In this document: in pieces, positions 1-64,000 of the stretch | Layout: each line of letters begins with the position of its first letter | How positions within the stretch are numbered: the stretch's first letter is position 1 | Assembly: GCA_045863235.1 (NCBI GenBank) | Contig: BTUM01000003.1 | Span: 32,001 to 96,000, forward strand | DNA from: Candidatus Xenobia bacterium | GTDB taxonomy: Bacteria > Vulcanimicrobiota > Xenobia > Xenobiales > QWHO01 | Length of the DNA: 64,000 nt | Direction of reading: 5' to 3' | Translations under genes and position numbers: made by a program | Notes under the pieces: model-generated | What the model was told of the DNA's origin: nothing | Seen by the model: the letters and a program-made list of their open reading frames with translations, nothing else | The model's database searches: none

Positions 1-656
1 GGCACGGCCAGAAGCGAGGACTTGCCCCGCTCGAAGGGGGTAAGACCGGTCGGATCCTCATCCCCCGCCAGACCCACGCACTTCTCCAAACGGCTCTTGA
101 AGGCGTCGTGCACCAGGCCCCTGCTGGCGCGCAGGTCCTCGGGAACCGGCAGGGGGTAACCCACCGCCTCCAGCGCAGTGAGCTGGCCGCCCGAGTCGAC
201 CCCGAAAAGCCAGCCCCCATCCGCCGAGGCAGCCATGGCGGCGGCATTGACGATCTGGCGTTCCAGCTCACGATAGGCGGGGGCGGCGGTGAGGGCCTCG
301 GCGTGGTGCAGAAAGCGGGCCACGTCGTGGATGGCCTGGTGGAAAGCATGCACGGAGAGCTGGTGGCGGTGGGCCGCGATCCGATCCAGCAGGGCCGGCC
401 AGTCGACCGGACGGGCCACAAACTCGGTCAGACCGGCTCGGAGGGCGGGGCCGACCGACTCCTCGCCCACCACCACGAAGCACGGGATCCGCCCCAGGCG
501 GGGCTTGAGCTGCAGGTAGCGCTCCAGCTCGGCCAGGGATACCACCGCCACGTCCACCTCAGGATGGGGCTCGCTGACGCAGGGGATCTGCTCCGGACCC
601 GGTCCCTCGGAATCGAGCAGCAGAATCGAGCGGATGCCGACGGAAGTCTCCAGCAT
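1..656 (-). CDS. Signal transduction protein (degenerate receiver-like N-terminus followed by GAF-like domain), runs off left edge
   Basis: Hand-translated open frame from ATG at 656 (MLETSVGIRSILLLDSEG...ALRAGLTEFVARPVDWPALLDRI...QIVNAAAMAASADGGWLF...SSLLAVP), no stop to base 1. The ALRAG..EFV.RP segment is receiver-like and SLLAVP is GAF-like. Missing from the ORF track because it has no stop inside the window. Confidence 0.6.
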   Translation of the reverse strand, partial: MLETSVGIRSILLLDSEGPGPEQIPCVSEPHPEVDVAVVSLAELERYLQLKPRLGRIPCFVVVGEESVGPALRAGLTEFVARPVDWPALLDRIAAHRHQLSVHAFHQAIHDVARFLHHAEALTAAPAYRELERQIVNAAAMAASADGGWLFGVDSGGQLTALEAVGYPLPVPEDLRASRGLVHDAFKSRLEKCVGLAGDEDPTGLTPFERGKSSLLAV

Positions 657-671
657 ACTAGTTCCTCGCTT

Positions 672-2477
672 TCAGACGTGGACCGCTTCTTGTAGCGAAC
701 GCAGCTCTTCGCGCATCAACTCGGCCTGGGTTTGCCAGAGCTCGCTGTAAAGGCCATCCTGCGCCACCAGCTCGGCATGGGTTCCCCGCTGTGCGATGCG
801 CCCCTCCTGGAAGACCAGGATCAGGTCGGCGTGGGGAGTCAGGGCGTAAAGCCGGTGAGTCACCGCCAGCACGGTGCGGTCGGACCGACTCTGAGCCAAC
901 ATCCGGTAGAAGCGTGACTCGGTCAGAGGGTCGAGATTGGAAGTCGCTTCATCCAGGAGCAAGATGCGTGGCGAAGCCAGCAGGGCCCGGGCCAGCGCTA
1001 CCCGCTGCCCTTCGCCCCCGGACAGGTTCTCGCCGAAACGCCCGATCCTGGTGGCCAGCCCCTCGACGGAGAAACGTCGGTCGCCCCGCATGTCGATCTG
1101 GGCCTGCTCGAGCGCCTCCAGCTGGCGCTGGTCGGAGGGAGGATCGGGGTTGCCCATGGTCAGGTTGTCGCTGAGCGTGCCCTCGAACAGCATGGGCCGC
1201 TGCGAAACGGTGACCAGGCCGCTGCGCAGGTCGCTCAGGGGGATCTCGCCCAGGGGCTTACCGCCCAGCAGCACGCTGCCCCGATCGGGCTGGACGAAGT
1301 TGGGCAGAAGGTCAAAGAAGGTCGACTTACCCGCCCCACTGGTGCCCACCAGAGCCACCAGGCTGCCCTCGGCAAGGGAGACCGAGGCGTCCTGTAACGA
1401 GGGGGCTCCCTCGTGCAGCACGGTCACGTCCACCAGGTCGATGCTCTTGAAGCCGGCCAGGTCCCGGCCGGGAGCGCCCTCGTCGCGCTCCTCGGGCTGG
1501 TCGAGGATCTGGCGCATCTGTTGGAGCTGGGGCAGAGCCTGCCGATAGCTGCGGGCGGCCGACATCAAGCTCATCAGGGGCTGAGCCAGGATGCCCTGGG
1601 CCAGCACGAAGACCAGCACGTGCCCGGTCAGCGACACGCGGTCGTTCTCAGGCAGCATCGGGGCCAGCAGAAACAGCACCACGGCCAGGATGACCAGGGT
1701 TCCTGAGGCATTGAAGATGAGTTGCTGAGCCTGCTGGTCGAGCTCGTTGAGATGGGTCTCCTCCTCCCCCACCTCGTCCATCTGGCCCAGGTAGCCCTGA
1801 GTACGGCCAAGCCAGCGCGAGGCGGCCCGAAAGACCTTGAGCTCGCGAATGCCCAGCAAAGCCTGGCTGAGCACATCAAAGAAGCCCTCCGAGATCTGCT
1901 GGCGCTGACTGGCCATAAGCTCCACCCGGTCCTTGAGCAAGAAGTACGGGAGAGCGTAGGTGAGGAACACCGCCACCAGCACCAGGGTCAGCACCGGCTG
2001 GTAGAGGGCCAGGAAGAAGATGATGGCCAGGGCCGAGATGAGGTCCAGGGGCAGGCCGATGACGGCCATCTCGACCACCTCGGCCAGGCCTGTGGCTGCC
2101 CAGGCCAGGGTGGACATCAGGTTGGGGAACTCGAGCCTGCGGTGGGCGGAGAGCGGCATGGCCAGCACGTGCCGGACCAGTTGCCGGCTGACCTCCAGCG
2201 AAAAACGGCGGGCCAGCCGGCGCCGGTAGATTTGCACCCGGTGGTTGAGAAAGCCGCGCAACAGGTAGAGGGCCATCAGGCCCAGCATCATCGGCAGGGG
2301 GGACTTTCCGGCCAGGAAGGAGCCGGGCTCGAAGATGGCTCCGAAGAGCAGCATCATGGTGACCAGCGCCCCCAGCTCGGCGGCCAGAGCCATCAGCGTC
2401 AAAAGGCCCAGGAAGAGCCAGCTGCGGGTGGCCCCGCCCAGGTGCAGCTGGCGCACCAGCCAGCGGTACTGGCTCAT
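672..2477 (-). CDS. ABC exporter, fused permease/ATPase (ABCB/MsbA-like), no peptidase domain
   Basis: N-terminal hydrophobic helices; Walker A GTSGAGKST; signature LSGGEGQR; Walker B LLLDEATSNLD; H-loop VTHRL. Confidence 0.93.
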   Translation of the reverse strand: MSQYRWLVRQLHLGGATRSWLFLGLLTLMALAAELGALVTMMLLFGAIFEPGSFLAGKSPLPMMLGLMALYLLRGFLNHRVQIYRRRLARRFSLEVSRQLVRHVLAMPLSAHRRLEFPNLMSTLAWAATGLAEVVEMAVIGLPLDLISALAIIFFLALYQPVLTLVLVAVFLTYALPYFLLKDRVELMASQRQQISEGFFDVLSQALLGIRELKVFRAASRWLGRTQGYLGQMDEVGEEETHLNELDQQAQQLIFNASGTLVILAVVLFLLAPMLPENDRVSLTGHVLVFVLAQGILAQPLMSLMSAARSYRQALPQLQQMRQILDQPEERDEGAPGRDLAGFKSIDLVDVTVLHEGAPSLQDASVSLAEGSLVALVGTSGAGKSTFFDLLPNFVQPDRGSVLLGGKPLGEIPLSDLRSGLVTVSQRPMLFEGTLSDNLTMGNPDPPSDQRQLEALEQAQIDMRGDRRFSVEGLATRIGRFGENLSGGEGQRVALARALLASPRILLLDEATSNLDPLTESRFYRMLAQSRSDRTVLAVTHRLYALTPHADLILVFQEGRIAQRGTHAELVAQDGLYSELWQTQAELMREELRSLQEAVHV

Positions 2478-2532
2478 GACAAGAAGGCCACCCCGGTGCC
2501 CCGGAGTGGCCTCTGGTCAGAGCCTGTTGGAG

Positions 2533-2937
2533 CTAAATGTGGACCCACACACCCGGGCCGCCACCGCCCCAGTAGTGCGGATGGTAGCCATAGTAAGGGT
2601 GATTGGGGTGCCACTGCCACCACTGGGCCGACACCTGCGGAGAGCCCGCGGGCGCGCCTGCCGGCATCGGCATGGGCATCGGACGGCCCGGCATCGGCAT
2701 GCCGGCCCGGCCCATCAGCTCGGCTAAATTCAGATTGAGCACGATGGATTGGGGCATGGGCATCCCCTGGCCCATCATCATCGGGGGAGGAGCGCCGGGA
2801 TCGCCGGGGCCGCCTTCGGTCATTCCGGCCGAAGCCAGGGTCTCGCGGACCTTGTCGGGCGCCACGACGTATTTCTTCGCGTCGCCATCGGGGATGTTCA
2901 GGAACTCACCAGTCTTCAAATCACGGGCAATCGCCAT
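2533..2937 (-). CDS. Small Met/Pro/Gly-rich protein with aromatic/His-rich C-terminal peptide (candidate RiPP-like precursor)
   Basis: AAGGAGG upstream of ATG at 2937. 134 aa, MAIARDLKTGEFLNIPD...QVSAQWWQWHPNHPYYGYHPHYWGGGGPGVWVHI. Same strand as, and just upstream of, the ABC exporter. Confidence 0.7.
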   Translation of the reverse strand: MAIARDLKTGEFLNIPDGDAKKYVVAPDKVRETLASAGMTEGGPGDPGAPPPMMMGQGMPMPQSIVLNLNLAELMGRAGMPMPGRPMPMPMPAGAPAGSPQVSAQWWQWHPNHPYYGYHPHYWGGGGPGVWVHI

Positions 2938-3148
2938 GAGAAAGGCCTCCTTCGGTTCGAGGTGTCCGGGGATTCGTTCCCCCACCCCGGTATGACCTGC
3001 GTGCCGGGAGCGAAAGTTCCCATTGTTGGTCCTCGCGTCCCGAAACACAGGCAAAACCTTCCTGACAGAACGCGCACAGCTAAGTCCGGTCGCAAACCCC
3101 TGTGGTGGCCGGAAAACCGCGTCAAGGGGTCTTCCGGCGGCGCTCCTC

Positions 3149-3307
3149 CTAGCGCCAGAGCAGTAAGAGGGCGAAGGCCAGGCTCAGCACCACCAGGACC
3201 CTTCCCGGCAGGCCCACCCCCCAGTTCTTCTCGCAGTCCAAACAACGGCCACCCCGGCGGGCTCGTGCGCAACGTCGACAGTAGAGCATACTGATTTGAC
3301 GACGCAT
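3149..3307 (-). CDS. Small zinc-finger membrane protein (52 aa)
   Basis: Hand translation MRRQISMLYCRRCARARRGGRCLDCEKNWGVGLPGRVLVVLSLAFALLLLWR: two CxxC pairs and a C-terminal hydrophobic helix. Shorter than any ORF in the supplied track. Confidence 0.55.
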   Translation of the reverse strand: MRRQISMLYCRRCARARRGGRCLDCEKNWGVGLPGRVLVVLSLAFALLLLWR

Positions 3308-3461
3308 CCAGAAAAAAGGTTCAGCCTTGAGCCAGGCTCAAGTTGAAGGAACCGGGACCCCTGCTCGGAGAACATCCTGCGCTCTTTGGAAACAGGCCCA
3401 AGGAGGTTTCTCCACCGGTCGCGGGTAAGAGAATTCAGGGGAAAGGGGGTTCGGGTCTGCC

Positions 3462-4085
3462 TTGGAATGTCCTAAGTGCCGTTACATCAGCCTTCCTGGC
3501 TCGCATTTCTGCGAGAAGTGTGGCTACGACTTGAAGGCTTTCCGAGCCCGCCGCACGGCCGGGCCGGGCCCCGCTCCAGCGCCCCGGGGGCCGGCGCCCA
3601 TGCCTTCCCCGGCTCCCGCTCCGACGCCGGCCGGTCGACCGATGCCGGCCCCGGTCCAATCCCAGCCGCCGGCCCCGGCTGCCCGGGCTCAGGCACCGGT
3701 CATTCCCCCGCTGCCTTCCCCCAGGAAGCCTGAGCCGCCTCCCCCTCCACCTTTTGCACGCCTCGAGTTGCTGGGGGGCGACGGCCAGGTCTACCTGCTC
3801 TGCACCGACACTGTGCGGGTGGGCCGGCTCAGCCCGGCCGACGGCATCCTGCCCGAGATCGACCTGACCGCTCACGACTCAAAGGGAACGGTTTCTCGAC
3901 GCCACGCCATGATTACCCGAGAAGGGGAGCAAGTTTACCTCGAAGACTCCGGCAGCATCAACGGCACGCATGTCAACGGCACGCGGCTGGCTTCCGGAGT
4001 CCAGCGCCCACTCCAGGAAGGCGATCAAGTCTGCTTTGGAGAGGTGGCGTTTCGCTACCATCACGTGAAACAAGGAGCACCATAA
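3462..4085 (+). CDS. Zinc-ribbon + Pro-rich linker + FHA domain protein
   Basis: CPKC...FCEKCG at the N-terminus; Pro/Ala linker; FHA motifs VGR, VSRRHA, DSGSINGTHVNG. Confidence 0.9.
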   Translation: MECPKCRYISLPGSHFCEKCGYDLKAFRARRTAGPGPAPAPRGPAPMPSPAPAPTPAGRPMPAPVQSQPPAPAARAQAPVIPPLPSPRKPEPPPPPPFARLELLGGDGQVYLLCTDTVRVGRLSPADGILPEIDLTAHDSKGTVSRRHAMITREGEQVYLEDSGSINGTHVNGTRLASGVQRPLQEGDQVCFGEVAFRYHHVKQGAP

Positions 4086-4087
4086 CA

Positions 4088-5968
4088 ATGTCCGTGACTT
4101 CAGAATATGCCGCGCCCAATGCCCTGCTCGACTGGGCGGCCAAGGCCGAGATCAAGACCCTGCCCGAGCTGTTCCGTCGCACGGTCAAGAAGTGTGGGCC
4201 GCGCAACTACCTGGGCTGGAAGGACAAGGGAACCTACCGCTACCTGACCTATAACCAGATCAATGAGCGCGTGCTGCAATTTGGCAGCGCCCTGATCGAG
4301 GTGGGCTTCCAACAGGGCGACCGGGCCGCTCAGATCGCTAACAACCGCCCCGAGTGGGTCATCACCGACTACGGCACCTACCACGCCGGGGGCATTCACG
4401 CGCCTCTCTACCCCACTCTGAACGAAGAGGGCATCGCCTACATTCTCAACGATTGCGGCGCCAAAGTGGTGCTGGTGGCCGACGCGGCTCAGCTGGCCAA
4501 GGTCATCAGCGTGGAGAACGGCTACAGCGAAGGTCGCATCCCCGTTCCGGCTCTGGACAAGCTCGAGCACATCGTCTGCATGTTCGGCACGCCCACGGCG
4601 ACCTCAACCAAGAAGCTGTGGAGCTGGGACGACTTCCTCAAGCTGGGAGCCGACAACCTCAGCAAGAACCAGGCTGAGATCGACAGGCGTCTGGGCGAGA
4701 TCAAGGCCGAGGACGTGGCCAGCCTGGTCTACACCTCGGGCACCACGGGCGAGCCCAAGGGAGCCATGCTGATGCACGGCAACTTCTGCTCCAACGCCAC
4801 CACCATCTTGCCGATGGTGGGCATCGACTCGGAGGACCTCGAGCTCTCCTTCCTGCCCCTCTCGCACGTCTTCGAGCGCATCATGTTCTACAGCATGACC
4901 TATGCAGGCGGCACGATCGCCTATGCCGAGAGCATCGACACGGTGGCTGCCAACATGCTGGAGATTCAGCCGACGGTGGTGCCCAGCGTGCCCCGACTGT
5001 TCGAGAAGATCATGGGCCGCGTGCTCGATCAGGTGGCCGCCAGCCCGCCGCTGCGCCAGAAAATCTTCCACTGGGCGCTGGGGGTAGGCAAGCAGTATTT
5101 CGACGCCCGCGTCAAGGGCGAAGTGCCGCTCCCGCTCAAGCTCAAGCACGCGCTGGCTCACAAGCTGGTGTTCAAAAAGATCCACGGCCGCACCGGCGGG
5201 CGCATCAAGTTCTTCGTCTCGGGCGGCGCCCCGCTTCGCAAGGACGTGGGCGAGTTCTTCCTCAACGCTGGCTTCACCATCCTCGAAGGCTACGGCCTGA
5301 CCGAGACCAGCCCGGTGATCACCATGAACCTGCCCCACTACCCCAAGATCGGCACGGTGGGCAAGGTCATCCCGCACGTCGAGTGCGTGATCGCCGAGAA
5401 TGGCGAAATCATCACCCGCGGTCCCCACATCATGCGCGGTTACTTCAACAAAGCCGAGGAGACGGCCAAGTCGATCGACCAGGACGGCTGGTTCCACACC
5501 GGCGACGTGGGGATGTTCGACGAGGACAAGTGCCTGCGCATCACCGACCGCCTCAAGGAGATCCTGGTGATGTCCAATGGCAAGAACGTGGCTCCCCAGC
5601 CCATCGAGAACCTGCTCAAAGGCAGCCCGCTGATCGAGCAGGCCGTCCTGATCGGCGACAACCGCAACTTCATCTCGGCCCTGGTCTACCCCAACTACGA
5701 GCAGGTCGAGATCTGGGCCAAGACTCAGGGGATCACGGGCGACCGTGCCTCCATGGCAGCCAACGCCAAGGTGATCGAGTTCCTCACCGCAGAGGTGACC
5801 AAGCTGTGCACGGATCTGTCCAACTACGAGCGGGTCAAGAAGATCGCCCTGCTCGAGAACGAGCTGACTCAGGACAGCGGCGAGCTCACCCCCACCATGA
5901 AGGTGAAGCGTCGGATCGTCAACGAGAAGTTCAAGGACAAGATCGAAGGGATGTACGCCGAGGGATAA
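4088..5968 (+). CDS. fadD: Long-chain-fatty-acid--CoA ligase (AMP-dependent synthetase)
   Basis: YTSGTTGEPKG AMP-binding motif, LPLSHVFER, GYGLTET, GWFHTGD, LTPTMKVKR. RBS AAGGAG upstream. Confidence 0.93.
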   Translation: MSVTSEYAAPNALLDWAAKAEIKTLPELFRRTVKKCGPRNYLGWKDKGTYRYLTYNQINERVLQFGSALIEVGFQQGDRAAQIANNRPEWVITDYGTYHAGGIHAPLYPTLNEEGIAYILNDCGAKVVLVADAAQLAKVISVENGYSEGRIPVPALDKLEHIVCMFGTPTATSTKKLWSWDDFLKLGADNLSKNQAEIDRRLGEIKAEDVASLVYTSGTTGEPKGAMLMHGNFCSNATTILPMVGIDSEDLELSFLPLSHVFERIMFYSMTYAGGTIAYAESIDTVAANMLEIQPTVVPSVPRLFEKIMGRVLDQVAASPPLRQKIFHWALGVGKQYFDARVKGEVPLPLKLKHALAHKLVFKKIHGRTGGRIKFFVSGGAPLRKDVGEFFLNAGFTILEGYGLTETSPVITMNLPHYPKIGTVGKVIPHVECVIAENGEIITRGPHIMRGYFNKAEETAKSIDQDGWFHTGDVGMFDEDKCLRITDRLKEILVMSNGKNVAPQPIENLLKGSPLIEQAVLIGDNRNFISALVYPNYEQVEIWAKTQGITGDRASMAANAKVIEFLTAEVTKLCTDLSNYERVKKIALLENELTQDSGELTPTMKVKRRIVNEKFKDKIEGMYAEG

Positions 5969-5984
5969 CCTCGGCGTCCGCGGG

Positions 5985-6797
5985 GTGGAAAACTGGGATG
6001 AAGAGCTGGAGGAAGCCCTCGTCGAGGAGCTTCACGCTCTGCCGTGGATCGACTTCGTCTACCTGTTCGGCTCCACCGTGAGGGGCGACGCGCGACCTGA
6101 CAGTGACGTGGACATCGCTGTCCGCATCGGTCAGGGCGCGCCCCCCTCGCCACTGTTCAGCCTGCTGTCCACCTGCAATCGGGCCGTGGGACCCGGCAAG
6201 CTGCACCTGGTGCTGTTCGATCAGGCGCCCGTGCTTTTGCGCCAGCGCATCTTCGAAGAGGGTCGGGTGCTGCTGCAGAACAACCCGGTCTCGCGCATGC
6301 AGGCCCAGGCGCAGACCATCCGCGACTTCTTCGAGCTCAAGCCCGAGGAGAAGGCCGAGCAAGAGTACCACACCCTCCTGCAAACCGACCCCGAGGGCAA
6401 CTCGCGCAAGCTGGCCATCTTGATGCAGTATCGGCGCGACCTCGAGCCATTCGCCCAGCAAACCGAGGCCGAGTTCCTGGCTCGGCCCGAGCGGCACCAC
6501 CTGGCAGCCCGCTACCTCCACATGCTGTGCGAAGGAATGCTGGACCTGACCCTGTTCGTCATCCTCGACCACGGCTGGCGCTGGCCCCAGTCACCCGTGG
6601 ACGCCCTCAACGTGGTTCGCGAGCGCAACGTCATCGACTTTGGCCTGGCCAACCGGCTGCAAGCCTGGCTGGGCCTGCGCCAGATGCTCTCCCACAAGTA
6701 CGCCGCCCCCGATCACCGGCTCAACTTTCTCTTCCTGCGCGACCGCACCCTCGACCTGGACGAGTTCTTCGAGTGGGTCGGGAAGTTCTTGACCTGA
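5985..6797 (+). CDS. Fused minimal nucleotidyltransferase (MntA-like) + HepT/DUF86-like HEPN protein
   Basis: N-terminal LFGSTVRGDARPDSDVDIAV (GSx10DxD); C-terminal LGLRQMLSHKY (Rx4HxY). Confidence 0.82.
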   Translation: MENWDEELEEALVEELHALPWIDFVYLFGSTVRGDARPDSDVDIAVRIGQGAPPSPLFSLLSTCNRAVGPGKLHLVLFDQAPVLLRQRIFEEGRVLLQNNPVSRMQAQAQTIRDFFELKPEEKAEQEYHTLLQTDPEGNSRKLAILMQYRRDLEPFAQQTEAEFLARPERHHLAARYLHMLCEGMLDLTLFVILDHGWRWPQSPVDALNVVRERNVIDFGLANRLQAWLGLRQMLSHKYAAPDHRLNFLFLRDRTLDLDEFFEWVGKFLT

Positions 6798-6960
6798 AGC
6801 TCCCCGGAGCAGGACTTCAAGCACGGGTCTGGCGTGATCACCAGACCGATTTCGAGCGCCGTGGAGATGATGAGGCGATCAGCCGGGTCCCTGGATGCGG
6901 ACTGGTCCACAAGCACCGCGCAAGGACCAGCTTGTTGGATATGGAGCCTCCCTGCTCGAG
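6798..6960 (-). pseudogene. Remnant of a PIN-domain (VapC-like) toxin C-terminus
   Basis: Minus-strand frame reads RDPADRLIISTALEIGLVITPD, matching the DPxDRLIxAxA...LxTxD PIN motif; no intact PIN N-terminus upstream. Boundaries approximate. Confidence 0.5.
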
Positions 6961-7033
6961 ATCGACCGTCTTCAGTCGGGATGAGGCCGCTCGCCGGATA
7001 TCGCGGTGCCCGCGGCGAAATAGCCCTCAACCA

Positions 7034-7585
7034 ATGTTGCGACAACCAGAGGGAGAGACCTGGACGTATGAGGATTACCTCGGGCTACCCGAGGATGGCA
7101 ACCGCTATGAGATCATTTCCGGGGAGCTTCACGTGACGCCAGCGCCCAGGCCTCGCCATCAAAAGGTTTCGGGCCGCATCTTCCATGCTCTCTTTCCCCT
7201 GGAGCTGTCCGGGCGAGGAGAGGTCTTTCTGGCTCCTGTGGAGGTCAGGATGCCCGGTTGCGACCCGGTGCAGCCTGACCTGTGCTTCGTGTCAACCAGT
7301 GGAGCCGCCGTGGTGCAGGAAAAGTGCATCCAGGGCTCTCCCCATCTCATCGTGGAGGTGTTGTCACCCCGAACGGCGGCCCGAGATCGCACCGTGAAGC
7401 TGAACATCTACGCGAGGGCGGGGGTCGAGAACTACTGGCTGGCGGACCCGACCGAGAAAACCCTCGTACTCTTTGTTCTCGATAGCGGGACCTACCGGGT
7501 CGAGGCAGCTCTGGGCCCTGGCGATACCTATCGACCGGTGGCCTTCCCGGAGATCGAGCTGGACATGGCTTTCCTGTTTCCCTGA
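7034..7585 (+). CDS. Uma2/DUF820 family putative endonuclease
   Basis: WTYEDYLGLPEDGNRYEIISGEL, P..RHQ, VQPDL, PHLIVEVLSP, DRTVKLNIYARAGVENYWLADP. Confidence 0.92.
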   Translation: MLRQPEGETWTYEDYLGLPEDGNRYEIISGELHVTPAPRPRHQKVSGRIFHALFPLELSGRGEVFLAPVEVRMPGCDPVQPDLCFVSTSGAAVVQEKCIQGSPHLIVEVLSPRTAARDRTVKLNIYARAGVENYWLADPTEKTLVLFVLDSGTYRVEAALGPGDTYRPVAFPEIELDMAFLFP

Positions 7586-7625
7586 TTCAGACCCTTTTCA
7601 GACAGTCGGGTTAGCATGGCATACC

Positions 7626-8777
7626 ATGCACCTGACTGCCCTGACGCCAAGCTACCCCACCCGGGCCTCCGCGCCCGTGGCTCCGCCCCCGGCTGCCGAG
7701 CCGGAGTACGGCAGCGACATTCCCGGCTACACCGGTCCCAAGGACGGGCGCTCGCATCCGAAGTATGGCACCGTCCTCCGACCCATCGTGAAAGCGCTGG
7801 CTTCAGGCCGCTACCGGGTGCAGATCGAAGGCAAAGAGAACCTGCCCGGCAAGTTCGAGGGCCCCTACGTCTACTCGCCCACGCACCCGAGCGCGTTTGA
7901 CCCCATCGTCTTCTGCGCCGCCATGGACCGCCCGCTGCGGCTGATGGGAAACCAGTACCTGTTCCGCGGCCCGGCCGGGCCACTCTTGACATGGATGGGC
8001 CTTTTTCCGGTCGATCGCGAGGGTGCCAATCCCGTCACTCTCAAGCACTGCAACGAAGTGCTCAAGGAAGGCCACAACCTGGTCATCTTCCCGGAGGGAG
8101 GGCTGGTGGGCGCCGAGCACCGCGACACGGTGGCTCCCATCAAGAAAGGGGCAGCCGCTTCGGCCATCGTGGGTGGGGCCAAAGCCATTATCCCGATCGC
8201 CATCCACTACGAGGAAGACCGGCAGAAACGTCCGGGAGAAGCCATTCTGGGAGCCCTGACCGCAGCCGGCGTCACCACCGCCGGCCTGCTCTCCAGCCAG
8301 GCCGGCCCCCTCTTGCAGGGCCTGGGCGGGGTGCTGGTGGGCGGGGCCACCGGAGCCTATTTGCTCGGCAAGGTGGCCGAGAGGCTCGCCCCCGACTCTC
8401 CCGAAACCCACCAGGGCCCGCGCTATCTGGCCTCGATCGCTGGAGGCGCGGTGGGCCTGCTGGTGGGTGGCGTGGCAGGCTTTCTGTTTCCTCAGGCCAA
8501 CGCGGTGCTCTCGGTGACGGCCGGCCTGGCCACCTTGATGGCGGCCAACGCTTTGCGCCGGCGTCCCCTGGCCCGCATCGCCGTCCAGCCCCAGCTCGAC
8601 GCCAACCCCTACCGGGCCCGCAGCGATCAAAAGCAGGCCATCGTGGACCTGACCGTGGAGCTGCACCGGTCGCTGGGCAAAGGCAAGCAGGCTCTTACGG
8701 GCCACGTTTACGACGACAGCGCGCCCAAATTCAAGCCGAAGATCGTAGAAACCTACAAGGGCGGCATCAGCTGGTAG
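7626..8777 (+). CDS. PlsC-family lysophospholipid acyltransferase with inserted Gly-rich membrane segment
   Basis: HPSAFD (Hx4D), FPVDR, IFPEGG, IIPIAIHY. About 110 aa hydrophobic Gly/Ala insert before the C-terminal strand. Confidence 0.85.
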   Translation: MHLTALTPSYPTRASAPVAPPPAAEPEYGSDIPGYTGPKDGRSHPKYGTVLRPIVKALASGRYRVQIEGKENLPGKFEGPYVYSPTHPSAFDPIVFCAAMDRPLRLMGNQYLFRGPAGPLLTWMGLFPVDREGANPVTLKHCNEVLKEGHNLVIFPEGGLVGAEHRDTVAPIKKGAAASAIVGGAKAIIPIAIHYEEDRQKRPGEAILGALTAAGVTTAGLLSSQAGPLLQGLGGVLVGGATGAYLLGKVAERLAPDSPETHQGPRYLASIAGGAVGLLVGGVAGFLFPQANAVLSVTAGLATLMAANALRRRPLARIAVQPQLDANPYRARSDQKQAIVDLTVELHRSLGKGKQALTGHVYDDSAPKFKPKIVETYKGGISW

Positions 8778-8822
8778 ACCACCCCGGCTCAGCTCCAGGA
8801 AGCTAAGCGTTTCGCTTGCGCC

Positions 8823-10100
8823 CTAGAACCAGACCGTCTCCCCGCCCGGCCAGCCGGCCAGGTGCACGCTGGGGGGCGCCGAGGAAGGTAGCAGTGGCGC
8901 CAGGTTCCGATACAGCGCCTCGGCCATGTGGGGGACGAAGGGGGCGTGCAGCCGGGCCAGCTCCAGCAGCTCGGCGGCCGTGAGGTCGCCGCTCAGTCCC
9001 TGCTCCAGGCTGGACACGGCCAGGTCGAGCTGGTACTGCTCCAGAGCGACCGTGACCTGGCCCACCAGGTCCTCGAGCGCGTTGGAAGGCAATAGGGTTC
9101 CAGGAGTGACGCGCTTTCGCCGCATGAAGTCTTCTTGCAGCTTCCACCAACGGTCCAGATGCTCCAGCGAGCCCCCGCAGAACAGCCAGCGGGCATTGTC
9201 CGCCTGACCGGGGATCTCGTAGGCGCTGGGCCGAGGGCCCTCGGGGCGCAAAATTCCCAGGGCGTCCTCGAGCTCGAAGGGCCCTGCCGCCGGCTCGGCC
9301 AGACGCACCCGGAAGCCGGCCATCAGCCAGCTGCGGATCAGCACGTCGTCGTGCACCCGAGCCTGCATCGAGTCGGCGTCACGAAAGCGCGCCGGCGGTG
9401 CCAGGGCATAGAATTTCTCGCCCCGTAATCCACCCTCCCAGAGCCGCGCGAAGACCCGATTCTGCCTCCAGGAGCGCTGCACGCGCTCGGGAGCGTTGGC
9501 GCCCCGGTCGCGACGTCCCGGGGGACGCAGGCGCACGCGAAAGGGCCGAGCCAGCTTGAAGATCGACCTTCTGGGCGGGGGCGGGGGAGGGATCGGCGCT
9601 GCTTGAGCTGGAGGAGGCGGGAGCGCGGCGGCCCGGGCCGGGGTCATCTTGACCGCCCGAGTGGGATAACCACAGCCGTCGCAGATCGGGTGGGTGCCCT
9701 CGAAGAACTCCGGAAAACTCTGTCGTAGCAGGTGATCGCAACGCGGACAGGCCTGGCGGGTGAGCCGTCCGGCGGCCAGCTCGGGCGAAGGACGCAGTTG
9801 CGCCCGGTGAATGGAGAACGGGCAGGAAGGGCAGCTCACGAACTCTTCCTCCAGCCCGGCCGAGCGGGCGGACAGGGGCATGGGGGTGGAGCAATCCGGG
9901 CAGACCGGACCCTCGGGCCCCACCACCAGATAGGGCGGGGGGCGCCGAGTGATAGCCGCCCCGCTCTCGCGTCCGCACTGAGCGCACACCCAGGCCGGAG
10001 AGGGCTCGCTCCAGCCATAACCGGGCTGACCGGGCGAGGGTCCGGTCAGGTCGCTGGAGACGAACTCCTCCGAGCCGCAGTGAATGCATGGATCGGGCAT
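8823..10100 (-). CDS. Multi-zinc-ribbon hypothetical protein
   Basis: Six CxxC pairs (CIHC, CAQC, CPDC, CPSC, CPRC, CDGC), a Pro-rich linker and a helical C-terminal domain. Start chosen at MPDPC. Confidence 0.7.
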   Translation of the reverse strand: MPDPCIHCGSEEFVSSDLTGPSPGQPGYGWSEPSPAWVCAQCGRESGAAITRRPPPYLVVGPEGPVCPDCSTPMPLSARSAGLEEEFVSCPSCPFSIHRAQLRPSPELAAGRLTRQACPRCDHLLRQSFPEFFEGTHPICDGCGYPTRAVKMTPARAAALPPPPAQAAPIPPPPPPRRSIFKLARPFRVRLRPPGRRDRGANAPERVQRSWRQNRVFARLWEGGLRGEKFYALAPPARFRDADSMQARVHDDVLIRSWLMAGFRVRLAEPAAGPFELEDALGILRPEGPRPSAYEIPGQADNARWLFCGGSLEHLDRWWKLQEDFMRRKRVTPGTLLPSNALEDLVGQVTVALEQYQLDLAVSSLEQGLSGDLTAAELLELARLHAPFVPHMAEALYRNLAPLLPSSAPPSVHLAGWPGGETVWF

Positions 10101-10180
10101 GGGGCTTTTTTCGACATCGAGGGAGGCTCCCATTGTCCTTCGTGGAAAGCTCTGAGCCATATCCTCCTGGAAGGTGACGC

Positions 10181-10546
10181 ATGCAAGCGCAGCAAGCAGA
10201 AATCGTGAAGTGCCTGTTCAAAATGGCCTGGGCCGATGGCGAGGCTTCGGACGAGGAAGTGGAAGTGCTCTCGCGCATGATGAGCCGACTGGGAATCCCC
10301 CTCTCCGAGCGCATCATCGCCATGGATGGTGGACTGAGCGAGCCCGAGCAGGGCCCGGACCGCATCGAGGAGTTGCTCCCCGATCGCGAGAGCCGCTTGC
10401 AGGCCATGGAGATGCTGCTGGCGGTGTGCTTCTCTGACCAGCAACTGGCCCCCCAGGAGGTCAGCTACATCGAAGACCTGTCCCGCCGCCTGGGCATCAG
10501 CGCCCCCGAGCTGGAAGCCCTGCGCAAGCGGGCGATGGGGGCCTGA
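10181..10546 (+). CDS. TerB-family (tellurite-resistance-like) protein
   Basis: MAWADGEASDEE and VCFSDQQLAPQE...LSRRLGI duplicated TerB motif. Confidence 0.85.
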   Translation: MQAQQAEIVKCLFKMAWADGEASDEEVEVLSRMMSRLGIPLSERIIAMDGGLSEPEQGPDRIEELLPDRESRLQAMEMLLAVCFSDQQLAPQEVSYIEDLSRRLGISAPELEALRKRAMGA

Positions 10547-11622
10547 TGCTGAGTTTTCTGAACGCCATCGTCGAGCTGGTCGACCTGCACGAGGGCAAGC
10601 TGGTCTTCCGCTCCAACCGCCGCTACCAGGAAGGCAAGGAGGTCGAGGTGCGCCTGGCCCTGCCCCCGGGCTCGGGCAAAGTCGCCAACATGCGCATCAA
10701 GGTGGAGAGCTGCCGCAAGCTCGAGTCGGGCGGCCTGCTCTACTCGGCGAAGGTCCTGGGAGAAGTTCCCGGCGAGAGTCACAAGGGCACCGTGCACGAC
10801 CCCTCCATGCGCAAAGCCGCGCGCCACAACGTGGGCGTGCGCGTCATGTCCAAGGACCTCCCCGGCTACCGGGCCCTCACCATCGATCTCTCCCAGACCG
10901 GGATGCAGCTCGAGATTGACGAGAAGATCGGCACCGGGCACACGATCCGCCTCAACCTCGAGTTCGACCGGGTGGATCTGGCCACCATGGACGTCGAGGC
11001 CAAGGTCGTCTGGTGTCGTCCCCACCCCACCCGCGACGACCGCTTCCGCTGCGGGGTCCACTTCATCCCCACTCCGGAAGCCAAAAAGCAACTCACGGCC
11101 GTGGCCGACTTCTTCGAAAAGCGCTCGCAGGCCGATCTGCAGAGCCTGCTCGAGCAGGCCAAGCTGCTGAGCCAGAACCCTGGCCCACTCCCGCAGGACG
11201 CCAGGAAGGAGCTGAAGCTCCCTCCCCGCGACGAGACCGTGTCGGCGCCGGCCGCCAAGCCGGCCGCTCGCAAGCTGGCCACCGGCAAGGCTCGTCGCAC
11301 GGGCTTTATGATCCCCCTGGAGGCCACCGTGCGCGGTCACCGTTGGGAGCTGGCCGGCCGCGAGCTGCTCTTGCTCTTGCGCAGCCCCGATGGCGCAGAC
11401 CACTTCCTGGCCTTCCCGGAATGCCAGACGATGCGCGACTACGGCTGTTGCCTGGGCCTGACCACGACGGGCATGCACGCGAGCTCGCAGTCGCCTTTGA
11501 TCGACGAGGTGGTCGAGCGCAGCGGAGGCAGCTCGTGGAAGCACTACAAGCTGCTCGGGCCCAAAGAGCAGGTGCTGCTCGAGGTGGTCTCCGGCCCGGT
11601 TCGGCTTCCCTCTGACGACTGA
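10546..11622 (+). CDS. PilZ domain-containing protein
   Basis: RKAAR and DLSQTG (RxxxR, DxSxxG c-di-GMP motifs), AKVVWCR, CGVHF. TGATG overlap with the upstream gene. Confidence 0.85.
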   Translation: MLSFLNAIVELVDLHEGKLVFRSNRRYQEGKEVEVRLALPPGSGKVANMRIKVESCRKLESGGLLYSAKVLGEVPGESHKGTVHDPSMRKAARHNVGVRVMSKDLPGYRALTIDLSQTGMQLEIDEKIGTGHTIRLNLEFDRVDLATMDVEAKVVWCRPHPTRDDRFRCGVHFIPTPEAKKQLTAVADFFEKRSQADLQSLLEQAKLLSQNPGPLPQDARKELKLPPRDETVSAPAAKPAARKLATGKARRTGFMIPLEATVRGHRWELAGRELLLLLRSPDGADHFLAFPECQTMRDYGCCLGLTTTGMHASSQSPLIDEVVERSGGSSWKHYKLLGPKEQVLLEVVSGPVRLPSDD

Positions 11623-11625
11623 CCC

Positions 11626-13530
11626 GTGAAGCGCGACAAGCTGGTGACCGCGGCCCGGGCCGTGGAGCTGATCCTCGATGGCGACGCAGTGGCCACCGGG
11701 GGCTTCGTGGGCATCGGCTTTCCGGAAGCGCTGGCGGTGGCTCTGGAAGAGCGCTTCCTCAAGACCGGCCGTCCCCGCGACCTGACCCTGGTCTACGCCG
11801 CCGGCCAGGGCGACGGCAAGAAGCGCGGGCTCAACCACCTGGCCCATGAAGGCCTGGTGAAGCGGGTCATCGGGGGCCACTGGGGCCTGGTGCCGGCCCT
11901 GGGGAAGCTGGCCCTGGACGAAAAGATCGAGGCCTACAACCTGCCCCAGGGCGTCATCTCGCACCTGTTCCGCGACATCGCCGCCCATAAGCCGGGCTTG
12001 CTGACCCGGGTGGGCCTGGGCACCTTCGTCGACCCCCGCCTGGAGGGGGGCAAGCTCAACTCTCGCACCACCGAGGACCTGGTCGAGCTACGTGACGAGC
12101 TGCTCTTTTATCGCGCCTATCCCCTCTCGGTGGCCCTGCTGCGGGGCACGACCGCCGACCCCGAAGGCAACATCTCGATGGAGCGCGAGGCCCTGACCCT
12201 GGAGGCTCTGGCGATCGCCCAGGCGGTGCACAACTCGGGCGGGCTGGTGATCGTGCAGGTGGAGCGGCTCACCGCCGAGCACCGGGTGCACCCCCAGATG
12301 GTCCAGGTGCCGGGGGTGCTGGTGGACTGCGTGGTGGTGGCCGAAGATCCGGCCCTGCACCAGCAGACCTTCGCCGAGCCCTACAACCCGGCTTACACCG
12401 GGGAGGTCAAAGCCTCGCCCGGCATGGCCCGCATGGCCATGGACGAGCGCAAGGTGCTGGCCCGCCGCGCCAGCTTGTTCCTCAAGCCCAACGCCGTGGT
12501 GAACCTGGGCATCGGCATGCCCGAGGGGGTGGCCGCGGTGGCAGACGAGGAGCGCATCCTGGACTGGATCACGCTCACGGTCGAGCCGGGTGCGCTGGGC
12601 GGCGTCCCGGCCGGAGGCCTCTCCTTCGGAGCCGTCACCAATCCGGGCGCCATCATCAACCAGCCCTCCCAGTTCGACTTCTACGACGGCGGAGGCCTCG
12701 ACCAGGCCTTCCTGGGCCTGGCCGAAGTGGACCGGGACGGCAACGTCAACGTCAGCCGCTTCTCAGGCCGTCTGGCGGGAGCGGGCGGGTTCATCAATAT
12801 CAGCCAGAACGCCGCCTTCGTCTGCTTCATGGGCACCATGACCGCGGGCGCAAAGCTGCAGGTGAGCCCCCAGGGCCTGAAGGTGGAGCGCGAGGGCACG
12901 CACCGCAAGTTCGTGGAGCGGGTGGGCCAGGTGACCTTCAGCGGCCAGTACGCCCGTGAGCGCGGCCAGACCGTCTACTACCTCACCGAGCGAGCCCTCT
13001 TCCGGCTCGGGGCGGCAGGGCTGGAGCTGCTGGAGATCGCCCCCGGCCTGGACCTGGAACAGGACGTGCTCTCCCAGATGGAGTTTCACCCCCGCCTGGC
13101 CGAGCCGGTCGGCCGCATGGATCTGCGCCTCTTCGGCCCCGAGCCGATGGGCCTTGCCTCCGCGCCGGGCCGCAGCATGGCGGAGCGACTGGAGTATCAC
13201 CCCGAGGAGAGCCTGGTCTTCGTGAACTTCGAGGGGCTGCGCCTGGATACGAGCGAGCAGGTAGCCGAGCTGTCCTCCTGGCTCGACGACTACTTCGGCC
13301 GGTTGGGCCAGCGGGTCCACGTGGTGGTGAACTACGACCACTTCCAGGTGGCCCCGGCGGCCGAGGAGGCCTACTACGAGATGGTGCGCTCCAACACCGA
13401 GCGGTTCTTTCTCTCGTCGGTGCGCTACTCCAACCACGCCTTCACCCGCCGCCGACTGGCCGCCGGCATGGCCAGCGCCGGAGCGGGGCTGTTTGGCAGC
13501 TTCCAGGAGGCCATGGGTCAACTGGGGTAG
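11626..13530 (+). CDS. Acyl-CoA:acetate/propionate CoA-transferase (family I, fused alpha/beta) with C-terminal extension
   Basis: [59 protein letters not shown]. Confidence 0.93.
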
Positions 13531-13546
13531 CCCTGACCTCGCCGGG
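13434..13546 (+). repeat. Left copy of ~113-bp direct repeat (CoA-transferase 3' end and downstream bases)
   Basis: Aligns without gaps to 25659-25771 with about 10 mismatches by manual comparison. Confidence 0.9.
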
Positions 13547-13557
13547 CAAAGGTGCGA

Positions 13558-13621
13558 GTGACCTTCAGCGGCCAGACGGTCTACTACCTCACCGAGCGAG
13601 CCCTCTTCCGGATCGGGGCGG
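13558..13621 (+). repeat. Duplicated internal fragment of the CoA-transferase gene
   Basis: Matches 12931-13014 (VTFSGQ...[12 protein letters not shown]) except for a 21-bp deletion between two GCGGCCAG copies and a few substitutions. Confidence 0.85.
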
Positions 13622-13635
13622 AAGTCCGAGCCTGC

Positions 13636-13664
13636 TTGTTACTTGACACACACTGCCTTATGTT
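13636..13664 (+). promoter_or_regulatory. Possible sigma70-type promoter of vapBC
   Basis: TTGTTA-17 nt-TATGTT upstream of vapB. A perfect TTGACA at 13643 has no well-spaced -10. Confidence 0.3.
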
Positions 13665-13701
13665 CGACGCTGAACCAAGAGTTTGTGCGGAGGCCTGTGC
13701 G

Positions 13702-13899
13702 ATGGCGACCAACATTGAGATCGACCCTGCGCTGGTCGAGGAGGCCAGAACCCTTGGTGGTCATAAGACAAAACGGGAAACCTTCGAGGCAGCCTTACGC
13801 GAATACGTGAGGTTGCGAAAGTCCCGGGGAATCCTGGCATATTTCGGCAAGGTCGAGTTCGACGAGGACTATGACTACAAAAGCGCGAGAAGCCGTTGA
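13702..13899 (+). CDS. vapB: Type II TA antitoxin, VapB family
   Basis: MATNIEIDPALVEEARTLGGHKTKRETFEAALREYV; GGAGG RBS; overlaps the start of a PIN gene. Confidence 0.88.
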   Translation: MATNIEIDPALVEEARTLGGHKTKRETFEAALREYVRLRKSRGILAYFGKVEFDEDYDYKSARSR

Positions 13900-14288
13900 G
13901 AGTCCTGGTAGATACTTCGGTGTGGTGGGTGGCGCTCCGGCCTGGGCGATGTCACCCTGAGGCCGATAGACTCCGGCATATGATCGTGACCGGTGACCAG
14001 GTTTGTGTCCTGGGCATCATCATCCAAGAAGTGTTACAGGGAATCGCAAACGCGGAGCTGGCAGAGAGCATCCAGGTTGAGCTGGAGCCCTTTGACCTTT
14101 TTGACCTGACCCGAGAGGACTATGTGGCGGCAGCTACCCTGCATCGTACCTGTCGATCTGGCGGAATCGCAGCAGGGAGCATCGATTGTCTGATCGCGGC
14201 AGCGGCGGAGCGGCACGATTGCTACTTGCTCACTCTGGACAATGATTTTGACAGGCTCGCATCGTTCTGCCAGCTCAGGCTCCTCTAG
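13896..14288 (+). CDS. vapC: Type II TA toxin, PIN/VapC family
   Basis: VLVDTSVW, IIQEVLQG, IDCLIAA, LLTLDNDF PIN acidic residues. Confidence 0.92.
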   Translation: MRVLVDTSVWWVALRPGRCHPEADRLRHMIVTGDQVCVLGIIIQEVLQGIANAELAESIQVELEPFDLFDLTREDYVAAATLHRTCRSGGIAAGSIDCLIAAAAERHDCYLLTLDNDFDRLASFCQLRLL

Positions 14289-14401
14289 AGGGTCTGTTGA
14301 CATTCAGATCCCTCTCCGCCTCGGAGAACGCTCGGTCGATCTCAGGGGGGGCTGACGACGAAGATTCAGGAAGGACTCGGAAACCTGAGTGGCTGGAAGT
14401 C

Positions 14402-15571
14402 TCAGAGCAGCATCTCTTCCAACCACTCCTGCTGGTCCAGCCCGATGAGCACCTGGCAGGCGGCCAGGCGCACCTCCGGATTCTGATGCTCCAGCGCCAG
14501 CCTCCGCGCCCCCTCCAGGGCCGCTTCCCCGGCGGCGATGCAAAGCTGGGTAGCGGCCGCGCGGATCTGCCACTCGGGCGCCTCCAGGCACGACATCACG
14601 CAGGGCAGCGCCTGGCTCGGGCAATGCCGGGCAAAGGCCACCAACAGCTCCCGCCGCAAGTCAACCTCGGACGTCTCGGAGAGCAACCTCTCCCAGTCGA
14701 GGTCGCGCAACCCGGCCCGCACCACGGCGCAGCGCAAGTCGAGCCGCTCGTGCGCCCACAATTCCCGCAGGCGAGCCTGGTGAGCTTCCTGCTCCAAAGG
14801 CAGCCGCGCCAGCTGGCGCAACGCCTCCAGAATCAATGAATCGTTTGAAGACGACAGGGTCTGGCGCAGCATGCCCGCCACCTGCGGCAAGAATTTCCGG
14901 CCTCCCCACTCCAGCAAGGTCAGGCGCTGCCGGTCGTCGAGCTTGTCCCAGCGCATCCCGATGCGGGTGAAAGTCGGCAGGCCCTGCAGCTCCAGGTATT
15001 CCCAGGCGTGCGCGGCCAGGGGGCCACGCAGCTGCTCGAGCCACAATTCGGCGGAGTCGTCCTCGAACAACGGTGGTTCGGGTCGACCCAGGTCTGACAA
15101 CAGCGCCATGCGCAGCCGCAAGGGGAGATCCGGCTCCCAGTCGGGCCACCACGCCAGCACGCCCGCGGCCGTGCGCGCGTGGGCCGACAGCACGTCGCGC
15201 TGCAACATCTCGACCAGCAGGCAACGCACCGCTTCGGTCTGCTCCTCACCCAACCGCACGATGATGGCCCTGACCGACTCGGTGTCCTGGTTGGTCGGCA
15301 GATCGCGCATGAGGAACTCGACGGCCCGGGCCTGGCGAAAGTTGGCCAGGGCCAGAATGTGGGCGTGGCGCAGTTGCCCGGACGGCATGTCGCGCAGCTG
15401 CTCGATCAGCATGTCGAGCACGTCCTTGCCCTCGTGCCGGCCGTACGCCAGCGCCTTCTCGGGATGCCGGCCGATCTGCTGCAAGACGCCGATCCTCACC
15501 ATGACGTCCGGGCTGCCGACTGCCGAAGCCAGGTCGGCAGCGTTCCGAATGTGCAGTTTCGAGGAGGTCAA
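14402..15571 (-). CDS. HEAT/PBS-lyase-like repeat protein
   Basis: Repeated helical units SPDVMVRIGVL, HERLDLRCAVV, APEWQIRAAAT, HQNPEVRLAAC. Confidence 0.75.
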   Translation of the reverse strand: MTSSKLHIRNAADLASAVGSPDVMVRIGVLQQIGRHPEKALAYGRHEGKDVLDMLIEQLRDMPSGQLRHAHILALANFRQARAVEFLMRDLPTNQDTESVRAIIVRLGEEQTEAVRCLLVEMLQRDVLSAHARTAAGVLAWWPDWEPDLPLRLRMALLSDLGRPEPPLFEDDSAELWLEQLRGPLAAHAWEYLELQGLPTFTRIGMRWDKLDDRQRLTLLEWGGRKFLPQVAGMLRQTLSSSNDSLILEALRQLARLPLEQEAHQARLRELWAHERLDLRCAVVRAGLRDLDWERLLSETSEVDLRRELLVAFARHCPSQALPCVMSCLEAPEWQIRAAATQLCIAAGEAALEGARRLALEHQNPEVRLAACQVLIGLDQQEWLEEMLL

Positions 15572-16752
15572 CTCCAGGCCAGGTCGGGCTCTTCGAAGAC
15601 GACTTCGACCGGCCGGGGCCCTCTGCCAGCGATGTCATTGCTGAAGGTGAAGGAGTTGTTGGTCAGGTCGCCTCGAACGCCCCCCTGGACACTGGTGTCG
15701 ATCCCAAGCAGCTCGAGCAGACCAAAGGTGAATTGCGGCTGGATCGAGAGCACCATGAAGATGGTGATCCTGGCATAGACCCCGACGGTCAGGTCGATTC
15801 CCCAGCTCCACTTGTAGCGGAGCCCGACCGTGGCCGGGCGGTAACTGTTGAAAAAGATCTGGCCAGGCGGCACGCCGTCGATCAGGTTGTTCTGGCTGCT
15901 GACGTAAGTGATCAGGCCTGTGTCGTCGGTTGTCTGCTCGCTCACGCTGTAGACGGCTTCGTCCAGGACCACGCCCTCGACCTGAATGTGAATGGGAAAA
16001 CCGAAGCCGAAGGTGGGTCCAAACTGCACCTCGCTTCCCACCACGCTGAGAGCCTCGTTGAAGGCTCGAACCGGGGAAATGAACTGCGAGAGATCGAGCT
16101 TCAGGGTCATCCTGGGGATCAGTTCCCTGGTATTGCCCGAAGGGGCGGCCGGGATGAGCGATGTGCTCGAGTCGGTCATGCCCCAGCCGGCGTGCGCAAC
16201 GGCCGTCGAAGGCTTGAGCTTCTTGGAGATGTCGGCCAGCGCGCCACCCTCGCCCCTGCGAGCCAGGACTTCGATGGCGGTGAGTAGCAGCGCGATGAAA
16301 TCGATGGTGGCCTGCTGGTTGACGTCGACGATGGTGGCCCAGACGTTTTCGAAATACCCGTCCCAGCCGCCCACCCAGCGCACGCCCGCCCAACCGGTGA
16401 TCCTTACCCTGATTTCGAATTTCAGCTGGGCGCCGATGAGGAATCCGGCTTCGGAGGTGGGGGTGCGACCTGCCAGGGTGAGCGTGGTATCGCCGAAGTG
16501 TCCGACCACCAGCTCGGGGTTGAACATGCCCGTGGCCCAACCGGGCCCGGCAAATCCAAGCAGGAACGAGCCTTTCACGGCCAGCACAAAGTTCCAGGCC
16601 AGGGCGGTGAAAGATTCGTCGAGGATGATGAAGGGATACTCTTGGAATACGCCTGGCGTGGGACCGCCCGAATAATAGAACCCGTTGACGAGGCTGACCA
16701 CGTCCTGGTCGCCGCTGGTCAAACGGTGGGTGGTGTGGAGGTTCTTGCTCAT
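15568..16752 (-). CDS. Hypothetical beta-strand-rich protein
   Basis: 394-aa ORF in operon orientation, 4-bp overlap with the downstream gene; long alternating-pattern strands. Confidence 0.7.
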   Translation of the reverse strand: MSKNLHTTHRLTSGDQDVVSLVNGFYYSGGPTPGVFQEYPFIILDESFTALAWNFVLAVKGSFLLGFAGPGWATGMFNPELVVGHFGDTTLTLAGRTPTSEAGFLIGAQLKFEIRVRITGWAGVRWVGGWDGYFENVWATIVDVNQQATIDFIALLLTAIEVLARRGEGGALADISKKLKPSTAVAHAGWGMTDSSTSLIPAAPSGNTRELIPRMTLKLDLSQFISPVRAFNEALSVVGSEVQFGPTFGFGFPIHIQVEGVVLDEAVYSVSEQTTDDTGLITYVSSQNNLIDGVPPGQIFFNSYRPATVGLRYKWSWGIDLTVGVYARITIFMVLSIQPQFTFGLLELLGIDTSVQGGVRGDLTNNSFTFSNDIAGRGPRPVEVVFEEPDLAWS

Positions 16753-16770
16753 GCTTTCTGCTACCCTTCT

Positions 16771-18180
16771 CTAGACCGGCGTGCCGATGACGATGCCGCT
16801 GGTGCCATCGACGAAGTCGACGATCATGCCCAGCCGGTCATCGAGGTCGGCGTGGTTCTGCATCAGGCCGAAGATGATGCTGTTGACTTCCTGGCCGTCG
16901 ACCCTGTCGCCTCGGGCGAGAATCGTGCGCGCTGCCGCCCCGTCGAAGAGCACGAGCTCGGCGACGTCCACGCAAATGAGCACGTAGTAGATGCGGTCCC
17001 CTCCCCCACGGCAGGGGGGAGCGATGCTCTGGATGGTGTTGCCCAGGGGAGAGAGCCCGTCGGTCTGAGCGATCAGGTTGTTGCCGTAATACAGGCCCAG
17101 GTGGCTGGGGTCGAGATGCAGTACGGACACCGGAATGCCGTTGGTCGTGATGCGAGGACCGTAGATCGAGGTGCCGTCCGGCAGGTCCGGGCTGATGAGG
17201 CGCGGATTGACCGAGCTGGACCTGCGGGCGGAAACCAGCTTGCGAGACTGAGGATCGCCGATCTTACCCTGAACGATCACACAGTCGGGCAGCTTGCCCT
17301 GGCCCTTCTGGGTGATGTCGCCGTCGCCGTCGAAGCCTCCGCTCAAGGTGGCCTGGGCCACGAAGTGCCCGTTGCCCGAAAGCGCGATGTGGCCTATGCC
17401 TGCGGTGGTGCTGGCGCCGTGGGGAACCAGATCCTGAGTGGAAAAAAGGATTTCTGAATTGGTGTGATGGTGGTTGCGCTCGGTCACGTGGGCGACACCG
17501 TCAGCATGCAGCGCGGTTCCATCGTTTACGAAGCTGGAAACGTAAGCGATGTTGCCGTGGTCGTCCAGGCACGGGCAGCTGAAGTCTCCACCCAGATATC
17601 CTCCTCCGCCAGCCCTGGCTCCCCCCATCGTGGCAAACGGAGCCACGTCCCCGTCATCCTCGAGGATGAAGACGGCGGGCGTATTGTCCGGCCGGGTCAG
17701 GGTGGTGACGTAGGTGCCCTCTTTATTGCCCTGTCCCAGCCCGATACCCGACACCGTGGTGCCGTCCGGCAGGGTATCGCCGACCCCGACCACCCGCACC
17801 AGCTCGACCAGCGCGGGGATGCCGGCGATGAAGGTGAGCCCGCCCCGGAAGAGGGCCACATGGTCTTCCTGGTCGACGGCCTGGAAGAAGATGTGCCCGC
17901 CGTTGGTTATCTGCACTCCGCCGGTAAAGGCCTTGAAGGGAGCATTCCTGGCGGAGATAGGCGCGTTCGCCGAGCCTCGCATCTGGCCGCGATTGGTCGT
18001 CGGCAGGCTGATCTCAGAGCTGTGCAAGACGGTGTGAAACCGGAACCCGTTGGGCCCCGGGTTGAGCGTGAGCAGGTCGCCCGGGGGGGGCGAACTGTCT
18101 CCCCCGCAACCCGAGAAGATGATGCCGCTCCCCACGGAAGCGGCCAACATGGCCAGAAAGTCACGTCTTGAAGTCTTCAT
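16771..18180 (-). CDS. Tat-exported lipoprotein with tandem beta-repeat (propeller-like) domain
   Basis: SRRDFL twin-arginine signal and lipobox FSGC. Repeats ITNGGHIFF, LDDHGNIAY, LSGNGHFVA and GDTLPDG/GDRVDG. GAGGAG RBS. Confidence 0.75.
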   Translation of the reverse strand: MKTSRRDFLAMLAASVGSGIIFSGCGGDSSPPPGDLLTLNPGPNGFRFHTVLHSSEISLPTTNRGQMRGSANAPISARNAPFKAFTGGVQITNGGHIFFQAVDQEDHVALFRGGLTFIAGIPALVELVRVVGVGDTLPDGTTVSGIGLGQGNKEGTYVTTLTRPDNTPAVFILEDDGDVAPFATMGGARAGGGGYLGGDFSCPCLDDHGNIAYVSSFVNDGTALHADGVAHVTERNHHHTNSEILFSTQDLVPHGASTTAGIGHIALSGNGHFVAQATLSGGFDGDGDITQKGQGKLPDCVIVQGKIGDPQSRKLVSARRSSSVNPRLISPDLPDGTSIYGPRITTNGIPVSVLHLDPSHLGLYYGNNLIAQTDGLSPLGNTIQSIAPPCRGGGDRIYYVLICVDVAELVLFDGAAARTILARGDRVDGQEVNSIIFGLMQNHADLDDRLGMIVDFVDGTSGIVIGTPV

Positions 18181-18261
18181 GTGTACTCCTCAGCTGGCGG
18201 CTTACCTGGATGACCGTCCAATCAACCCCTCCAGGTTCCCCTCCGTTCCCGGTTACTCGGG

Positions 18262-18420
18262 CTGTCCTGCGCGTTCGGTTTTCGGCCCACGAGCTCCATG
18301 GTCTCCACCGGCAGTCGCTCCCAGCTTTCGCCGATGATAGCGCCCGAATCACGACAAATGAGGCGCCGAAGCCTGGCGGGACAGGAAGGTCGAGGTGACG
18401 AGCTCGGCCAGCGTGTCACG
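18262..18420 (-). pseudogene. Decayed copy of the methyltransferase 3' end
   Basis: Reads ..PHLS*FGRYHRR/SWERLPVETMELVGRKP versus gene PRLSRFGRYHRRSWERLPVEAVEVLGQKP; carries an in-frame stop and a frameshift. Confidence 0.8.
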
Positions 18421-18469
18421 CTTTGAGGTCTTGCCGGCCAGCTCATGGACTGCGGCGTTGGCTTCGTGT

Positions 18470-20029
18470 TCATCGAGAATGGTCCTGCGACAACGGCTTT
18501 TGTCCCAACACTTCCACGGCCTCCACCGGCAGTCGCTCCCAGCTACGGCGATGGTAGCGCCCGAAGCGCGACAGGCGCGGCGTGGCAGTCTGGGAGGTAA
18601 AGAAGCCTGTGGAGACGGAGCTCGGTTGGGGAGCGACCATGGCCTGGTGGAAATGGTCCATACTTGCACCTGGCAGCGACCCGCTCCGCTTCGGCTCGAA
18701 CCCTGCCTCCCCGATGGCCGCCAGGACCTCGGCCAGCGTGCGCGTGCGGGTGCAGTAGGTGTAGTCGTAGTCGTCCAGGGCCCGGGCCTCCTCCGGAGAC
18801 AAAACCGCATCCTCGCGCACGAAGTCTTTCACGTAGAGAATACCCCCCGGACGCAAGACTCGAAACAGCTCGGCGAACAGCGCGCCCGGAGCGTGCGAAT
18901 ACGAGGCCGATTCCAGCAAGATTGCGGCGTCGAACGAGTCGTCCGCCATCGGCAGAGCATGAAAGTCACCCTCGTGAACCCGCACCCGATCCCCCAGGCC
19001 GCTGGCCGCGATGTGCTCACGCGCGGTGGTGGTCTGAGCCGGGCACAGGGTGACGCCGTCAACGGTCACGTCCAGGCCGCGGGCGATGTCGAGGGCGGGG
19101 CCGCAGACCCCGCAACCGGCATCCAGCACGCGCATGCCGGCGCTCAGCCCGGCCCGCCTGGCGAGCTCGAGGTTCGAGCCCTCCGCGGTTTCTGCCACCA
19201 GCGCGGCCTGGAAGGTCGGGCCCAGGCACGCGAGATAATCTTCGTGCGCTCGCTCGTAGTAAGCACGCACAACCTCCAGGCTGCTGGTGGAGGACTCCTG
19301 CCGGGGCAGGCTGGTCCAGGGGTAGTAGGCCGTCCAGTGAACCTCGCTATTGGCTGGCCGACATTTGAGGTAGCGCGGAGGGCGCGGGCTCAGCGTGTCC
19401 AGCCAGCCTCCTAGCGGCTCCAAATGGGTCGGGTCCTCCACATCGATGGCGAGGCTGGAGGGGTCAGCGAGATCAACCGTGAGGAAGACCAGGGGCCGAC
19501 CACCTGACCGCTCGGTGAGCTCGAGCAGTGTGGCCGCCTTTTCGGCTGATACCAACCGATTCAGAACTGCGGCCAGGCAAGCGCGCGGGAGCTTGCAGAA
19601 AGCGGCCGCCAGGCCCGGCTTGAGCGCGATCCCCCAGCGGCTGTCGGGCGACTCGAGGGCAGGTTGCAGCACCCGCTCGAGGCAAGGCGAAGCCCCACGC
19701 CCGAAGCGTCGCGCGAAGACCCGCAGGGTCGCGATGGGGTAGCGGGAAGCCTGGTCGAGCAGAAAATACTGGGAGGCCTCCGCCACCTGGCCACTGCGGA
19801 AACCGACTTTGGCCCAGACTCCGGGGTTCAAGTGGAATTTCGCCCGCACCAGCTCGTCGGACGCAAGCAGCGGCTTCGGGTCGAGACCCATCCTGGAGAG
19901 GAAGCTCTTCAGCTCTCCCCGATCTGCCAGACGCGTCTGCAACCCCAGACGGGTCGGGTCGTGGCGAGAGAAACTGAGCTCGGCCTCTCGCAACCATGCT
20001 CGGGGAAGCTCTGCCAGTCGGTCGAGCAT
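18470..20029 (-). CDS. Class I SAM-dependent methyltransferase (sterol/tocopherol MT-like) with large unknown N-terminal domain
   Basis: VLDAGCGVCG motif I, GVTL, GDFHALP..DDSFDA, LFRVLRPGG. ATG at 20029 overlaps the upstream TGA (TGATG). Confidence 0.85.
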   Translation of the reverse strand: MLDRLAELPRAWLREAELSFSRHDPTRLGLQTRLADRGELKSFLSRMGLDPKPLLASDELVRAKFHLNPGVWAKVGFRSGQVAEASQYFLLDQASRYPIATLRVFARRFGRGASPCLERVLQPALESPDSRWGIALKPGLAAAFCKLPRACLAAVLNRLVSAEKAATLLELTERSGGRPLVFLTVDLADPSSLAIDVEDPTHLEPLGGWLDTLSPRPPRYLKCRPANSEVHWTAYYPWTSLPRQESSTSSLEVVRAYYERAHEDYLACLGPTFQAALVAETAEGSNLELARRAGLSAGMRVLDAGCGVCGPALDIARGLDVTVDGVTLCPAQTTTAREHIAASGLGDRVRVHEGDFHALPMADDSFDAAILLESASYSHAPGALFAELFRVLRPGGILYVKDFVREDAVLSPEEARALDDYDYTYCTRTRTLAEVLAAIGEAGFEPKRSGSLPGASMDHFHQAMVAPQPSSVSTGFFTSQTATPRLSRFGRYHRRSWERLPVEAVEVLGQKPLSQDHSR

Positions 20030-22587
20030 CACTCGACGCGCCGATAGCACTTGACCCAGTCGACCAACATGTCCGCGGAACCGTCCGTGGGTGGCTGCCA
20101 GTGGCCGTCCCTGATCTCCTTCACCTGGTTGTCCCAGGCTCCGCCAACGGCGACATTGAGGACGAATGCCTGGGCCGACCATTCACGGTTGATGGTTTGC
20201 CAGTCCGGCACTTTGATTTTGCCCTCATTCTTCTGAGCGACGATGGCTTTGAGGGAGTAGGAGTGGATTCTCGTGGCCGGCGTCACCCCGTCAGCCAGGC
20301 TGACCAGGGTTCCCTCGGAATTGACCTCGGCATCGAGATAGATGTCGTAGCGGACGTCGGTCACGGTCTGGCCGTCTCGGACCTCGTACCAGTCCACCGC
20401 GAAGGTATGCGGCTCGGCCCATTGGGCCGGGGTCAGCCTGGTCTTGATCTCCTCGCTGTCGTCAGGTGGCAGGCTGGCATACCAGGGGTTGTTGCGATAG
20501 TCCAGGTAATTGGGGAAGTCTGGTTGCGCGGTCCGGACCATGATTCTCGAGGTAAAATCAGGCCGCACCTCGATCGGGAGAACGGTCTCCATGACGTCGA
20601 TCTCCCCGGTCTTGGGCCAGGGGTTGGCACCGTCCACCACCCCTGCGGTCCAGAGCGCCGGCCAAAGATGCTGTCCGCGTGGAAGCTTGGCTCGATAGAC
20701 GAAGAGCCCGTACTTCTGCCGGAAGTTGGACCTCACTCGTCCGCTTTGAGCGTACCAGGACTTCTTACTGTTGGAGTACCGAGTGCCGGCCACCTTGATG
20801 CGCAAACCCCCGCCCGGAGGGAATACCACGTTTTCCTTGATGTACTCGACGGGCGAGCTGGCGGGGTCCTGGAAGGTTTCCACCACCCAGGCGGACGTGT
20901 CCGTGAAGGTGCTTTCGTAAACACTCTCATACCGGGTCGAGGGAGGGGCGACCGGTGCGGCCAACGCCACCGGCAGGGCCAGTGGCGGGTACAGCCGCCT
21001 CACCGCTTTGGGGATTTTCGCCGGCTTGTCGCCCGGACCTGAGATATTCTCTCCACGCTCTTTCAGAGGTTCTTGCTCCCACCAGAACCCCGAGGGCGTG
21101 CGGGGGGACGGATGGACGTTTCGCCCCATGAAGACGGCGTCAATGTGCTCGGTGTCGCGTACCCCGACGACGCCGAATCCGAACCAGGGATAGGGCTTGA
21201 CATCTTTGAGATCGGTCGGATCGGGCTGCGAGCCTCCGCTTCCGCACACGAGTTGGGAAACTGTCCCCCCCCCAGGCGGCTGCTTGGTGGACATCAGGTG
21301 AGCGTGCGCAGAGAAATAGCCGCGCACCTTGGTGTTGGGACCCGCATTCAGAATCTGAAAGAAAGTCTGCGCCTGCGCGGGGTTGATCCCGAATTCCGAG
21401 TAAATCGCCTGGATGGGCCGGTGACCAAAAACGAAAATATGCCGGACGGTCTCATCCTGCTGGGCCCGCGCCAACTCTCTCCGAACCCACCCCAAAGGGA
21501 TGAAGCCCACATTCTGGGCGCCCTCCCCGACATAGGTATCGGTGTTCAACACCATGAAGAAATATTCGCCAAAGTCTGATATCTGGCCGTCAGCGGAGGC
21601 CCGGAAGGTATAGGAGAGCCTGCTTTCGTCGCGCTGAATGTTGTCCTCGCCCTTCCGCGGTCCGTTCCCTCCCACGATATAGGAAGCCATCTGGGATACG
21701 AAGACCGCGCCGCTGCCTTGATTGGGCAATTCCTGCTTGTTGGACCTGGTCCGATAGCACATCTCGTGATTTCCCGGCAGGACGACCACCGTGATGTCCG
21801 GAGGGAAAAGAGAGCCCTCCGGCGGGGGCGTCACGTTGGCCTGCTGTCCATCCCGGGCGATGATCACGGGACCGTTGGCGCGAATCTTCTTCCAATGCCT
21901 CAGTTCGAAGTCGAGGATGCCCGGAGCGTCATTTTTTACATCAGTCTTGGGTTTCTCAACCACGTCGCCGAGCAAGAAGATGAACTTGGGCCTCGGGTTG
22001 AGCGATCTGATGTCCTGGAAGTGCTGCCTGAGCTGGGCCACATTGGCCGTTGAATTTTTCTCGGCCGCGTTGAGCTGGTCTCGGAATTCAGGCCTGTCGT
22101 CGAACGTGCCCGCCTCCGAGGCACGATTGCAGCCAAAGAAGGCGAAGGAGAATTTGATATCGGGTCCCACGACGGGATTGTCTCTGGCTTGCGCCGCGGC
22201 CTTCGGGAGCAGGACCAGGGACGGGTTCTGGATACCGTTCCGAAAATCGTCCTCCTGCAAATTCTTGGCCGACTCGACAAAGGATGCGATGACCTGGCCG
22301 GTGTCATCGAGATACTCCAGCGCGAGCGTGCTGACGTCGGGCGCGACCTGGACCGTCACCGTGTGGCTGGCAGGCAGCGTCGTCGACGAGACGTGCTCAC
22401 CTTCGACATCCGCCGCGGTCACGCGCAGTTGGGTGGCGCCCTCCGGAACGTCGCCCCGGATCTCGACGGGATAGGACCCGTCCACGACGACCGGAGCCGC
22501 GCCCGTCGCCCCCCCCTGGGCGCCGCAGCCGAACAGACTGAGCGCCAGGCACAGGAGGAGCACGGCTCGTTTGTACAGGTTGATCAC
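20029..22587 (-). CDS. Lipoprotein: calcineurin-like metallophosphoesterase fused to GH16 (laminarinase-type) domain
   Basis: Lipobox LFGC. Phosphoesterase motifs LGDVV, GNHE, FGHRP, SAHAH. GH16 motifs QSGRV, KYGLF, WPALW, GEIDVME, LNVAVGG, MLVDWV. Confidence 0.85.
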   Translation of the reverse strand: MINLYKRAVLLLCLALSLFGCGAQGGATGAAPVVVDGSYPVEIRGDVPEGATQLRVTAADVEGEHVSSTTLPASHTVTVQVAPDVSTLALEYLDDTGQVIASFVESAKNLQEDDFRNGIQNPSLVLLPKAAAQARDNPVVGPDIKFSFAFFGCNRASEAGTFDDRPEFRDQLNAAEKNSTANVAQLRQHFQDIRSLNPRPKFIFLLGDVVEKPKTDVKNDAPGILDFELRHWKKIRANGPVIIARDGQQANVTPPPEGSLFPPDITVVVLPGNHEMCYRTRSNKQELPNQGSGAVFVSQMASYIVGGNGPRKGEDNIQRDESRLSYTFRASADGQISDFGEYFFMVLNTDTYVGEGAQNVGFIPLGWVRRELARAQQDETVRHIFVFGHRPIQAIYSEFGINPAQAQTFFQILNAGPNTKVRGYFSAHAHLMSTKQPPGGGTVSQLVCGSGGSQPDPTDLKDVKPYPWFGFGVVGVRDTEHIDAVFMGRNVHPSPRTPSGFWWEQEPLKERGENISGPGDKPAKIPKAVRRLYPPLALPVALAAPVAPPSTRYESVYESTFTDTSAWVVETFQDPASSPVEYIKENVVFPPGGGLRIKVAGTRYSNSKKSWYAQSGRVRSNFRQKYGLFVYRAKLPRGQHLWPALWTAGVVDGANPWPKTGEIDVMETVLPIEVRPDFTSRIMVRTAQPDFPNYLDYRNNPWYASLPPDDSEEIKTRLTPAQWAEPHTFAVDWYEVRDGQTVTDVRYDIYLDAEVNSEGTLVSLADGVTPATRIHSYSLKAIVAQKNEGKIKVPDWQTINREWSAQAFVLNVAVGGAWDNQVKEIRDGHWQPPTDGSADMLVDWVKCYRRVE

Positions 22588-22629
22588 GCGAGACCGACTT
22601 TCAGGAGACCGGGTTCCCCCCCCGTCATT

Positions 22630-25440
22630 TTACGGACTGAATGGCAATTGTAGCACAGAACCCGAGCCCAGTTCTACGACCGTGGGGTCGGCACCCAGCG
22701 CGGACCAGAGCTCGAGCCGAACTTTGCCGTTCTGGAAGTCGGCCCAGGAGCCATTGGCGTAAGCCAGGCCCTGGGTATCGCGATAGGTCTCCCAACCGAC
22801 GCGATCGTCGTTGGGGAAATAGCGCCACATCTCCACCCGGTCCCAGGTCCCGTCGCCGATGAAGTCATAGGAAATGCGTGCCTGGACGGCGGTAGCGATC
22901 TTCTGACCGGCGTCCACCCGAAGTTGGAAGTGTGTCGTCTGCCCATTGTATCGACCCGAAAGAGACTCGCTGAGAATCACCGCTTGCTGGTAAGGCTGGC
23001 CGTCCCGGTTCTGGCCTGCGGCCGGCAAGCTCAAGACCGACTGAGCGGGAGCCGTGGCCTGCAAGCCCTGGCCCACGAACAGATTGAAGGTCGAGGACGG
23101 AGTCGGGGTGGGGGTTGGGGTTGGGGTTGGGGTTGGCGTTGGGGTTGGGGTTGGCGCTGTGTCGGAGGACGTTTTGAAAGCGACCGAGCCGGCTGCGGCC
23201 ACCAGACTGACCCCGTCGGTGAAGTGGACCGTGATGGGTTGCGCGCCAGCGTTGTAAGCCATATAGCTCCGCTGCGTGCCCTTGACCAGAACGGCATAAC
23301 AGGGAGTGTCAGCCAGGACTCGTGGGTCCTGACCTCCCCAGGACGCCAGGTTGGCCAGCCAGTGGTAGGTGTGGGCAGCCGTCTCGCCCCCTTCGGGAGC
23401 AGGATTTGCGGCCAGATAGCGGTCCAGGCTCTTCTGTCCGTCGGCGAAAACCAGCGCCGACCAGAGGATATCCTGCCACACCGTCGCTGGCCCCTTGTTC
23501 TGCTGCACCATGTGGTCGTAGTTTCTCTTCATCACGCCCGGACGGCGGCCAAGATACAGCGAGCCACCGTTGAGAGGAAGGAAGTTGATGCCGTGAATCT
23601 CCTCCGGGTTGCCCGTCCACCAGGTGGCGTAGGCTCCTCCGGAGCCCCAGAGGATTCCCAAAACCGGGTGGGGGAAGTCGTCCGGAAAGACCTCCTGGTC
23701 GGCGTCAAACCAGTACTGCGCGATGGCTTCCGCCTCGGTGGTATAGAGGTAGATTCCGAGATCCCGCAGGGTCGGACGATTCATTTCGTTGCCCCAGAGG
23801 ATGACGGAAGTTGCAAACTGCATGGCTTCCGAGGACGATTCCTGATTGTTACCGGCCGCAAAGACCTGGGCCCCGGAGGCCCAACTGTGTCCGGCGTAAG
23901 GGTCGAAGTTTCGCAGGAAAGGGTAGCGGAGATTGGCTCGGTCCCCATTCCCGGCGGCGCTGATCAGCTCTTCCACATTCTCCTGATTGCGCGTGGCCCA
24001 GGCTTTGTCGTAGCGAGCCAGGGTAGCGGCCGCCATGATGTAGTAGCCAAAATGAAAGTGGTGGTCGTTGAGCTGCGTATCCGAGCCAAAACCCGGCGGT
24101 TGAGCCAGCAACGTGGTCCACTGGGAGTTGTAGAAGAACGCATTGGGGAGACGTCCGTCAAAGAAGTCGTCGAGTCGCTCGCGAATGCGCTGAAGGAACA
24201 GATCGCGAGCGGCGGGATGCTGCACCTGATCGGCAATGGGAACCAGCGCCGCCAGACGCGTCAGGTCTTTCCCGGCAAAATAGACGTCCTTATTGGGTAA
24301 CGGACCGCGCAGTTGCTCCTGGTATATGCGCTCCACCAGCGCGCGCAGCCTCGGGCCGTCAACCTTTCCCGTATCGGGCAGGTTGGGCAAGACCCCCGTG
24401 TACGGCATGTTGGTCGCAAACGAGCGAGCACATACCACCCTCATCTCCCCGCGGGGAGACTGATAGGTGTCGCCGGTGAAAGGACCCGGGCTGCGCCGCC
24501 ACTGATGCCGATAGAGGGCCATGATCGGCTTGCCGGCGGGTCCTTCCTTGACCTGGGTGTCGAGGGTGAAGGTGGTCCGGACCCTGTTGCCGGTCACGGT
24601 CCAGGCAACTCGGCTGCCGGTGACAAACGTAAAGGCGCTCAGACGGAAGCGCTCCAAGGTGGCCACACTGCTGTCAGGCAACAGGGCCACTGACAGGTAT
24701 TGCTTCCCGCTCAGGTTATTGGTGTAGACATTGCTGCCAAGTGTCCATCGTGTCCCGCTGGGAGCAAACAAGCCGTAGGAGTGGCCGTTCACCGTCAGGC
24801 CCAGGGTCCCGTTCTGGTCATAGAATACCTGGGTAGCGCCCGTGGTGTGGACCCGAGCGGTCGCTCCGGAGAGCTTGAAGTAAGCGAAAGGCAAGCCGTG
24901 GCCAATCGTGGCCTGCAGCGTCGGTCCCCAATCGGCGGTGACGGTCCAGTCCGAGTGGCCCGCCACCTTGACGTTCGGGGCTGTCAGGCCGAGCGAGCCC
25001 ACCCGCAGCTCTTCGCGGAACGGATGGAAGTAGTTCACTCCATCGGAGGTGACCTGCGCCTGCGAAGGGTAACTGAGTGCCAGTCCGTCAGAGAAGGCTT
25101 TGAAAGCCAGGGGATGGGCGTAGAGGTATTCTCCGAACTGGTTGCCCGGATAATAGGGCCACAGCAGCGAGGTCCACCAATCATTGGTGGGGATCGGTCC
25201 CTGAAAACCGGGGGTGACCCTCGGGGCCACCGGGTTGCCATTGAAGTCGACGGGACCAGTCGTGTTGGGTGGCGCATCGACGAACCTCGCCATCAAGTCG
25301 TTCTTGGCGCCAGGTTGGGGAGCTCCCCCCGGATTGACATCGGCGGTGGCGGGGTTGCCATCAGGCTCTGCGCCCTGGAAATCCTGTCCGGCGCACCCCA
25401 TCAGAAATAACAGCCCAACGAGTACTAGTAGCTTCATCAA
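22630..25440 (-). CDS. GH81 endo-beta-1,3-glucanase lipoprotein with PT linker and C-terminal beta domain
   Basis: Lipobox LMGC; PIPTNDWW, LNDHHFHFGY, FDPYAGHSWASG, NQESSSEA, HGINFLP; (PT)n linker. TTG start. Confidence 0.9.
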   Translation of the reverse strand: MMKLLVLVGLLFLMGCAGQDFQGAEPDGNPATADVNPGGAPQPGAKNDLMARFVDAPPNTTGPVDFNGNPVAPRVTPGFQGPIPTNDWWTSLLWPYYPGNQFGEYLYAHPLAFKAFSDGLALSYPSQAQVTSDGVNYFHPFREELRVGSLGLTAPNVKVAGHSDWTVTADWGPTLQATIGHGLPFAYFKLSGATARVHTTGATQVFYDQNGTLGLTVNGHSYGLFAPSGTRWTLGSNVYTNNLSGKQYLSVALLPDSSVATLERFRLSAFTFVTGSRVAWTVTGNRVRTTFTLDTQVKEGPAGKPIMALYRHQWRRSPGPFTGDTYQSPRGEMRVVCARSFATNMPYTGVLPNLPDTGKVDGPRLRALVERIYQEQLRGPLPNKDVYFAGKDLTRLAALVPIADQVQHPAARDLFLQRIRERLDDFFDGRLPNAFFYNSQWTTLLAQPPGFGSDTQLNDHHFHFGYYIMAAATLARYDKAWATRNQENVEELISAAGNGDRANLRYPFLRNFDPYAGHSWASGAQVFAAGNNQESSSEAMQFATSVILWGNEMNRPTLRDLGIYLYTTEAEAIAQYWFDADQEVFPDDFPHPVLGILWGSGGAYATWWTGNPEEIHGINFLPLNGGSLYLGRRPGVMKRNYDHMVQQNKGPATVWQDILWSALVFADGQKSLDRYLAANPAPEGGETAAHTYHWLANLASWGGQDPRVLADTPCYAVLVKGTQRSYMAYNAGAQPITVHFTDGVSLVAAAGSVAFKTSSDTAPTPTPTPTPTPTPTPTPTPSSTFNLFVGQGLQATAPAQSVLSLPAAGQNRDGQPYQQAVILSESLSGRYNGQTTHFQLRVDAGQKIATAVQARISYDFIGDGTWDRVEMWRYFPNDDRVGWETYRDTQGLAYANGSWADFQNGKVRLELWSALGADPTVVELGSGSVLQLPFSP
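23095..23157 (-). repeat. Hexamer tandem repeat encoding Pro-Thr linker
   Basis: (GGGGTT)n on the plus strand, encoding APTPTPTPTPTPTPTPTP inside the GH81 gene. Confidence 0.9.
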
Positions 25441-25624
25441 AGGCTCGTCCTCTTCTCTCTGTATTCAGAGGACAGGAACCCGCTCGATTCTCCTGACCAT
25501 GTTGGCGAGACTGGACTCGAGGCAGAATTGGTTCCGTGGACCTGGAAAAATTGCTGTCACACGAATCTAACTAGCCACGGCTGGTTTTCAACCCGACCGG
25601 CTCCAAGTCCTGTGGAAAGAAGCT

Positions 25625-25659
25625 GCAAAACCTCGCGCGCGCTGGGCCAGATCGACGCC
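25625..25659 (+). repeat. 35-bp exact copy of 27050-27084
   Basis: GCAAAACCTCGCGCGCGCTGGGCCAGATCGACGCC occurs identically inside the 26206-27471 gene. Confidence 0.92.
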
Positions 25660-25771
25660 CACGCATTCGCCCGCCGCCGACTGGCCGCCGGCATGGCCAG
25701 CGCCGGAGCGAGGCTGTTTGGCAGCTTCCAGGAGGCCCTGGGTCAGTTGAGGTAAACCTGACCTCGTCGGG
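25659..25771 (+). repeat. Right copy of ~113-bp direct repeat (CoA-transferase 3' end)
   Basis: Encodes [31 protein letters not shown], versus [31 protein letters not shown] at 13434-13530. Confidence 0.9.
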
Positions 25772-25804
25772 AACGAGCCCGGCACGAATCAACGCTCGGG
25801 AAGC

Positions 25805-26060
25805 TTAACGCTGGAGAAGCGTCCAGTAGTTCTTTGTGCGGGTGCTCAACACGCTGAGATCCGGCATTCCATCCTCGTTGAGAATCCTCGAAAGCGATAG
25901 GGCCGACCGGAAACTCGGCCGTGTAGAGGTGTTGGCCGGCTGTGAAAGCGCCCGTGCCATCACCTCGGAGCACGGTGATCCCGTGATCCCGTACTGGCCC
26001 AACAACAAGAGGTCCTCTTTACCGTCGTGGTTGACGTCAGCCTGTGACGAGTCCAGGACC
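25805..26060 (-). pseudogene. Frameshifted FG-GAP/VCBS-repeat protein remnant
   Basis: Segments ADVNHDGKEDLLLL, LRGDGTGAF and LNEDGMPDLSVL are not all in one minus-strand frame. Confidence 0.65.
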
Positions 26061-26205
26061 AGACTCTCATCACATGGGAAGCTTTCAGGTGCGTTGCCTG
26101 GTGACTACTCCCGACGGACGCAAAGCCGAGCGAGAGCAGAACTATCCGCCCACGCAAGAGCTCTGAGCCGCAGGTCGACCGGCAGCCCAACCCGAAACAA
26201 ACCGG

Positions 26206-27471
26206 GTGATCCAACCCGATCGACGACATCTCGACGAGATGGCCCGAGTCTTCCCGCACGGCCTGCCATCGCCCGACCGGGCGGTCACTCCCGACGGAGC
26301 GCACACCGCCCACGTCGACGGTCCGAGGGTCTTCCTGGACGGGACCGAGATTTATGACGGCACGCGCGACGTTGATCCGGAGCGCGGCTTCTTCCCCTGC
26401 CCTAAAGTGGTGCCGGCCGTGGCCATCGCCAGCTCGGGCAAGGCGGTGTTGTTCCAGATACCCACTCCCATGGTGGTCGGGGGGGTGCCCATCAGCCTGG
26501 TGATGCGGGCCGAGTTGCAGCGGGGCTGGTTCGGCGGGCAGAAGGTCGAGGTATCGCCCATGGTCGAGCTCCCGGCCCAGGCTCAGGCGATGCAACTGCG
26601 CTCGGACGGCACCTTTGCTTATGCCCAGGGCGGCCAGATCTTCGAGAACCCTTCGGGCCAGGCCAGCGACTGGCAGGAGCGGGCCAGTTTTGGTCAGGAA
26701 GCGGTGCTGGGGTTCGACTACCTCCACGACGGCTCGCTGGCGGTCTGCACGGCAGCCGAGAACCGCGAGCTGCCGCGCTACTGGTTCGTTCCCGATGGGC
26801 AGACCCGGGGAGTGGAGGTGCCCCTGGAGCAGTTCGCCCCTCAGGGTCGTGAGCATTTCGACTGGCTGCGGCTGCGCTGGACCGGGATCGCTTTCGAGCA
26901 GATGGGGCAGTTCAAGCAACAAAATCCGGCTCTGTTCGATTCCGAAGGGATCCTTCGCCCCCACGCCGCCACCATCTCCCCCTCCGGCCGTCAGGCCCTG
27001 ATGGTCACCCTGGGCCAGGCGGGCCAGGCGCTCTTGTACGATGGCGCCAGCAAAACCTCGCGCGCGCTGGGCCAGATCGACGCCAATAAACTGGACCGGG
27101 CCTTCTGGGATGTCGACCGGCACCGGGCAGCCGTGCTGGTGGGAGAGGACCTGCACGTCTTCGATCTGGCCGGCCAGGACAGCATCGTGTTGCCCGGGCT
27201 GAGAGACGTCGGTTACGACAAGCGCGACGGTTCTTTGACCTTCCTGGCCCCGGGCCAGAGCGAGCCCATTCGGGTGGGAATTCACCAGGCCCACACGCAG
27301 CGCGAGGCGTCCTGGTGGAAGCCGGCCCACGACCAGTACCGCGAGCGACTGCAGGCGCACGTGCTGGGAGCGCAGCCCGAGAAAGCCGCCACCGGAATTC
27401 AAGAACAGGCGAGCAGCGTCTCTTTCGGGGGCACTCGCCTCAAACGGCGCGCCGCCTCCCCGGCAGGGTAG
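26206..27471 (+). CDS. Hypothetical protein (beta-propeller-like) with C-terminal GG-x-R motif
   Basis: 421 aa with typical codon usage; propeller-like segments (TISPSGRQAL, VGYDKRDGSLTF); ends GIQEQASSVSFGGTRLKRRAASPAG. Confidence 0.7.
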   Translation: MIQPDRRHLDEMARVFPHGLPSPDRAVTPDGAHTAHVDGPRVFLDGTEIYDGTRDVDPERGFFPCPKVVPAVAIASSGKAVLFQIPTPMVVGGVPISLVMRAELQRGWFGGQKVEVSPMVELPAQAQAMQLRSDGTFAYAQGGQIFENPSGQASDWQERASFGQEAVLGFDYLHDGSLAVCTAAENRELPRYWFVPDGQTRGVEVPLEQFAPQGREHFDWLRLRWTGIAFEQMGQFKQQNPALFDSEGILRPHAATISPSGRQALMVTLGQAGQALLYDGASKTSRALGQIDANKLDRAFWDVDRHRAAVLVGEDLHVFDLAGQDSIVLPGLRDVGYDKRDGSLTFLAPGQSEPIRVGIHQAHTQREASWWKPAHDQYRERLQAHVLGAQPEKAATGIQEQASSVSFGGTRLKRRAASPAG

Positions 27472-27527
27472 GACCAGAGGCCCGCTCCCCGAAGGGGCCC
27501 AGACAACTCTCGAGGAGGACCTGGCCC

Positions 27528-28136
27528 ATGAAGCTCTACACGAACCCCCGCTCGCGCGGCGTGCGCGTCCACTGGACCCTGGAGGAGCTGGGCGTGCCCT
27601 ACGAGCTGAAGGTCGTGGACATGGCCAGCGGCGAGCACAAGGGAGAGGCCTACCTGAAGATCCACCCCCTGGGCCAGGTGCCCGCTTTCGAGGAGGATGA
27701 CGGCCGCACCATGATCGAGTCGGGCGCCATCTGCGTCTACCTGGCCGACAAGTATCCCGAGAAGGGCCTTGGTCCAGGCAACCAGCCGGCCGAGTATTTC
27801 CAGTGGTGCTTCTACTGCTTTGGCTCGCTGGAGCCGCCCCTCATGGAGACGCTCATGCACACCCAGTGGCTGCCCGAGGACCAGCGCTCGGCTCCGGCGG
27901 CCGAGCGCTCGCAGGCCGCCCTCAAGAAGGTGCTGACCCACCTCGACACCCACCTGCACGGGCGCGAGTTCATGCTCGGCCAGCGCTTCAGCGTGGCCGA
28001 CATCCTGATCGGAGGCACCCTGCAGTGGGCCTCGCAGATGCTGCCGATGGGCGACTATCCGCACCTGCTCGCCTATATCAAGCGGCTCAACGGACGACCG
28101 GCGGTGCAGGCCGTCCACGCGGCCGCGGCCGTCTGA
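27528..28136 (+). CDS. Glutathione S-transferase family protein
   Basis: SRGVRVHWTLEELGVPYE, HPLGQVPA, ESGAICVYLADKY, FSVADI; GAGGAGG upstream. Confidence 0.93.
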   Translation: MKLYTNPRSRGVRVHWTLEELGVPYELKVVDMASGEHKGEAYLKIHPLGQVPAFEEDDGRTMIESGAICVYLADKYPEKGLGPGNQPAEYFQWCFYCFGSLEPPLMETLMHTQWLPEDQRSAPAAERSQAALKKVLTHLDTHLHGREFMLGQRFSVADILIGGTLQWASQMLPMGDYPHLLAYIKRLNGRPAVQAVHAAAAV

Positions 28137-28142
28137 CCTCTG

Positions 28143-28901
28143 GTGGGGGTTCTGTCGGAGGATACCAGCCCCGCGGCCGAGCAAGTTCTCATCCGGCTGT
28201 TGAGAGGCCGCACGGCCTGCGAGCGATTGCATCAGCTCCAGCAGAGCATCCGAGCCGGTCGTCAGCTGCAACAGATGGGCCTCAGGATGCGCCACCCTGA
28301 ATGGTCTCAGGAGCGCATCGAAGCGGAATCGGGAGGCAAGGACTGGATGCAAGCTGACCCTGTCCGTTTGCTGGTTCAGGTAGCCGACATCCTCGCCCGG
28401 TCAGGCATCGACTACTTTGCGACCGGCTCCATCGGCTCTACCCTGTATGGCGAGCCCCGCTATACTCAGGACATCGACCTGGTGGTCTCGCTGAAGCCAG
28501 AGCAGGCGGAAGCTCTCTTCCACCTGGTCGAAAAGGAGTTCTACGCCGACCTGGGCGCCATGCAAGAAGCGATCGCCCACGCGAGCAGCTTCAACTGGAT
28601 CCATCTGGCCACCAACTTCAAGGTCGACCTGCACGTGTCCCGAGGAGACGAGTTCGACCGCTCGCGGTTCGCTCGCTCGCGCGAAGCGGAGGGTTTCCTG
28701 GTAGCCTCGCCCGAGGACGTGCTGCTGGCCAAGCTGCGGTGGTACCGGCTGGGCGGTGAGGTCTCCGACCGCCAGTGGCGCGACATTCTGGGCATCATCC
28801 TGGTCCAGGCCGAGCGCCTCGATCCGGCTTACCTCGAGCACTGGGCCGCCAAGCTGGGGGTGTTGGACCTGCTCGAGCGGGCCCGGCAGCAAGCTGCCTG
28901 A
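28143..28901 (+). CDS. Nucleotidyltransferase-fold protein with small N-terminal helical module in frame
   Basis: TGSIGSTLYGEPRYTQDIDLVV, KVDL, ASPEDVLLAKLRWY, RQWRD, LDPAYLEHWA. Alternative start ATG at 28347. Confidence 0.75.
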   Translation: MGVLSEDTSPAAEQVLIRLLRGRTACERLHQLQQSIRAGRQLQQMGLRMRHPEWSQERIEAESGGKDWMQADPVRLLVQVADILARSGIDYFATGSIGSTLYGEPRYTQDIDLVVSLKPEQAEALFHLVEKEFYADLGAMQEAIAHASSFNWIHLATNFKVDLHVSRGDEFDRSRFARSREAEGFLVASPEDVLLAKLRWYRLGGEVSDRQWRDILGIILVQAERLDPAYLEHWAAKLGVLDLLERARQQAA

Positions 28902-28904
28902 GCG

Positions 28905-29564
28905 TCAGGGCCGAGGGTGCAGGATCAACAGCTCATCGGGCAACTCGTTGACATCGCCTTCCTGGTAGGGCAGGCGCTCTGACAGGAGCTCCGCGGCAGC
29001 TTCGATGGGGGCGATCAGCGCCTGCAGCCGCTGACCCTGGCGCAGCTGTTCCAGGGCCAGATCGCGCAGGCTCTTGAGCTCGTCCTCGGTCAGGGCGGCC
29101 CCCCCGTCGGCCAGCACCACCACCCGGCGCTCGAAGAGACTCAGGTAGATCAGCACCCCGCCGCCTTTGCGCGTGGAGCCGAGCCGGCGCTCAGCGAAGA
29201 CGTGCGAGGCGGCCCGGGCTGTCTCTTCGAGCATCTCGCGCGGGCCAACCAGGGGGGCGCGCAACCCCGGCACATACGTGCCCAGCAGGTTGCCAAGGAG
29301 GTAGCCCAGCACCACCCCGGCTCCCTGGTAGGCCAGCGGCACCGCCACCGGCTCCCAGGAGTCGCTTTGAAAGAAGAGTTGCAGCAAGCTCAGGGCCAAA
29401 AGAGAGCCGGCCAGGCCCAGGATGCCTTCGGCGCGGTCGTAGCGCCCAGACTCGCTGGCCACGGCGCAGACGATCTCGGCCGAGGTGCGCTTTTCGGCGG
29501 CGGCGATGGCCTGGCTGACCTGTCCGGTCTGAGCCGGGTCGAGGAAGGTGCGCGCGTTCACCAA
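28905..29564 (-). CDS. TPM-domain membrane protein
   Basis: AIAAAEKRTSAEIV, GVLIYLSLFERRVVVLAD, NELPD. Confidence 0.85.
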   Translation of the reverse strand: MVNARTFLDPAQTGQVSQAIAAAEKRTSAEIVCAVASESGRYDRAEGILGLAGSLLALSLLQLFFQSDSWEPVAVPLAYQGAGVVLGYLLGNLLGTYVPGLRAPLVGPREMLEETARAASHVFAERRLGSTRKGGGVLIYLSLFERRVVVLADGGAALTEDELKSLRDLALEQLRQGQRLQALIAPIEAAAELLSERLPYQEGDVNELPDELLILHPRP

Positions 29565-30418
29565 CTGCCGGTCGCTCCTCCGCCGCCACCGCTACTTCCC
29601 CACGAGCTGCCGCCCCAGGAGCTGCCGCCCGAGGAGGACGACAGGGTGATCCCGCGACTCCAATAGGGTCTCCTGCGGTTCTGCGGGGTCAGGAACGCAA
29701 ACACGATGACCAGGGCGACATACAAGACGACCGTGCAGAGCGCCACCACGATCACGAAGACTCCCAGCGCGCTGAACAGCAGACGCGTGCTGGCAGACTG
29801 AGAGAAGACGAAGCCTCCCGCCATCAGGGCAACACCCAACCCTACCAGCAAGATGGCATAAGGTCGAGGGATGTCGCTCATCGAGAAGATGGAGTTGGTT
29901 CGCTCGGTCAGCTCCTCCTGCCAGGGTCTTCCGGGGGGCGAGGCTCCCGGGCCTGCCTGCTGCATCTCGACCAACCGGTCAGTGCCCTGCCAGATTCCCT
30001 GGTCATAGGCGGAAGCTTTGAAGCTGGGCACGATGTCGTTCTCCATCACCCGCCGGCAGTGGCCGTCCCAGCGCTTGGGCCAGTTGCTGCCCAGTTGGAT
30101 GCGGCACTTGCGGTCGCCCACCGCCACCAGGAAGAGCACGTCCTGCGAGGCCAGATGCCAGCGCCGAAACCAGTCGGCGGCCAGGCTTTCCACGCTGCTG
30201 CTGCCGTAGGGCGCCATGCTGGCGATGGTGACGACCACCACCTCGCGATTCGTCTCCTGGTAGAGCTTCTGCAGCTTCGAATTGAGCTCTTTCTGGCGCG
30301 CGTCATCAAGCAGATTGGCGTAGTCGAAGACGGACACGTTGGGGGCCCGTAGCGGGAACTCGGCCAGAGCCCAGACGCCCACGCAGAGCGCCAGGGCCAA
30401 CAGCAGGCGCCGACTCAT
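29558..30418 (-). CDS. TPM-domain (DUF477/YgcG-like) protein
   Basis: Signal peptide, VFDYANLL, VVVVTI, VLFLVAVGDRK, IVPSFK, TM helices, GG-rich tail GGGGGATGSW. Confidence 0.88.
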   Translation of the reverse strand: MSRRLLLALALCVGVWALAEFPLRAPNVSVFDYANLLDDARQKELNSKLQKLYQETNREVVVVTIASMAPYGSSSVESLAADWFRRWHLASQDVLFLVAVGDRKCRIQLGSNWPKRWDGHCRRVMENDIVPSFKASAYDQGIWQGTDRLVEMQQAGPGASPPGRPWQEELTERTNSIFSMSDIPRPYAILLVGLGVALMAGGFVFSQSASTRLLFSALGVFVIVVALCTVVLYVALVIVFAFLTPQNRRRPYWSRGITLSSSSGGSSWGGSSWGSSGGGGGATGSW

Positions 30419-31476
30419 GCGCCGCGCTTCTTGATGCGCACGCCGCCCACGTTGAGCTGCCCGCCTTGCTCCTGGATTCCGGCGCTCTGGGCAGCCGATG
30501 GCTGGACGCGAACGATCTCTTCGTTGGCCGGGCGTTCATAGCGCTCGAGGGTCTCGGCGCCGGGCTGGCCACCCTGCAACTCGTCGGGTCTGAGCAGCAG
30601 GGGGATCTCCTCTCGCCCGCCGAGTCGGTCGCGGGCGTGCTCGCTCACGGAGTTGGGATCAAGCTCGGGCACTTGAGAGCGGTCCACGTGCAAGACGCCG
30701 TTCTCGTCAAGCCGGGCCGGCACGCGCACGTGTTCGAGCGTGCCCCGGGGCCAGGACTGACCCTTCTTGATGGGCGGGCGGTTCATGCGAAACTCGAACC
30801 CGAAGGCCTGGCCGTCCGGGGTGATCACGTAGGTATTGGCCACGTAGGCAAAGGGAAGCAGCGACTTCATGGCCTTGAGCTCGTCGGGAAGCACTCTCTC
30901 GTCGCTGCCGTTGAGGGAGGCACCGTGGCTCTTATCCACCAGAAAGATGGTTCCGTTGGGAGCGATTTCCTGGACCACCCCGGCCGAGGACCACTGGCTC
31001 AGAACCAGGCTGGAGTCCGCGTTGTAGGGGAGACGCTCGATGTGGGTCTCCTCGTAGCGCCGCGACGACCCGTCCGGCCTTTGAATCTCCAGGGCGCGCT
31101 CGGTCGAATGCTCCACCACCGATACGCCCGAGGTCAGGTCCACCCTCTGCTCGAGTTGCTCGTGCTTGGGCCGCAGGGCCTTCTCCACGACTTTGGCCTG
31201 CTCCTCGACGGTAAAGTTCTGGGGACCCTGAACCTCGGCAAAGAGGGCCTCGGGACCGGTCAGCGCGGTGGTGCGATGGGTGGACTCGGTGCCGTAGAAC
31301 AGCCCGGTCTCATGGACCTGACGGTGGTGCCGATCAACCACCGTGCGCTGGTCGCTGGTGGAGCGCAGTTCCTCGGAGGCCTGGTGAATCTGCTCGCGGC
31401 GCGCCTCCTCCTGCTCGAGCTTGCGCCGCTCCTCGAAGGTCAATTGGCGTGTCGGTCGCGGCCCCCGGATATTCAT
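30415..31476 (-). CDS. Hypothetical protein with C-terminal GG-V-R motif
   Basis: Start MNIRGPRP; ends AGIQEQGGQLNVGGVRIKKRGA; ATGA overlap with the TPM gene. Confidence 0.72.
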   Translation of the reverse strand: MNIRGPRPTRQLTFEERRKLEQEEARREQIHQASEELRSTSDQRTVVDRHHRQVHETGLFYGTESTHRTTALTGPEALFAEVQGPQNFTVEEQAKVVEKALRPKHEQLEQRVDLTSGVSVVEHSTERALEIQRPDGSSRRYEETHIERLPYNADSSLVLSQWSSAGVVQEIAPNGTIFLVDKSHGASLNGSDERVLPDELKAMKSLLPFAYVANTYVITPDGQAFGFEFRMNRPPIKKGQSWPRGTLEHVRVPARLDENGVLHVDRSQVPELDPNSVSEHARDRLGGREEIPLLLRPDELQGGQPGAETLERYERPANEEIVRVQPSAAQSAGIQEQGGQLNVGGVRIKKRGA

Positions 31477-31571
31477 CGCTAAATGATTCCACGCCGGAGA
31501 GCCGCCAGCCTGCTCAGATCCCCCATCTGTCCTATTGCTCCGCCCCACCAGGTTGAAGTACATTCCGCTGA

Positions 31572-32150
31572 GTGAACGTTCAGTCAACCAGAGCCGAGCG
31601 AGCCGAAGAACGCAAGGTCCAGCTGATCCAGCTGGCCATGACCCTGTTTGCCGAGGAGGGCTGGGCGGGCACGAGCATGCGCAAGCTGGCCCAGAGGGCC
31701 AGGGTGTCGCAGGGGCTGATCTACCACTACTTCAGCTCCAAGGAGGAGCTGCTCTTGCAGGTGGCCGACCACTACAGCCTGGCCCCCGTCCTGGGCAGCA
31801 TCGTTCAGGCTCAGGAGGGCAGACCGGTCCGCGAGGGCCTGTTGACCATCTGCCGCGAGCTCTACGCCCACCTTTGCGAGCGGCGCGACATCTACTGGAT
31901 CTTGTTCCGCGAAACCAACAACCATCCCGAGCTGTGCGCCCGGCTCGAAGGCACGCGCTGTGATTTCATCGAGCACCTGAAGGCTTACTTGCAGACCGGG
32001 ATCGAGGCGGGTGAGCTGAAGAGCCACAACAGCCAGGTTCTGGCCGAATGCCTGCTGCGGGTGCTGTTCCTGGCGAGCCTGGACTCGGATCCGCCCGAGC
32101 CGCTCATCGAGGTCTTCCTGGATGCCATTCTCGGAGGGCTGCTGCGTTGA
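31572..32150 (+). CDS. TetR/AcrR family transcriptional regulator
   Basis: AMTLFAEEGWAGTSMRKLAQRARVSQGLIYHYFSSKEELL helix-turn-helix. Confidence 0.93.
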   Translation: MNVQSTRAERAEERKVQLIQLAMTLFAEEGWAGTSMRKLAQRARVSQGLIYHYFSSKEELLLQVADHYSLAPVLGSIVQAQEGRPVREGLLTICRELYAHLCERRDIYWILFRETNNHPELCARLEGTRCDFIEHLKAYLQTGIEAGELKSHNSQVLAECLLRVLFLASLDSDPPEPLIEVFLDAILGGLLR

Positions 32151-33580
32151 GAGCCCTGTTGCTCTGCTTTCTGTTGCTGTTGCCAGTCCAGGCTCAAGGG
32201 CCCGCCCTGCCCGACGCCGGCCAGGCCGCGCCCTCGGCCAGCCCTGCCCCGGGCCAGGTCGCGCCCGGCGCGACGCCGCAGCCAGGCGCCGCGCCGGACC
32301 CTGATCCCGACCAGCCGACCCGGCTCGACGTCACCCAGGCCGTCACCCTGGCGCTCCAGGCCAGCCCTACCCTGGCCGAGTATCGCGCCCGGGTGCGCGA
32401 GGCGGCCTATCGCATCGACGAGGCCAGCTCGGGCTACTTTCCCCGACTCGGATTTCAGGCCGGCTACACCAACATCCAGCCCGAGGTGTCCTTCCCCGGC
32501 GATGACGGCAGCACGATCCTCATCACCCCGACCAACAACTACAACGTGCGACTGGTGCTCGACCAGGCCATCTATACCTTCGGCAGGCTGGAGTGGGCCA
32601 CGGCCGCGGCCGAGCTGACCGAGTTGTCCATCCGCCAACAGTACCGGCGCGAGATCGAGAACCTCATGCTGACCACCGCCCTGGAGTTCGGGGCCGCCAT
32701 ACTGGCCAGCCAGGCGGTGGAGATCGCTCTGGCCAACCTCAAGGCCCGCGAGCTCCAGCTGCGCGACGCCCAGACTTTGTTTGAGGCCGGCAAGGTGGCG
32801 CGCTTTGACGTGTTGCGAGGCGAGACCGACCTCTCCAATGCCCGCCAAACCGTGATCCAGGCACAAACCCGCTTCAACCTGGCCAACGCCCGCCTGCTCA
32901 GCCGGCTCAACCTGCCGCCAACCCATAAGCTCGAGCTGATCCCGCTCAGCGTCGAGCGAACCTTCGAGCCCGACCACGTGGCCGGGCGCGAGCAGGCGGC
33001 CAGGGACCGCCCCGAGCTGCAGGCGCTGGACTTTGCCATCCAGGCAGCCGAAGCCCGGGTCAACCTGGCCGGAGCCGAGCTGCACCCCAACCTGAGCCTG
33101 CGCACCCTGGCCGAGCACCGCACCGCCAGCGGCTTCACCCCCTCCCAGCAGGTGACCACCGGTCTGGTGCTGGACATCCCCATCTTCGACGGCGGCCTGA
33201 CCCCGGCCCGGGTGGCCCAGGGCAAGGAGGTGGTGGAGCAGCTCACCCAGAGCCGCGAGGAGACCCGCCGGGCGGTGCTTCTCGAGGTCGATCAGGCCTA
33301 TCTCGATCTGATCTCGGCTCAGGAGCAGCTCAAAGTCGCCCAGCAGACAACGATTCAGGCCACCGAGGCCGAGCGGGTGGCCCAGGTGCGCTATCGCTCC
33401 GGAGTCTCCACCAGCCTGGAGCTGCAGGACGCCATCACCGAGCTGAGCCGGGCCCGCTTCGGGGAGGCTACTGCCGAGTTCGACTTCTTCTCGGCCCAGT
33501 GCCGATGGTACCGGGCCGTGTCGGGGAAGAGCCCCATCCCCATCCCCGACGCGCTCTACGAAAGGACCTCGCCCGAATGA
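32147..33580 (+). CDS. TolC-family outer membrane efflux protein
   Basis: Signal peptide MRALLLCFLLLLPVQA; ALQASPTL, YFPRL, RPELQA, IPIFDGG, RYRSGVSTSLEL. Confidence 0.9.
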   Translation: MRALLLCFLLLLPVQAQGPALPDAGQAAPSASPAPGQVAPGATPQPGAAPDPDPDQPTRLDVTQAVTLALQASPTLAEYRARVREAAYRIDEASSGYFPRLGFQAGYTNIQPEVSFPGDDGSTILITPTNNYNVRLVLDQAIYTFGRLEWATAAAELTELSIRQQYRREIENLMLTTALEFGAAILASQAVEIALANLKARELQLRDAQTLFEAGKVARFDVLRGETDLSNARQTVIQAQTRFNLANARLLSRLNLPPTHKLELIPLSVERTFEPDHVAGREQAARDRPELQALDFAIQAAEARVNLAGAELHPNLSLRTLAEHRTASGFTPSQQVTTGLVLDIPIFDGGLTPARVAQGKEVVEQLTQSREETRRAVLLEVDQAYLDLISAQEQLKVAQQTTIQATEAERVAQVRYRSGVSTSLELQDAITELSRARFGEATAEFDFFSAQCRWYRAVSGKSPIPIPDALYERTSPE

Positions 33581-34866
33581 GACGATTGCTCATCCTCGCA
33601 ATGCTCTGCGCTGGCTGCGGCGGCTCGCCTCAGTCGACGGCCCCCACCGAGCCCCCGCCGGTGGCGGTCAGCCAGGCCGTGGTGCAGGCCGGCCAGTTGC
33701 CCGAGTACCTCGAGCTGACCGGACATCTGCGCTCGCTCGACCGGGCCGAGATCAGCTCGAAGATCAGCGGGCGGGTGGACGCGGTGCGGGTGCGCGAGGG
33801 AGATCGGGTCACGGCCGGAATGCCCCTGGTCGTGCTCGACTCGCGCGACCTGAACGCCCAGGTCGTGCAGGCCTCGGCCCAGATCGACGTAGCCTCGGCC
33901 ACACTCAAGGAGAGCCAGACCAGCGTGGGCCTGACGGCAGCCGATGTCAGCACAGCCCTGCGCAACGCCCAGCAGGGAGTCATCCAGGCCGAGGCCGAGG
34001 AAGCCAAGGCTCGAGCCGACCTGGCCGACGCCCGTCTCAACCTCGAGCGCGAGAAAAGCCTCTTCAAGCAGGATGCGGTTCCCAAGATCCAGGTGGAGCA
34101 GGCCGAGTTGCGCGCCAGGCTGGCCGAGCGAACCGTGGAGTCGGCCCGGGCCGCGGTCAAGGTGGCCCGTCAGCAGGTCGAGCTGGCCCGCGCCAATCAG
34201 TCGCGCCAGCAGCTCAGCCTGGACCAGGTGGGCGGAGCCCGGGCCGGGGTGACGGCCGCCCAGGCGGGCCTGAACACGGCCCTGGTGATGCAGGAATATG
34301 CCGTGCTCAGCTCCCCCATCGACGGCTATGTCATCCAGCGCGCCGTCGAGCCAGGTCAGATCGTGGGCCCGGGCGATCCCCCCATGCTGACCGTCGTGGA
34401 CAACAGCCGGCTGGAGCTTCTGGCCAGCGCTCCCGAATCGTTTGCCGCCTTCTTCAAGCCCGGCATGGCGGCGGAGGTGACCACCGACCTCTATCCCGAG
34501 CGCACGTTCTCAGGCCGGATCCGCCAGCTGGTGCCCTCGGCCGACCCCTCCACCCATGCGGTCAAGCTGCGCCTGGAGGTGAGCGACCGGGGCCGCCTCT
34601 TCGACGGAACCTACGTCAAAGCGCGTCTCAAGGTGCGTGACCACGTGGGGGTGCTGGTGCCCCGCCTGGCGGTGCAGCGCCGCAAGGACGAGGTCTATGT
34701 GCTGCTCGTTGAGGGCGACAAAGCCAGGAAACAGCCCGTCAAGGTGGCCTTCGAGGGGCCCACCCAGGCCATCGTCACCGAGGGCCTGAAGAGCGGCACG
34801 GCGGTCGTCACTGCCGGCTCGGAGGGACTGACGGACGGTCAGAAGATCAAGGTGGAGAATCGGTGA
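33577..34866 (+). CDS. RND efflux periplasmic adaptor (MFP) lipoprotein
   Basis: Lipobox CAGC; ISSKISGRV..V.VREGDRV, coiled coil, SPIDGYV, EGLKSG. Confidence 0.92.
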   Translation: MRRLLILAMLCAGCGGSPQSTAPTEPPPVAVSQAVVQAGQLPEYLELTGHLRSLDRAEISSKISGRVDAVRVREGDRVTAGMPLVVLDSRDLNAQVVQASAQIDVASATLKESQTSVGLTAADVSTALRNAQQGVIQAEAEEAKARADLADARLNLEREKSLFKQDAVPKIQVEQAELRARLAERTVESARAAVKVARQQVELARANQSRQQLSLDQVGGARAGVTAAQAGLNTALVMQEYAVLSSPIDGYVIQRAVEPGQIVGPGDPPMLTVVDNSRLELLASAPESFAAFFKPGMAAEVTTDLYPERTFSGRIRQLVPSADPSTHAVKLRLEVSDRGRLFDGTYVKARLKVRDHVGVLVPRLAVQRRKDEVYVLLVEGDKARKQPVKVAFEGPTQAIVTEGLKSGTAVVTAGSEGLTDGQKIKVENR

Positions 34867-37800
34867 GCATCTGGGAATTTTGCATCCGACGCCCGGTCTT
34901 CACGATCACCTTGATCGTGACCATGCTGGCCTTCGGGGTGCTCGGCTACACCCGCATGGGCATCGACCTCTACCCTCGCATCGAGCCGCCCGTGGTGGCC
35001 GTCAGCACCATCTTGCAGGGGGCCAGCCCGGAGGTGATGGACCAGGACGTCACCCGGGTGATCGAAGAGCAGGTGGGCACGCTGGAAGGCGTGGAGGTCA
35101 TCACCTCCACCTCCTCCGAGAGCCGCTCGGACGTGACCATCCAGTTCAAGCTCAGCCGCGACCTCGACGCTGCTGCCCAGGAGGTGCGCGACCGGGTGGG
35201 GGTGGCGGCCCTGCGGCTGCCCCCCGACATCGAGCCCCCCATCGTGCAGAAGATCGACCCCGACGCCCAGGCGGTCATGTGGCTCTCGGTCAGCGGCAAC
35301 GGCCCCTACGCCGAGCTCAGCTACTACTCCGAGAAGGTCATCAAGGAGCGTCTTCAGACCCAGCCCGGAGTGGGTGCGGTGGAGCTGGGGGGGTTTCAGA
35401 AGAAGGCCATCCGGGTGTGGGTCGATCCCGATCGCCTGCGCAGCTTCCGGCTCGGGCCCGCCGACGTGGTCAACGCCCTGCAGGCCTGGCAGCTCGAGCT
35501 CCCCGGGGGGCGCACCGAGACCGAGGTATCCGAGTCCACCATCAAGGTGGAGGGCGAATACAAGACCATCGAGGGCCTCTCCAGCCTGATCGTCAAGCAG
35601 GAGAACGGTGCCCTGGTGCGCCTGTCGGACCTGTCGCAGGTGGAGGACGGCCTGGAGGATCTGCGAGGCGCCTGCCGCTACAACGAAAAGCAGTCCATCG
35701 GGCTGGGCATTCTCAAGCAATCGGGCGGCAACACCGTGGCGGTCTGCGAGGCCGTCAAAGCGGCCCTGCCCGAGATAAGAGAGCAGATTCCCGACTGGAT
35801 CCACGTCGACGTGGCCTACGACGCCTCCCCATCCATCCGGGCCTCCATCGAGGGGGTGCAGTTCGACGTGCTCTTCGGAGCCCTCTTCACCTGCCTGGTG
35901 ATCGGCCTGTTCCTGCGCGACTGGCGCAGCACCCTGATCAGCGTGCTGGCCATCCCCACCTCGCTGGTCAGCTACTTCTTCCTGGCCGAGCGGCTCGGCT
36001 TCACCATCAACCAGATGACCATGCTGGGAATGTCTCTGGCGGTGGGCCTGGTGATCGACGACGCCATCGTGGTCATCGAGAGCATCCACCGGCGCCTTGA
36101 TCTCGGCGACGACGCCTTCGAGGCGGCCCGGCGAGGCACCGGCGAGGTGGCCTTCGCGGTCATCGCGGCCACCCTGGCCATCGGGGCCATCTTCTTGCCC
36201 ATCACCTTCATCAGCGGAGTGATCGGGCAGTTCTTCATCCCCTTCGGGCTGACCGTGGCCGTGACCATCCTGCTCAGCCTGGTGGTCTCGCTGACGCTGA
36301 CCCCGATGCTGGGGGCGCGACTGATGCGCAAGGAAGCCACCGAAGGGTGGCTGGCGCGCGCGCTGGCCTGGCCGGTAGAGACGCTGGAGTCGCTCTATCG
36401 CCGAGTGCTGGCGGTCAGCATCCACAACCTGTTCACGCGCCTGGTCACCCTGGCCATCGCCCTGGGAATCTTCGTGCTCAGCCTGGGCGCGGCCAGTCGC
36501 CTGGGAACAGAGTTCATGCCCGCCACCGACTCGGGCAACTTCCTGGTCTTCTTCAAGACGCCCCTGGGCAGCTCGCTGGAACTGACCAGCAAGCGCATCG
36601 AGGCGGCCGAGAAGATCGTGCTGGGGCGCAAAGAGGTGGAGGGAGCCTTCATGGCCATCGGCCTCTTCGACGGCCAGCCCAACTCGGGGCTCTTCTTTGC
36701 CACGCTGGTGCCCCGCGAGAAGCGCGACAAGTCGCAGCAGGAGCTGATGAGCGAGCTGCGCGGTCAACTGGCCGACATTCCCGGCCTGCAATCCTTCGTG
36801 GTGGCCAACGACCCGCTGCTGGTGGGCGCCGGCGCCACCCGCTCCACCGACATCGCCTACGTGATGCTGGGCCCCGACCTGGCCGACCTGGAGCGCTTCT
36901 CCGACGCCATCAAGCAGAAGATGATCGAGTCAGGCTCGTTCGTGGACGTGGACGACGATCTCGAGCTCTCGCGCCCCCAGGTGGATGTGGAGCTCAACCG
37001 CGAGGCGGCCGCCGACCTCGGGCTCAACACCCGGGACATCTCACTGGCCGTGCAGGTGATGATGGGCGGGCTGAACGCCGCCAAGTTCCAGGAAGGTGGC
37101 GATCGCTACGATATCCGCGTCAAGGCCCGCGATAGCTTCCGCCTGACCTCGGACAACATCGGACGCATCGCGGTGCGCACCCCCTCAGGGGGGATGGTGG
37201 ATCTGGCCTCGGTGCTCACCGTCAAGGACGGCCTCGGCCCCAACCAGATCAATCGCTACAACCAGCAGCGCTCGGTCACCATCAGCGCCAACGTCAAGGG
37301 GATCGCGGCCGGCGAGGGTACCGAGAAGTTCCTGGCCATCTGCCACGAGGTCATCGAAGGCAATCCCCAGTATTCCCTGGTGCCCACCGGCCAGTCCAAG
37401 CTCTTCCGCGAGGCGGCCGCCTACCTGGGATTCGCCTTCATCATGGCCTTCCTGGTCGTCTACGGAGTGCTGGCTATGCAGTTCGAGTCTTTCGTGCACC
37501 CCTTCACCGTGATGCTGACCGTGCCGCTGGCAACCATCGGCGTCTTCTTCGCCCTCTTCCTCACCGGGGCCACCGTCAACGTCTACAGCTTCATCGGCGT
37601 CATCATGCTGAGCGGCATCGTGACCCGTAACGCCATCCTGCTCATCGACCGCATCAACCAGCGCCGCGATCTGGGCCAGGACCTGCGCTCAGCCGTGCTC
37701 GAAGCCGGGCCGATCCGCCTGCGCCCCATCTTGATGACCTCCATCGCAGCCGCCGTGGGCATCCTGCCGGTGGCCCTGGGCCTCTCGGAGGGCGGGGAGG

Positions 37801-37931
37801 CGCGCGCCCCGATGGGCATCGCCGTGATCGGAGGGCTGTGCACCTCGACCTTCCTGACCCTGTTCGTCATCCCGTGCGTCTACATGCTGCTCGACTTCCT
37901 GGGCGGCAAGCGCAGTCACTCGAGAGCATAG
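34863..37931 (+). CDS. RND efflux permease (AcrB/MdtB/C family)
   Basis: FCIRRPVF, GASPE, AIPTSL, VGLVIDDAIVVIE, SLTLTPML, RLRPILMTS, PMGIAVIGG. Confidence 0.95.
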   Translation: MSIWEFCIRRPVFTITLIVTMLAFGVLGYTRMGIDLYPRIEPPVVAVSTILQGASPEVMDQDVTRVIEEQVGTLEGVEVITSTSSESRSDVTIQFKLSRDLDAAAQEVRDRVGVAALRLPPDIEPPIVQKIDPDAQAVMWLSVSGNGPYAELSYYSEKVIKERLQTQPGVGAVELGGFQKKAIRVWVDPDRLRSFRLGPADVVNALQAWQLELPGGRTETEVSESTIKVEGEYKTIEGLSSLIVKQENGALVRLSDLSQVEDGLEDLRGACRYNEKQSIGLGILKQSGGNTVAVCEAVKAALPEIREQIPDWIHVDVAYDASPSIRASIEGVQFDVLFGALFTCLVIGLFLRDWRSTLISVLAIPTSLVSYFFLAERLGFTINQMTMLGMSLAVGLVIDDAIVVIESIHRRLDLGDDAFEAARRGTGEVAFAVIAATLAIGAIFLPITFISGVIGQFFIPFGLTVAVTILLSLVVSLTLTPMLGARLMRKEATEGWLARALAWPVETLESLYRRVLAVSIHNLFTRLVTLAIALGIFVLSLGAASRLGTEFMPATDSGNFLVFFKTPLGSSLELTSKRIEAAEKIVLGRKEVEGAFMAIGLFDGQPNSGLFFATLVPREKRDKSQQELMSELRGQLADIPGLQSFVVANDPLLVGAGATRSTDIAYVMLGPDLADLERFSDAIKQKMIESGSFVDVDDDLELSRPQVDVELNREAAADLGLNTRDISLAVQVMMGGLNAAKFQEGGDRYDIRVKARDSFRLTSDNIGRIAVRTPSGGMVDLASVLTVKDGLGPNQINRYNQQRSVTISANVKGIAAGEGTEKFLAICHEVIEGNPQYSLVPTGQSKLFREAAAYLGFAFIMAFLVVYGVLAMQFESFVHPFTVMLTVPLATIGVFFALFLTGATVNVYSFIGVIMLSGIVTRNAILLIDRINQRRDLGQDLRSAVLEAGPIRLRPILMTSIAAAVGILPVALGLSEGGEARAPMGIAVIGGLCTSTFLTLFVIPCVYMLLDFLGGKRSHSRA

Positions 37932-38251
37932 CCAGCCTGGAGAATCTTCCCCTGGCGCAGGCAAACCACGAAGCGATGGACGCAGCGCCCGGCCTGGCTC
38001 TCGAGCACCGCCTGGTGGCGGGCTTTGCACAGGTGGATCCGCTGTCCCAGGGTGCGCGAGCCCAGCGACCAGACCACCGGTTCCTGGCCGGTCAGCACCC
38101 AACCCCTCCGTAAGAGCTCAGCCGGGTGGCGCACCAGAGCCACCAGACGTTCGGGGGTGATCCCCTGGAGGGCTCCCCGCAGGTTGATCAGCTCCTGGCC
38201 GATCTCGTCGGGGATGCAGAAGGCATTTCTGGTTCTCAGCAAGCGTTTCAT
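37916..38251 (-). CDS. Hypothetical protein
   Basis: 111-aa ATG ORF filling the gap between the RND gene and a divergent AT-richer region; no motif recognised. Confidence 0.45.
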   Translation of the reverse strand: MKRLLRTRNAFCIPDEIGQELINLRGALQGITPERLVALVRHPAELLRRGWVLTGQEPVVWSLGSRTLGQRIHLCKARHQAVLESQAGRCVHRFVVCLRQGKILQAGYALE

Positions 38252-38430
38252 GCCCTGAGCTTAGGTGGGCGAGGTTGTGGGAGGGATGGCACCGACCACG
38301 GGCTCGTTAACAAATCGAAGCAAAATGTTCACATCTGTTCAGAACTCGGAAACCGGTTTCGACGAGCGGCAACCGGTCCTACGGGTCTATGCTGGAGCCA
38401 AGATACCCCCAACGAAAGGAAGCACCTCCA

Positions 38431-39282
38431 ATGCTGAATCCGCTCGTCAACCTGTCCGGTCCCCAGGCCCACCATCACGGCCATCGCCCCCACGGCCCCC
38501 AGCAGGGCAACGACGTCAAGCAGCTGCTCCAGTTCATGGTCGGCATGGCCGCCGGCATGCTGGCTGGCCAGATGCTCGCTGGCGCCCAGCAGGGCCAGCA
38601 CGGCCAGGGGTTCTCCCCACAGCAGAGTCCCGGCTTCGGCGGCGGGCTCAACCTGACCGGCTGCAACCTGAACCTGACCAATCCTCAGGGCCAGAACCAG
38701 CTCAATCCGTTCGGGGCCCAGGGCGGCCCGTTCGGTCTGAACGGCGGCCACAGCCCGTTCGGCCCGAAGGCCCCTCAGTGCTCTCACGGCCAGGGCGGCC
38801 AGGATCCCCAGTCGATGCTGGCGGTGGGCATCGCCATCGGGATGGCCCAGGCCCGCCAGGGCCAGGCCGGTGGTCCTCAGGCGGGCGGCCTGAACCTGAC
38901 CGGCAGCAACATCAACCTCGTCCCCGGTGGCAACGGCGACTTCGGCCGCAACCTGAGCGCCCAGCATCCGGGCGGGATCAACATCACCGGCAGCAACCTC
39001 ACCATGGGAGCGGGCGACTTTGCCGCCCTGCTCGGGAACACCCGCGGACCGATCAACCTGACCGGCAGCAACATCAACCTGGTGGGCGGCCAGGGCGGAG
39101 CCCAGCAGGGTGGACAGAGCCCGGAGGCCATGCTGGCCCTGGGAATCCAGCTCGGCAAAGCCATGGCCCAGCACCAGCAGGGTGGTGGGTGCAATCACCA
39201 GCAGCCTCAGCAACAGCAGACTTCGGGCGCCTTCGCCGTGGCAGGCGTGTTCCGCAGCGGAGTGGGGGGAGTGCTGGGCTGA
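38431..39282 (+). CDS. Gly/Gln/Asn-rich low-complexity repeat protein
   Basis: AAAGGA RBS; four [LI]N[LI]TG[SC]N[LI][NT][LM] repeats and three Met-rich amphipathic segments; 283 aa with no Trp or Tyr. Confidence 0.82.
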   Translation: MLNPLVNLSGPQAHHHGHRPHGPQQGNDVKQLLQFMVGMAAGMLAGQMLAGAQQGQHGQGFSPQQSPGFGGGLNLTGCNLNLTNPQGQNQLNPFGAQGGPFGLNGGHSPFGPKAPQCSHGQGGQDPQSMLAVGIAIGMAQARQGQAGGPQAGGLNLTGSNINLVPGGNGDFGRNLSAQHPGGINITGSNLTMGAGDFAALLGNTRGPINLTGSNINLVGGQGGAQQGGQSPEAMLALGIQLGKAMAQHQQGGGCNHQQPQQQQTSGAFAVAGVFRSGVGGVLG

Positions 39283-39307
39283 TCCGAGGCCAGGCAAAGG
39301 CCATCCA

Positions 39308-39337
39308 GCGCCCGGCGCCCTGAGTGGGGCCGGGCGC
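39308..39337. terminator. GC-rich hairpin between convergent genes
   Basis: GCGCCCGGC / GCCGGGCGC 9-bp stem; no clear U-tract. Confidence 0.4.
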
Positions 39338-39425
39338 CTGGTTGCAGGGGCCTGGATTTCCTTGTAGGGGCCGAAAGGTCGGCATTACCAGCCATCCTGG
39401 ACCCCGGTGCCCTCCCCTGACGTTC

Positions 39426-40415
39426 CTACAGCCCTCCCGCTTTCGAGCCATCCGAGCCCCATAGCCGGATCCGACCCTCTTCGTCGCCGGTCGCGATCCG
39501 GTCTCCGGTCGGGCTGACGGCCACCCGCACCACGCCTTTGTGACCCTCGAGACTGAAAGCCAGCTTGCCGCTCTCCACCTCCCAGACCCGAGCGGTTCCG
39601 CGGTAGGGGCTCTCGTCGTAGTTGATGCCCCCTGCGATGAGGCGCGTGCCGTCCGGGAACCAGGCCAGCGAGTGCAGCTGTTGGGAGGGATCGGCCAGGG
39701 TCTTGACCTGCTCGCCGCTGGTGATGTCATAGAGTCGCACTTCGCTGCCAGCCAGCGTGGCCAGGTAGCGTCCATCCTGGCTGAAGGCGACCTCGGTCAC
39801 CCAGCCTTTGTGTCCCTTGAGCTCGAGAATCTGCTCGTTGGTCAGCAGCGTCCAGACCCTGGCCGTTCCGGTCCGGTCCCCCGCCGCGAGCAGCGAGCCG
39901 TCCGGACTGAAGGTGACACTGTAGAACGGGTCGGAAGGGAGCTGGCTGGACCACTCGGCCTTCCCCGGCCCAACGCTCCACAGAATGGTCAGGCCCTGGC
40001 TCCAGCCGCTGGCGGCGGCGACCTGACGTCCGGAAGGGCTGTAGGCAACCTCCCACACCTGGGACTTGCAGCCCGCCAGGGCCATCTGCTTCTTGCCCGT
40101 GGTAGCGCTCCACAGCACCACCGTGCCGTCCTCCGAGCCGGTGGCCAGGACCTTGCCGTCCGGGCGATAGGCCACCGAGCTGAAACGCTTCTGGCCGCGG
40201 ATGCTGAGCGGCGGGGTCCGCTTTCTCAAGTCATGGACTTGCAGCAGACCGGGGTTGGAGAACCGTTCCCCGGGACCGATGCCCGCCACCGCCAGGCTGG
40301 CCCCATCGGGACTGAACTCCATGTCCGTGATCAGCGTGACCCGGGTGGACTCGGCCAGGCCGTGCCAGGTCAACAGGCAGCCTGCCAGGAGCGCAAGGAG
40401 AAGTCGTTTCGGCAT
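39426..40415 (-). CDS. Secreted WD40-repeat protein
   Basis: Signal peptide MPKRLLLALLAG; repeats FSPDG..LA, LATGSEDGTVVLW, LKGHKGWVTEVAFSQDG, LEGHKG. Confidence 0.92.
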   Translation of the reverse strand: MPKRLLLALLAGCLLTWHGLAESTRVTLITDMEFSPDGASLAVAGIGPGERFSNPGLLQVHDLRKRTPPLSIRGQKRFSSVAYRPDGKVLATGSEDGTVVLWSATTGKKQMALAGCKSQVWEVAYSPSGRQVAAASGWSQGLTILWSVGPGKAEWSSQLPSDPFYSVTFSPDGSLLAAGDRTGTARVWTLLTNEQILELKGHKGWVTEVAFSQDGRYLATLAGSEVRLYDITSGEQVKTLADPSQQLHSLAWFPDGTRLIAGGINYDESPYRGTARVWEVESGKLAFSLEGHKGVVRVAVSPTGDRIATGDEEGRIRLWGSDGSKAGGL

Positions 40416-40471
40416 GGGAACACCTCCACGAGCATCCTGGGACCTCTGGGGTCCAGGTTCAATGACCGGGA

Positions 40472-41026
40472 TCAGCTCTCTTCGAGCCAGCCGCGATACC
40501 AGTCCAGGAAGCTCGGCACATCCTGATGGGGGCGCAGGCCGCCCCCCTCGGCCCGCGCGTCGTACCACACCCGGCCTCGCTCGGGACCGCTGACCACCAG
40601 CCAGGTGCGCAGCGCGCAGCCGTGGTGACAGATGGGGAACGCACCGTCCAGAGCAAACCAGTAGGCCGCATCCAGCTCGTGGTTCCAGCGCTCCTCCTCC
40701 TCGTCGGAAGCGAAGTGCTCAGGAGGATCGGTGGGGATGTTCCAGGGTTGGGTAAAAGGGAACGGAGCCGCCAGGGTGCCGGTGAGACCCTCCCAACCCT
40801 CGCCCAGGGGATAGATACCGTAAAACGGGCCGGCCCCACCATTGCCGGCGCGGGTCAAGAAGGCGGCGTAGTCCTCGGGCAGGCGGATGTCGTGGCGCGC
40901 TTGGAAAGCGGCCAGCCGCTCGAGGGAGAGGGGGGGATTGAGTTGATAGCGGTGGATGGAAGCGCCAAACCTCCGGCATTCGGGGTCGAGCCGGGCCAGC
41001 CTGGCCAGTGCGGCCGGAATGTCCAC
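40472..41026 (-). CDS. SMI1/KNR4 (SUKH) family protein
   Basis: LNPPLSLERLAAFQARHDIRLPEDYAAFL..GNGGAGP.YG, ICHHGC, LVVSGPERGRVW, SFLDWY. Confidence 0.88.
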   Translation of the reverse strand: MDIPAALARLARLDPECRRFGASIHRYQLNPPLSLERLAAFQARHDIRLPEDYAAFLTRAGNGGAGPFYGIYPLGEGWEGLTGTLAAPFPFTQPWNIPTDPPEHFASDEEEERWNHELDAAYWFALDGAFPICHHGCALRTWLVVSGPERGRVWYDARAEGGGLRPHQDVPSFLDWYRGWLEES

Positions 41027-41145
41027 CTACTCGGCCTCCGCACTCGTCTGGATCAGCGGAACGCAAGAGCGGCCGACCAACTCCACGAAACAGGTCGGTC
41101 CCGAGGGAAGCAGCGTGGCCACGAGGCGCACCGTCAGCCCCGCTA

Positions 41146-41393
41146 TCAACCGGGGAGGTCTTCGCCGAAGAGCACGTACCAGTTGTGCTTGGCGGACTGC
41201 ATCAGCTTCTCGTCCTGAAAATGGTTCCGGCACTCGGCCAGGCGCTCTGTGAATTCTGACTGAGATTGGAGTTGTGCACGAGCAAGCGCGTCCGGTAGTC
41301 GAAATCCGGCTCGCGCACCTGCCGCTCGATGGCCTGCGCGAGGTCCGTCGGATCAAGCGAGGGCCGAGTTTGGGTGAGCATCCAGAGATCCAT
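41146..41393 (-). pseudogene. Internally deleted nucleotidyltransferase-like gene (DUF6036-type)
   Basis: N-terminus MDLWMLTQTRPSLDPTDLAQAIERQVREPDFDYRTRLLV is joined out of frame to C-terminus ERLAECRNHFQDEKLMQSAKHNWYVLFGEDLPG*; the central domain is absent. Family recognised from memory only. Confidence 0.55.
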
Positions 41394-41529
41394 CACTTCC
41401 GATTATAGTCGCACGGGTCCAGGCGGGAAAGTCCGACTATGAGAGCGTTCTTCGGTACCATTCGTCACTGAACGATCGGGCGGGATCCCCCATGATCAAG
41501 GTCGAAATCATGTGAAGGAGGGCCCCACC

Positions 41530-41826
41530 ATGTCCGAGCTCAAGATTCTGAAAGAGCAGATCGCTGACGACTTCCAGATGACCTGGAAGATACTGGGAGA
41601 GACGGCCGACCGGCTCGACCGGCGCATTGACCGTATCGTGCTCGACTTGCAGAAACTGGGGGGCGAGATGTCGGAAGGTCTACGCCAGGCGCAGGGCCGC
41701 ATGCGCCTGCTCGAGGAGCGCTTCGGCACGTTCGTGGGCGTGCTCGAGCAGGAGGCCAGCCGGGCCCACGAGCGTCTCGACGACCACGAAGAGCGCCTTC
41801 GTCGGCTGGAAGACCCGGCCGCCTGA
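41530..41826 (+). CDS. Small coiled-coil protein
   Basis: AAGGAGG RBS; heptad pattern ending RLDDHEERLRRLEDPAA. Confidence 0.75.
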   Translation: MSELKILKEQIADDFQMTWKILGETADRLDRRIDRIVLDLQKLGGEMSEGLRQAQGRMRLLEERFGTFVGVLEQEASRAHERLDDHEERLRRLEDPAA

Positions 41827-41907
41827 GAGGAGGTAGATCGCCGTGCTACCCGACTCGCTTCGACTCAAAGCCGGTGATGCAATTGCCAGGACGGGCCAGC
41901 TCAAAGG

Positions 41908-43254
41908 TTACACCCCTCGCTCAGCAGTGCGTGCGTCCAACGCCGCCAGACCCGCTTCCAACTCGGCGATCTGAGAGCGGCAGAGCTCCACCACCTCCTG
42001 AAAGCTCTCGTCTTGCAGGGGGCGCAGGCGGGACAGATCGGTGGCGCAGTCGGCAGCCACCACGGCCACTGCCCCCGGGCTCCCCAGATCGACCGCCACC
42101 GGGTCCAGGGCCACGCCCCAGCGGACCACGGTGAGCTGGCCTGGCCCCTGCCCTGCCACCGGCAGGGAGAAGATCCCCCGACAGAGCATGGTATCAAAGC
42201 CGTACACTTTGAAACCCGGCGCCACGGACCCGGGAAAGGCCACCCGGGTGACCCACCCGGCCCCCACCTGGCTCAGCTTGACCCCGCAGGGCTCCCAATC
42301 GGCCCACCAGGTATCATACTCGGGATCGGGCAGGCTGCGACGCTCGCGCCCCAGCACCAGGCCCTCTTCCTTCCCGCTCTCGCAACCCGGGGGTCGCAGC
42401 TCGAGCAGGTGGGTGGTGTAGAAGTTGCTGATCAGTTTCTGGCTGGTTGCGCGGCGCGGTCCGGAGCCAGAATCGAGCCAGGTCAGCTGGCGGGTGCCCG
42501 GGGGTGGCCCCAGCAGCAGGCCGCGGCGGGGCTCGCAGCCGAGCAGGAAGCGCTCGGCCCGAAGGTTCTCCAGACCTCGGAAGGCGGTGCGAAAGGTGTC
42601 AGAGGTGACCCAGCGCGGCCCGCGCAAAGGCCAGTTGAGCAAGCGCCCATCGGCGTGGATCGGCACCGGGCACGACCCGCAGCGCTCCGCCAGCCGCTTG
42701 TACCATTCCGCGTGGCCTGCCAGGCGGCGCTTGAGACGCTCAAAGAAGCTCCCTTCCAGGCGCAGTCGTACCGAGAAGCGGAGCTCGGGGTCGGCCCCGG
42801 GGCCATCCAGCTCCACCAGACCCTCCTCCCCCACCATCACCGCCCAGCTCGACTCCGAGCCCACGAACGACCATCCGGCCGCCAGGGGGTCCAGGGCCAG
42901 GGCAGCGTGTAACGCCCCCACCAGGTGGTCCAGCGGCGTCACCAGAGCACGCGGGCCAGCTCGTTGCAAGAGCTCAGGCAGGGTCTTCCAGTCCTGGAGG
43001 CGGTTGTGATCCTCATCCGGCACCCAGCGCACCACCACCCCGCCCCCCCCGAAACGAAGGTGCACGGCGGGGGCTCCGCTCATGACCGCTGACTGCACCA
43101 GCAGAGCCAGGAATTGCGAGGGCTCCGCTTTCTGAAAGAGAGCCAGCTTGCGCACCGCCAGGGCCGAGTCCAGGCTGAAGCTACCCGAGGACTCGGCCCG
43201 ACCCTCGGCCGCCAGGTCGCACAGCAGGCGCTGCATCGAGTCAGAGAGCGACAT
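41908..43254 (-). CDS. Hypothetical protein, N-terminus reminiscent of GHKL/HSP90-like domains
   Basis: MSLSDSMQRLL...SSGSFSLDSALAVRKLALFQ..P..FLALLVQSAV; GAAGGGGG upstream; 448 aa. Confidence 0.6.
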   Translation of the reverse strand: MSLSDSMQRLLCDLAAEGRAESSGSFSLDSALAVRKLALFQKAEPSQFLALLVQSAVMSGAPAVHLRFGGGGVVVRWVPDEDHNRLQDWKTLPELLQRAGPRALVTPLDHLVGALHAALALDPLAAGWSFVGSESSWAVMVGEEGLVELDGPGADPELRFSVRLRLEGSFFERLKRRLAGHAEWYKRLAERCGSCPVPIHADGRLLNWPLRGPRWVTSDTFRTAFRGLENLRAERFLLGCEPRRGLLLGPPPGTRQLTWLDSGSGPRRATSQKLISNFYTTHLLELRPPGCESGKEEGLVLGRERRSLPDPEYDTWWADWEPCGVKLSQVGAGWVTRVAFPGSVAPGFKVYGFDTMLCRGIFSLPVAGQGPGQLTVVRWGVALDPVAVDLGSPGAVAVVAADCATDLSRLRPLQDESFQEVVELCRSQIAELEAGLAALDARTAERGV

Positions 43255-43341
43255 GGCCCCCCCTTCCCGAGTCAGGAACCGGAACCTGCCCGGCGCGGGA
43301 GAACTGCCGCTTCCACCGAACCCTCCCCTGTGCACGACACG

Positions 43342-44118
43342 ATGGCCGGGTGGCTGACCAGGTGGGGCAAGAACGCCACGGTCCTGCAAGCCCTGGCCGA
43401 GCTCGAGCCCCTCCTCCCGGGAGGCCTCCCCCGCGAGCTCATCGTCGCCCCCCCCGTGCTCGGTGGCGGTCGCCTGGCCCTCATCTCGGACATCCACGGC
43501 AACTATGAGGCCCTGAAGCGGGTGCTGGAGGACATCGAGAGCTGCGCCTGCGACCGAATCGTCTGCCTGGGCGACCTGGTGGATGGCGGACCGGAGGATT
43601 CCAGGGTCCTTCAAGCCGTGCAGTCCCGAGAGATTCCAGCGGTGAGGGGCAACCATGACTTCGGCGAGGCGCTGGGCCTGTCTCGCGAAGAGTGTCGCTA
43701 CCTCCAGGGGCTTCCCGACGGCCTCACCGAGGAGGAGCTGCACTTCACCCACATCTCCCCGAGGACACGCAAGCAAGGTCTCTCCAATCCGATCGAGGCC
43801 TGGAACGTATTCGACGAATTCCCTCACCGACTGACCTTCGTGGGGCACCTGCACGTCCCGCTGGTCTATTGCCAGCGCTCGAAGACGTTTGGCGAGGCGG
43901 GAGTGCTCGACTTCGAGTATGGCAAGCCTCTGGCGCTGAAGAGCCAGGAGCGCTACATCGTGTGCGTGGGCGCCGTCGCATACGGTCGAGACGGCCTGGG
44001 GAAAGCCCGTTACGCCATCTATGACCGAACCGCCCAGACTCTGGAGATGCGGGCGGTCGAGGCTCCGATGCTGGGCAAGGACTATACCATCAAATACCGC
44101 ATCCAGGAGACTCGCTGA
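43342..44118 (+). CDS. Metallophosphoesterase family protein
   Basis: ISDIHGN, CLGDLVD, VRGNHD, FVGHLHVP. Confidence 0.9.
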   Translation: MAGWLTRWGKNATVLQALAELEPLLPGGLPRELIVAPPVLGGGRLALISDIHGNYEALKRVLEDIESCACDRIVCLGDLVDGGPEDSRVLQAVQSREIPAVRGNHDFGEALGLSREECRYLQGLPDGLTEEELHFTHISPRTRKQGLSNPIEAWNVFDEFPHRLTFVGHLHVPLVYCQRSKTFGEAGVLDFEYGKPLALKSQERYIVCVGAVAYGRDGLGKARYAIYDRTAQTLEMRAVEAPMLGKDYTIKYRIQETR

Positions 44119-44160
44119 CGGGCAAGCTTTCTTTCAGCCTTCCCGGCTAATCTGGTCAGG

Positions 44161-46410
44161 ATGGATAATCTGTCCCCCTTCCGCCAGGAGGCAGCCCGCG
44201 GCCATCGCGAGAGCCAGGCCTGTCGGCTCAAGTTCTGGAAGCGCGATCAGATCAATCTGGCCGAAGCCGAGCGCTCGCTGGACACTCTGGACACGCTCGG
44301 GCCCGATGAGGGCGAGCGGCGCGTGCTGGGCATGGCCCGGGCCGCCGCCCAGCCCCCGACCACCCGGCTCAAGGTCTTGCAGCACTCGCTCGGCGTTCTG
44401 GCCCACGGGGTCAGCGCCGACCTGGTGGGTCTGGCCGGGGTGGGCCTGGCCCTGCGCGACCTGGCCGGACCGACCACGGCCGCGCCGCTGGCCGCCCAGT
44501 TGCCCGACTCCGGCCTGCTGGGTCGGGTCGCTCCCGGGCCCGACTGGCTGCTTGCCAAGGCCGCCCGGCCCATGCCGACGACAGCGTCAGAGTGGGCCGC
44601 CACCCTGGCCGACGCTCCCGCGCGATCGGTGCGCATCGCCCTGGAGGAGCTGGGCGATCCGGCCTTCTCGCAGGCTCTGGACCAGCTGAAGCTGAGCCCG
44701 CAGGTGCGCGAGCAGCTCGACCGCCAGACGCTGAAGAGCCTGGACCTGCCCCTCACCCCGCCCCAACGGGTGGCCCGCTTCCTGGATATCAACGAGCTGC
44801 CTCCCAGCCAGGCCTGCCAGTTGGGCGACTTCATGCTGGCCGGATCGGAGGATCAGCCCGTCAAGCGCCTGGCCCTGGGCTTCCAGGAGGCTCCTGACGA
44901 GCAGCGCGCCATCGCCCTGAGGGCGGCCGCTCGGCAGCTCGATCAGCCCTTTGAGGTGAAGAAGGCGGTGCAAGACCTGCAGGGCGCGCCTCCCCGCGAG
45001 GTGGCCCGCGTGCTGGCCACGATCGAGCCCTCTCCCCAGCTCTCCCTGCTGACCCGGGTCAGCGACGAGAAGGCGGTGGCCGAGGGGCTGGGCGCGCTCG
45101 ACCTCAGGCCTTCCGCCCTGCTGGAGAAGCTCCGCCCGCTGCTGGCCCCATCCGAGACCATGGCCCTGGTGGATCGCTCCCACGATTTCCTGGCGGCCGT
45201 TCTGGCCACGCCCTGGTCGCAGGCCGAGGATCAGGCCCGGGTGGCCGTGGCCGGCTGGCAGGCCTTCGACCGCTCCCCCAGCCTGGCCGGGGCAGCCCTT
45301 TCCATGGCCCGGGCCACCCCCGACCTCAACCAGCGCCGCTACCTCTGCCGGGGAGCGCTCAAGGCCATGCAGCACCCGGTGGCCGACAAGCTGGAAGCCA
45401 TGACCCGTCTCTCCGGTCCCAACGCCGATTGGAGCCAGACGGCTCTAGCGATGGCCGCCCTGGCCGAGATCGACCGGCGCGGCGGCGAGCCACGCCCGGG
45501 AGCCCTGCTGGCCGTGGTCAGCCAGGCCGCCGCCAGCTGGGCCGGACCGGCCTGGCGCGGCCAGCTCGAGCAGTTCTTGCAGCAAGACCCCGACCTCGGC
45601 CCGGTGGCCCGCTCGGTGGGGAGCCTGGAGAGCCTGCACCTGGTGCTGGAGGATCGGTTGCTGGGATCGGCCGTGAGCGCCCCCGCTCCGGCCGCGGTGC
45701 GAGACACCGGCCAGGCCGTGCTGGTGGGCGGCGTCCGCCTGGAGAAGAAGAGCCCCACCGAGGGGATCGAGCTGGACCTGACCCCCTCCGCCAGAGCTCT
45801 CCCGCAAGTGCAGGCCCTCGACCTGGGCCCTCCCCCCACGCCCGGCACGAAGATCGAGGCTCGCTGGAAAGAAGGCTATAAGAGCGGGGTGGTGGTGATC
45901 TACAACCCCACCAGCGGCGTCTTCGAAGAGCACGAAAGCTACAAGAGCGGCGTGGCGGGGGTTTACAACCCGAAATCAGGCCAGGTGGAGTTCCGCGAGA
46001 GCTACAAGAGCGGGGTGGCCGGGGTCTACAACGTCCAGAGCGGTCAGACCGAGTGGCACGAAGCCTACAAGAGCGGCGTGGCAGGGGTCTACGTGGACGA
46101 CAAGGTGGTCTTCCGGGAGAGCTATAAAGGCTGCGTGGCAGGCATTCTGGAGCCCGGGGCCAGCCAACCCGAGTTTCGCGAGGCCTATAAGTCCGGCATC
46201 GCGGCCGTGCTCAACCCGGCCACCGGCAAGGCCGAATGGTCGGAGAGCTACAAGAGCGGCGTCGCCGGCCTCTACGACCCGGCCCGGGGCGCGGTGGACT
46301 TCCGCGAGAGCTACAAGAGCGGTCTGGCGGTGGCCAGCAGCGATCCCGAGCGACCCACCCTGGTCTCCCACTCGTTCCCTTACTGGGAGGACGAAGACCC
46401 TTACGACTGA
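44161..46410 (+). CDS. Large hypothetical protein: helical body, internal GG-V-R motif, C-terminal 21-aa repeat domain
   Basis: 749-aa ORF; AVRDTGQAVLVGGVRLEKK; eight ExYKSG repeats. Confidence 0.78.
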   Translation: MDNLSPFRQEAARGHRESQACRLKFWKRDQINLAEAERSLDTLDTLGPDEGERRVLGMARAAAQPPTTRLKVLQHSLGVLAHGVSADLVGLAGVGLALRDLAGPTTAAPLAAQLPDSGLLGRVAPGPDWLLAKAARPMPTTASEWAATLADAPARSVRIALEELGDPAFSQALDQLKLSPQVREQLDRQTLKSLDLPLTPPQRVARFLDINELPPSQACQLGDFMLAGSEDQPVKRLALGFQEAPDEQRAIALRAAARQLDQPFEVKKAVQDLQGAPPREVARVLATIEPSPQLSLLTRVSDEKAVAEGLGALDLRPSALLEKLRPLLAPSETMALVDRSHDFLAAVLATPWSQAEDQARVAVAGWQAFDRSPSLAGAALSMARATPDLNQRRYLCRGALKAMQHPVADKLEAMTRLSGPNADWSQTALAMAALAEIDRRGGEPRPGALLAVVSQAAASWAGPAWRGQLEQFLQQDPDLGPVARSVGSLESLHLVLEDRLLGSAVSAPAPAAVRDTGQAVLVGGVRLEKKSPTEGIELDLTPSARALPQVQALDLGPPPTPGTKIEARWKEGYKSGVVVIYNPTSGVFEEHESYKSGVAGVYNPKSGQVEFRESYKSGVAGVYNVQSGQTEWHEAYKSGVAGVYVDDKVVFRESYKGCVAGILEPGASQPEFREAYKSGIAAVLNPATGKAEWSESYKSGVAGLYDPARGAVDFRESYKSGLAVASSDPERPTLVSHSFPYWEDEDPYD
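45865..46340 (+). repeat. Eight in-frame ~63-bp repeats encoding [FW]xE[SA]YKSGVAGVYNPxSGxxE
   Basis: Directly visible, e.g. GAGAGCTACAAGAGCGG recurring in frame. Confidence 0.9.
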
Positions 46411-48659
46411 GCCGGCGGCACGAAGTCCCGGAAGCTCTCGGTAAAGATGCGCTCGAGATATGCCTTGTCGGTGCCGTCGAGGTAGATCTTGGTCTTGGCG
46501 TCGGTTCCCGAAGGGCGCACGCAGAGATCGCGCAGCTTGCCTCCGGGCGCGAACCAGAACTGCAGGCCGTCTGACCAGAGGTCCACCCGCTCGAGCCGCT
46601 TCCACTCCTCGGCCATCTTCGGCATGGCGGTGGCCAGCTGCGAGCGCATGGCCTCGATCGGCTGGCGCGCCAGCTGCTGGAAGAAGTCGTTGTAACGCAC
46701 CCGCTCGGCGATGCCGGCCTTCTTGGCTTTAGCCAGCTCGTCCGGATCGAAGATGGCCTCGTTATAGTGCACCTTGTCGCCCCGGGTCTCCATCGGATTG
46801 GCGATGCCGTTGTGCAGGAAAATCTGCTCGAGGTAGGTGTGCAGATAAGCCACCTTCTGGTTCCAGAGCCGGCTGACCAGCACCACCGCCGAGACACAGG
46901 CCTCCCCGCTCGACTTCTCGCGCATGGCCAGGATCTGCTGGCCCAGCACGTTGGGCACCGGCTGACGGGGGCCCCCGATCTTGCCACCCGACTCCTCCCC
47001 GGCGTGGTGCAGCTTGGGATGGGCCCCGATCACCACCGTCTCGCCCAGCTCCGTGGTCACCTGAGCCGGCTGGCCGGGGTGCTTGACCATGGACTCTTCC
47101 ACCTGGCGGTTCACGGCGGCGATCTCCTTGAAGCCCACCGGCACGCGCACCACGGGGATCTTGTGGAAGGCGGCCCACTCGTCCCAGCTCAGGGCCGAGA
47201 CGTAGGTGTGCACGTCGAAGTTGGAATACTCGTTCCAGAAACCCTCGTCCACGGCCGTGGCCCGGTCGTTCTCGGCCAGCATCAAGAAGAACTGGTTGGG
47301 CGAATAGATGGCAAAATGGCGATCCTGGCCCAGGGGGAGGTGGAGGATGCCCCAGCGATCCAGGGCCGCCACCTCGCTGGCCGGCACCACCTGGCCGGCC
47401 ACGAAGCGGTCGGCGTCGGGGTCCACGTTGAAGACCACCTGGCCCAGGGGAGCGTCGGCCAGCAGCCGGTCGTAGCCAGCCGTCTTGACCACTCCGGGCA
47501 GGCTGGCGTCCACGCTGTCGTGGACCACTTCGTACTCCTGCGATCCCTTCTTCTGGCCGACCCGGAAGCCGATGTTGTGGAAGAATGGATCCTCTTCGGT
47601 GCGGATGTAGCCGCCCTGGAAGACCTGCTCGATGCCCAGCTCCTGGAGGAAGGCCGAGGTGGTCTTGTAGCCCGAGCCCCCGAAGAAATCGAGCTTGAGC
47701 CTCAGCCCGCTGTCGATGGCCTGGTGCACGTGCTTGAGGGCCTGGGCCGAGGCCGGGCCCATGCGCAGGTACTCGGCGTAGAGGCGGGCCATGCGAGAGT
47801 AGCTGAGGCGCCGCATCAGGTGGGGATCGTTCCGGGCCGACAGCTTGACGGTATAGCCCTCCTTTTCGATGGTCGCGAGCAGCTCTTCCAGGTGCTCGAC
47901 GATCCGAGCATACTGGGGCGGCAGGTACTGAGCCCCGTCGGGAGCCAGGATCTTGTCGCTCTGCTTCTGGGGCGCGCCGTGACTGGAAGTGAAGTAGTCC
48001 CCGCCCGACAGGCCCAGCATGTAGGTCAGGAAGCTCCAGACGAAAATGCAGCTGCTGTCGCCCGGCTTCTCGGTGAGGAAGACGTAGAGCCCGTTGGCGG
48101 CGTAGATGCGGCTGACCAGGTCCACGAAGCGCGGGGTGTTGGAGCGTACCTCGCCCCCCACGATGCGGACCGGGTTGGCCTCCACGAAGGGAAGAATGTC
48201 CTCCAGGGGGCGGTCAAACGTCTCCTCGATGGTGGCCGCGAAGGCCCCCAGGCGCGTTCGCACCTGATCCACCGCAAGGTGCGGGAAATCGCGCTCGCCC
48301 TGCAGCTCCTTGACCAGCCTGCTGAGGCACTCGGCCAGCAACGCGAACATGTACTCGTTGATTCGGTAGCGATGATCCCACGGGCAGAGCACGTTCTGGT
48401 TCTCCCGCACTCCAGCGGTGGAGACTTTGGCCTCCTCGGCGAAGGCGCGGACCTGCTCGCGCAACCCGATCTTCTGAGCCAGCTCGGGGGTAAAGCGGAA
48501 CTCGATTGGACCCTCTTGCTCGAGGGCGAACGGGGGATGCTGCTCGAACTCGAAGTGGGCCTTCTGCCAGGCCTCCATGCTGGCCCTGGTCTGGGCCAGG
48601 TAGTAGTCGCGCATCTCCTGGGGGGTCATCGAGGGGGTTACGGTGAGCGTCTCGGCCAT
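46401..48659 (-). CDS. Phosphoglucomutase/phosphomannomutase superfamily protein
   Basis: FTSSHG (phosphoserine loop), DPDADR (metal loop), VPVGFK, GEESGG, VRPSGT..KTKIY; AAGGAGG RBS. Confidence 0.82.
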   Translation of the reverse strand: MAETLTVTPSMTPQEMRDYYLAQTRASMEAWQKAHFEFEQHPPFALEQEGPIEFRFTPELAQKIGLREQVRAFAEEAKVSTAGVRENQNVLCPWDHRYRINEYMFALLAECLSRLVKELQGERDFPHLAVDQVRTRLGAFAATIEETFDRPLEDILPFVEANPVRIVGGEVRSNTPRFVDLVSRIYAANGLYVFLTEKPGDSSCIFVWSFLTYMLGLSGGDYFTSSHGAPQKQSDKILAPDGAQYLPPQYARIVEHLEELLATIEKEGYTVKLSARNDPHLMRRLSYSRMARLYAEYLRMGPASAQALKHVHQAIDSGLRLKLDFFGGSGYKTTSAFLQELGIEQVFQGGYIRTEEDPFFHNIGFRVGQKKGSQEYEVVHDSVDASLPGVVKTAGYDRLLADAPLGQVVFNVDPDADRFVAGQVVPASEVAALDRWGILHLPLGQDRHFAIYSPNQFFLMLAENDRATAVDEGFWNEYSNFDVHTYVSALSWDEWAAFHKIPVVRVPVGFKEIAAVNRQVEESMVKHPGQPAQVTTELGETVVIGAHPKLHHAGEESGGKIGGPRQPVPNVLGQQILAMREKSSGEACVSAVVLVSRLWNQKVAYLHTYLEQIFLHNGIANPMETRGDKVHYNEAIFDPDELAKAKKAGIAERVRYNDFFQQLARQPIEAMRSQLATAMPKMAEEWKRLERVDLWSDGLQFWFAPGGKLRDLCVRPSGTDAKTKIYLDGTDKAYLERIFTESFRDFVPPAQS

Positions 48660-48721
48660 GGCAGCGTCCTCCTTGCGAGTGAGCGAGGCTTGTTCGCTCG
48701 CGGTGTCGAAGATTCCCTGCC

Positions 48722-50206
48722 ATGCAGCTTCGTCCCGTGTCGTTCCAGGCTCTCCCGACGTCAGCCAGCCCGGCGGCCTCTCCCTCGGCCGATGAGGGAC
48801 TGGCCCTGGAGCGCCTCGGGGACGACCGCGAGGAGCTCTCCCGCCTCAAGCGGCTGGCCCCGCCGGGCGCCTCGCTGGGCGAGCTGGCCTGCTTCCACCG
48901 GATGGGCCGAAAGCAGTCGGACGATTCGCTGTCCGGCTCGCTGCAGTGGGTTCAGGGCGCCCTGACCACGAGCGGGGGCGCGCTGGGCAAACTGTCGAGC
49001 CAAGACCGGGTGGAGGTGCTGCGCACCCTGCTCCAAGCCCACCCGGGTCAGCCCCTGGAAGCCCGCTTCCCGGGCGGCGAGTTGAGCGAGTTGAGCAAGG
49101 AAGTGGGACGCTTCATGAACGGCGATGCTCACTGTCTGCTGGGCGAGCAGCGCTACATGGTGCCCCTGACCCAGCCGCGTCGTCCGATTACCCTGCCGCA
49201 GGCTGCTCGGGACTACGCCGGAGCCCTCGAGCGCATCCTCAAGTCCCCCGGCCGCATCGATCCCCAGATGCAGCCCGACGACCGCGAGTGGGCCCTCGAC
49301 TGCGTGCGCATCGAGAACGCTCACCTGCACCAGGACCCGGCTCGGGTGAGCCTGTTCCGCAAGCTGGTCAGCGCCTTCCAGGATCCGGCCATCGCCCACG
49401 TGGTCATGATGGAGATGGAGAGCCTGCCACCGGCCCGGCAAAGCAACTATCTCACGACTCTGCAACACGAGATGGTCGGACTGGGACCCCACGAGAGCGA
49501 CTGGGAGAAGACCCGCAAGGAGGGCGCCCACGTCAAGGGCCTGGCGGCCGGCGTGCAGCTGGTGATGCAGGTGGCCCGGCCCGAGGACGACCCCTCGGCC
49601 CTGCTCGCCGAGCTGCGCGAGCTGGCCCACCGGCCCGGCAGCGACGACGAGCTGATTCGCGGGGGCGCCTGGCGTGGCCCCGGCCAGAGCTGGAGCCAGG
49701 GCCTGCAAAACGACCCTCGCACCGGGCTCAAGCACGAGGACGACCTGCGCCTGGCCGAGGCCGTCTACCAGCGCTCCAACGCTCGGGGAGAAGAGCACGG
49801 CGAGTTGCTCGAGCAGGTGAAGGGGTTCAGCTTCCGTCTGCACGAGCCCAACTACCTGTCGGTGATCGTCCACGCTCTCGGGCTGGATGAGCCCCTCGAG
49901 CAGGGCCTGGAGCGCACCGTTCGCGAGTATGAGATGACCGGCAAGGTGGACGCCCTCTCCCCCATCCGCAAGGAGATCAGCCAGGCCCTGGCCTCGGGCG
50001 CCGTCAAGGGCGACCTGGAAACGCTGATGAAGCGCTACGAGCTGATCTACGTGCAACGCACAACCGGGGGCGAGAACAAGGAGAAGGCCCTGCAGTCCTC
50101 CCTGGCCGAGCTGCTGGAGGTAGCCCAGCCCGCCAGGAGCGGGGTGGTGCAGACCAACGGGGCGGTTTGGGTGGGGGGCGTGCGGGTGCGCAAGGCGGGG
50201 TCCTGA
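48722..50206 (+). CDS. Hypothetical helical protein with C-terminal GG-V-R motif
   Basis: 494 aa; Pro/Ala/Ser-rich N-terminus; ends SGVVQTNGAVWVGGVRVRKAGS. Confidence 0.75.
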   Translation: MQLRPVSFQALPTSASPAASPSADEGLALERLGDDREELSRLKRLAPPGASLGELACFHRMGRKQSDDSLSGSLQWVQGALTTSGGALGKLSSQDRVEVLRTLLQAHPGQPLEARFPGGELSELSKEVGRFMNGDAHCLLGEQRYMVPLTQPRRPITLPQAARDYAGALERILKSPGRIDPQMQPDDREWALDCVRIENAHLHQDPARVSLFRKLVSAFQDPAIAHVVMMEMESLPPARQSNYLTTLQHEMVGLGPHESDWEKTRKEGAHVKGLAAGVQLVMQVARPEDDPSALLAELRELAHRPGSDDELIRGGAWRGPGQSWSQGLQNDPRTGLKHEDDLRLAEAVYQRSNARGEEHGELLEQVKGFSFRLHEPNYLSVIVHALGLDEPLEQGLERTVREYEMTGKVDALSPIRKEISQALASGAVKGDLETLMKRYELIYVQRTTGGENKEKALQSSLAELLEVAQPARSGVVQTNGAVWVGGVRVRKAGS

Positions 50207-50314
50207 GCTCTCGGTCGCCAGACTCCGGCGCGACGCGATGATGGCCAGATCCTCGACCAGGGCTCCGAGCTGACGGGCGGGAACCCGGCTAGACTGTGGG
50301 GAAGGGCTCTTTTC

Positions 50315-50713
50315 ATGCTTCGCTGGAGCGATTGGCTTGGACAGTCTGAGCGGGAATTTGCGGCAGCCGATTGCCTGCTTGCCGGTGGGCACTATGCCTG
50401 GTGCTGCTTCACTTGCCAGCAGGCAGCTGAAAAGTCATTGAAGGCCCTTCTCGAGAGGCACGCGGCCGACCACGGCGGGCATAACCTGCGCGAGCTTCTC
50501 GGATCGGTGGAAACTCGCTACCAGCCGCCCGGCCAGGTGCGAGCTGCCTGCCGCCGGCTAACCAGGCACTACATTCCAACCCGCTATCCTGATGCTCACC
50601 CCTCCGGCATCCCGGCCATGCAGTACGATCAGGAGGACGCTCAGGAAGCTCTGGAGGACGCCCGTGCAGTCTTGGACTTTGCCCGAGCTCAATTACGCCC
50701 CCCTGCGCCCTAA
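50315..50713 (+). CDS. HEPN domain protein
   Basis: WL.Q...F..A......HYAWCCFTCQQAAEKSLKA, GHNLRELL, HYIPTRYPD. Confidence 0.9.
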   Translation: MLRWSDWLGQSEREFAAADCLLAGGHYAWCCFTCQQAAEKSLKALLERHAADHGGHNLRELLGSVETRYQPPGQVRAACRRLTRHYIPTRYPDAHPSGIPAMQYDQEDAQEALEDARAVLDFARAQLRPPAP

Positions 50714-50726
50714 GCTTGAAGCCTTC

Positions 50727-51113
50727 ATGACCGAGCTTGCGGCCACCTTCCCCGACGAGGTGGACTTTGTGGTGCTCTTCGGCTCGGCCGCCCGTCAAGA
50801 AGCCGGGCGCGGCAGCGATCTCGATCTGCTGATCGGATTGACCCGAGAGTCCTCCGAGCGTTTCCTCGAAAGGCTGGAACGCTTCAATGATCTGGCTCCC
50901 GGGGTGGAAGTCTTTCCTTACACTCCGAGCGAGCTCGCCCTGATGCGGCAACAACTGCACTTTACTTTGCTGGAGGCGGCCGATCACGGTCGCGTGCTCT
51001 TTGACCGCGGCTCCTGGCAGGCATTGGCCAACGAGCTTCGCAGCCTGGTGGAATCGGGGGATGTGATCAGGATTCCGGGCGGCTGGCATCGTCCGATTCT
51101 GCTCAAGGACTGA
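50727..51113 (+). CDS. Minimal nucleotidyltransferase (MNT) partner of HEPN
   Basis: VVLFGSAARQEAGRGSDLDLLI, VEVFPYTPSE, HGRVLF. Start may be the TTG at 50679. Confidence 0.87.
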   Translation: MTELAATFPDEVDFVVLFGSAARQEAGRGSDLDLLIGLTRESSERFLERLERFNDLAPGVEVFPYTPSELALMRQQLHFTLLEAADHGRVLFDRGSWQALANELRSLVESGDVIRIPGGWHRPILLKD

Positions 51114-51230
51114 GCAGCATTCAGCCGGGGAAACGAAACCGCGTGAATCCGCCACACGCCGTCGCCCGTTGAATCGCAGGGAACTCGAGTCGCAGGAGGC
51201 CATCCTCCCGGCCCGAAACAGCCTCAACCG

Positions 51231-52880
51231 ATGTCCAACGGAAGAATCCCCGTCCACTTCAACGGGGAAACCTATCAAGTGCCGGAGGGCACCTCGATCG
51301 TCGAGGTTCTGGGGCAGATCTACGTCGACGAGCACGGCGTGCTGGCCGCCACCCTGAACAACCACCTGGTCTCCCTGCACACACGGCTGGACGGTGAATC
51401 CTACCTGCAAGCCGTCACCGCCGAGCACCGGGAGGGACAGGAGATCTTGCGGCGCACGGCCGCCCACATGCTCCAGTACCTTTGCCAGACTCACTTCCCC
51501 GGGGTCCGTCTGACGGTGGGACAGTCCTTGCTGGGAGGCTACTTCTACGAGGTCGATAGCTCCGAGCCGGTCAATCTGGAAGCCATGGCATCGCGCCTGA
51601 CCACCCTGTTCCAGGAGCTCGCCGAGGCCGATGTGAGCTTTCGTCACAGTGTCGTCTCGGTGGAGGCGGTGCCCACCCGGGTGGAGGATCCCTACGGCTA
51701 TCGCAAAGGTCTTCTGCGCGCCTGGGCCAGTGCGGTGGTGCACCTGATCAGCCTTGACGGCTTTACCGATCTGCAGCATGGACCCTACGCCCCCACCACC
51801 CGACACGCCAAAGGCTGCCGTGTCATCGCCTATCCGCCCGGGCTGATCCTGCTCTTTCCGGGCTCGGTGATCACCTCGCCCATCCCCTGCGGCGTCGACT
51901 CTCGCCGCCTCTACGAGGCCTACCGCGAGACGCGCGACTGGAACCGGCTGGTGGGTGTGACCTCGGTGGGCGATCTGAACGCCGCCAGCCTCGAGGATCG
52001 CATTCCCCAGGTCGTGTTGATGGCCGAGGCCCTGCACGAGAAGAAGCTGGCCGAGATCGCCGACACCGTGACCGCCCTCGAGCAGACTCCACGCATCGTC
52101 TGCGTGGCCGGTCCTTCCTCCTCGGGCAAGACCACCTTCGTGAAGCGACTGGCGGTGCAGCTGCAGGTCAACGGGCTGAGGCCCATTCTGGTCTCCCTGG
52201 ACGACTACTACCTCGACCGCCAGCAAACCCCGCGCGATGAGCACGGCGACTTCGATTTCGAGACCATCGAGGCCCTCGACCGTGCCCTGATCGCCGAGCA
52301 GGTGGCCGCTCTGGCAGCTGGCCAGCCAGTACGGCTCCCTCGCTTCGACTTCGTACTCGGCCAGCGTAAGAACGAAGGGCTGGAAGTGCAGCTGCGGCCC
52401 CAGGACGTGCTGGTGCTGGAGGGAATCCACGCCCTCAACCCCGAGCTCTTGCCCGGGGTGAATCCCTTCCGCATCTTCGTTTCGGCTCTCACCCAGCTGG
52501 TGATCGACGAGCGCAACCGGGTCTTCACCTCGGACGCACGCCTGCTGCGCCGCCTGGTGCGCGACCGGCGCTACCGGGGCACCTCGGCGGCCGAGACCAT
52601 CGAGCGCTGGCCCAAGGTGCGAGCCGGCGAGGAACGCTGGATTTTCCCTCACCAGGAGCGGGCTGACGCCATCTTCAACTCCACCCTGGTCTACGAGACC
52701 ACGGTGCTCAAGCCGTTTGCCTGGCGCTACCTGCTGGAGGTGCCTCGCAGCCACCCTTCCCGGGTGCGGGCCTACGAGCTGTTGCACTTCCTGGACCTGT
52801 TCGTGCCCGTCTTCCCGGACCGAATTCCGGCCAACTCGGTGCTGCGCGAGTTCATCGGCGGCAGCGGATTCGAGGAGTGA
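51231..52880 (+). CDS. Uridine/nucleoside kinase family protein with TGS/ThrRS-like N-terminal region
   Basis: VAGPSSSGKTT Walker A, SLDDYY, LEGIHALN, RLLRRLVRD, IFNSTLVYE, SVLREFIGGS; N-terminal RRTAAHML and GYFYE are ThrRS-like. Confidence 0.9.
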   Translation: MSNGRIPVHFNGETYQVPEGTSIVEVLGQIYVDEHGVLAATLNNHLVSLHTRLDGESYLQAVTAEHREGQEILRRTAAHMLQYLCQTHFPGVRLTVGQSLLGGYFYEVDSSEPVNLEAMASRLTTLFQELAEADVSFRHSVVSVEAVPTRVEDPYGYRKGLLRAWASAVVHLISLDGFTDLQHGPYAPTTRHAKGCRVIAYPPGLILLFPGSVITSPIPCGVDSRRLYEAYRETRDWNRLVGVTSVGDLNAASLEDRIPQVVLMAEALHEKKLAEIADTVTALEQTPRIVCVAGPSSSGKTTFVKRLAVQLQVNGLRPILVSLDDYYLDRQQTPRDEHGDFDFETIEALDRALIAEQVAALAAGQPVRLPRFDFVLGQRKNEGLEVQLRPQDVLVLEGIHALNPELLPGVNPFRIFVSALTQLVIDERNRVFTSDARLLRRLVRDRRYRGTSAAETIERWPKVRAGEERWIFPHQERADAIFNSTLVYETTVLKPFAWRYLLEVPRSHPSRVRAYELLHFLDLFVPVFPDRIPANSVLREFIGGSGFEE

Positions 52881-52884
52881 TTTG

Positions 52885-54060
52885 ATGACCACCGTCGTCC
52901 TGCACGATCCGCAAGTGGCTCGCAACTTTCCCGTGCAGCTTCCGCTCGACAGCGTGGGCGCTTCGCGAGCCAATACCACCGGCTGCAAGACCTGCGGCAG
53001 CCCGCTCGAGGAAGTCTTGATCACCACCTTCAGCAGCCCTGTCTGGGACGAGTGGCCTCTGGCCGTGGATGGCTGGAGCTGCCGCACCTGCCAGAGCCTG
53101 CAGCTGCCTCGCTTTCTGGAGGCCGAGGAGGTCGAGCGGCTGAGCTCGGAAGGGGCCCAGGCCGTGCGCTCGGGCCACTTTGCGGAAGCCGAGCTGGCCT
53201 TCCGCCGCATCTGCAACAGCTGGCCCCGCTACGGGCCGGGCCGTGAGAACCTGGCCCGGGCCCTGCAGTACTGGCTGGCCCACGAAGAGGAGTCAGGCCG
53301 GGAAGCGCTCGTGAGCCGGCTGGCCGGCGAGATCGAGCGCCAACTGCGCGACGCTCTGGAAGGCGACGGCCTGGCTTCGCGCCTGTCGGTCGTGTCCGGT
53401 CTGGTCAACTGCCTGCTGCGCCGCGAGGACACGGCTGCCGCCCTGGCCCTGCTCGCCCAGGAGCTGTCGCGCCCCGAAGCCGAGAGCTCAAAGCTCCAGG
53501 AGCTGCGGGTCTGGGTCGAGGACCGGGGCGACCTTTACCATCGCGGGGTGGCCCTGCTCGAGCCTCGCATCGCGCTCCACGAGCGTCCTCAGGATGGCGG
53601 CCAGGCTCAGATCAAGCAGGGCATCGCGCTGCTCGAGCGTCACCTCGAGGCTGCTCCCGAGAACTGGCCGGCCATGTGGTTCGCGGGCAAGGGCTACCAG
53701 GCCCTGGGCCAGAACGAACGGGCCCTGGAGCATTTCCGGCGCTGCCTGGCCCTCAAGGCCGACCAGAGCGACGTGGCCCGCGAGTGCGCCATCACGCTGA
53801 TGAAGCTGGGTCGCTTCGCCGAGGCCATCGAAGTCTCGCGCCAGGCCTGCCAGAGCGAGCCCGGAGAGGGCGGCCTGCAGGCCAACCTGGCCATCGCCTG
53901 CCTGCTGGGCGGTCAGCTCGAGCCGGCTCTGGAGGCTGCCCGCCGGGCAGTCGAGCTGGATGGCTCGGACGCGATCAGCGCCAGCGTGCTCAAGCTGGTG
54001 CAGGACGTGCGCGAAGGGCGGCTGCCGCCACCCACCTCGGCCGCCCAACTGGGGTTCTAG
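52885..54060 (+). CDS. Zinc-finger + TPR repeat protein
   Basis: CKTC...CRTC; TPR units (WFAGKGYQALGQNERALEHFRRCLALK; LMKLGRFAEAIE; ANLAIACLLGG). Confidence 0.82.
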   Translation: MTTVVLHDPQVARNFPVQLPLDSVGASRANTTGCKTCGSPLEEVLITTFSSPVWDEWPLAVDGWSCRTCQSLQLPRFLEAEEVERLSSEGAQAVRSGHFAEAELAFRRICNSWPRYGPGRENLARALQYWLAHEEESGREALVSRLAGEIERQLRDALEGDGLASRLSVVSGLVNCLLRREDTAAALALLAQELSRPEAESSKLQELRVWVEDRGDLYHRGVALLEPRIALHERPQDGGQAQIKQGIALLERHLEAAPENWPAMWFAGKGYQALGQNERALEHFRRCLALKADQSDVARECAITLMKLGRFAEAIEVSRQACQSEPGEGGLQANLAIACLLGGQLEPALEAARRAVELDGSDAISASVLKLVQDVREGRLPPPTSAAQLGF

Positions 54061-54265
54061 AGGCCCCCGAGAGCGTGGACCGGACTTCCAGTTAGCGATT
54101 GCCTGGATCCAGGCAGTCTGCACAGCCCTCCGCGAAGGAGTTTGCCGCCAGATCGGACCAGCGAGTTCAGCCTTCAAACTGACTCAAAACAGATCCCCGA
54201 CCGACACATTCTGGAAGTAGAATCGGCTGGTGCGCAACAGCTTGATCTACTTGGATTGTTCTTCG

Positions 54266-55225
54266 ATGGGCTCTGCCGTGCGGCGACGGAAGCGCTGGCT
54301 GGCAGCGCTCGTGCTGCTCGGATTGATCTATTTGGTGGTCAGCCTGATCGACCTGTATCGAGGCCCGTTGCGGCACCGCCCTCTTCAGGTCGGCCACAAC
54401 GCCGTCTGGCTGGCCCACCGGTTCTTCGACGACCGCGACCGCAACAAGGTCAGCGGCCTCGAGTTGCGGGAACTGGCTGGGCGCGTGAAAGAGCACAACC
54501 TGGAGTATCTCTTTGTCCACGTGGGACCGCTCGACTCCCAGGGCGCCATTCCATCCTATCGGTCCGAGCATTTCCAGCGGGTGAAGTCACAGGTGCCCGG
54601 GACGCGTTGGTTGGCATGGGTGGGTGGACTCAACGCAGACTTCGAGGGACGCGCCCAGGATACCGTGGACCTGACGTTGCCCGAGACACGGACCGGAATC
54701 GCCCGAACGGTCCGCGAGCTCTATGCGGCAGGCTTCGACGGCATCCACTACGACATCGAGCCGGTTCGTGACGGCGATAGGAGCTTTCTGGCTTTGCTGG
54801 ATGAGACTCCCCGCGACGGCATTCTGTCGGTGGCCACGCCTCACATGCGGCCCCCGGGAGCCTGGCCCGTGCCTCCGTTCGAGCGGATGTGGACCGCCGG
54901 CTACTACGGCGAGGTGTCCCGGCGCTGCGATCAGGTCGTCTACATGGGCTACGACAGTGCCCAGCCCTCCGCCGAAGCCTACGCCCGCTGGATGCGCTGG
55001 CAGGTGCTCTCGCTCAAAGCCTGCCTGGAATCGCAGGAACTGCTGATCGGCGTTCCGACCTACGATGAGGAGAGCACGCTGGTGCACAACCCGCAGGCGG
55101 AGACACTGGCGGCCGCGTTGTGGGGTATCAGCTCAGCCGGCCCGGTTGATGGCGTGGCCCTGTATGCTCACTGGACCACGACTCCCTCGGAATGGGACAC
55201 TCTGGCCGGCTTTCGCGGGAAATAG
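54266..55225 (+). CDS. Membrane-anchored GH18-like TIM-barrel glycoside hydrolase
   Basis: N-terminal TM helix; GFDGIHYDIEP (variant of DGxDxDxE); VYMGYD; IGVPTY. Confidence 0.75.
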   Translation: MGSAVRRRKRWLAALVLLGLIYLVVSLIDLYRGPLRHRPLQVGHNAVWLAHRFFDDRDRNKVSGLELRELAGRVKEHNLEYLFVHVGPLDSQGAIPSYRSEHFQRVKSQVPGTRWLAWVGGLNADFEGRAQDTVDLTLPETRTGIARTVRELYAAGFDGIHYDIEPVRDGDRSFLALLDETPRDGILSVATPHMRPPGAWPVPPFERMWTAGYYGEVSRRCDQVVYMGYDSAQPSAEAYARWMRWQVLSLKACLESQELLIGVPTYDEESTLVHNPQAETLAAALWGISSAGPVDGVALYAHWTTTPSEWDTLAGFRGK

Positions 55226-55464
55226 ACCCTCCTGGCCGGAGCTCGTGCCTGGGCAGTCTTTACCGGTTCTGACCCGGTACCGCCCTGATTCCGGCGTATA
55301 CCCCGGAGTCAGCCCGGTACCGGGAGATTACTGCGTAAACTCCTCGGATTTCCGCGTGACTGCTTACGGACTCAACCCCCGATGGTACGTGGCGGGCCAG
55401 TTTTTCGAAGAAAGTACACAACTTCTCCATCCCCGGGCGAACCGCTCCGCCTATACTGCCACCC

Positions 55465-56982
55465 ATGCAGATCGCATCCAGGCTGGCCAGCATGGCCCCG
55501 CCAGGGGCCCGTCCCACGCTGGTTCGCCCGCAAGAGCAGAGCGAGCCGGTGGATCGCGTGCAGCTCAGCTCCCGTGAAGCCGAGCCTGGCCGCAAGATCC
55601 ACCCGGCCGTGGGCCTGGCCACCGGGCTGATGGCCGCCCTGTCTCTGGCCGGGGCGCTGGCCGCGCCGGCCCAGGCCGGGGCCTGGAACCAGCCGGTGGC
55701 GGCCCAGTCCTTCGAGTTCGACCAGTTCGGACACGGGGGCAGCAAGCTCCAGTTCCCGGGCCACGGCATCGAGCACCATCACGGCGGCAACTGGGACCGC
55801 GAGACGGTGGAGGGCGGCTGGCGCATCCCCCGCAACGAGAGCCCCATTCGGGTGCAGCCCCGGCACGCCTACCAGGTGAGCGTGGGGACCTCCGACATGG
55901 GGCCGGCCCGCGTGCTCGACAACACCCGCGGGCGCATCCAGGCCGTGCGCCTGCAGTGGCCGGCCGAGTCCGACCCGCGGGCAGCCCGGGCCCACGAGGC
56001 GATGTTCCGCGACCTGCTCACCAAGTTGCCCACTGATGTGCGCTTCGAGATCGTGGTCGAATCGGGTGGGGAGTCAGCTTTGCGCCAGCTGATCGCCCAG
56101 AGCCGGGTGACCAATCCCGAGCGCATCGAGCTGCACACCATGGGCCTTCGCTCCAGCCGCGAGGAGCTCTACCAGGGCATGAGCATGTGGTCGCGCGACG
56201 GGGCGGTGGTGCTCACGCGCGAGTCGGACGGACGCGAGGTGGTGCTCCTCCCCCACTCGTTCCGCAACGACGGCAAAGTGGACGAGTACCTCAACCGGAT
56301 CATCTGGCAGGGAACCGGGGCCGCTCCGGCCAGCCTGGTGAACCATCCCGGCATCCTGGTGCGCCGCTCCACGCTCGACTTCGAGGGCGGCAACGTGGTG
56401 GCCAACGGACGCCACGTGCTGCTCAGCCACGACACCATCTCCGACAACGCCCGCCGGCTCAATCTCACCTCTGAGCAAGTGGTGGCGCGCTTTGAAACCG
56501 AGTTCGGGCGCCAGGTGATCGTGGCCAACGAGACCGACTTTCACCTCGACCTGGGGGTTGGCTTCCTGGACGACCACACCGTCACCGTGGCCTCCCCGGC
56601 CCTGGCCCGGAGCGTGAGCGGGTTGCCCGCAAGCGAGCTGGAGACCATGCGCGAGGTGACCCGCGAGAAAGACCTGCAGGGCCGCTACGACCGACTGGCC
56701 GAGACGCTGGCTCAGAAGGGCTACCGGGTGGTGCGCATGCCCAACCTGGGCGGGCGCAGCCTCTCCAGCCCCTACCTGACCTACCAGAACGTGCTGATCG
56801 AGAGCTACCAGGGGGTCAAGCGGGTCTACATGCCCGTCTACGGGGCCAGCACCGACCGGGCCGCGCGCCAGGCTTACGAGGCGGAGGGGTTCGAGGTGGT
56901 GGAGATTCCGGCTGCCCTGCTCTCGACCCGGCTCGGAGGCGGCATCCGCTGCGCCGTGGGCGAGTTGGACATCCTCCAGTAA
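55465..56982 (+). CDS. Pentein (amidinotransferase/deiminase) superfamily enzyme with long N-terminal leader
   Basis: WSRD, FEGGNV, FHLD, TYQN, GGGIRC catalytic pattern. Confidence 0.8.
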   Translation: MQIASRLASMAPPGARPTLVRPQEQSEPVDRVQLSSREAEPGRKIHPAVGLATGLMAALSLAGALAAPAQAGAWNQPVAAQSFEFDQFGHGGSKLQFPGHGIEHHHGGNWDRETVEGGWRIPRNESPIRVQPRHAYQVSVGTSDMGPARVLDNTRGRIQAVRLQWPAESDPRAARAHEAMFRDLLTKLPTDVRFEIVVESGGESALRQLIAQSRVTNPERIELHTMGLRSSREELYQGMSMWSRDGAVVLTRESDGREVVLLPHSFRNDGKVDEYLNRIIWQGTGAAPASLVNHPGILVRRSTLDFEGGNVVANGRHVLLSHDTISDNARRLNLTSEQVVARFETEFGRQVIVANETDFHLDLGVGFLDDHTVTVASPALARSVSGLPASELETMREVTREKDLQGRYDRLAETLAQKGYRVVRMPNLGGRSLSSPYLTYQNVLIESYQGVKRVYMPVYGASTDRAARQAYEAEGFEVVEIPAALLSTRLGGGIRCAVGELDILQ

Positions 56983-57000
56983 TGTGTTGGGCGTTACGTA

Positions 57001-57073
57001 CTGAAGGTTTTGCCTTTCCTTCGGAGGCGCCTCCATACAAGTCTGTCGGCGCCAGTTACTGCAAAACCTTCAG
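57001..57073. repeat. 13-bp perfect inverted repeat enclosing an inner palindrome, between convergent genes
   Basis: CTGAAGGTTTTGC (57001-57013) / GCAAAACCTTCAG (57061-57073); inner GGAGGCGCCTCC. Confidence 0.75.
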
Positions 57074-57088
57074 CACTCCACTTTGATC

Positions 57089-57697
57089 TTAGAAGAGCGA
57101 GCGCTTGTCTTCCATGGGACGCTTGGGCACCCTGATCCCACCCACGACGACCGCGTTGGACTGCTCGCTGACCCCGCCCGGCGTGGGAGGCTTCAAGAGG
57201 CGTTGCAGCTCGTCGATCTGAGCTTCCTCCTTGCGCAGGGCGGCCTCGGCTTCGTGCATCTGAGCCACTGCCCCCTGGTGGGCCGCTGCCAGGGACGTGA
57301 CCTGGCCCTGCTGGGCGTAAAAGCGATTGACCAGCGCGTCGTGCTCGGCTCGCATTCGAGGACCCTTGACCTTCCAGGTCTCGATGCCCACGACGCAGGC
57401 GGCGCAGGTGGCAAAGCCCACCAGGCTGATGCCCGCCAGCCAGGGATTGTGCAGAATGACGCCGGCGTTGACGGTGCCCATGCCCACCATGAAACTGCCC
57501 ATCCCAACCATGGGCATCAAGTTGCGCACCTTCACCCAGCGATTGATCTTGTTGGCCTGCTTGTCAGCCTCGGCCGCCTTCTGGTTGCAGCTGATGGTGG
57601 CTTGGTCGACCGCCTGACGCTTCTCCTCGACGTTGCGAGCAGCCCGAGCATACGCTTCGCGAAGGGTATCAAGGTTGGCTGTGGCGGTAACCTTCAT
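57089..57697 (-). CDS. Coiled-coil / two-TM / coiled-coil protein with C-terminal GG-I-R motif
   Basis: Helical N-terminus, hydrophobic hairpin (LMPMVGMGSFMVGMG...WLAGISLVGFATCAACVVGI), coiled coil, then GVSEQSNAVVVGGIRVPKR. Confidence 0.78.
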   Translation of the reverse strand: MKVTATANLDTLREAYARAARNVEEKRQAVDQATISCNQKAAEADKQANKINRWVKVRNLMPMVGMGSFMVGMGTVNAGVILHNPWLAGISLVGFATCAACVVGIETWKVKGPRMRAEHDALVNRFYAQQGQVTSLAAAHQGAVAQMHEAEAALRKEEAQIDELQRLLKPPTPGGVSEQSNAVVVGGIRVPKRPMEDKRSLF

Positions 57698-57780
57698 CGT
57701 GCCAGCAGACTACCTCTGCCGGCTCAAAGAATCCTGAACCTCGAGGCGTGGCACGGAAGGCCGCTTCGTCGCGCGGCGCC

Positions 57781-58599
57781 TTAAGCCGGGCGCAGCTCGG
57801 TCGAGTTCAGCGGGCCGGGCGGGTCGATGCTGACGCTGCCCAGTCCCAGGCTGATCTCGGTGGTGTTGAACCAGCGCGGGGGATCGATGCTGATGCGCTG
57901 ATCCTCCACGGTAATCTTCGTGCTGTTGAAGAGCCCGGGCGGATCCACCGTGATGGTGCCGTTCTCGTGGTGAATGGAGGTGTCACGGCTCCAGCCGCGC
58001 TTGTCCAGCGTCCAGCCGTTCTCGTCCTGGCGCAGCTTGTGGGCGTAGGTGGAGCCGCTGGCCTGGATGGTCCAGCCCTCGGTGCCTTTGGTCAGCTGGA
58101 TCTCGTTGTAGAGACCGGCCGGGTCGATCAGAACGGAGTTGCCGTTCCTGGTGATGCGAGTGTCCTGCGCCAGGCCCGGGCGATTGATGCGGATGCTGTT
58201 CTCGTCCTGGCTGATGGAGGTGGAGTTGACCATGCCGGGGGGATTGATCTCGGTCGGGCTGACCGAGGTGTCGTTGAGCGGGCCCTGGGGATCGATCACG
58301 TAATTGGGGCTGCCCAGAGCCGTCTCGATGGGAGCGTAGAAGGCCAGGAACGGCACCATGCTGAGGTTGCCGTGCAGGTCATAGAAGAGCCCGTCGCCGA
58401 TGTGCACGCCGTGGGGCGAGCGCTCCACCGGCACCAGCTGGCCGTCCTTGACCTCGGTACGGCGCACGATGTCGATCTTGCCCAGCAGATCGGGCGCGTA
58501 GGCCATCTGGAACCCGTCCTGGGGATCTCGACGAAAAGTGGGAGCCGGCGGAGCCGGGGCAGGGGCCTGGGGAGGCGGAGCGGTGGCTGAAATGAGCAT
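57781..58599 (-). CDS. Hypothetical protein with ~20-aa beta-hairpin repeats
   Basis: About nine units of [IV]x[IV]DPPGxxNxTxI; Pro/Ala-rich N-terminus. Confidence 0.8.
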   Translation of the reverse strand: MLISATAPPPQAPAPAPPAPTFRRDPQDGFQMAYAPDLLGKIDIVRRTEVKDGQLVPVERSPHGVHIGDGLFYDLHGNLSMVPFLAFYAPIETALGSPNYVIDPQGPLNDTSVSPTEINPPGMVNSTSISQDENSIRINRPGLAQDTRITRNGNSVLIDPAGLYNEIQLTKGTEGWTIQASGSTYAHKLRQDENGWTLDKRGWSRDTSIHHENGTITVDPPGLFNSTKITVEDQRISIDPPRWFNTTEISLGLGSVSIDPPGPLNSTELRPA

Positions 58600-58647
58600 G
58601 CCCGGAGTGTAGTCAACTGGCCTGCCGGGGGCGTTGCCGGAATGTTG

Positions 58648-60369
58648 CTACTCCACCAGCAAGAGCCGCTCGGCCAGCTCGAAGCAATCCACCGGCCAGT
58701 AAACGGCCGGACGCGGCCTCTTGCAGCCGGCGTAGTCGCGATGGGGCCGGCAGCTCAGGATGCTGCGAATCCATTGCCCGGGCACCCCCGAGCGGCCCAG
58801 GTGGGAGCCGAGCAAGGCGCCGCAGATGGCCGCGTTGGTGTCGGTGTCGCCGCCGCGGCGCACCGTCTCGACCAGCGCCTCCTCCAGGGTGGGGGTGGTC
58901 AGCAGGTGGTGGAAGGCATTCATCAGCGCGATACGCACCCAGCCCATCTGGTGCTGGAACTCGGCCGGCGGCGCCTGGCGAGCTTGCTCGAGCCATTCGC
59001 GCACGGCGTCTGTGGCCTGTCCGAGAGCCGCGGCGTGCATGGCCTCGCGACTCTCCCCCCGCAGGCCTGCCTGGATTGCCGCGACATAGGAGCGGCAGGC
59101 AGTCACGCAAGCCGGGTGGGGATGAGTGAGGGAGCTATCCTCCTCGGCAAAGTCGCAGGCCCGCGCATCGCGCAGCAAGCCCATCGGGGCCATCCGCATC
59201 AGCGAGCCGTTGGCCTGGCTGCGGGGGTCGGGCCGACCCTGCAGGCCCGATGCGGTCGTGCGGCCGATGTCGAAAGGGGGCGTGAGCAGCCAGTCCTGGT
59301 AGGCCGAATAGGCCCGGGTGAACGAATAGCCACCCCGCTCGAGGATAGAGCGAGCCAGCGCCAGGGCCATCTCCGAGTCATCGGTGGGCTGGCCGGCCAG
59401 GGTGTTCCAGCGCCCTCCATCCTCCAGCTTGCGCGGATGCCCCTCCCGGTAACGCCCCGCGATGGAGGCGGCCGTCTCGAACTCCACCAGGGCTCCCAGC
59501 GAGTCCCCGGCCAGCTGGCCCAGCAGGCAGCCCTGGGCCCGGTCGAGCAGACCGGGGTCGGCGATGGTCTGACCTGGCATCAGGCGGGTCGGAAACAGGG
59601 ACGTGCTCTCCTCGGCCGAGCGGGCCATCACCTGATCGAAGTCGCGCGAGCACAGCTCGCGAGCCCCCGCAAAGCAGCGCCGCCACTGGCCCTCGGCCTG
59701 ATCCGAGTAGGTCAGCGGCTGACCGGCGGGGTCGTAGAGCTCGCCCCCGGCCGCCCGCAAGAGCGCGTGGCCGCCCACCACGTCCACGGCCCGCGGGTTC
59801 TGCAGCGACACGCCGCCGTCGGCCTCGCCAGCAGCCACCAGGGCCAGCCGGTAGGCCACACTGGGCATGGCCCGAATGCGGGCCGGGGACACGGCGCGCA
59901 GGTTGGCGCCGGGCTTCTTGTCGGCGCTCTGGGAAACGATCACCACGCTCTGCGGGCCCAGCGGGTCCCAACAGCGACGCGGCACGAGCTGGCCGTTGCG
60001 GGTCAGCGGCTCGCCCACCAGGCCGGCGATCATGTCCCCCCGGTCATCGGGATAGGTGGGCGAGTACACCACGCCCAGCACCGGGCGGCCTCGCTGGAGC
60101 AGCCCGATGGATACGGTGCTGCCCCGAAAGCCGAGCTGGAAGGCGGCGGTGCCGTCCTGCGGGTCGACCACCCACCAGTGCTCGGGATCGCTGCCGGCCT
60201 GCGCCCCGGTCTCCTCGCCCCGGTAGCCCCACTCGGGAAAGGCGGCGGTGAGACGGGCACGAATCAGCTCCTCGGCCTCGTGGTCGATGGGGGCGTGGCC
60301 CGCCGAGCCCCTCGGGCCGGCGTGGAACTCCTGCCGGATCATCTCGCCGGCCTCGCGCGCGACCTCCAC
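58648..60369 (-). CDS. Inositol-monophosphatase family domain fused to ADP-ribosylglycohydrolase (DraG/ARH) domain
   Basis: IMPase motifs GEE, WVVDPQDGT, LALVAAGEAD. ARH motifs LLGQLAGDSLG, PTDDSEMAL, ANGSLMR, THPHP, GGDTDTNAAICGALLG. True start may be ~33 nt further upstream. Confidence 0.88.
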   Translation of the reverse strand: MEVAREAGEMIRQEFHAGPRGSAGHAPIDHEAEELIRARLTAAFPEWGYRGEETGAQAGSDPEHWWVVDPQDGTAAFQLGFRGSTVSIGLLQRGRPVLGVVYSPTYPDDRGDMIAGLVGEPLTRNGQLVPRRCWDPLGPQSVVIVSQSADKKPGANLRAVSPARIRAMPSVAYRLALVAAGEADGGVSLQNPRAVDVVGGHALLRAAGGELYDPAGQPLTYSDQAEGQWRRCFAGARELCSRDFDQVMARSAEESTSLFPTRLMPGQTIADPGLLDRAQGCLLGQLAGDSLGALVEFETAASIAGRYREGHPRKLEDGGRWNTLAGQPTDDSEMALALARSILERGGYSFTRAYSAYQDWLLTPPFDIGRTTASGLQGRPDPRSQANGSLMRMAPMGLLRDARACDFAEEDSSLTHPHPACVTACRSYVAAIQAGLRGESREAMHAAALGQATDAVREWLEQARQAPPAEFQHQMGWVRIALMNAFHHLLTTPTLEEALVETVRRGGDTDTNAAICGALLGSHLGRSGVPGQWIRSILSCRPHRDYAGCKRPRPAVYWPVDCFELAERLLLVE

Positions 60370-60394
60370 GGCCAGCGCCAGGGCTCTGGAAAGG

Positions 60395-61984
60395 TCAGCC
60401 AGCGGGTTGCACCACCGGAGGCTTCACCCCTTCGGGCAGCGAGTCGACCCAGGTGCGGAAGAGCTCGAGCTCGTCGATGTCCTCGATGGCTCTCAGGAAG
60501 CGCTCGGCCTGGCGCACGAAGCCGGCCTGGACGGCCACCTTCAGAGCGCTCTTGAAAGCCTCCACCGCCTTCTGGTTCTCCTTTTTGGTGCGATACAGCA
60601 CGCCCAGCTCGTACCAGGTCTCTGCCAGCCAGGCGGTGTTGCCCTTCTTCTGCAGGTCTTCCAGGGCCTGGAGAAACTGCCCCTCGGCCTTCTCATGGTT
60701 ATTCTCGAGCCGGTCGATCGTGCCGAAGAGCGCTTGTAGGTAGGCCGCTTCCAGCTGGCGTTGGGCCCCCAGGAAGTAGTTGCGCGACTTGCTACCCACC
60801 TCGCGGGCCCGGTCGGGAGCGCCGTTCTTGAGGTGCGCCTGACACAGGTCCATGTAGACACGGGCGATGTTGATCGAGTCGTCCACATACTGGAACAGAC
60901 CCAGGCTCTCCTCGAGATTGCGGATGGCCTCGTCCAGGTCACCGACCTGGATCAAGCAGCGCCCGAGGTTGCGATAGGAGTAGCCCATGGCGTAGAAGTT
61001 GCGAAAGCGAGTGCTGATCTCGAGGTCGCGGCGGAAGTAGTCCACGGCGATCTCGTACTCTTCGCGCACCATGTGCACCTGGCCCAGCTTGCCGTAGATG
61101 GTGGCCAGCTCGGTCTTGGCCCCCAGCCGGCGGCACAGGCCCTCGCCCTTCTTCAGGGTGTAGATGGCCTCTTCCAGCCGGTTGAGCGAGAGGAAGGTGC
61201 GCCCGATGGAGTCGTAGACTTTGGCCTGTCCGTAGGCGCAGCTGGCCGTCTTGTAGATCTTGAGGGCGGCCAGGTGCCAGTCGAGCGCGCCCCGGAAGTC
61301 TCCGGCGGTACTGACCATCACGCCGATGTAGCGCTTGACCGAGGCCTCCTCCAGGGTCAAAGGCATGCCCTCGAGCAGCTTGAGAGCCTCCTCCAGGTGC
61401 ACCTTGGCCTGCTCGCTCTGGCCGAGGCGGAAGTTGTAGAGCCCGAACTGCGAGAGGATGGTGGCCCGCAGGCGGCGCGTCTCGGGCGAATCGGGCAGGC
61501 CCTCGGAGGCCTTCAGGGCCTCCTCGATGTAGCTGCGGCCCTCGTCGAGTTCGCCCTGGCGCGAGGAGTTGGCCCCCAGGAAATACTTGGCCTGGGCGAT
61601 CAGGCGCTGGTCTTTGAGCTCGGTGGCCAGCTCCAGGGCGGCTCGAAAGCAGTCGGAAGCCGGAATGCGGTCGCCTCGGTTGCTCAGGATCTCGCCCTTC
61701 TTCAGGTGAGCCCGCACCAGATCGGGCCGCGTCCGGGGACCGGGCTCGATCTTGGAGACCTTGTCCAGCTCGCGCAGGGCACGATCCCACTTGCCCAGCA
61801 CCAGACAGACGCCGCAGAAGGCGTTGCGAGCCTGCAGCTCGAGCTCCTCGGTCTGGGGGCCGAGCGGCAGGAGCCGCACCGACTCGAGCGCTCTGGTGTA
61901 TACGTCAAGCGCCTGGGGATACTGCAGCTGGCTGACCAGCTGGCTGCCCTCCAAAAACATGGCCTGAATGTCGGATGGATTCAC
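60395..61984 (-). CDS. Tetratricopeptide repeat protein (MalT-like TPRs)
   Basis: Continuous ~40-aa TPR units (AKVYDSIGRTF, ATIYGKLGQVH, SYRNLGRCL); GGAGGT before the GTG at 61984. Confidence 0.88.
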   Translation of the reverse strand: MNPSDIQAMFLEGSQLVSQLQYPQALDVYTRALESVRLLPLGPQTEELELQARNAFCGVCLVLGKWDRALRELDKVSKIEPGPRTRPDLVRAHLKKGEILSNRGDRIPASDCFRAALELATELKDQRLIAQAKYFLGANSSRQGELDEGRSYIEEALKASEGLPDSPETRRLRATILSQFGLYNFRLGQSEQAKVHLEEALKLLEGMPLTLEEASVKRYIGVMVSTAGDFRGALDWHLAALKIYKTASCAYGQAKVYDSIGRTFLSLNRLEEAIYTLKKGEGLCRRLGAKTELATIYGKLGQVHMVREEYEIAVDYFRRDLEISTRFRNFYAMGYSYRNLGRCLIQVGDLDEAIRNLEESLGLFQYVDDSINIARVYMDLCQAHLKNGAPDRAREVGSKSRNYFLGAQRQLEAAYLQALFGTIDRLENNHEKAEGQFLQALEDLQKKGNTAWLAETWYELGVLYRTKKENQKAVEAFKSALKVAVQAGFVRQAERFLRAIEDIDELELFRTWVDSLPEGVKPPVVQPAG

Positions 61985-62073
61985 CGGGGCACCTCCCGGA
62001 CGGGTCTCTTCCAAAGAGTTCAAAGGACTCCCCTCCGGCTCTCGAGCGAACTTCGGCTGCCCCTTCGCCAAAC

Positions 62074-62108
62074 CAAAAGCGGGCCCCTGTCCTCAGGGCC
62101 CGCTTTTG
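62074..62108 (-). terminator. Rho-independent (potentially bidirectional) terminator
   Basis: CAAAAGCGGGCCC / GGGCCCGCTTTTG stem with A/T tracts on both sides, immediately after the PilZ stop. Confidence 0.8.
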
Positions 62109-62109
62109 T

Positions 62110-62664
62110 TCAGGCGCTTCGAGGTCGGGGACAGATGGAAGAGACCCGCACGAGCAGGTCACGCAAAGCGCTCATCTGTTTTGGCCCGCGCCCCACGAAG
62201 CGAACCCGGCATCCGCCCGGACAGCGCTGCACCACCCTGGCCCACAGATCGATGCCCATCAGATCGATCTGGACCACCTTACCGGCATCGAGCGGAAGAT
62301 CGAGCCGGGCTCCATCCATGCCCAGGTCGATGGTGTAGCCACGCAGGCCGTTCTTGACGCGGACCGGGAAGAGAGCCGGAAAGCGGCGAGCCCGGCGCGG
62401 TCGCTGCTCGGTCTTGCGTGCTCCCACCAGGATCACCCCGGCCAGGTTGCCGCGCACCCATTTCACCCGACCGAATCGGTCCTCCACGCGGACTCGAGCG
62501 CCCACGGCGGGACGGTCGAGGAAGGCCACGCGCGCTCCTCGAGGGCTGCTGTCGAGCAAGAAACCCAATCCCGGCAAGCTGCGCAGCTCGCTGCGCCGTC
62601 CTTCGCGCCTTCGATCCCAGATGCGGTCGTCCTGAGTCAGACTGTAAACAAGCTCATGGTACAT
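62110..62664 (-). CDS. PilZ domain-containing protein
   Basis: RRARRFP, TIDLGMDGARL, ARVVQR, CRVRF; AGGAGG RBS. Confidence 0.78.
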   Translation of the reverse strand: MYHELVYSLTQDDRIWDRRREGRRSELRSLPGLGFLLDSSPRGARVAFLDRPAVGARVRVEDRFGRVKWVRGNLAGVILVGARKTEQRPRRARRFPALFPVRVKNGLRGYTIDLGMDGARLDLPLDAGKVVQIDLMGIDLWARVVQRCPGGCRVRFVGRGPKQMSALRDLLVRVSSICPRPRSA

Positions 62665-62752
62665 GGTGGCCTCCTGAGGCTGATTTTAAACCAGTCTGAG
62701 GGGCAGTGGCTGTCAGGCTGTTGGAATTTGTGCAAACTTTGTTGCCGAATTG

Positions 62753-63964
62753 TTACGAGTTTCCGTCGGCGCGCACGATGGTGAGGCGCCACTGACCCGG
62801 GCCCGATGTTGCGCCTCCGGCCAGGGAATGGTCAAACAGGAGCGACGAGGATCCGCTCATGGTCACGGAGCGGGCCACCAGGGCCCCGATGATGCGCGAG
62901 TCTCCGGAAGTACTGGCATTGGAGTCAGGCGCATAGACCCCGCCACGTAGCCCGGCGTCCATGCTGAGCGACAGGCTCCCTCCCAGCACGATGACCTGGA
63001 GATTGGAGGGATTCCCCCCGGGGTTGATCTGGGTGGTGCCCGACTGGCTCAGCCCGTTGTCGGCCAGGATCAAGACCGGGCCGGAAGGATTCTGGATGAC
63101 CAGGCGCGAGGAGCCGCTCAGACTGATTCCCTGGGCAAAGAAGTACTGTCCCGAGGTCAGCACCGCCTGGCTGTCGCCGCTCATCGAGAGTCTCCGATAG
63201 TTGCCCGGAGCCAGGTCCTGTTGATCGGTTCCGCTCAGGCTCACCGCCTGCAAAGGGCCGGTGGTGCTGGGAGCGGCATAGCTGGTGAAGGTTTTGGGAA
63301 CGGTCAGCACCCCCAGCGAGCCGTAGGAGGAGGTGCCACTGTTGCTGACCGAGCCGGGCCCACCCCCTGGCCCGACCATGAGGAGCCCGTCGATGCGGCT
63401 GTCGCCGCTCATATTGACCACTCCGCCGGAGAAACCGTTGGTGCCCGTCTGAAAGGGCAGAGGGGAGGGCAAGGACGGCCCCCATGAGCGAATGGCGGAA
63501 GTGCCGGACATACTGATGCTGCCATCGGAAAAGAGCCCGTAATCGAACAGGTTGGTGCTCTGGCCCCGGATGGCCAGGGCCCCGGCCGTGAAGCGCGAGC
63601 TGCCAGAGCGCCCCACGCTCACCATGTAGACAGCCCCGGCCGGCACTGCAGTGCCGTCCGGGGCGAGCGTGGCGGGGCCGGCGGTGTTGTTGAGAAAGAG
63701 CACGTCGTAGCGCACCTGGCTCAGGTCCGGCATGGCGTCGCTGATGGGCGCTGACCAGGCGTCGTTGGCCTTGAGCCGGCTCAACCCCACCTGAAGCCCC
63801 GAGCGGGCCGCATGCTCGCATCGGGCCATGGTGGCCCGGTCGGAGGTGCGCCGCAGGCTCTGCACGCTCCAAAAGTGCACGCTCAGCACCAGCATCCACA
63901 GCAGGAGGCCGAAGAACAGCACCGAGACGAGCCCGAAGGCTCGGTCAGTTCTTGGGAACGACAT
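62753..63964 (-). CDS. PilX/Tad-like minor pilin with C-terminal Gly/Ser-rich beta-helix domain
   Basis: RAFGLVSVLFFGLLLWMLVL pilin-like helix, HAARSGL, VSVGRSG, LAPGNY, LTSGQYFF, GGVYAPDS, GALVARSV. Confidence 0.7.
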   Translation of the reverse strand: MSFPRTDRAFGLVSVLFFGLLLWMLVLSVHFWSVQSLRRTSDRATMARCEHAARSGLQVGLSRLKANDAWSAPISDAMPDLSQVRYDVLFLNNTAGPATLAPDGTAVPAGAVYMVSVGRSGSSRFTAGALAIRGQSTNLFDYGLFSDGSISMSGTSAIRSWGPSLPSPLPFQTGTNGFSGGVVNMSGDSRIDGLLMVGPGGGPGSVSNSGTSSYGSLGVLTVPKTFTSYAAPSTTGPLQAVSLSGTDQQDLAPGNYRRLSMSGDSQAVLTSGQYFFAQGISLSGSSRLVIQNPSGPVLILADNGLSQSGTTQINPGGNPSNLQVIVLGGSLSLSMDAGLRGGVYAPDSNASTSGDSRIIGALVARSVTMSGSSSLLFDHSLAGGATSGPGQWRLTIVRADGNS

Positions 63965-64000
63965 CGCTTCGGCTTTCGATGCGGAAGAGCTCGGTGGCAA
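63945..64000 (-). CDS. C-terminal end of an upstream gene (partial)
   Basis: Frame ...ATELFRIESRSDVVPKN* overlaps the start of the PilX-like gene. Confidence 0.4.
   Translation of the reverse strand, partial: ATELFRIESRSDVVPKN

Follow-up and report, generated by a model that had tools for sequence, protein, structure and literature searches.

A conserved 19-residue tail ends about 175 otherwise unrelated proteins encoded by this uncultured bacterium. We favour, at a probability of roughly 45%, the reading that a chaperone or sorting adaptor of the producing cell docks on it, so that the tail would mark one class of cargo for a type III machine. Predictions give this C-terminal module the fold of a small three-stranded sheet, and its host proteins would be exported by an N-terminal leader through a motor-less type III machine derived from the flagellum. 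A partner serving many cargoes may bind the tail by extending its own β-sheet with it. This partner would hold back or prioritise mostly non-enzymatic cargo, comprising β-propellers, helical-repeat proteins, and small membrane-hairpin proteins, and hydrolases would travel without the tail. The cargo would target a prey or host cell.

Copies of the tail in the window and the genome

The window, that is, the whole 64-kb stretch of DNA analysed here, contains five tail copies and the following features.

26206..27471, + strand: host 1, a 421-residue open reading frame for a β-rich orphan; an ATG start is possible at 26239
27394..27450, + strand: tag copy 1, 6 residues ahead of the stop
30415..31587, − strand: host 2, an orphan open reading frame with a likely start near 31476 (M-N-I type leader)
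30424..30480, − strand: tag copy 2, 2 residues ahead of the stop
44161..46410, + strand: host 3, 749 residues, with a helical region, an internal tag, and then a repeat domain
45694..45750, + strand: tag copy 3, internal, 219 residues ahead of the stop
48722..50206, + strand: host 4, a helical orphan of 494 residues with a Ser/Pro/Ala-rich, type III-like leader
50141..50197, + strand: tag copy 4, 2 residues ahead of the stop
55465..56982, + strand: untagged context protein of deiminase fold (PAD_porph), with a type III-like leader as in the tagged hosts
57089..57697, − strand: host 5, 202 residues, with a coiled coil, a hydrophobic segment, and a second coiled coil
57119..57175, − strand: tag copy 5, 9 residues ahead of the stop
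57781..58599, − strand: untagged context protein, a β-repeat protein with a similar leader, directly upstream of host 5

All five peptides were reproduced exactly on translation, with their coordinates and strands, confirming the ungapped shared segments described in an earlier note. As that note stated, four of the motifs lie within 10 residues of the C-terminus (6, 2, 2, and 9 from the stop; the fifth, 219). At E 0.01, Pfam has no match to any of the five hosts, and none of them comes near an NCBIfam cut-off. The single paralogue of host 1 in this genome is tagged, as is its one relative, of 65% identity. Host 3 is one of four paralogues; in each of the three others, too, the tag is internal and precedes a similar repeat domain. 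Tag copy 4 is 79% identical to that of its G004 orthologue, compared with 53% for the protein body. The nearest language-model neighbours of host 4 are SctW gatekeepers (score 0.89), which is a lead only. RNA contigs from four runs give flat, low cover across the whole stretch, and we therefore claim no expression.

A profile built from the five sequences alone gave 60 matches of at least 10 bits among the 108,809 six-frame segments of the genome, compared with 4 in a reversed control; 56 of the 60 fall within 25 residues of a stop, and all have coding-like GC3. Iteration, run without any positional filter, raised this to 161 matches at ≥15 bits (154 C-terminal; one in the reversed control) and 179 at ≥10 bits (171 C-terminal; five in the control). 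The many genomic copies that the earlier note expected are thus present, and the profile scan it proposed reveals a strong C-terminal bias. The count of 175 was obtained after removal of one FHA-like protein end (13.6 bits) and two other non-tag matches, and corresponds to about 2.6% of the proteome (175 of ~6,745 called genes). The window holds more tails than the genome average: 1.4 copies would be expected and 5 are present (p=0.013). At least 7 of the 179 matches sit 170–320 residues inside proteins, and tandem copies also occur; the tail therefore does not require a free C-terminus.

Conservation acts on the peptide rather than on the DNA, as had been proposed: the five DNA segments have only 19–34 of 57 bases in common, and identical residues share a codon in 47.5% of cases across 161 tags, against 40–41% on resampling from genome usage. 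Codon use also rules out a repeated DNA element as the origin of the tail. A 105-bp repeat occurs next to host 5; of its 11 copies, one is close to a tagged 3' end. Pro, Gly, and Ser are about twofold enriched in the linker before the tail, whereas Ala, named with Pro in the earlier note, is only slightly raised.

Beyond the conserved Arg of the tail there are a median of 3 residues. This short distance, together with basic residues near the end that may resemble ClpX-type C-terminal signals, could be read as a degradation tag clearing unexported, self-harmful cargo from the cytoplasm. We consider this very improbable given the variable final residues, the internal copies, an acidic variant described below, and the prediction of a folded sheet with conserved glycines.

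Predicted fold, charge and lineage range

The tail is predicted to form a three-stranded sheet with one hydrophobic face and conserved glycines; in tag copy 5, the strands are placed at positions 9–11, 15–18, and 21–24 of the tag fragment. Of the β-hairpin with a basic tail suggested earlier, the β-structure is retained, now with three predicted strands; the basic end is not a defining feature, because genus g5 carries an acidic version. No hydrophobic 19-mer occurs in the last 45 residues of any of the 175 proteins, in agreement with the previous statement that no transmembrane helix follows the motif.

The comparison with domain catalogues that the earlier note called for yielded no Pfam or NCBIfam family matching more than one of 90 tags (best E 0.047), and no PDB sequence falls under E 0.5. 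PTPA-CTERM touches one of the 90 tags, at E 0.13 only. The FHA-like protein end mentioned above and PAAR (1 of 90 tags, E 0.12) are read as generic hairpin likeness. A fold search with a 30-residue tail model returned one match among 48,161 chains, whose Z of 2.2 is uninformative, and an Atlas search with the tail gave no usable match. Complex prediction with three tag copies scored 0.02 against a mark of 0.42 and gives no answer. The hydrophobic β-strand pattern of class I chaperone-binding motifs, Φ-X1-4-Φ-x-Φ, is found in 86% of 90 tags and in 50% of random windows, and is too generic to be informative. The tail may resemble TonB-box strands.

Mean net charge is +2.0 in this genus (n=90) and −4.2 in g5 (n=29). 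The tails of this genus are amphipathic and 87% of the 90 are net positive, compared with none of the 29 in g5. The charge thus flips between genera with the hydrophobic pattern retained, which is compatible with a partner in the producer that co-evolves with the tail. The basic, amphipathic character in this genus would also suit a tail acting in the target cell, where it might direct the proteins, once delivered, to a conserved protein of the prey or host or to anionic membranes. The hydrophobic segment in 35 of 175 hosts points the same way, as does the proposal, in passages of PMC9259500, that relatives are predators. Nevertheless, the strongly acidic g5 tails keep the fold pattern, a finding at odds with a single conserved anionic target unless the prey differ, and we regard action in the target cell as quite unlikely.

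Multi-copy tails are found in 16 Vulcanimicrobiota genomes, all of which have a marker of the flagellum-derived type III machine. The small tandem subunit of this machine is present in 53 of 251 genomes, including all 16 with multi-copy tags; a relative of the subunit also occurs in Acidobacteriota and Kiritimatiellia records. The tag is nested inside lineages with the machine. In the remaining 37 genomes with the machine, the profiles used detected no multi-copy tag, and kinship confounds the co-distribution. Six single matches occur in the phylum outside the tagged lineages; the three that were checked are all internal, 51–141 residues from the stop. When the profile was run against 1.84 billion representatives, only 6 proteins came back; this search was too weak to define the range outside the phylum.

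Host proteins, leaders and secretion machinery

The tagged hosts fall into 92 unrelated groups, which bears out the dissimilarity noted for the window. Pfam gives no match at all for 139 of the 169 hosts scanned; the 169 include 24 propellers and 5 MAM-domain proteins. Enzyme domains are found in 1 of these 169, compared with 20 of 43 untagged leader-bearing proteins. Among 14 propeller loci of three genomes that were first scored tag-negative, inspection by eye shows five G013 proteins ending in a diverged tail; by the same inspection, three proteins of these loci with Sec- or lipoprotein-like leaders have no such tail. A role as a propeller-closing strand is ruled out: in the model the tail follows a helix and a linker, and it is also found on non-propeller hosts.

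Mostly non-enzymatic cargo would also suit a reading in which the hosts are type III substrates but the tail acts after export, in the manner of a dockerin, clipping many different proteins to one another or to a scaffold made by the producer, such as a pilus tip, a surface layer, or a contact patch. A short module on a Pro/Gly/Ser linker, at times tandem or internal and with a lineage-specific charge code, is compatible with this, and the tail, as the last part to leave the channel, could fold at once. The small membrane-hairpin proteins among the hosts (27 of 175) are, however, a poor fit to a surface scaffold, and the gene neighbours examined contain no repeated receptor domain or scaffold gene near tagged genes. 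We consider such a clip rather unlikely.

No tail reader was found either. The core export cluster has no tag-specific gene among the matches listed, and no chaperone family recurs beside tagged genes in the neighbours examined. YbjN-fold proteins (7 matches in this genome) also occur in the tag-negative genera g2 and g4, show no charge flip, and were not found in the tagged genome G049. CesT has no match in this genome. The tagged genome G073 has two FHIPEP matches, the same as the untagged genus g3; stand-alone FlhA-C paralogues therefore do not track the tag.

A crude hydropathy test shows a hydrophobic, Sec-like leader in 0 of 156 tagged genes compared with 906 of 5050 others, in agreement with the absence of a Sec signal reported for the window hosts. 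A D-x-V-x-L-S-like motif occurs near the start of 28 of 156 tagged genes and 202 of 5050 others (p=1e-10; internal control, 8 of 156). Tagged genes are set apart by a cross-validated leader classifier (AUC 0.85), whose top 130 untagged genes include the machine's own FliK- and FlgC-like proteins. For the uncleaved N-terminal signal of low hydrophobicity expected of type III substrates, tagged genes show a statistical enrichment, such signals being degenerate. The signature is weak, with a score of at least 3 in only 81 of 175 tagged genes and scores below zero for the window hosts at 26206 and 44161, as calculated from the start sites of our own gene caller.

A type III-like start is common to several hundred untagged proteins, and this, together with the internal copies, argues against the earlier proposal that the tail is itself the export signal. 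Nor is it a general export signal, since hydrolases with the same start are untagged. We prefer to see in the tail an additional label, carried by one class of likely type III substrates.

The genome encodes a complete flagellar-type export apparatus in one cluster (FlhA, FlhB, FliP/Q/R, FliI/H/J, and FliF/G/M/N). Neither flagellin nor MotA was found in this genome, which is 97.6% complete. The gate protein exceeds the cut-off for FlhA but not those for SctV, and the three secretin matches of the genome lie on contigs other than that of the export cluster. With a gate that is not of SctV type and no linked secretin, the machine is not an injectisome. A literature search found no description of this flagellum-derived secretion machine.

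The C-terminal position and the lack of a Sec leader would also be consistent with the tail itself directing export by a route other than type III, either type I-like or undescribed. Many HlyD-like adaptors are present in this genome, with matches in all five tagged genomes searched, and the secretin matches could belong to such a route. None of the adaptors, however, passes the TIGR01843 cut-off for type I, and neither VirD4 (PF02534) nor VipB or sheath proteins (PF05943, PF04984) were found in these five genomes, which are 96–100% complete. The earlier suggestion of cargo loading for contractile injection is consequently unsupported. RTX repeats and the vir-type Arg pattern R-X7-R-X-R-X-R are each found in 0 of 175 tagged proteins. 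Since the hosts also share their leaders with untagged proteins and some copies are internal, another route appears improbable. A type II-like locus is present in the genome; type II substrates are first exported by Sec or Tat, and none of the 156 tagged genes has a hydrophobic leader.

We put forward a more far-reaching reading tentatively. Flagellar parts of Vulcanimicrobiota may have given rise to a second, non-motile machine for protein injection, independent of the injectisome, whose cargo would be sorted by a two-address code. Entry would be provided by the N-terminal leader that the cargo has in common, and the C-terminal three-stranded module, read by a receptor with a lineage-specific charge code, would single out ~175 non-enzymatic effectors for delivery into prey or for assembly where the cells make contact.

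Relation to known systems

The absence of a conserved signal makes type III substrates difficult to predict. A sharp 19-residue module offers a ready list of candidate effectors for this machine and a bait for the sorting receptor, and the basic and acidic versions constitute a natural swap experiment. If the module proves to be a transferable docking site, it would make a very small engineering tag.

The tail shares a C-terminal position, high copy number, and, in this genus, a basic end with LPXTG, PEP-CTERM, and GlyGly-CTERM signals and with the C-terminal signals of type I and type IV secretion. It differs from the first three in having no membrane helix (the point made in the earlier note), no Sec leader, and no LPxTG or PEP motif (0 of each among the tagged proteins), and from the others in having no RTX repeats, no vir-type Arg pattern, and no coupling protein. 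Dockerins are calcium-binding helical domains of ~70 residues on Sec-exported enzymes, with cohesin partners in the cellulosome. Like the tail, they are small terminal modules on flexible linkers, borne by many unrelated proteins and recognised in a lineage-specific manner. The tail, in contrast, has 19 residues, is β-structured, and resides on non-Sec, mostly non-enzymatic proteins for which no scaffold was found.

Closer parallels are found among type III chaperones. The class I chaperone-binding β-motif and the CesT-extension motif are short, β-forming, carried by a subset of unrelated type III substrates, and separate from the N-terminal signal, as proposed for the tail. According to passages of PMC6114900, translocation of EPEC Tir depends on a C-terminal β-motif that is bound by CesT; this CesT site is one known C-terminal, hairpin-like case. 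Such motifs are otherwise nearly always N-terminal and degenerate, whereas the tail is a strongly conserved, C-terminal module of 19 residues on ~175 proteins. Moreover, CesT has no match here, and the machine is of flagellar origin rather than an injectisome.

The flagellar chaperones FlgN, FliS, and FliT bind the C-termini of their substrates (PMC8527033). They combine an N-terminal export signal with a C-terminal chaperone site and docking to FlhA, an arrangement resembling the one proposed here for a machine of flagellar descent. These chaperones are helical and each serve one or two structural subunits through disordered tails, whereas here a single β module is found on 92 unrelated groups of proteins.

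Abundance, sequence pattern, and predicted fold of the tag

Translation of the window reproduces all five tag peptides described in the earlier note and agrees with its placing of four of them near the C-terminus, with 6, 2, 219, 2, and 9 residues before the stop codon (the third copy is internal). A profile built from the five segments gave 60 matches of at least 10 bits among 108,809 six-frame segments of the genome containing the window (G000; 8.36 Mb, 97.6% complete). Of these, 56 are located at most 25 residues from the stop, and a reversed-sequence control gave 4. The HMM scan that had been proposed as a check, run with an iterated profile and no positional filter, revealed 161 matches of at least 15 bits, 154 of them C-terminal (control, 1), and 179 of at least 10 bits, 171 of them C-terminal (control, 5). 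Of 5,521 called genes, 175 scored at least 10 bits over their final 50 residues, compared with 1 among internal decoy windows, a figure that is a count and no independent test because the profile was trained on those same genes. Signals requiring a free end are disfavored by the internal and tandem copies of the tag.

The tag follows the pattern G/A-V/I-x-E-x-x-D/G-x-V-x-V/I-G-G-V-x-V/L-R/K/P-R/K-R, with a median of 3 residues after it, and codon use across the tags is near background. Seventeen pairs of best-matching relatives, drawn from 20 regions of the compared genome G004 (four yielded none) and the protein P0008, share 71% of tag residues, 52% of body residues, and 39% of linker residues; the excess in the tag is inflated because 15 of the 17 pairs were chosen by tag score. 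The two remaining pairs point in the same direction (tag 79 vs body 53%, and 84 vs 65%). The best-scoring copy of all is a 41-residue frame with little besides the tag (L014:12081-12203; G000:C71:29549-29671), which could be a free tag peptide or a remnant of a gene.

AlphaFold2 predicts three short strands from 90 aligned tags (mean pLDDT 79). In a full-length model of a tagged propeller (27-row alignment, pLDDT 86), a helix and a linker are followed by the same three strands at pLDDT 86–89, while the body matches BamB-type propellers. Judging from their spacing, the conserved valines of the tag would share one face. At most one of the 90 tags is matched by any given Pfam or NCBIfam family, and a PDB sequence search with the tag gave no match; by sequence, the tail appears to belong to no catalogued family.

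Tagged proteins and untagged leader-bearing proteins

Once the tags are masked, BLAST sorts 162 hosts into 92 groups, 60 of which are without any relative in G000. A Pfam scan of 169 hosts (20 further hosts were left out) found propellers in 24, MAM domains in 5, an HD domain in 1, and no match in 139. Small proteins with a hydrophobic segment account for 27 of 175 hosts. The sole tagged protein with an enzyme domain is HD-GYP-like, behind a low-complexity leader (L043:1-1701; G000:C81:27944-29644). For the host at window 48722-50206, the language-model neighbors are SctW gatekeepers (0.89, a lead only), and Pfam gave no HrpJ match.

A Sec-like leader was found in none of 156 tagged genes, compared with 906 of 5050 other genes. 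Close to the start, 28/156 tagged and 202/5050 other genes have a D-x-V-x-L-S-like motif, of a kind that occurs in flagellar substrates such as FlgM. A classifier for the type III-like leader (AUC 0.85) scored at least 3 in 81 of 175 tagged genes and in 362 untagged ones. Enzyme domains (subtilase, clostripain, carboxypeptidase, lipase, deiminase, and others) occur in 20 of the 43 untagged candidates scanned, from 97 chosen, several of these being classifier false positives such as FliI; a cautious 12/43 against 1/169 tagged hosts still gives p=1e-8. The tag is therefore the mark of a mostly non-enzymatic subset within a larger leader-bearing class.

Among the untagged leader-bearing proteins, L208:1-1008 (G000:C1:277117-278124) has a Pfam ATLF-type metallopeptidase domain. 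An expanded subtilase family on many contigs of G000 (for example L202:1-2187) combines MAM domains with type III-like leaders that replace Sec signals; all leader-bearing MAM subtilases among the matches listed are untagged, and the MAM domain is common to untagged subtilases and large tagged proteins. In an untagged family of beta-repeat proteins that carry type III-like leaders (window 57781-58599; G000:C30:39182; G000:C102:12460), the strand-turn-strand unit of the repeat is spaced as it is in the first half of the tag.

Other elements in the window
20029-25440: GH81 glucanase and metallophosphoesterase-GH16-like fusion, both large and with the look of exported proteins
55273-55324: another short repeat between genes, matched 21 times in G000
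56983-57087: hairpin-forming repeat of 105 bp between two convergent stop codons

The 105-bp repeat has 11-15 copies in G000 and dozens in G001-G003, and is cleanly missing from contigs of runs X1 and X2; this distribution suggests a miniature mobile element that is polymorphic.

Export machinery and range across the phylum

Export genes in G000
C27:54351-80164 (L025/L026): export cluster of flagellar type, without motor or flagellin; FliQ and FliN are each present twice, and a protein of 66-81 residues is encoded in tandem
C80:28015, C3:26976 (5 kb before the window), C1:377670, C106:14866, C107:13661: the cytoplasmic FlhA domain alone, as five stand-alone proteins

A single complete cluster for flagellar-type export is present in G000, followed by the tandem small-subunit genes. 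Its gate scores above the FlhA cut-off and not above the SctV cut-offs, and a search of the genome found neither flagellin nor MotA. Searches of G000, G073, G049, G026, and G053 found no VipB, phage-type sheath, or VirD4, and across five genomes no type I adaptor scored above its cut-off. G000 also has type II-like and type IV pilus loci; these routes would need Sec leaders on their substrates. Relatives of the small subunit occur in Acidobacteriota and Kiritimatiellia records, and the stand-alone FlhA-domain proteins have up to 19 matches in relatives.

The first profile matched 20 of 251 phylum genomes, 14 in multiple copies and 6 in single copy; the three single-copy genomes checked have internal chance matches. 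In five distant genomes, the matches printed for 29 of 30 loci all lie at most 28 residues from the stop, mostly on propellers, and propeller relatives in G013 initially scored negative carry a diverged tail at their end. With a wider profile, the two genomes of genus g5 yielded 43 and 42 matches (C-terminal at 29/29 loci examined), and 35 other genomes yielded 0-1. The g5 tags are acidic, with a mean net charge of -4.2 compared with +2.0 in the genus of G000; the basic end that the earlier note made part of the tag is thus lineage-specific, and this flip speaks against one conserved anionic target.

All 16 multi-copy tag genomes fall within the 53 of 251 genomes carrying the small subunit, an overlap confounded by kinship; 37 of the 53 have no multi-copy tag by the profiles used (the wider one on part of them). 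Since the tagged genomes G000, G001, G049, and G073 are without flagellin and MotA, there is no fixed link between tag and motility.

Possible roles of the tail

We tentatively propose, with a probability of roughly 0.45, that the tail is a docking site, which would bind a chaperone or sorting adaptor made by the producing cell. It counts against docking that no tail reader was found: no tag-specific gene was found among the export-cluster comparison matches listed, gene neighbors of tagged genes include no recurring candidate partner, and the distribution of YbjN-fold proteins and FlhA-C paralogues does not track the tag. Most of the same data also fit a dockerin-like role after export, which we consider rather unlikely.

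A literature search, largely of papers outside subscription, found neither the tail nor the flagellar-type machine described. One study proposes relatives as predators on gene content (PMC9259500), and the accessible part of another does not mention secretion (PMC11484240). Docking at a C-terminus has precedents in the CesT site of Tir (PMC6114900) and in flagellar chaperones that bind the C-termini of their substrates (PMC8527033). The tail probably acts in the manner of a multi-cargo chaperone-binding motif.
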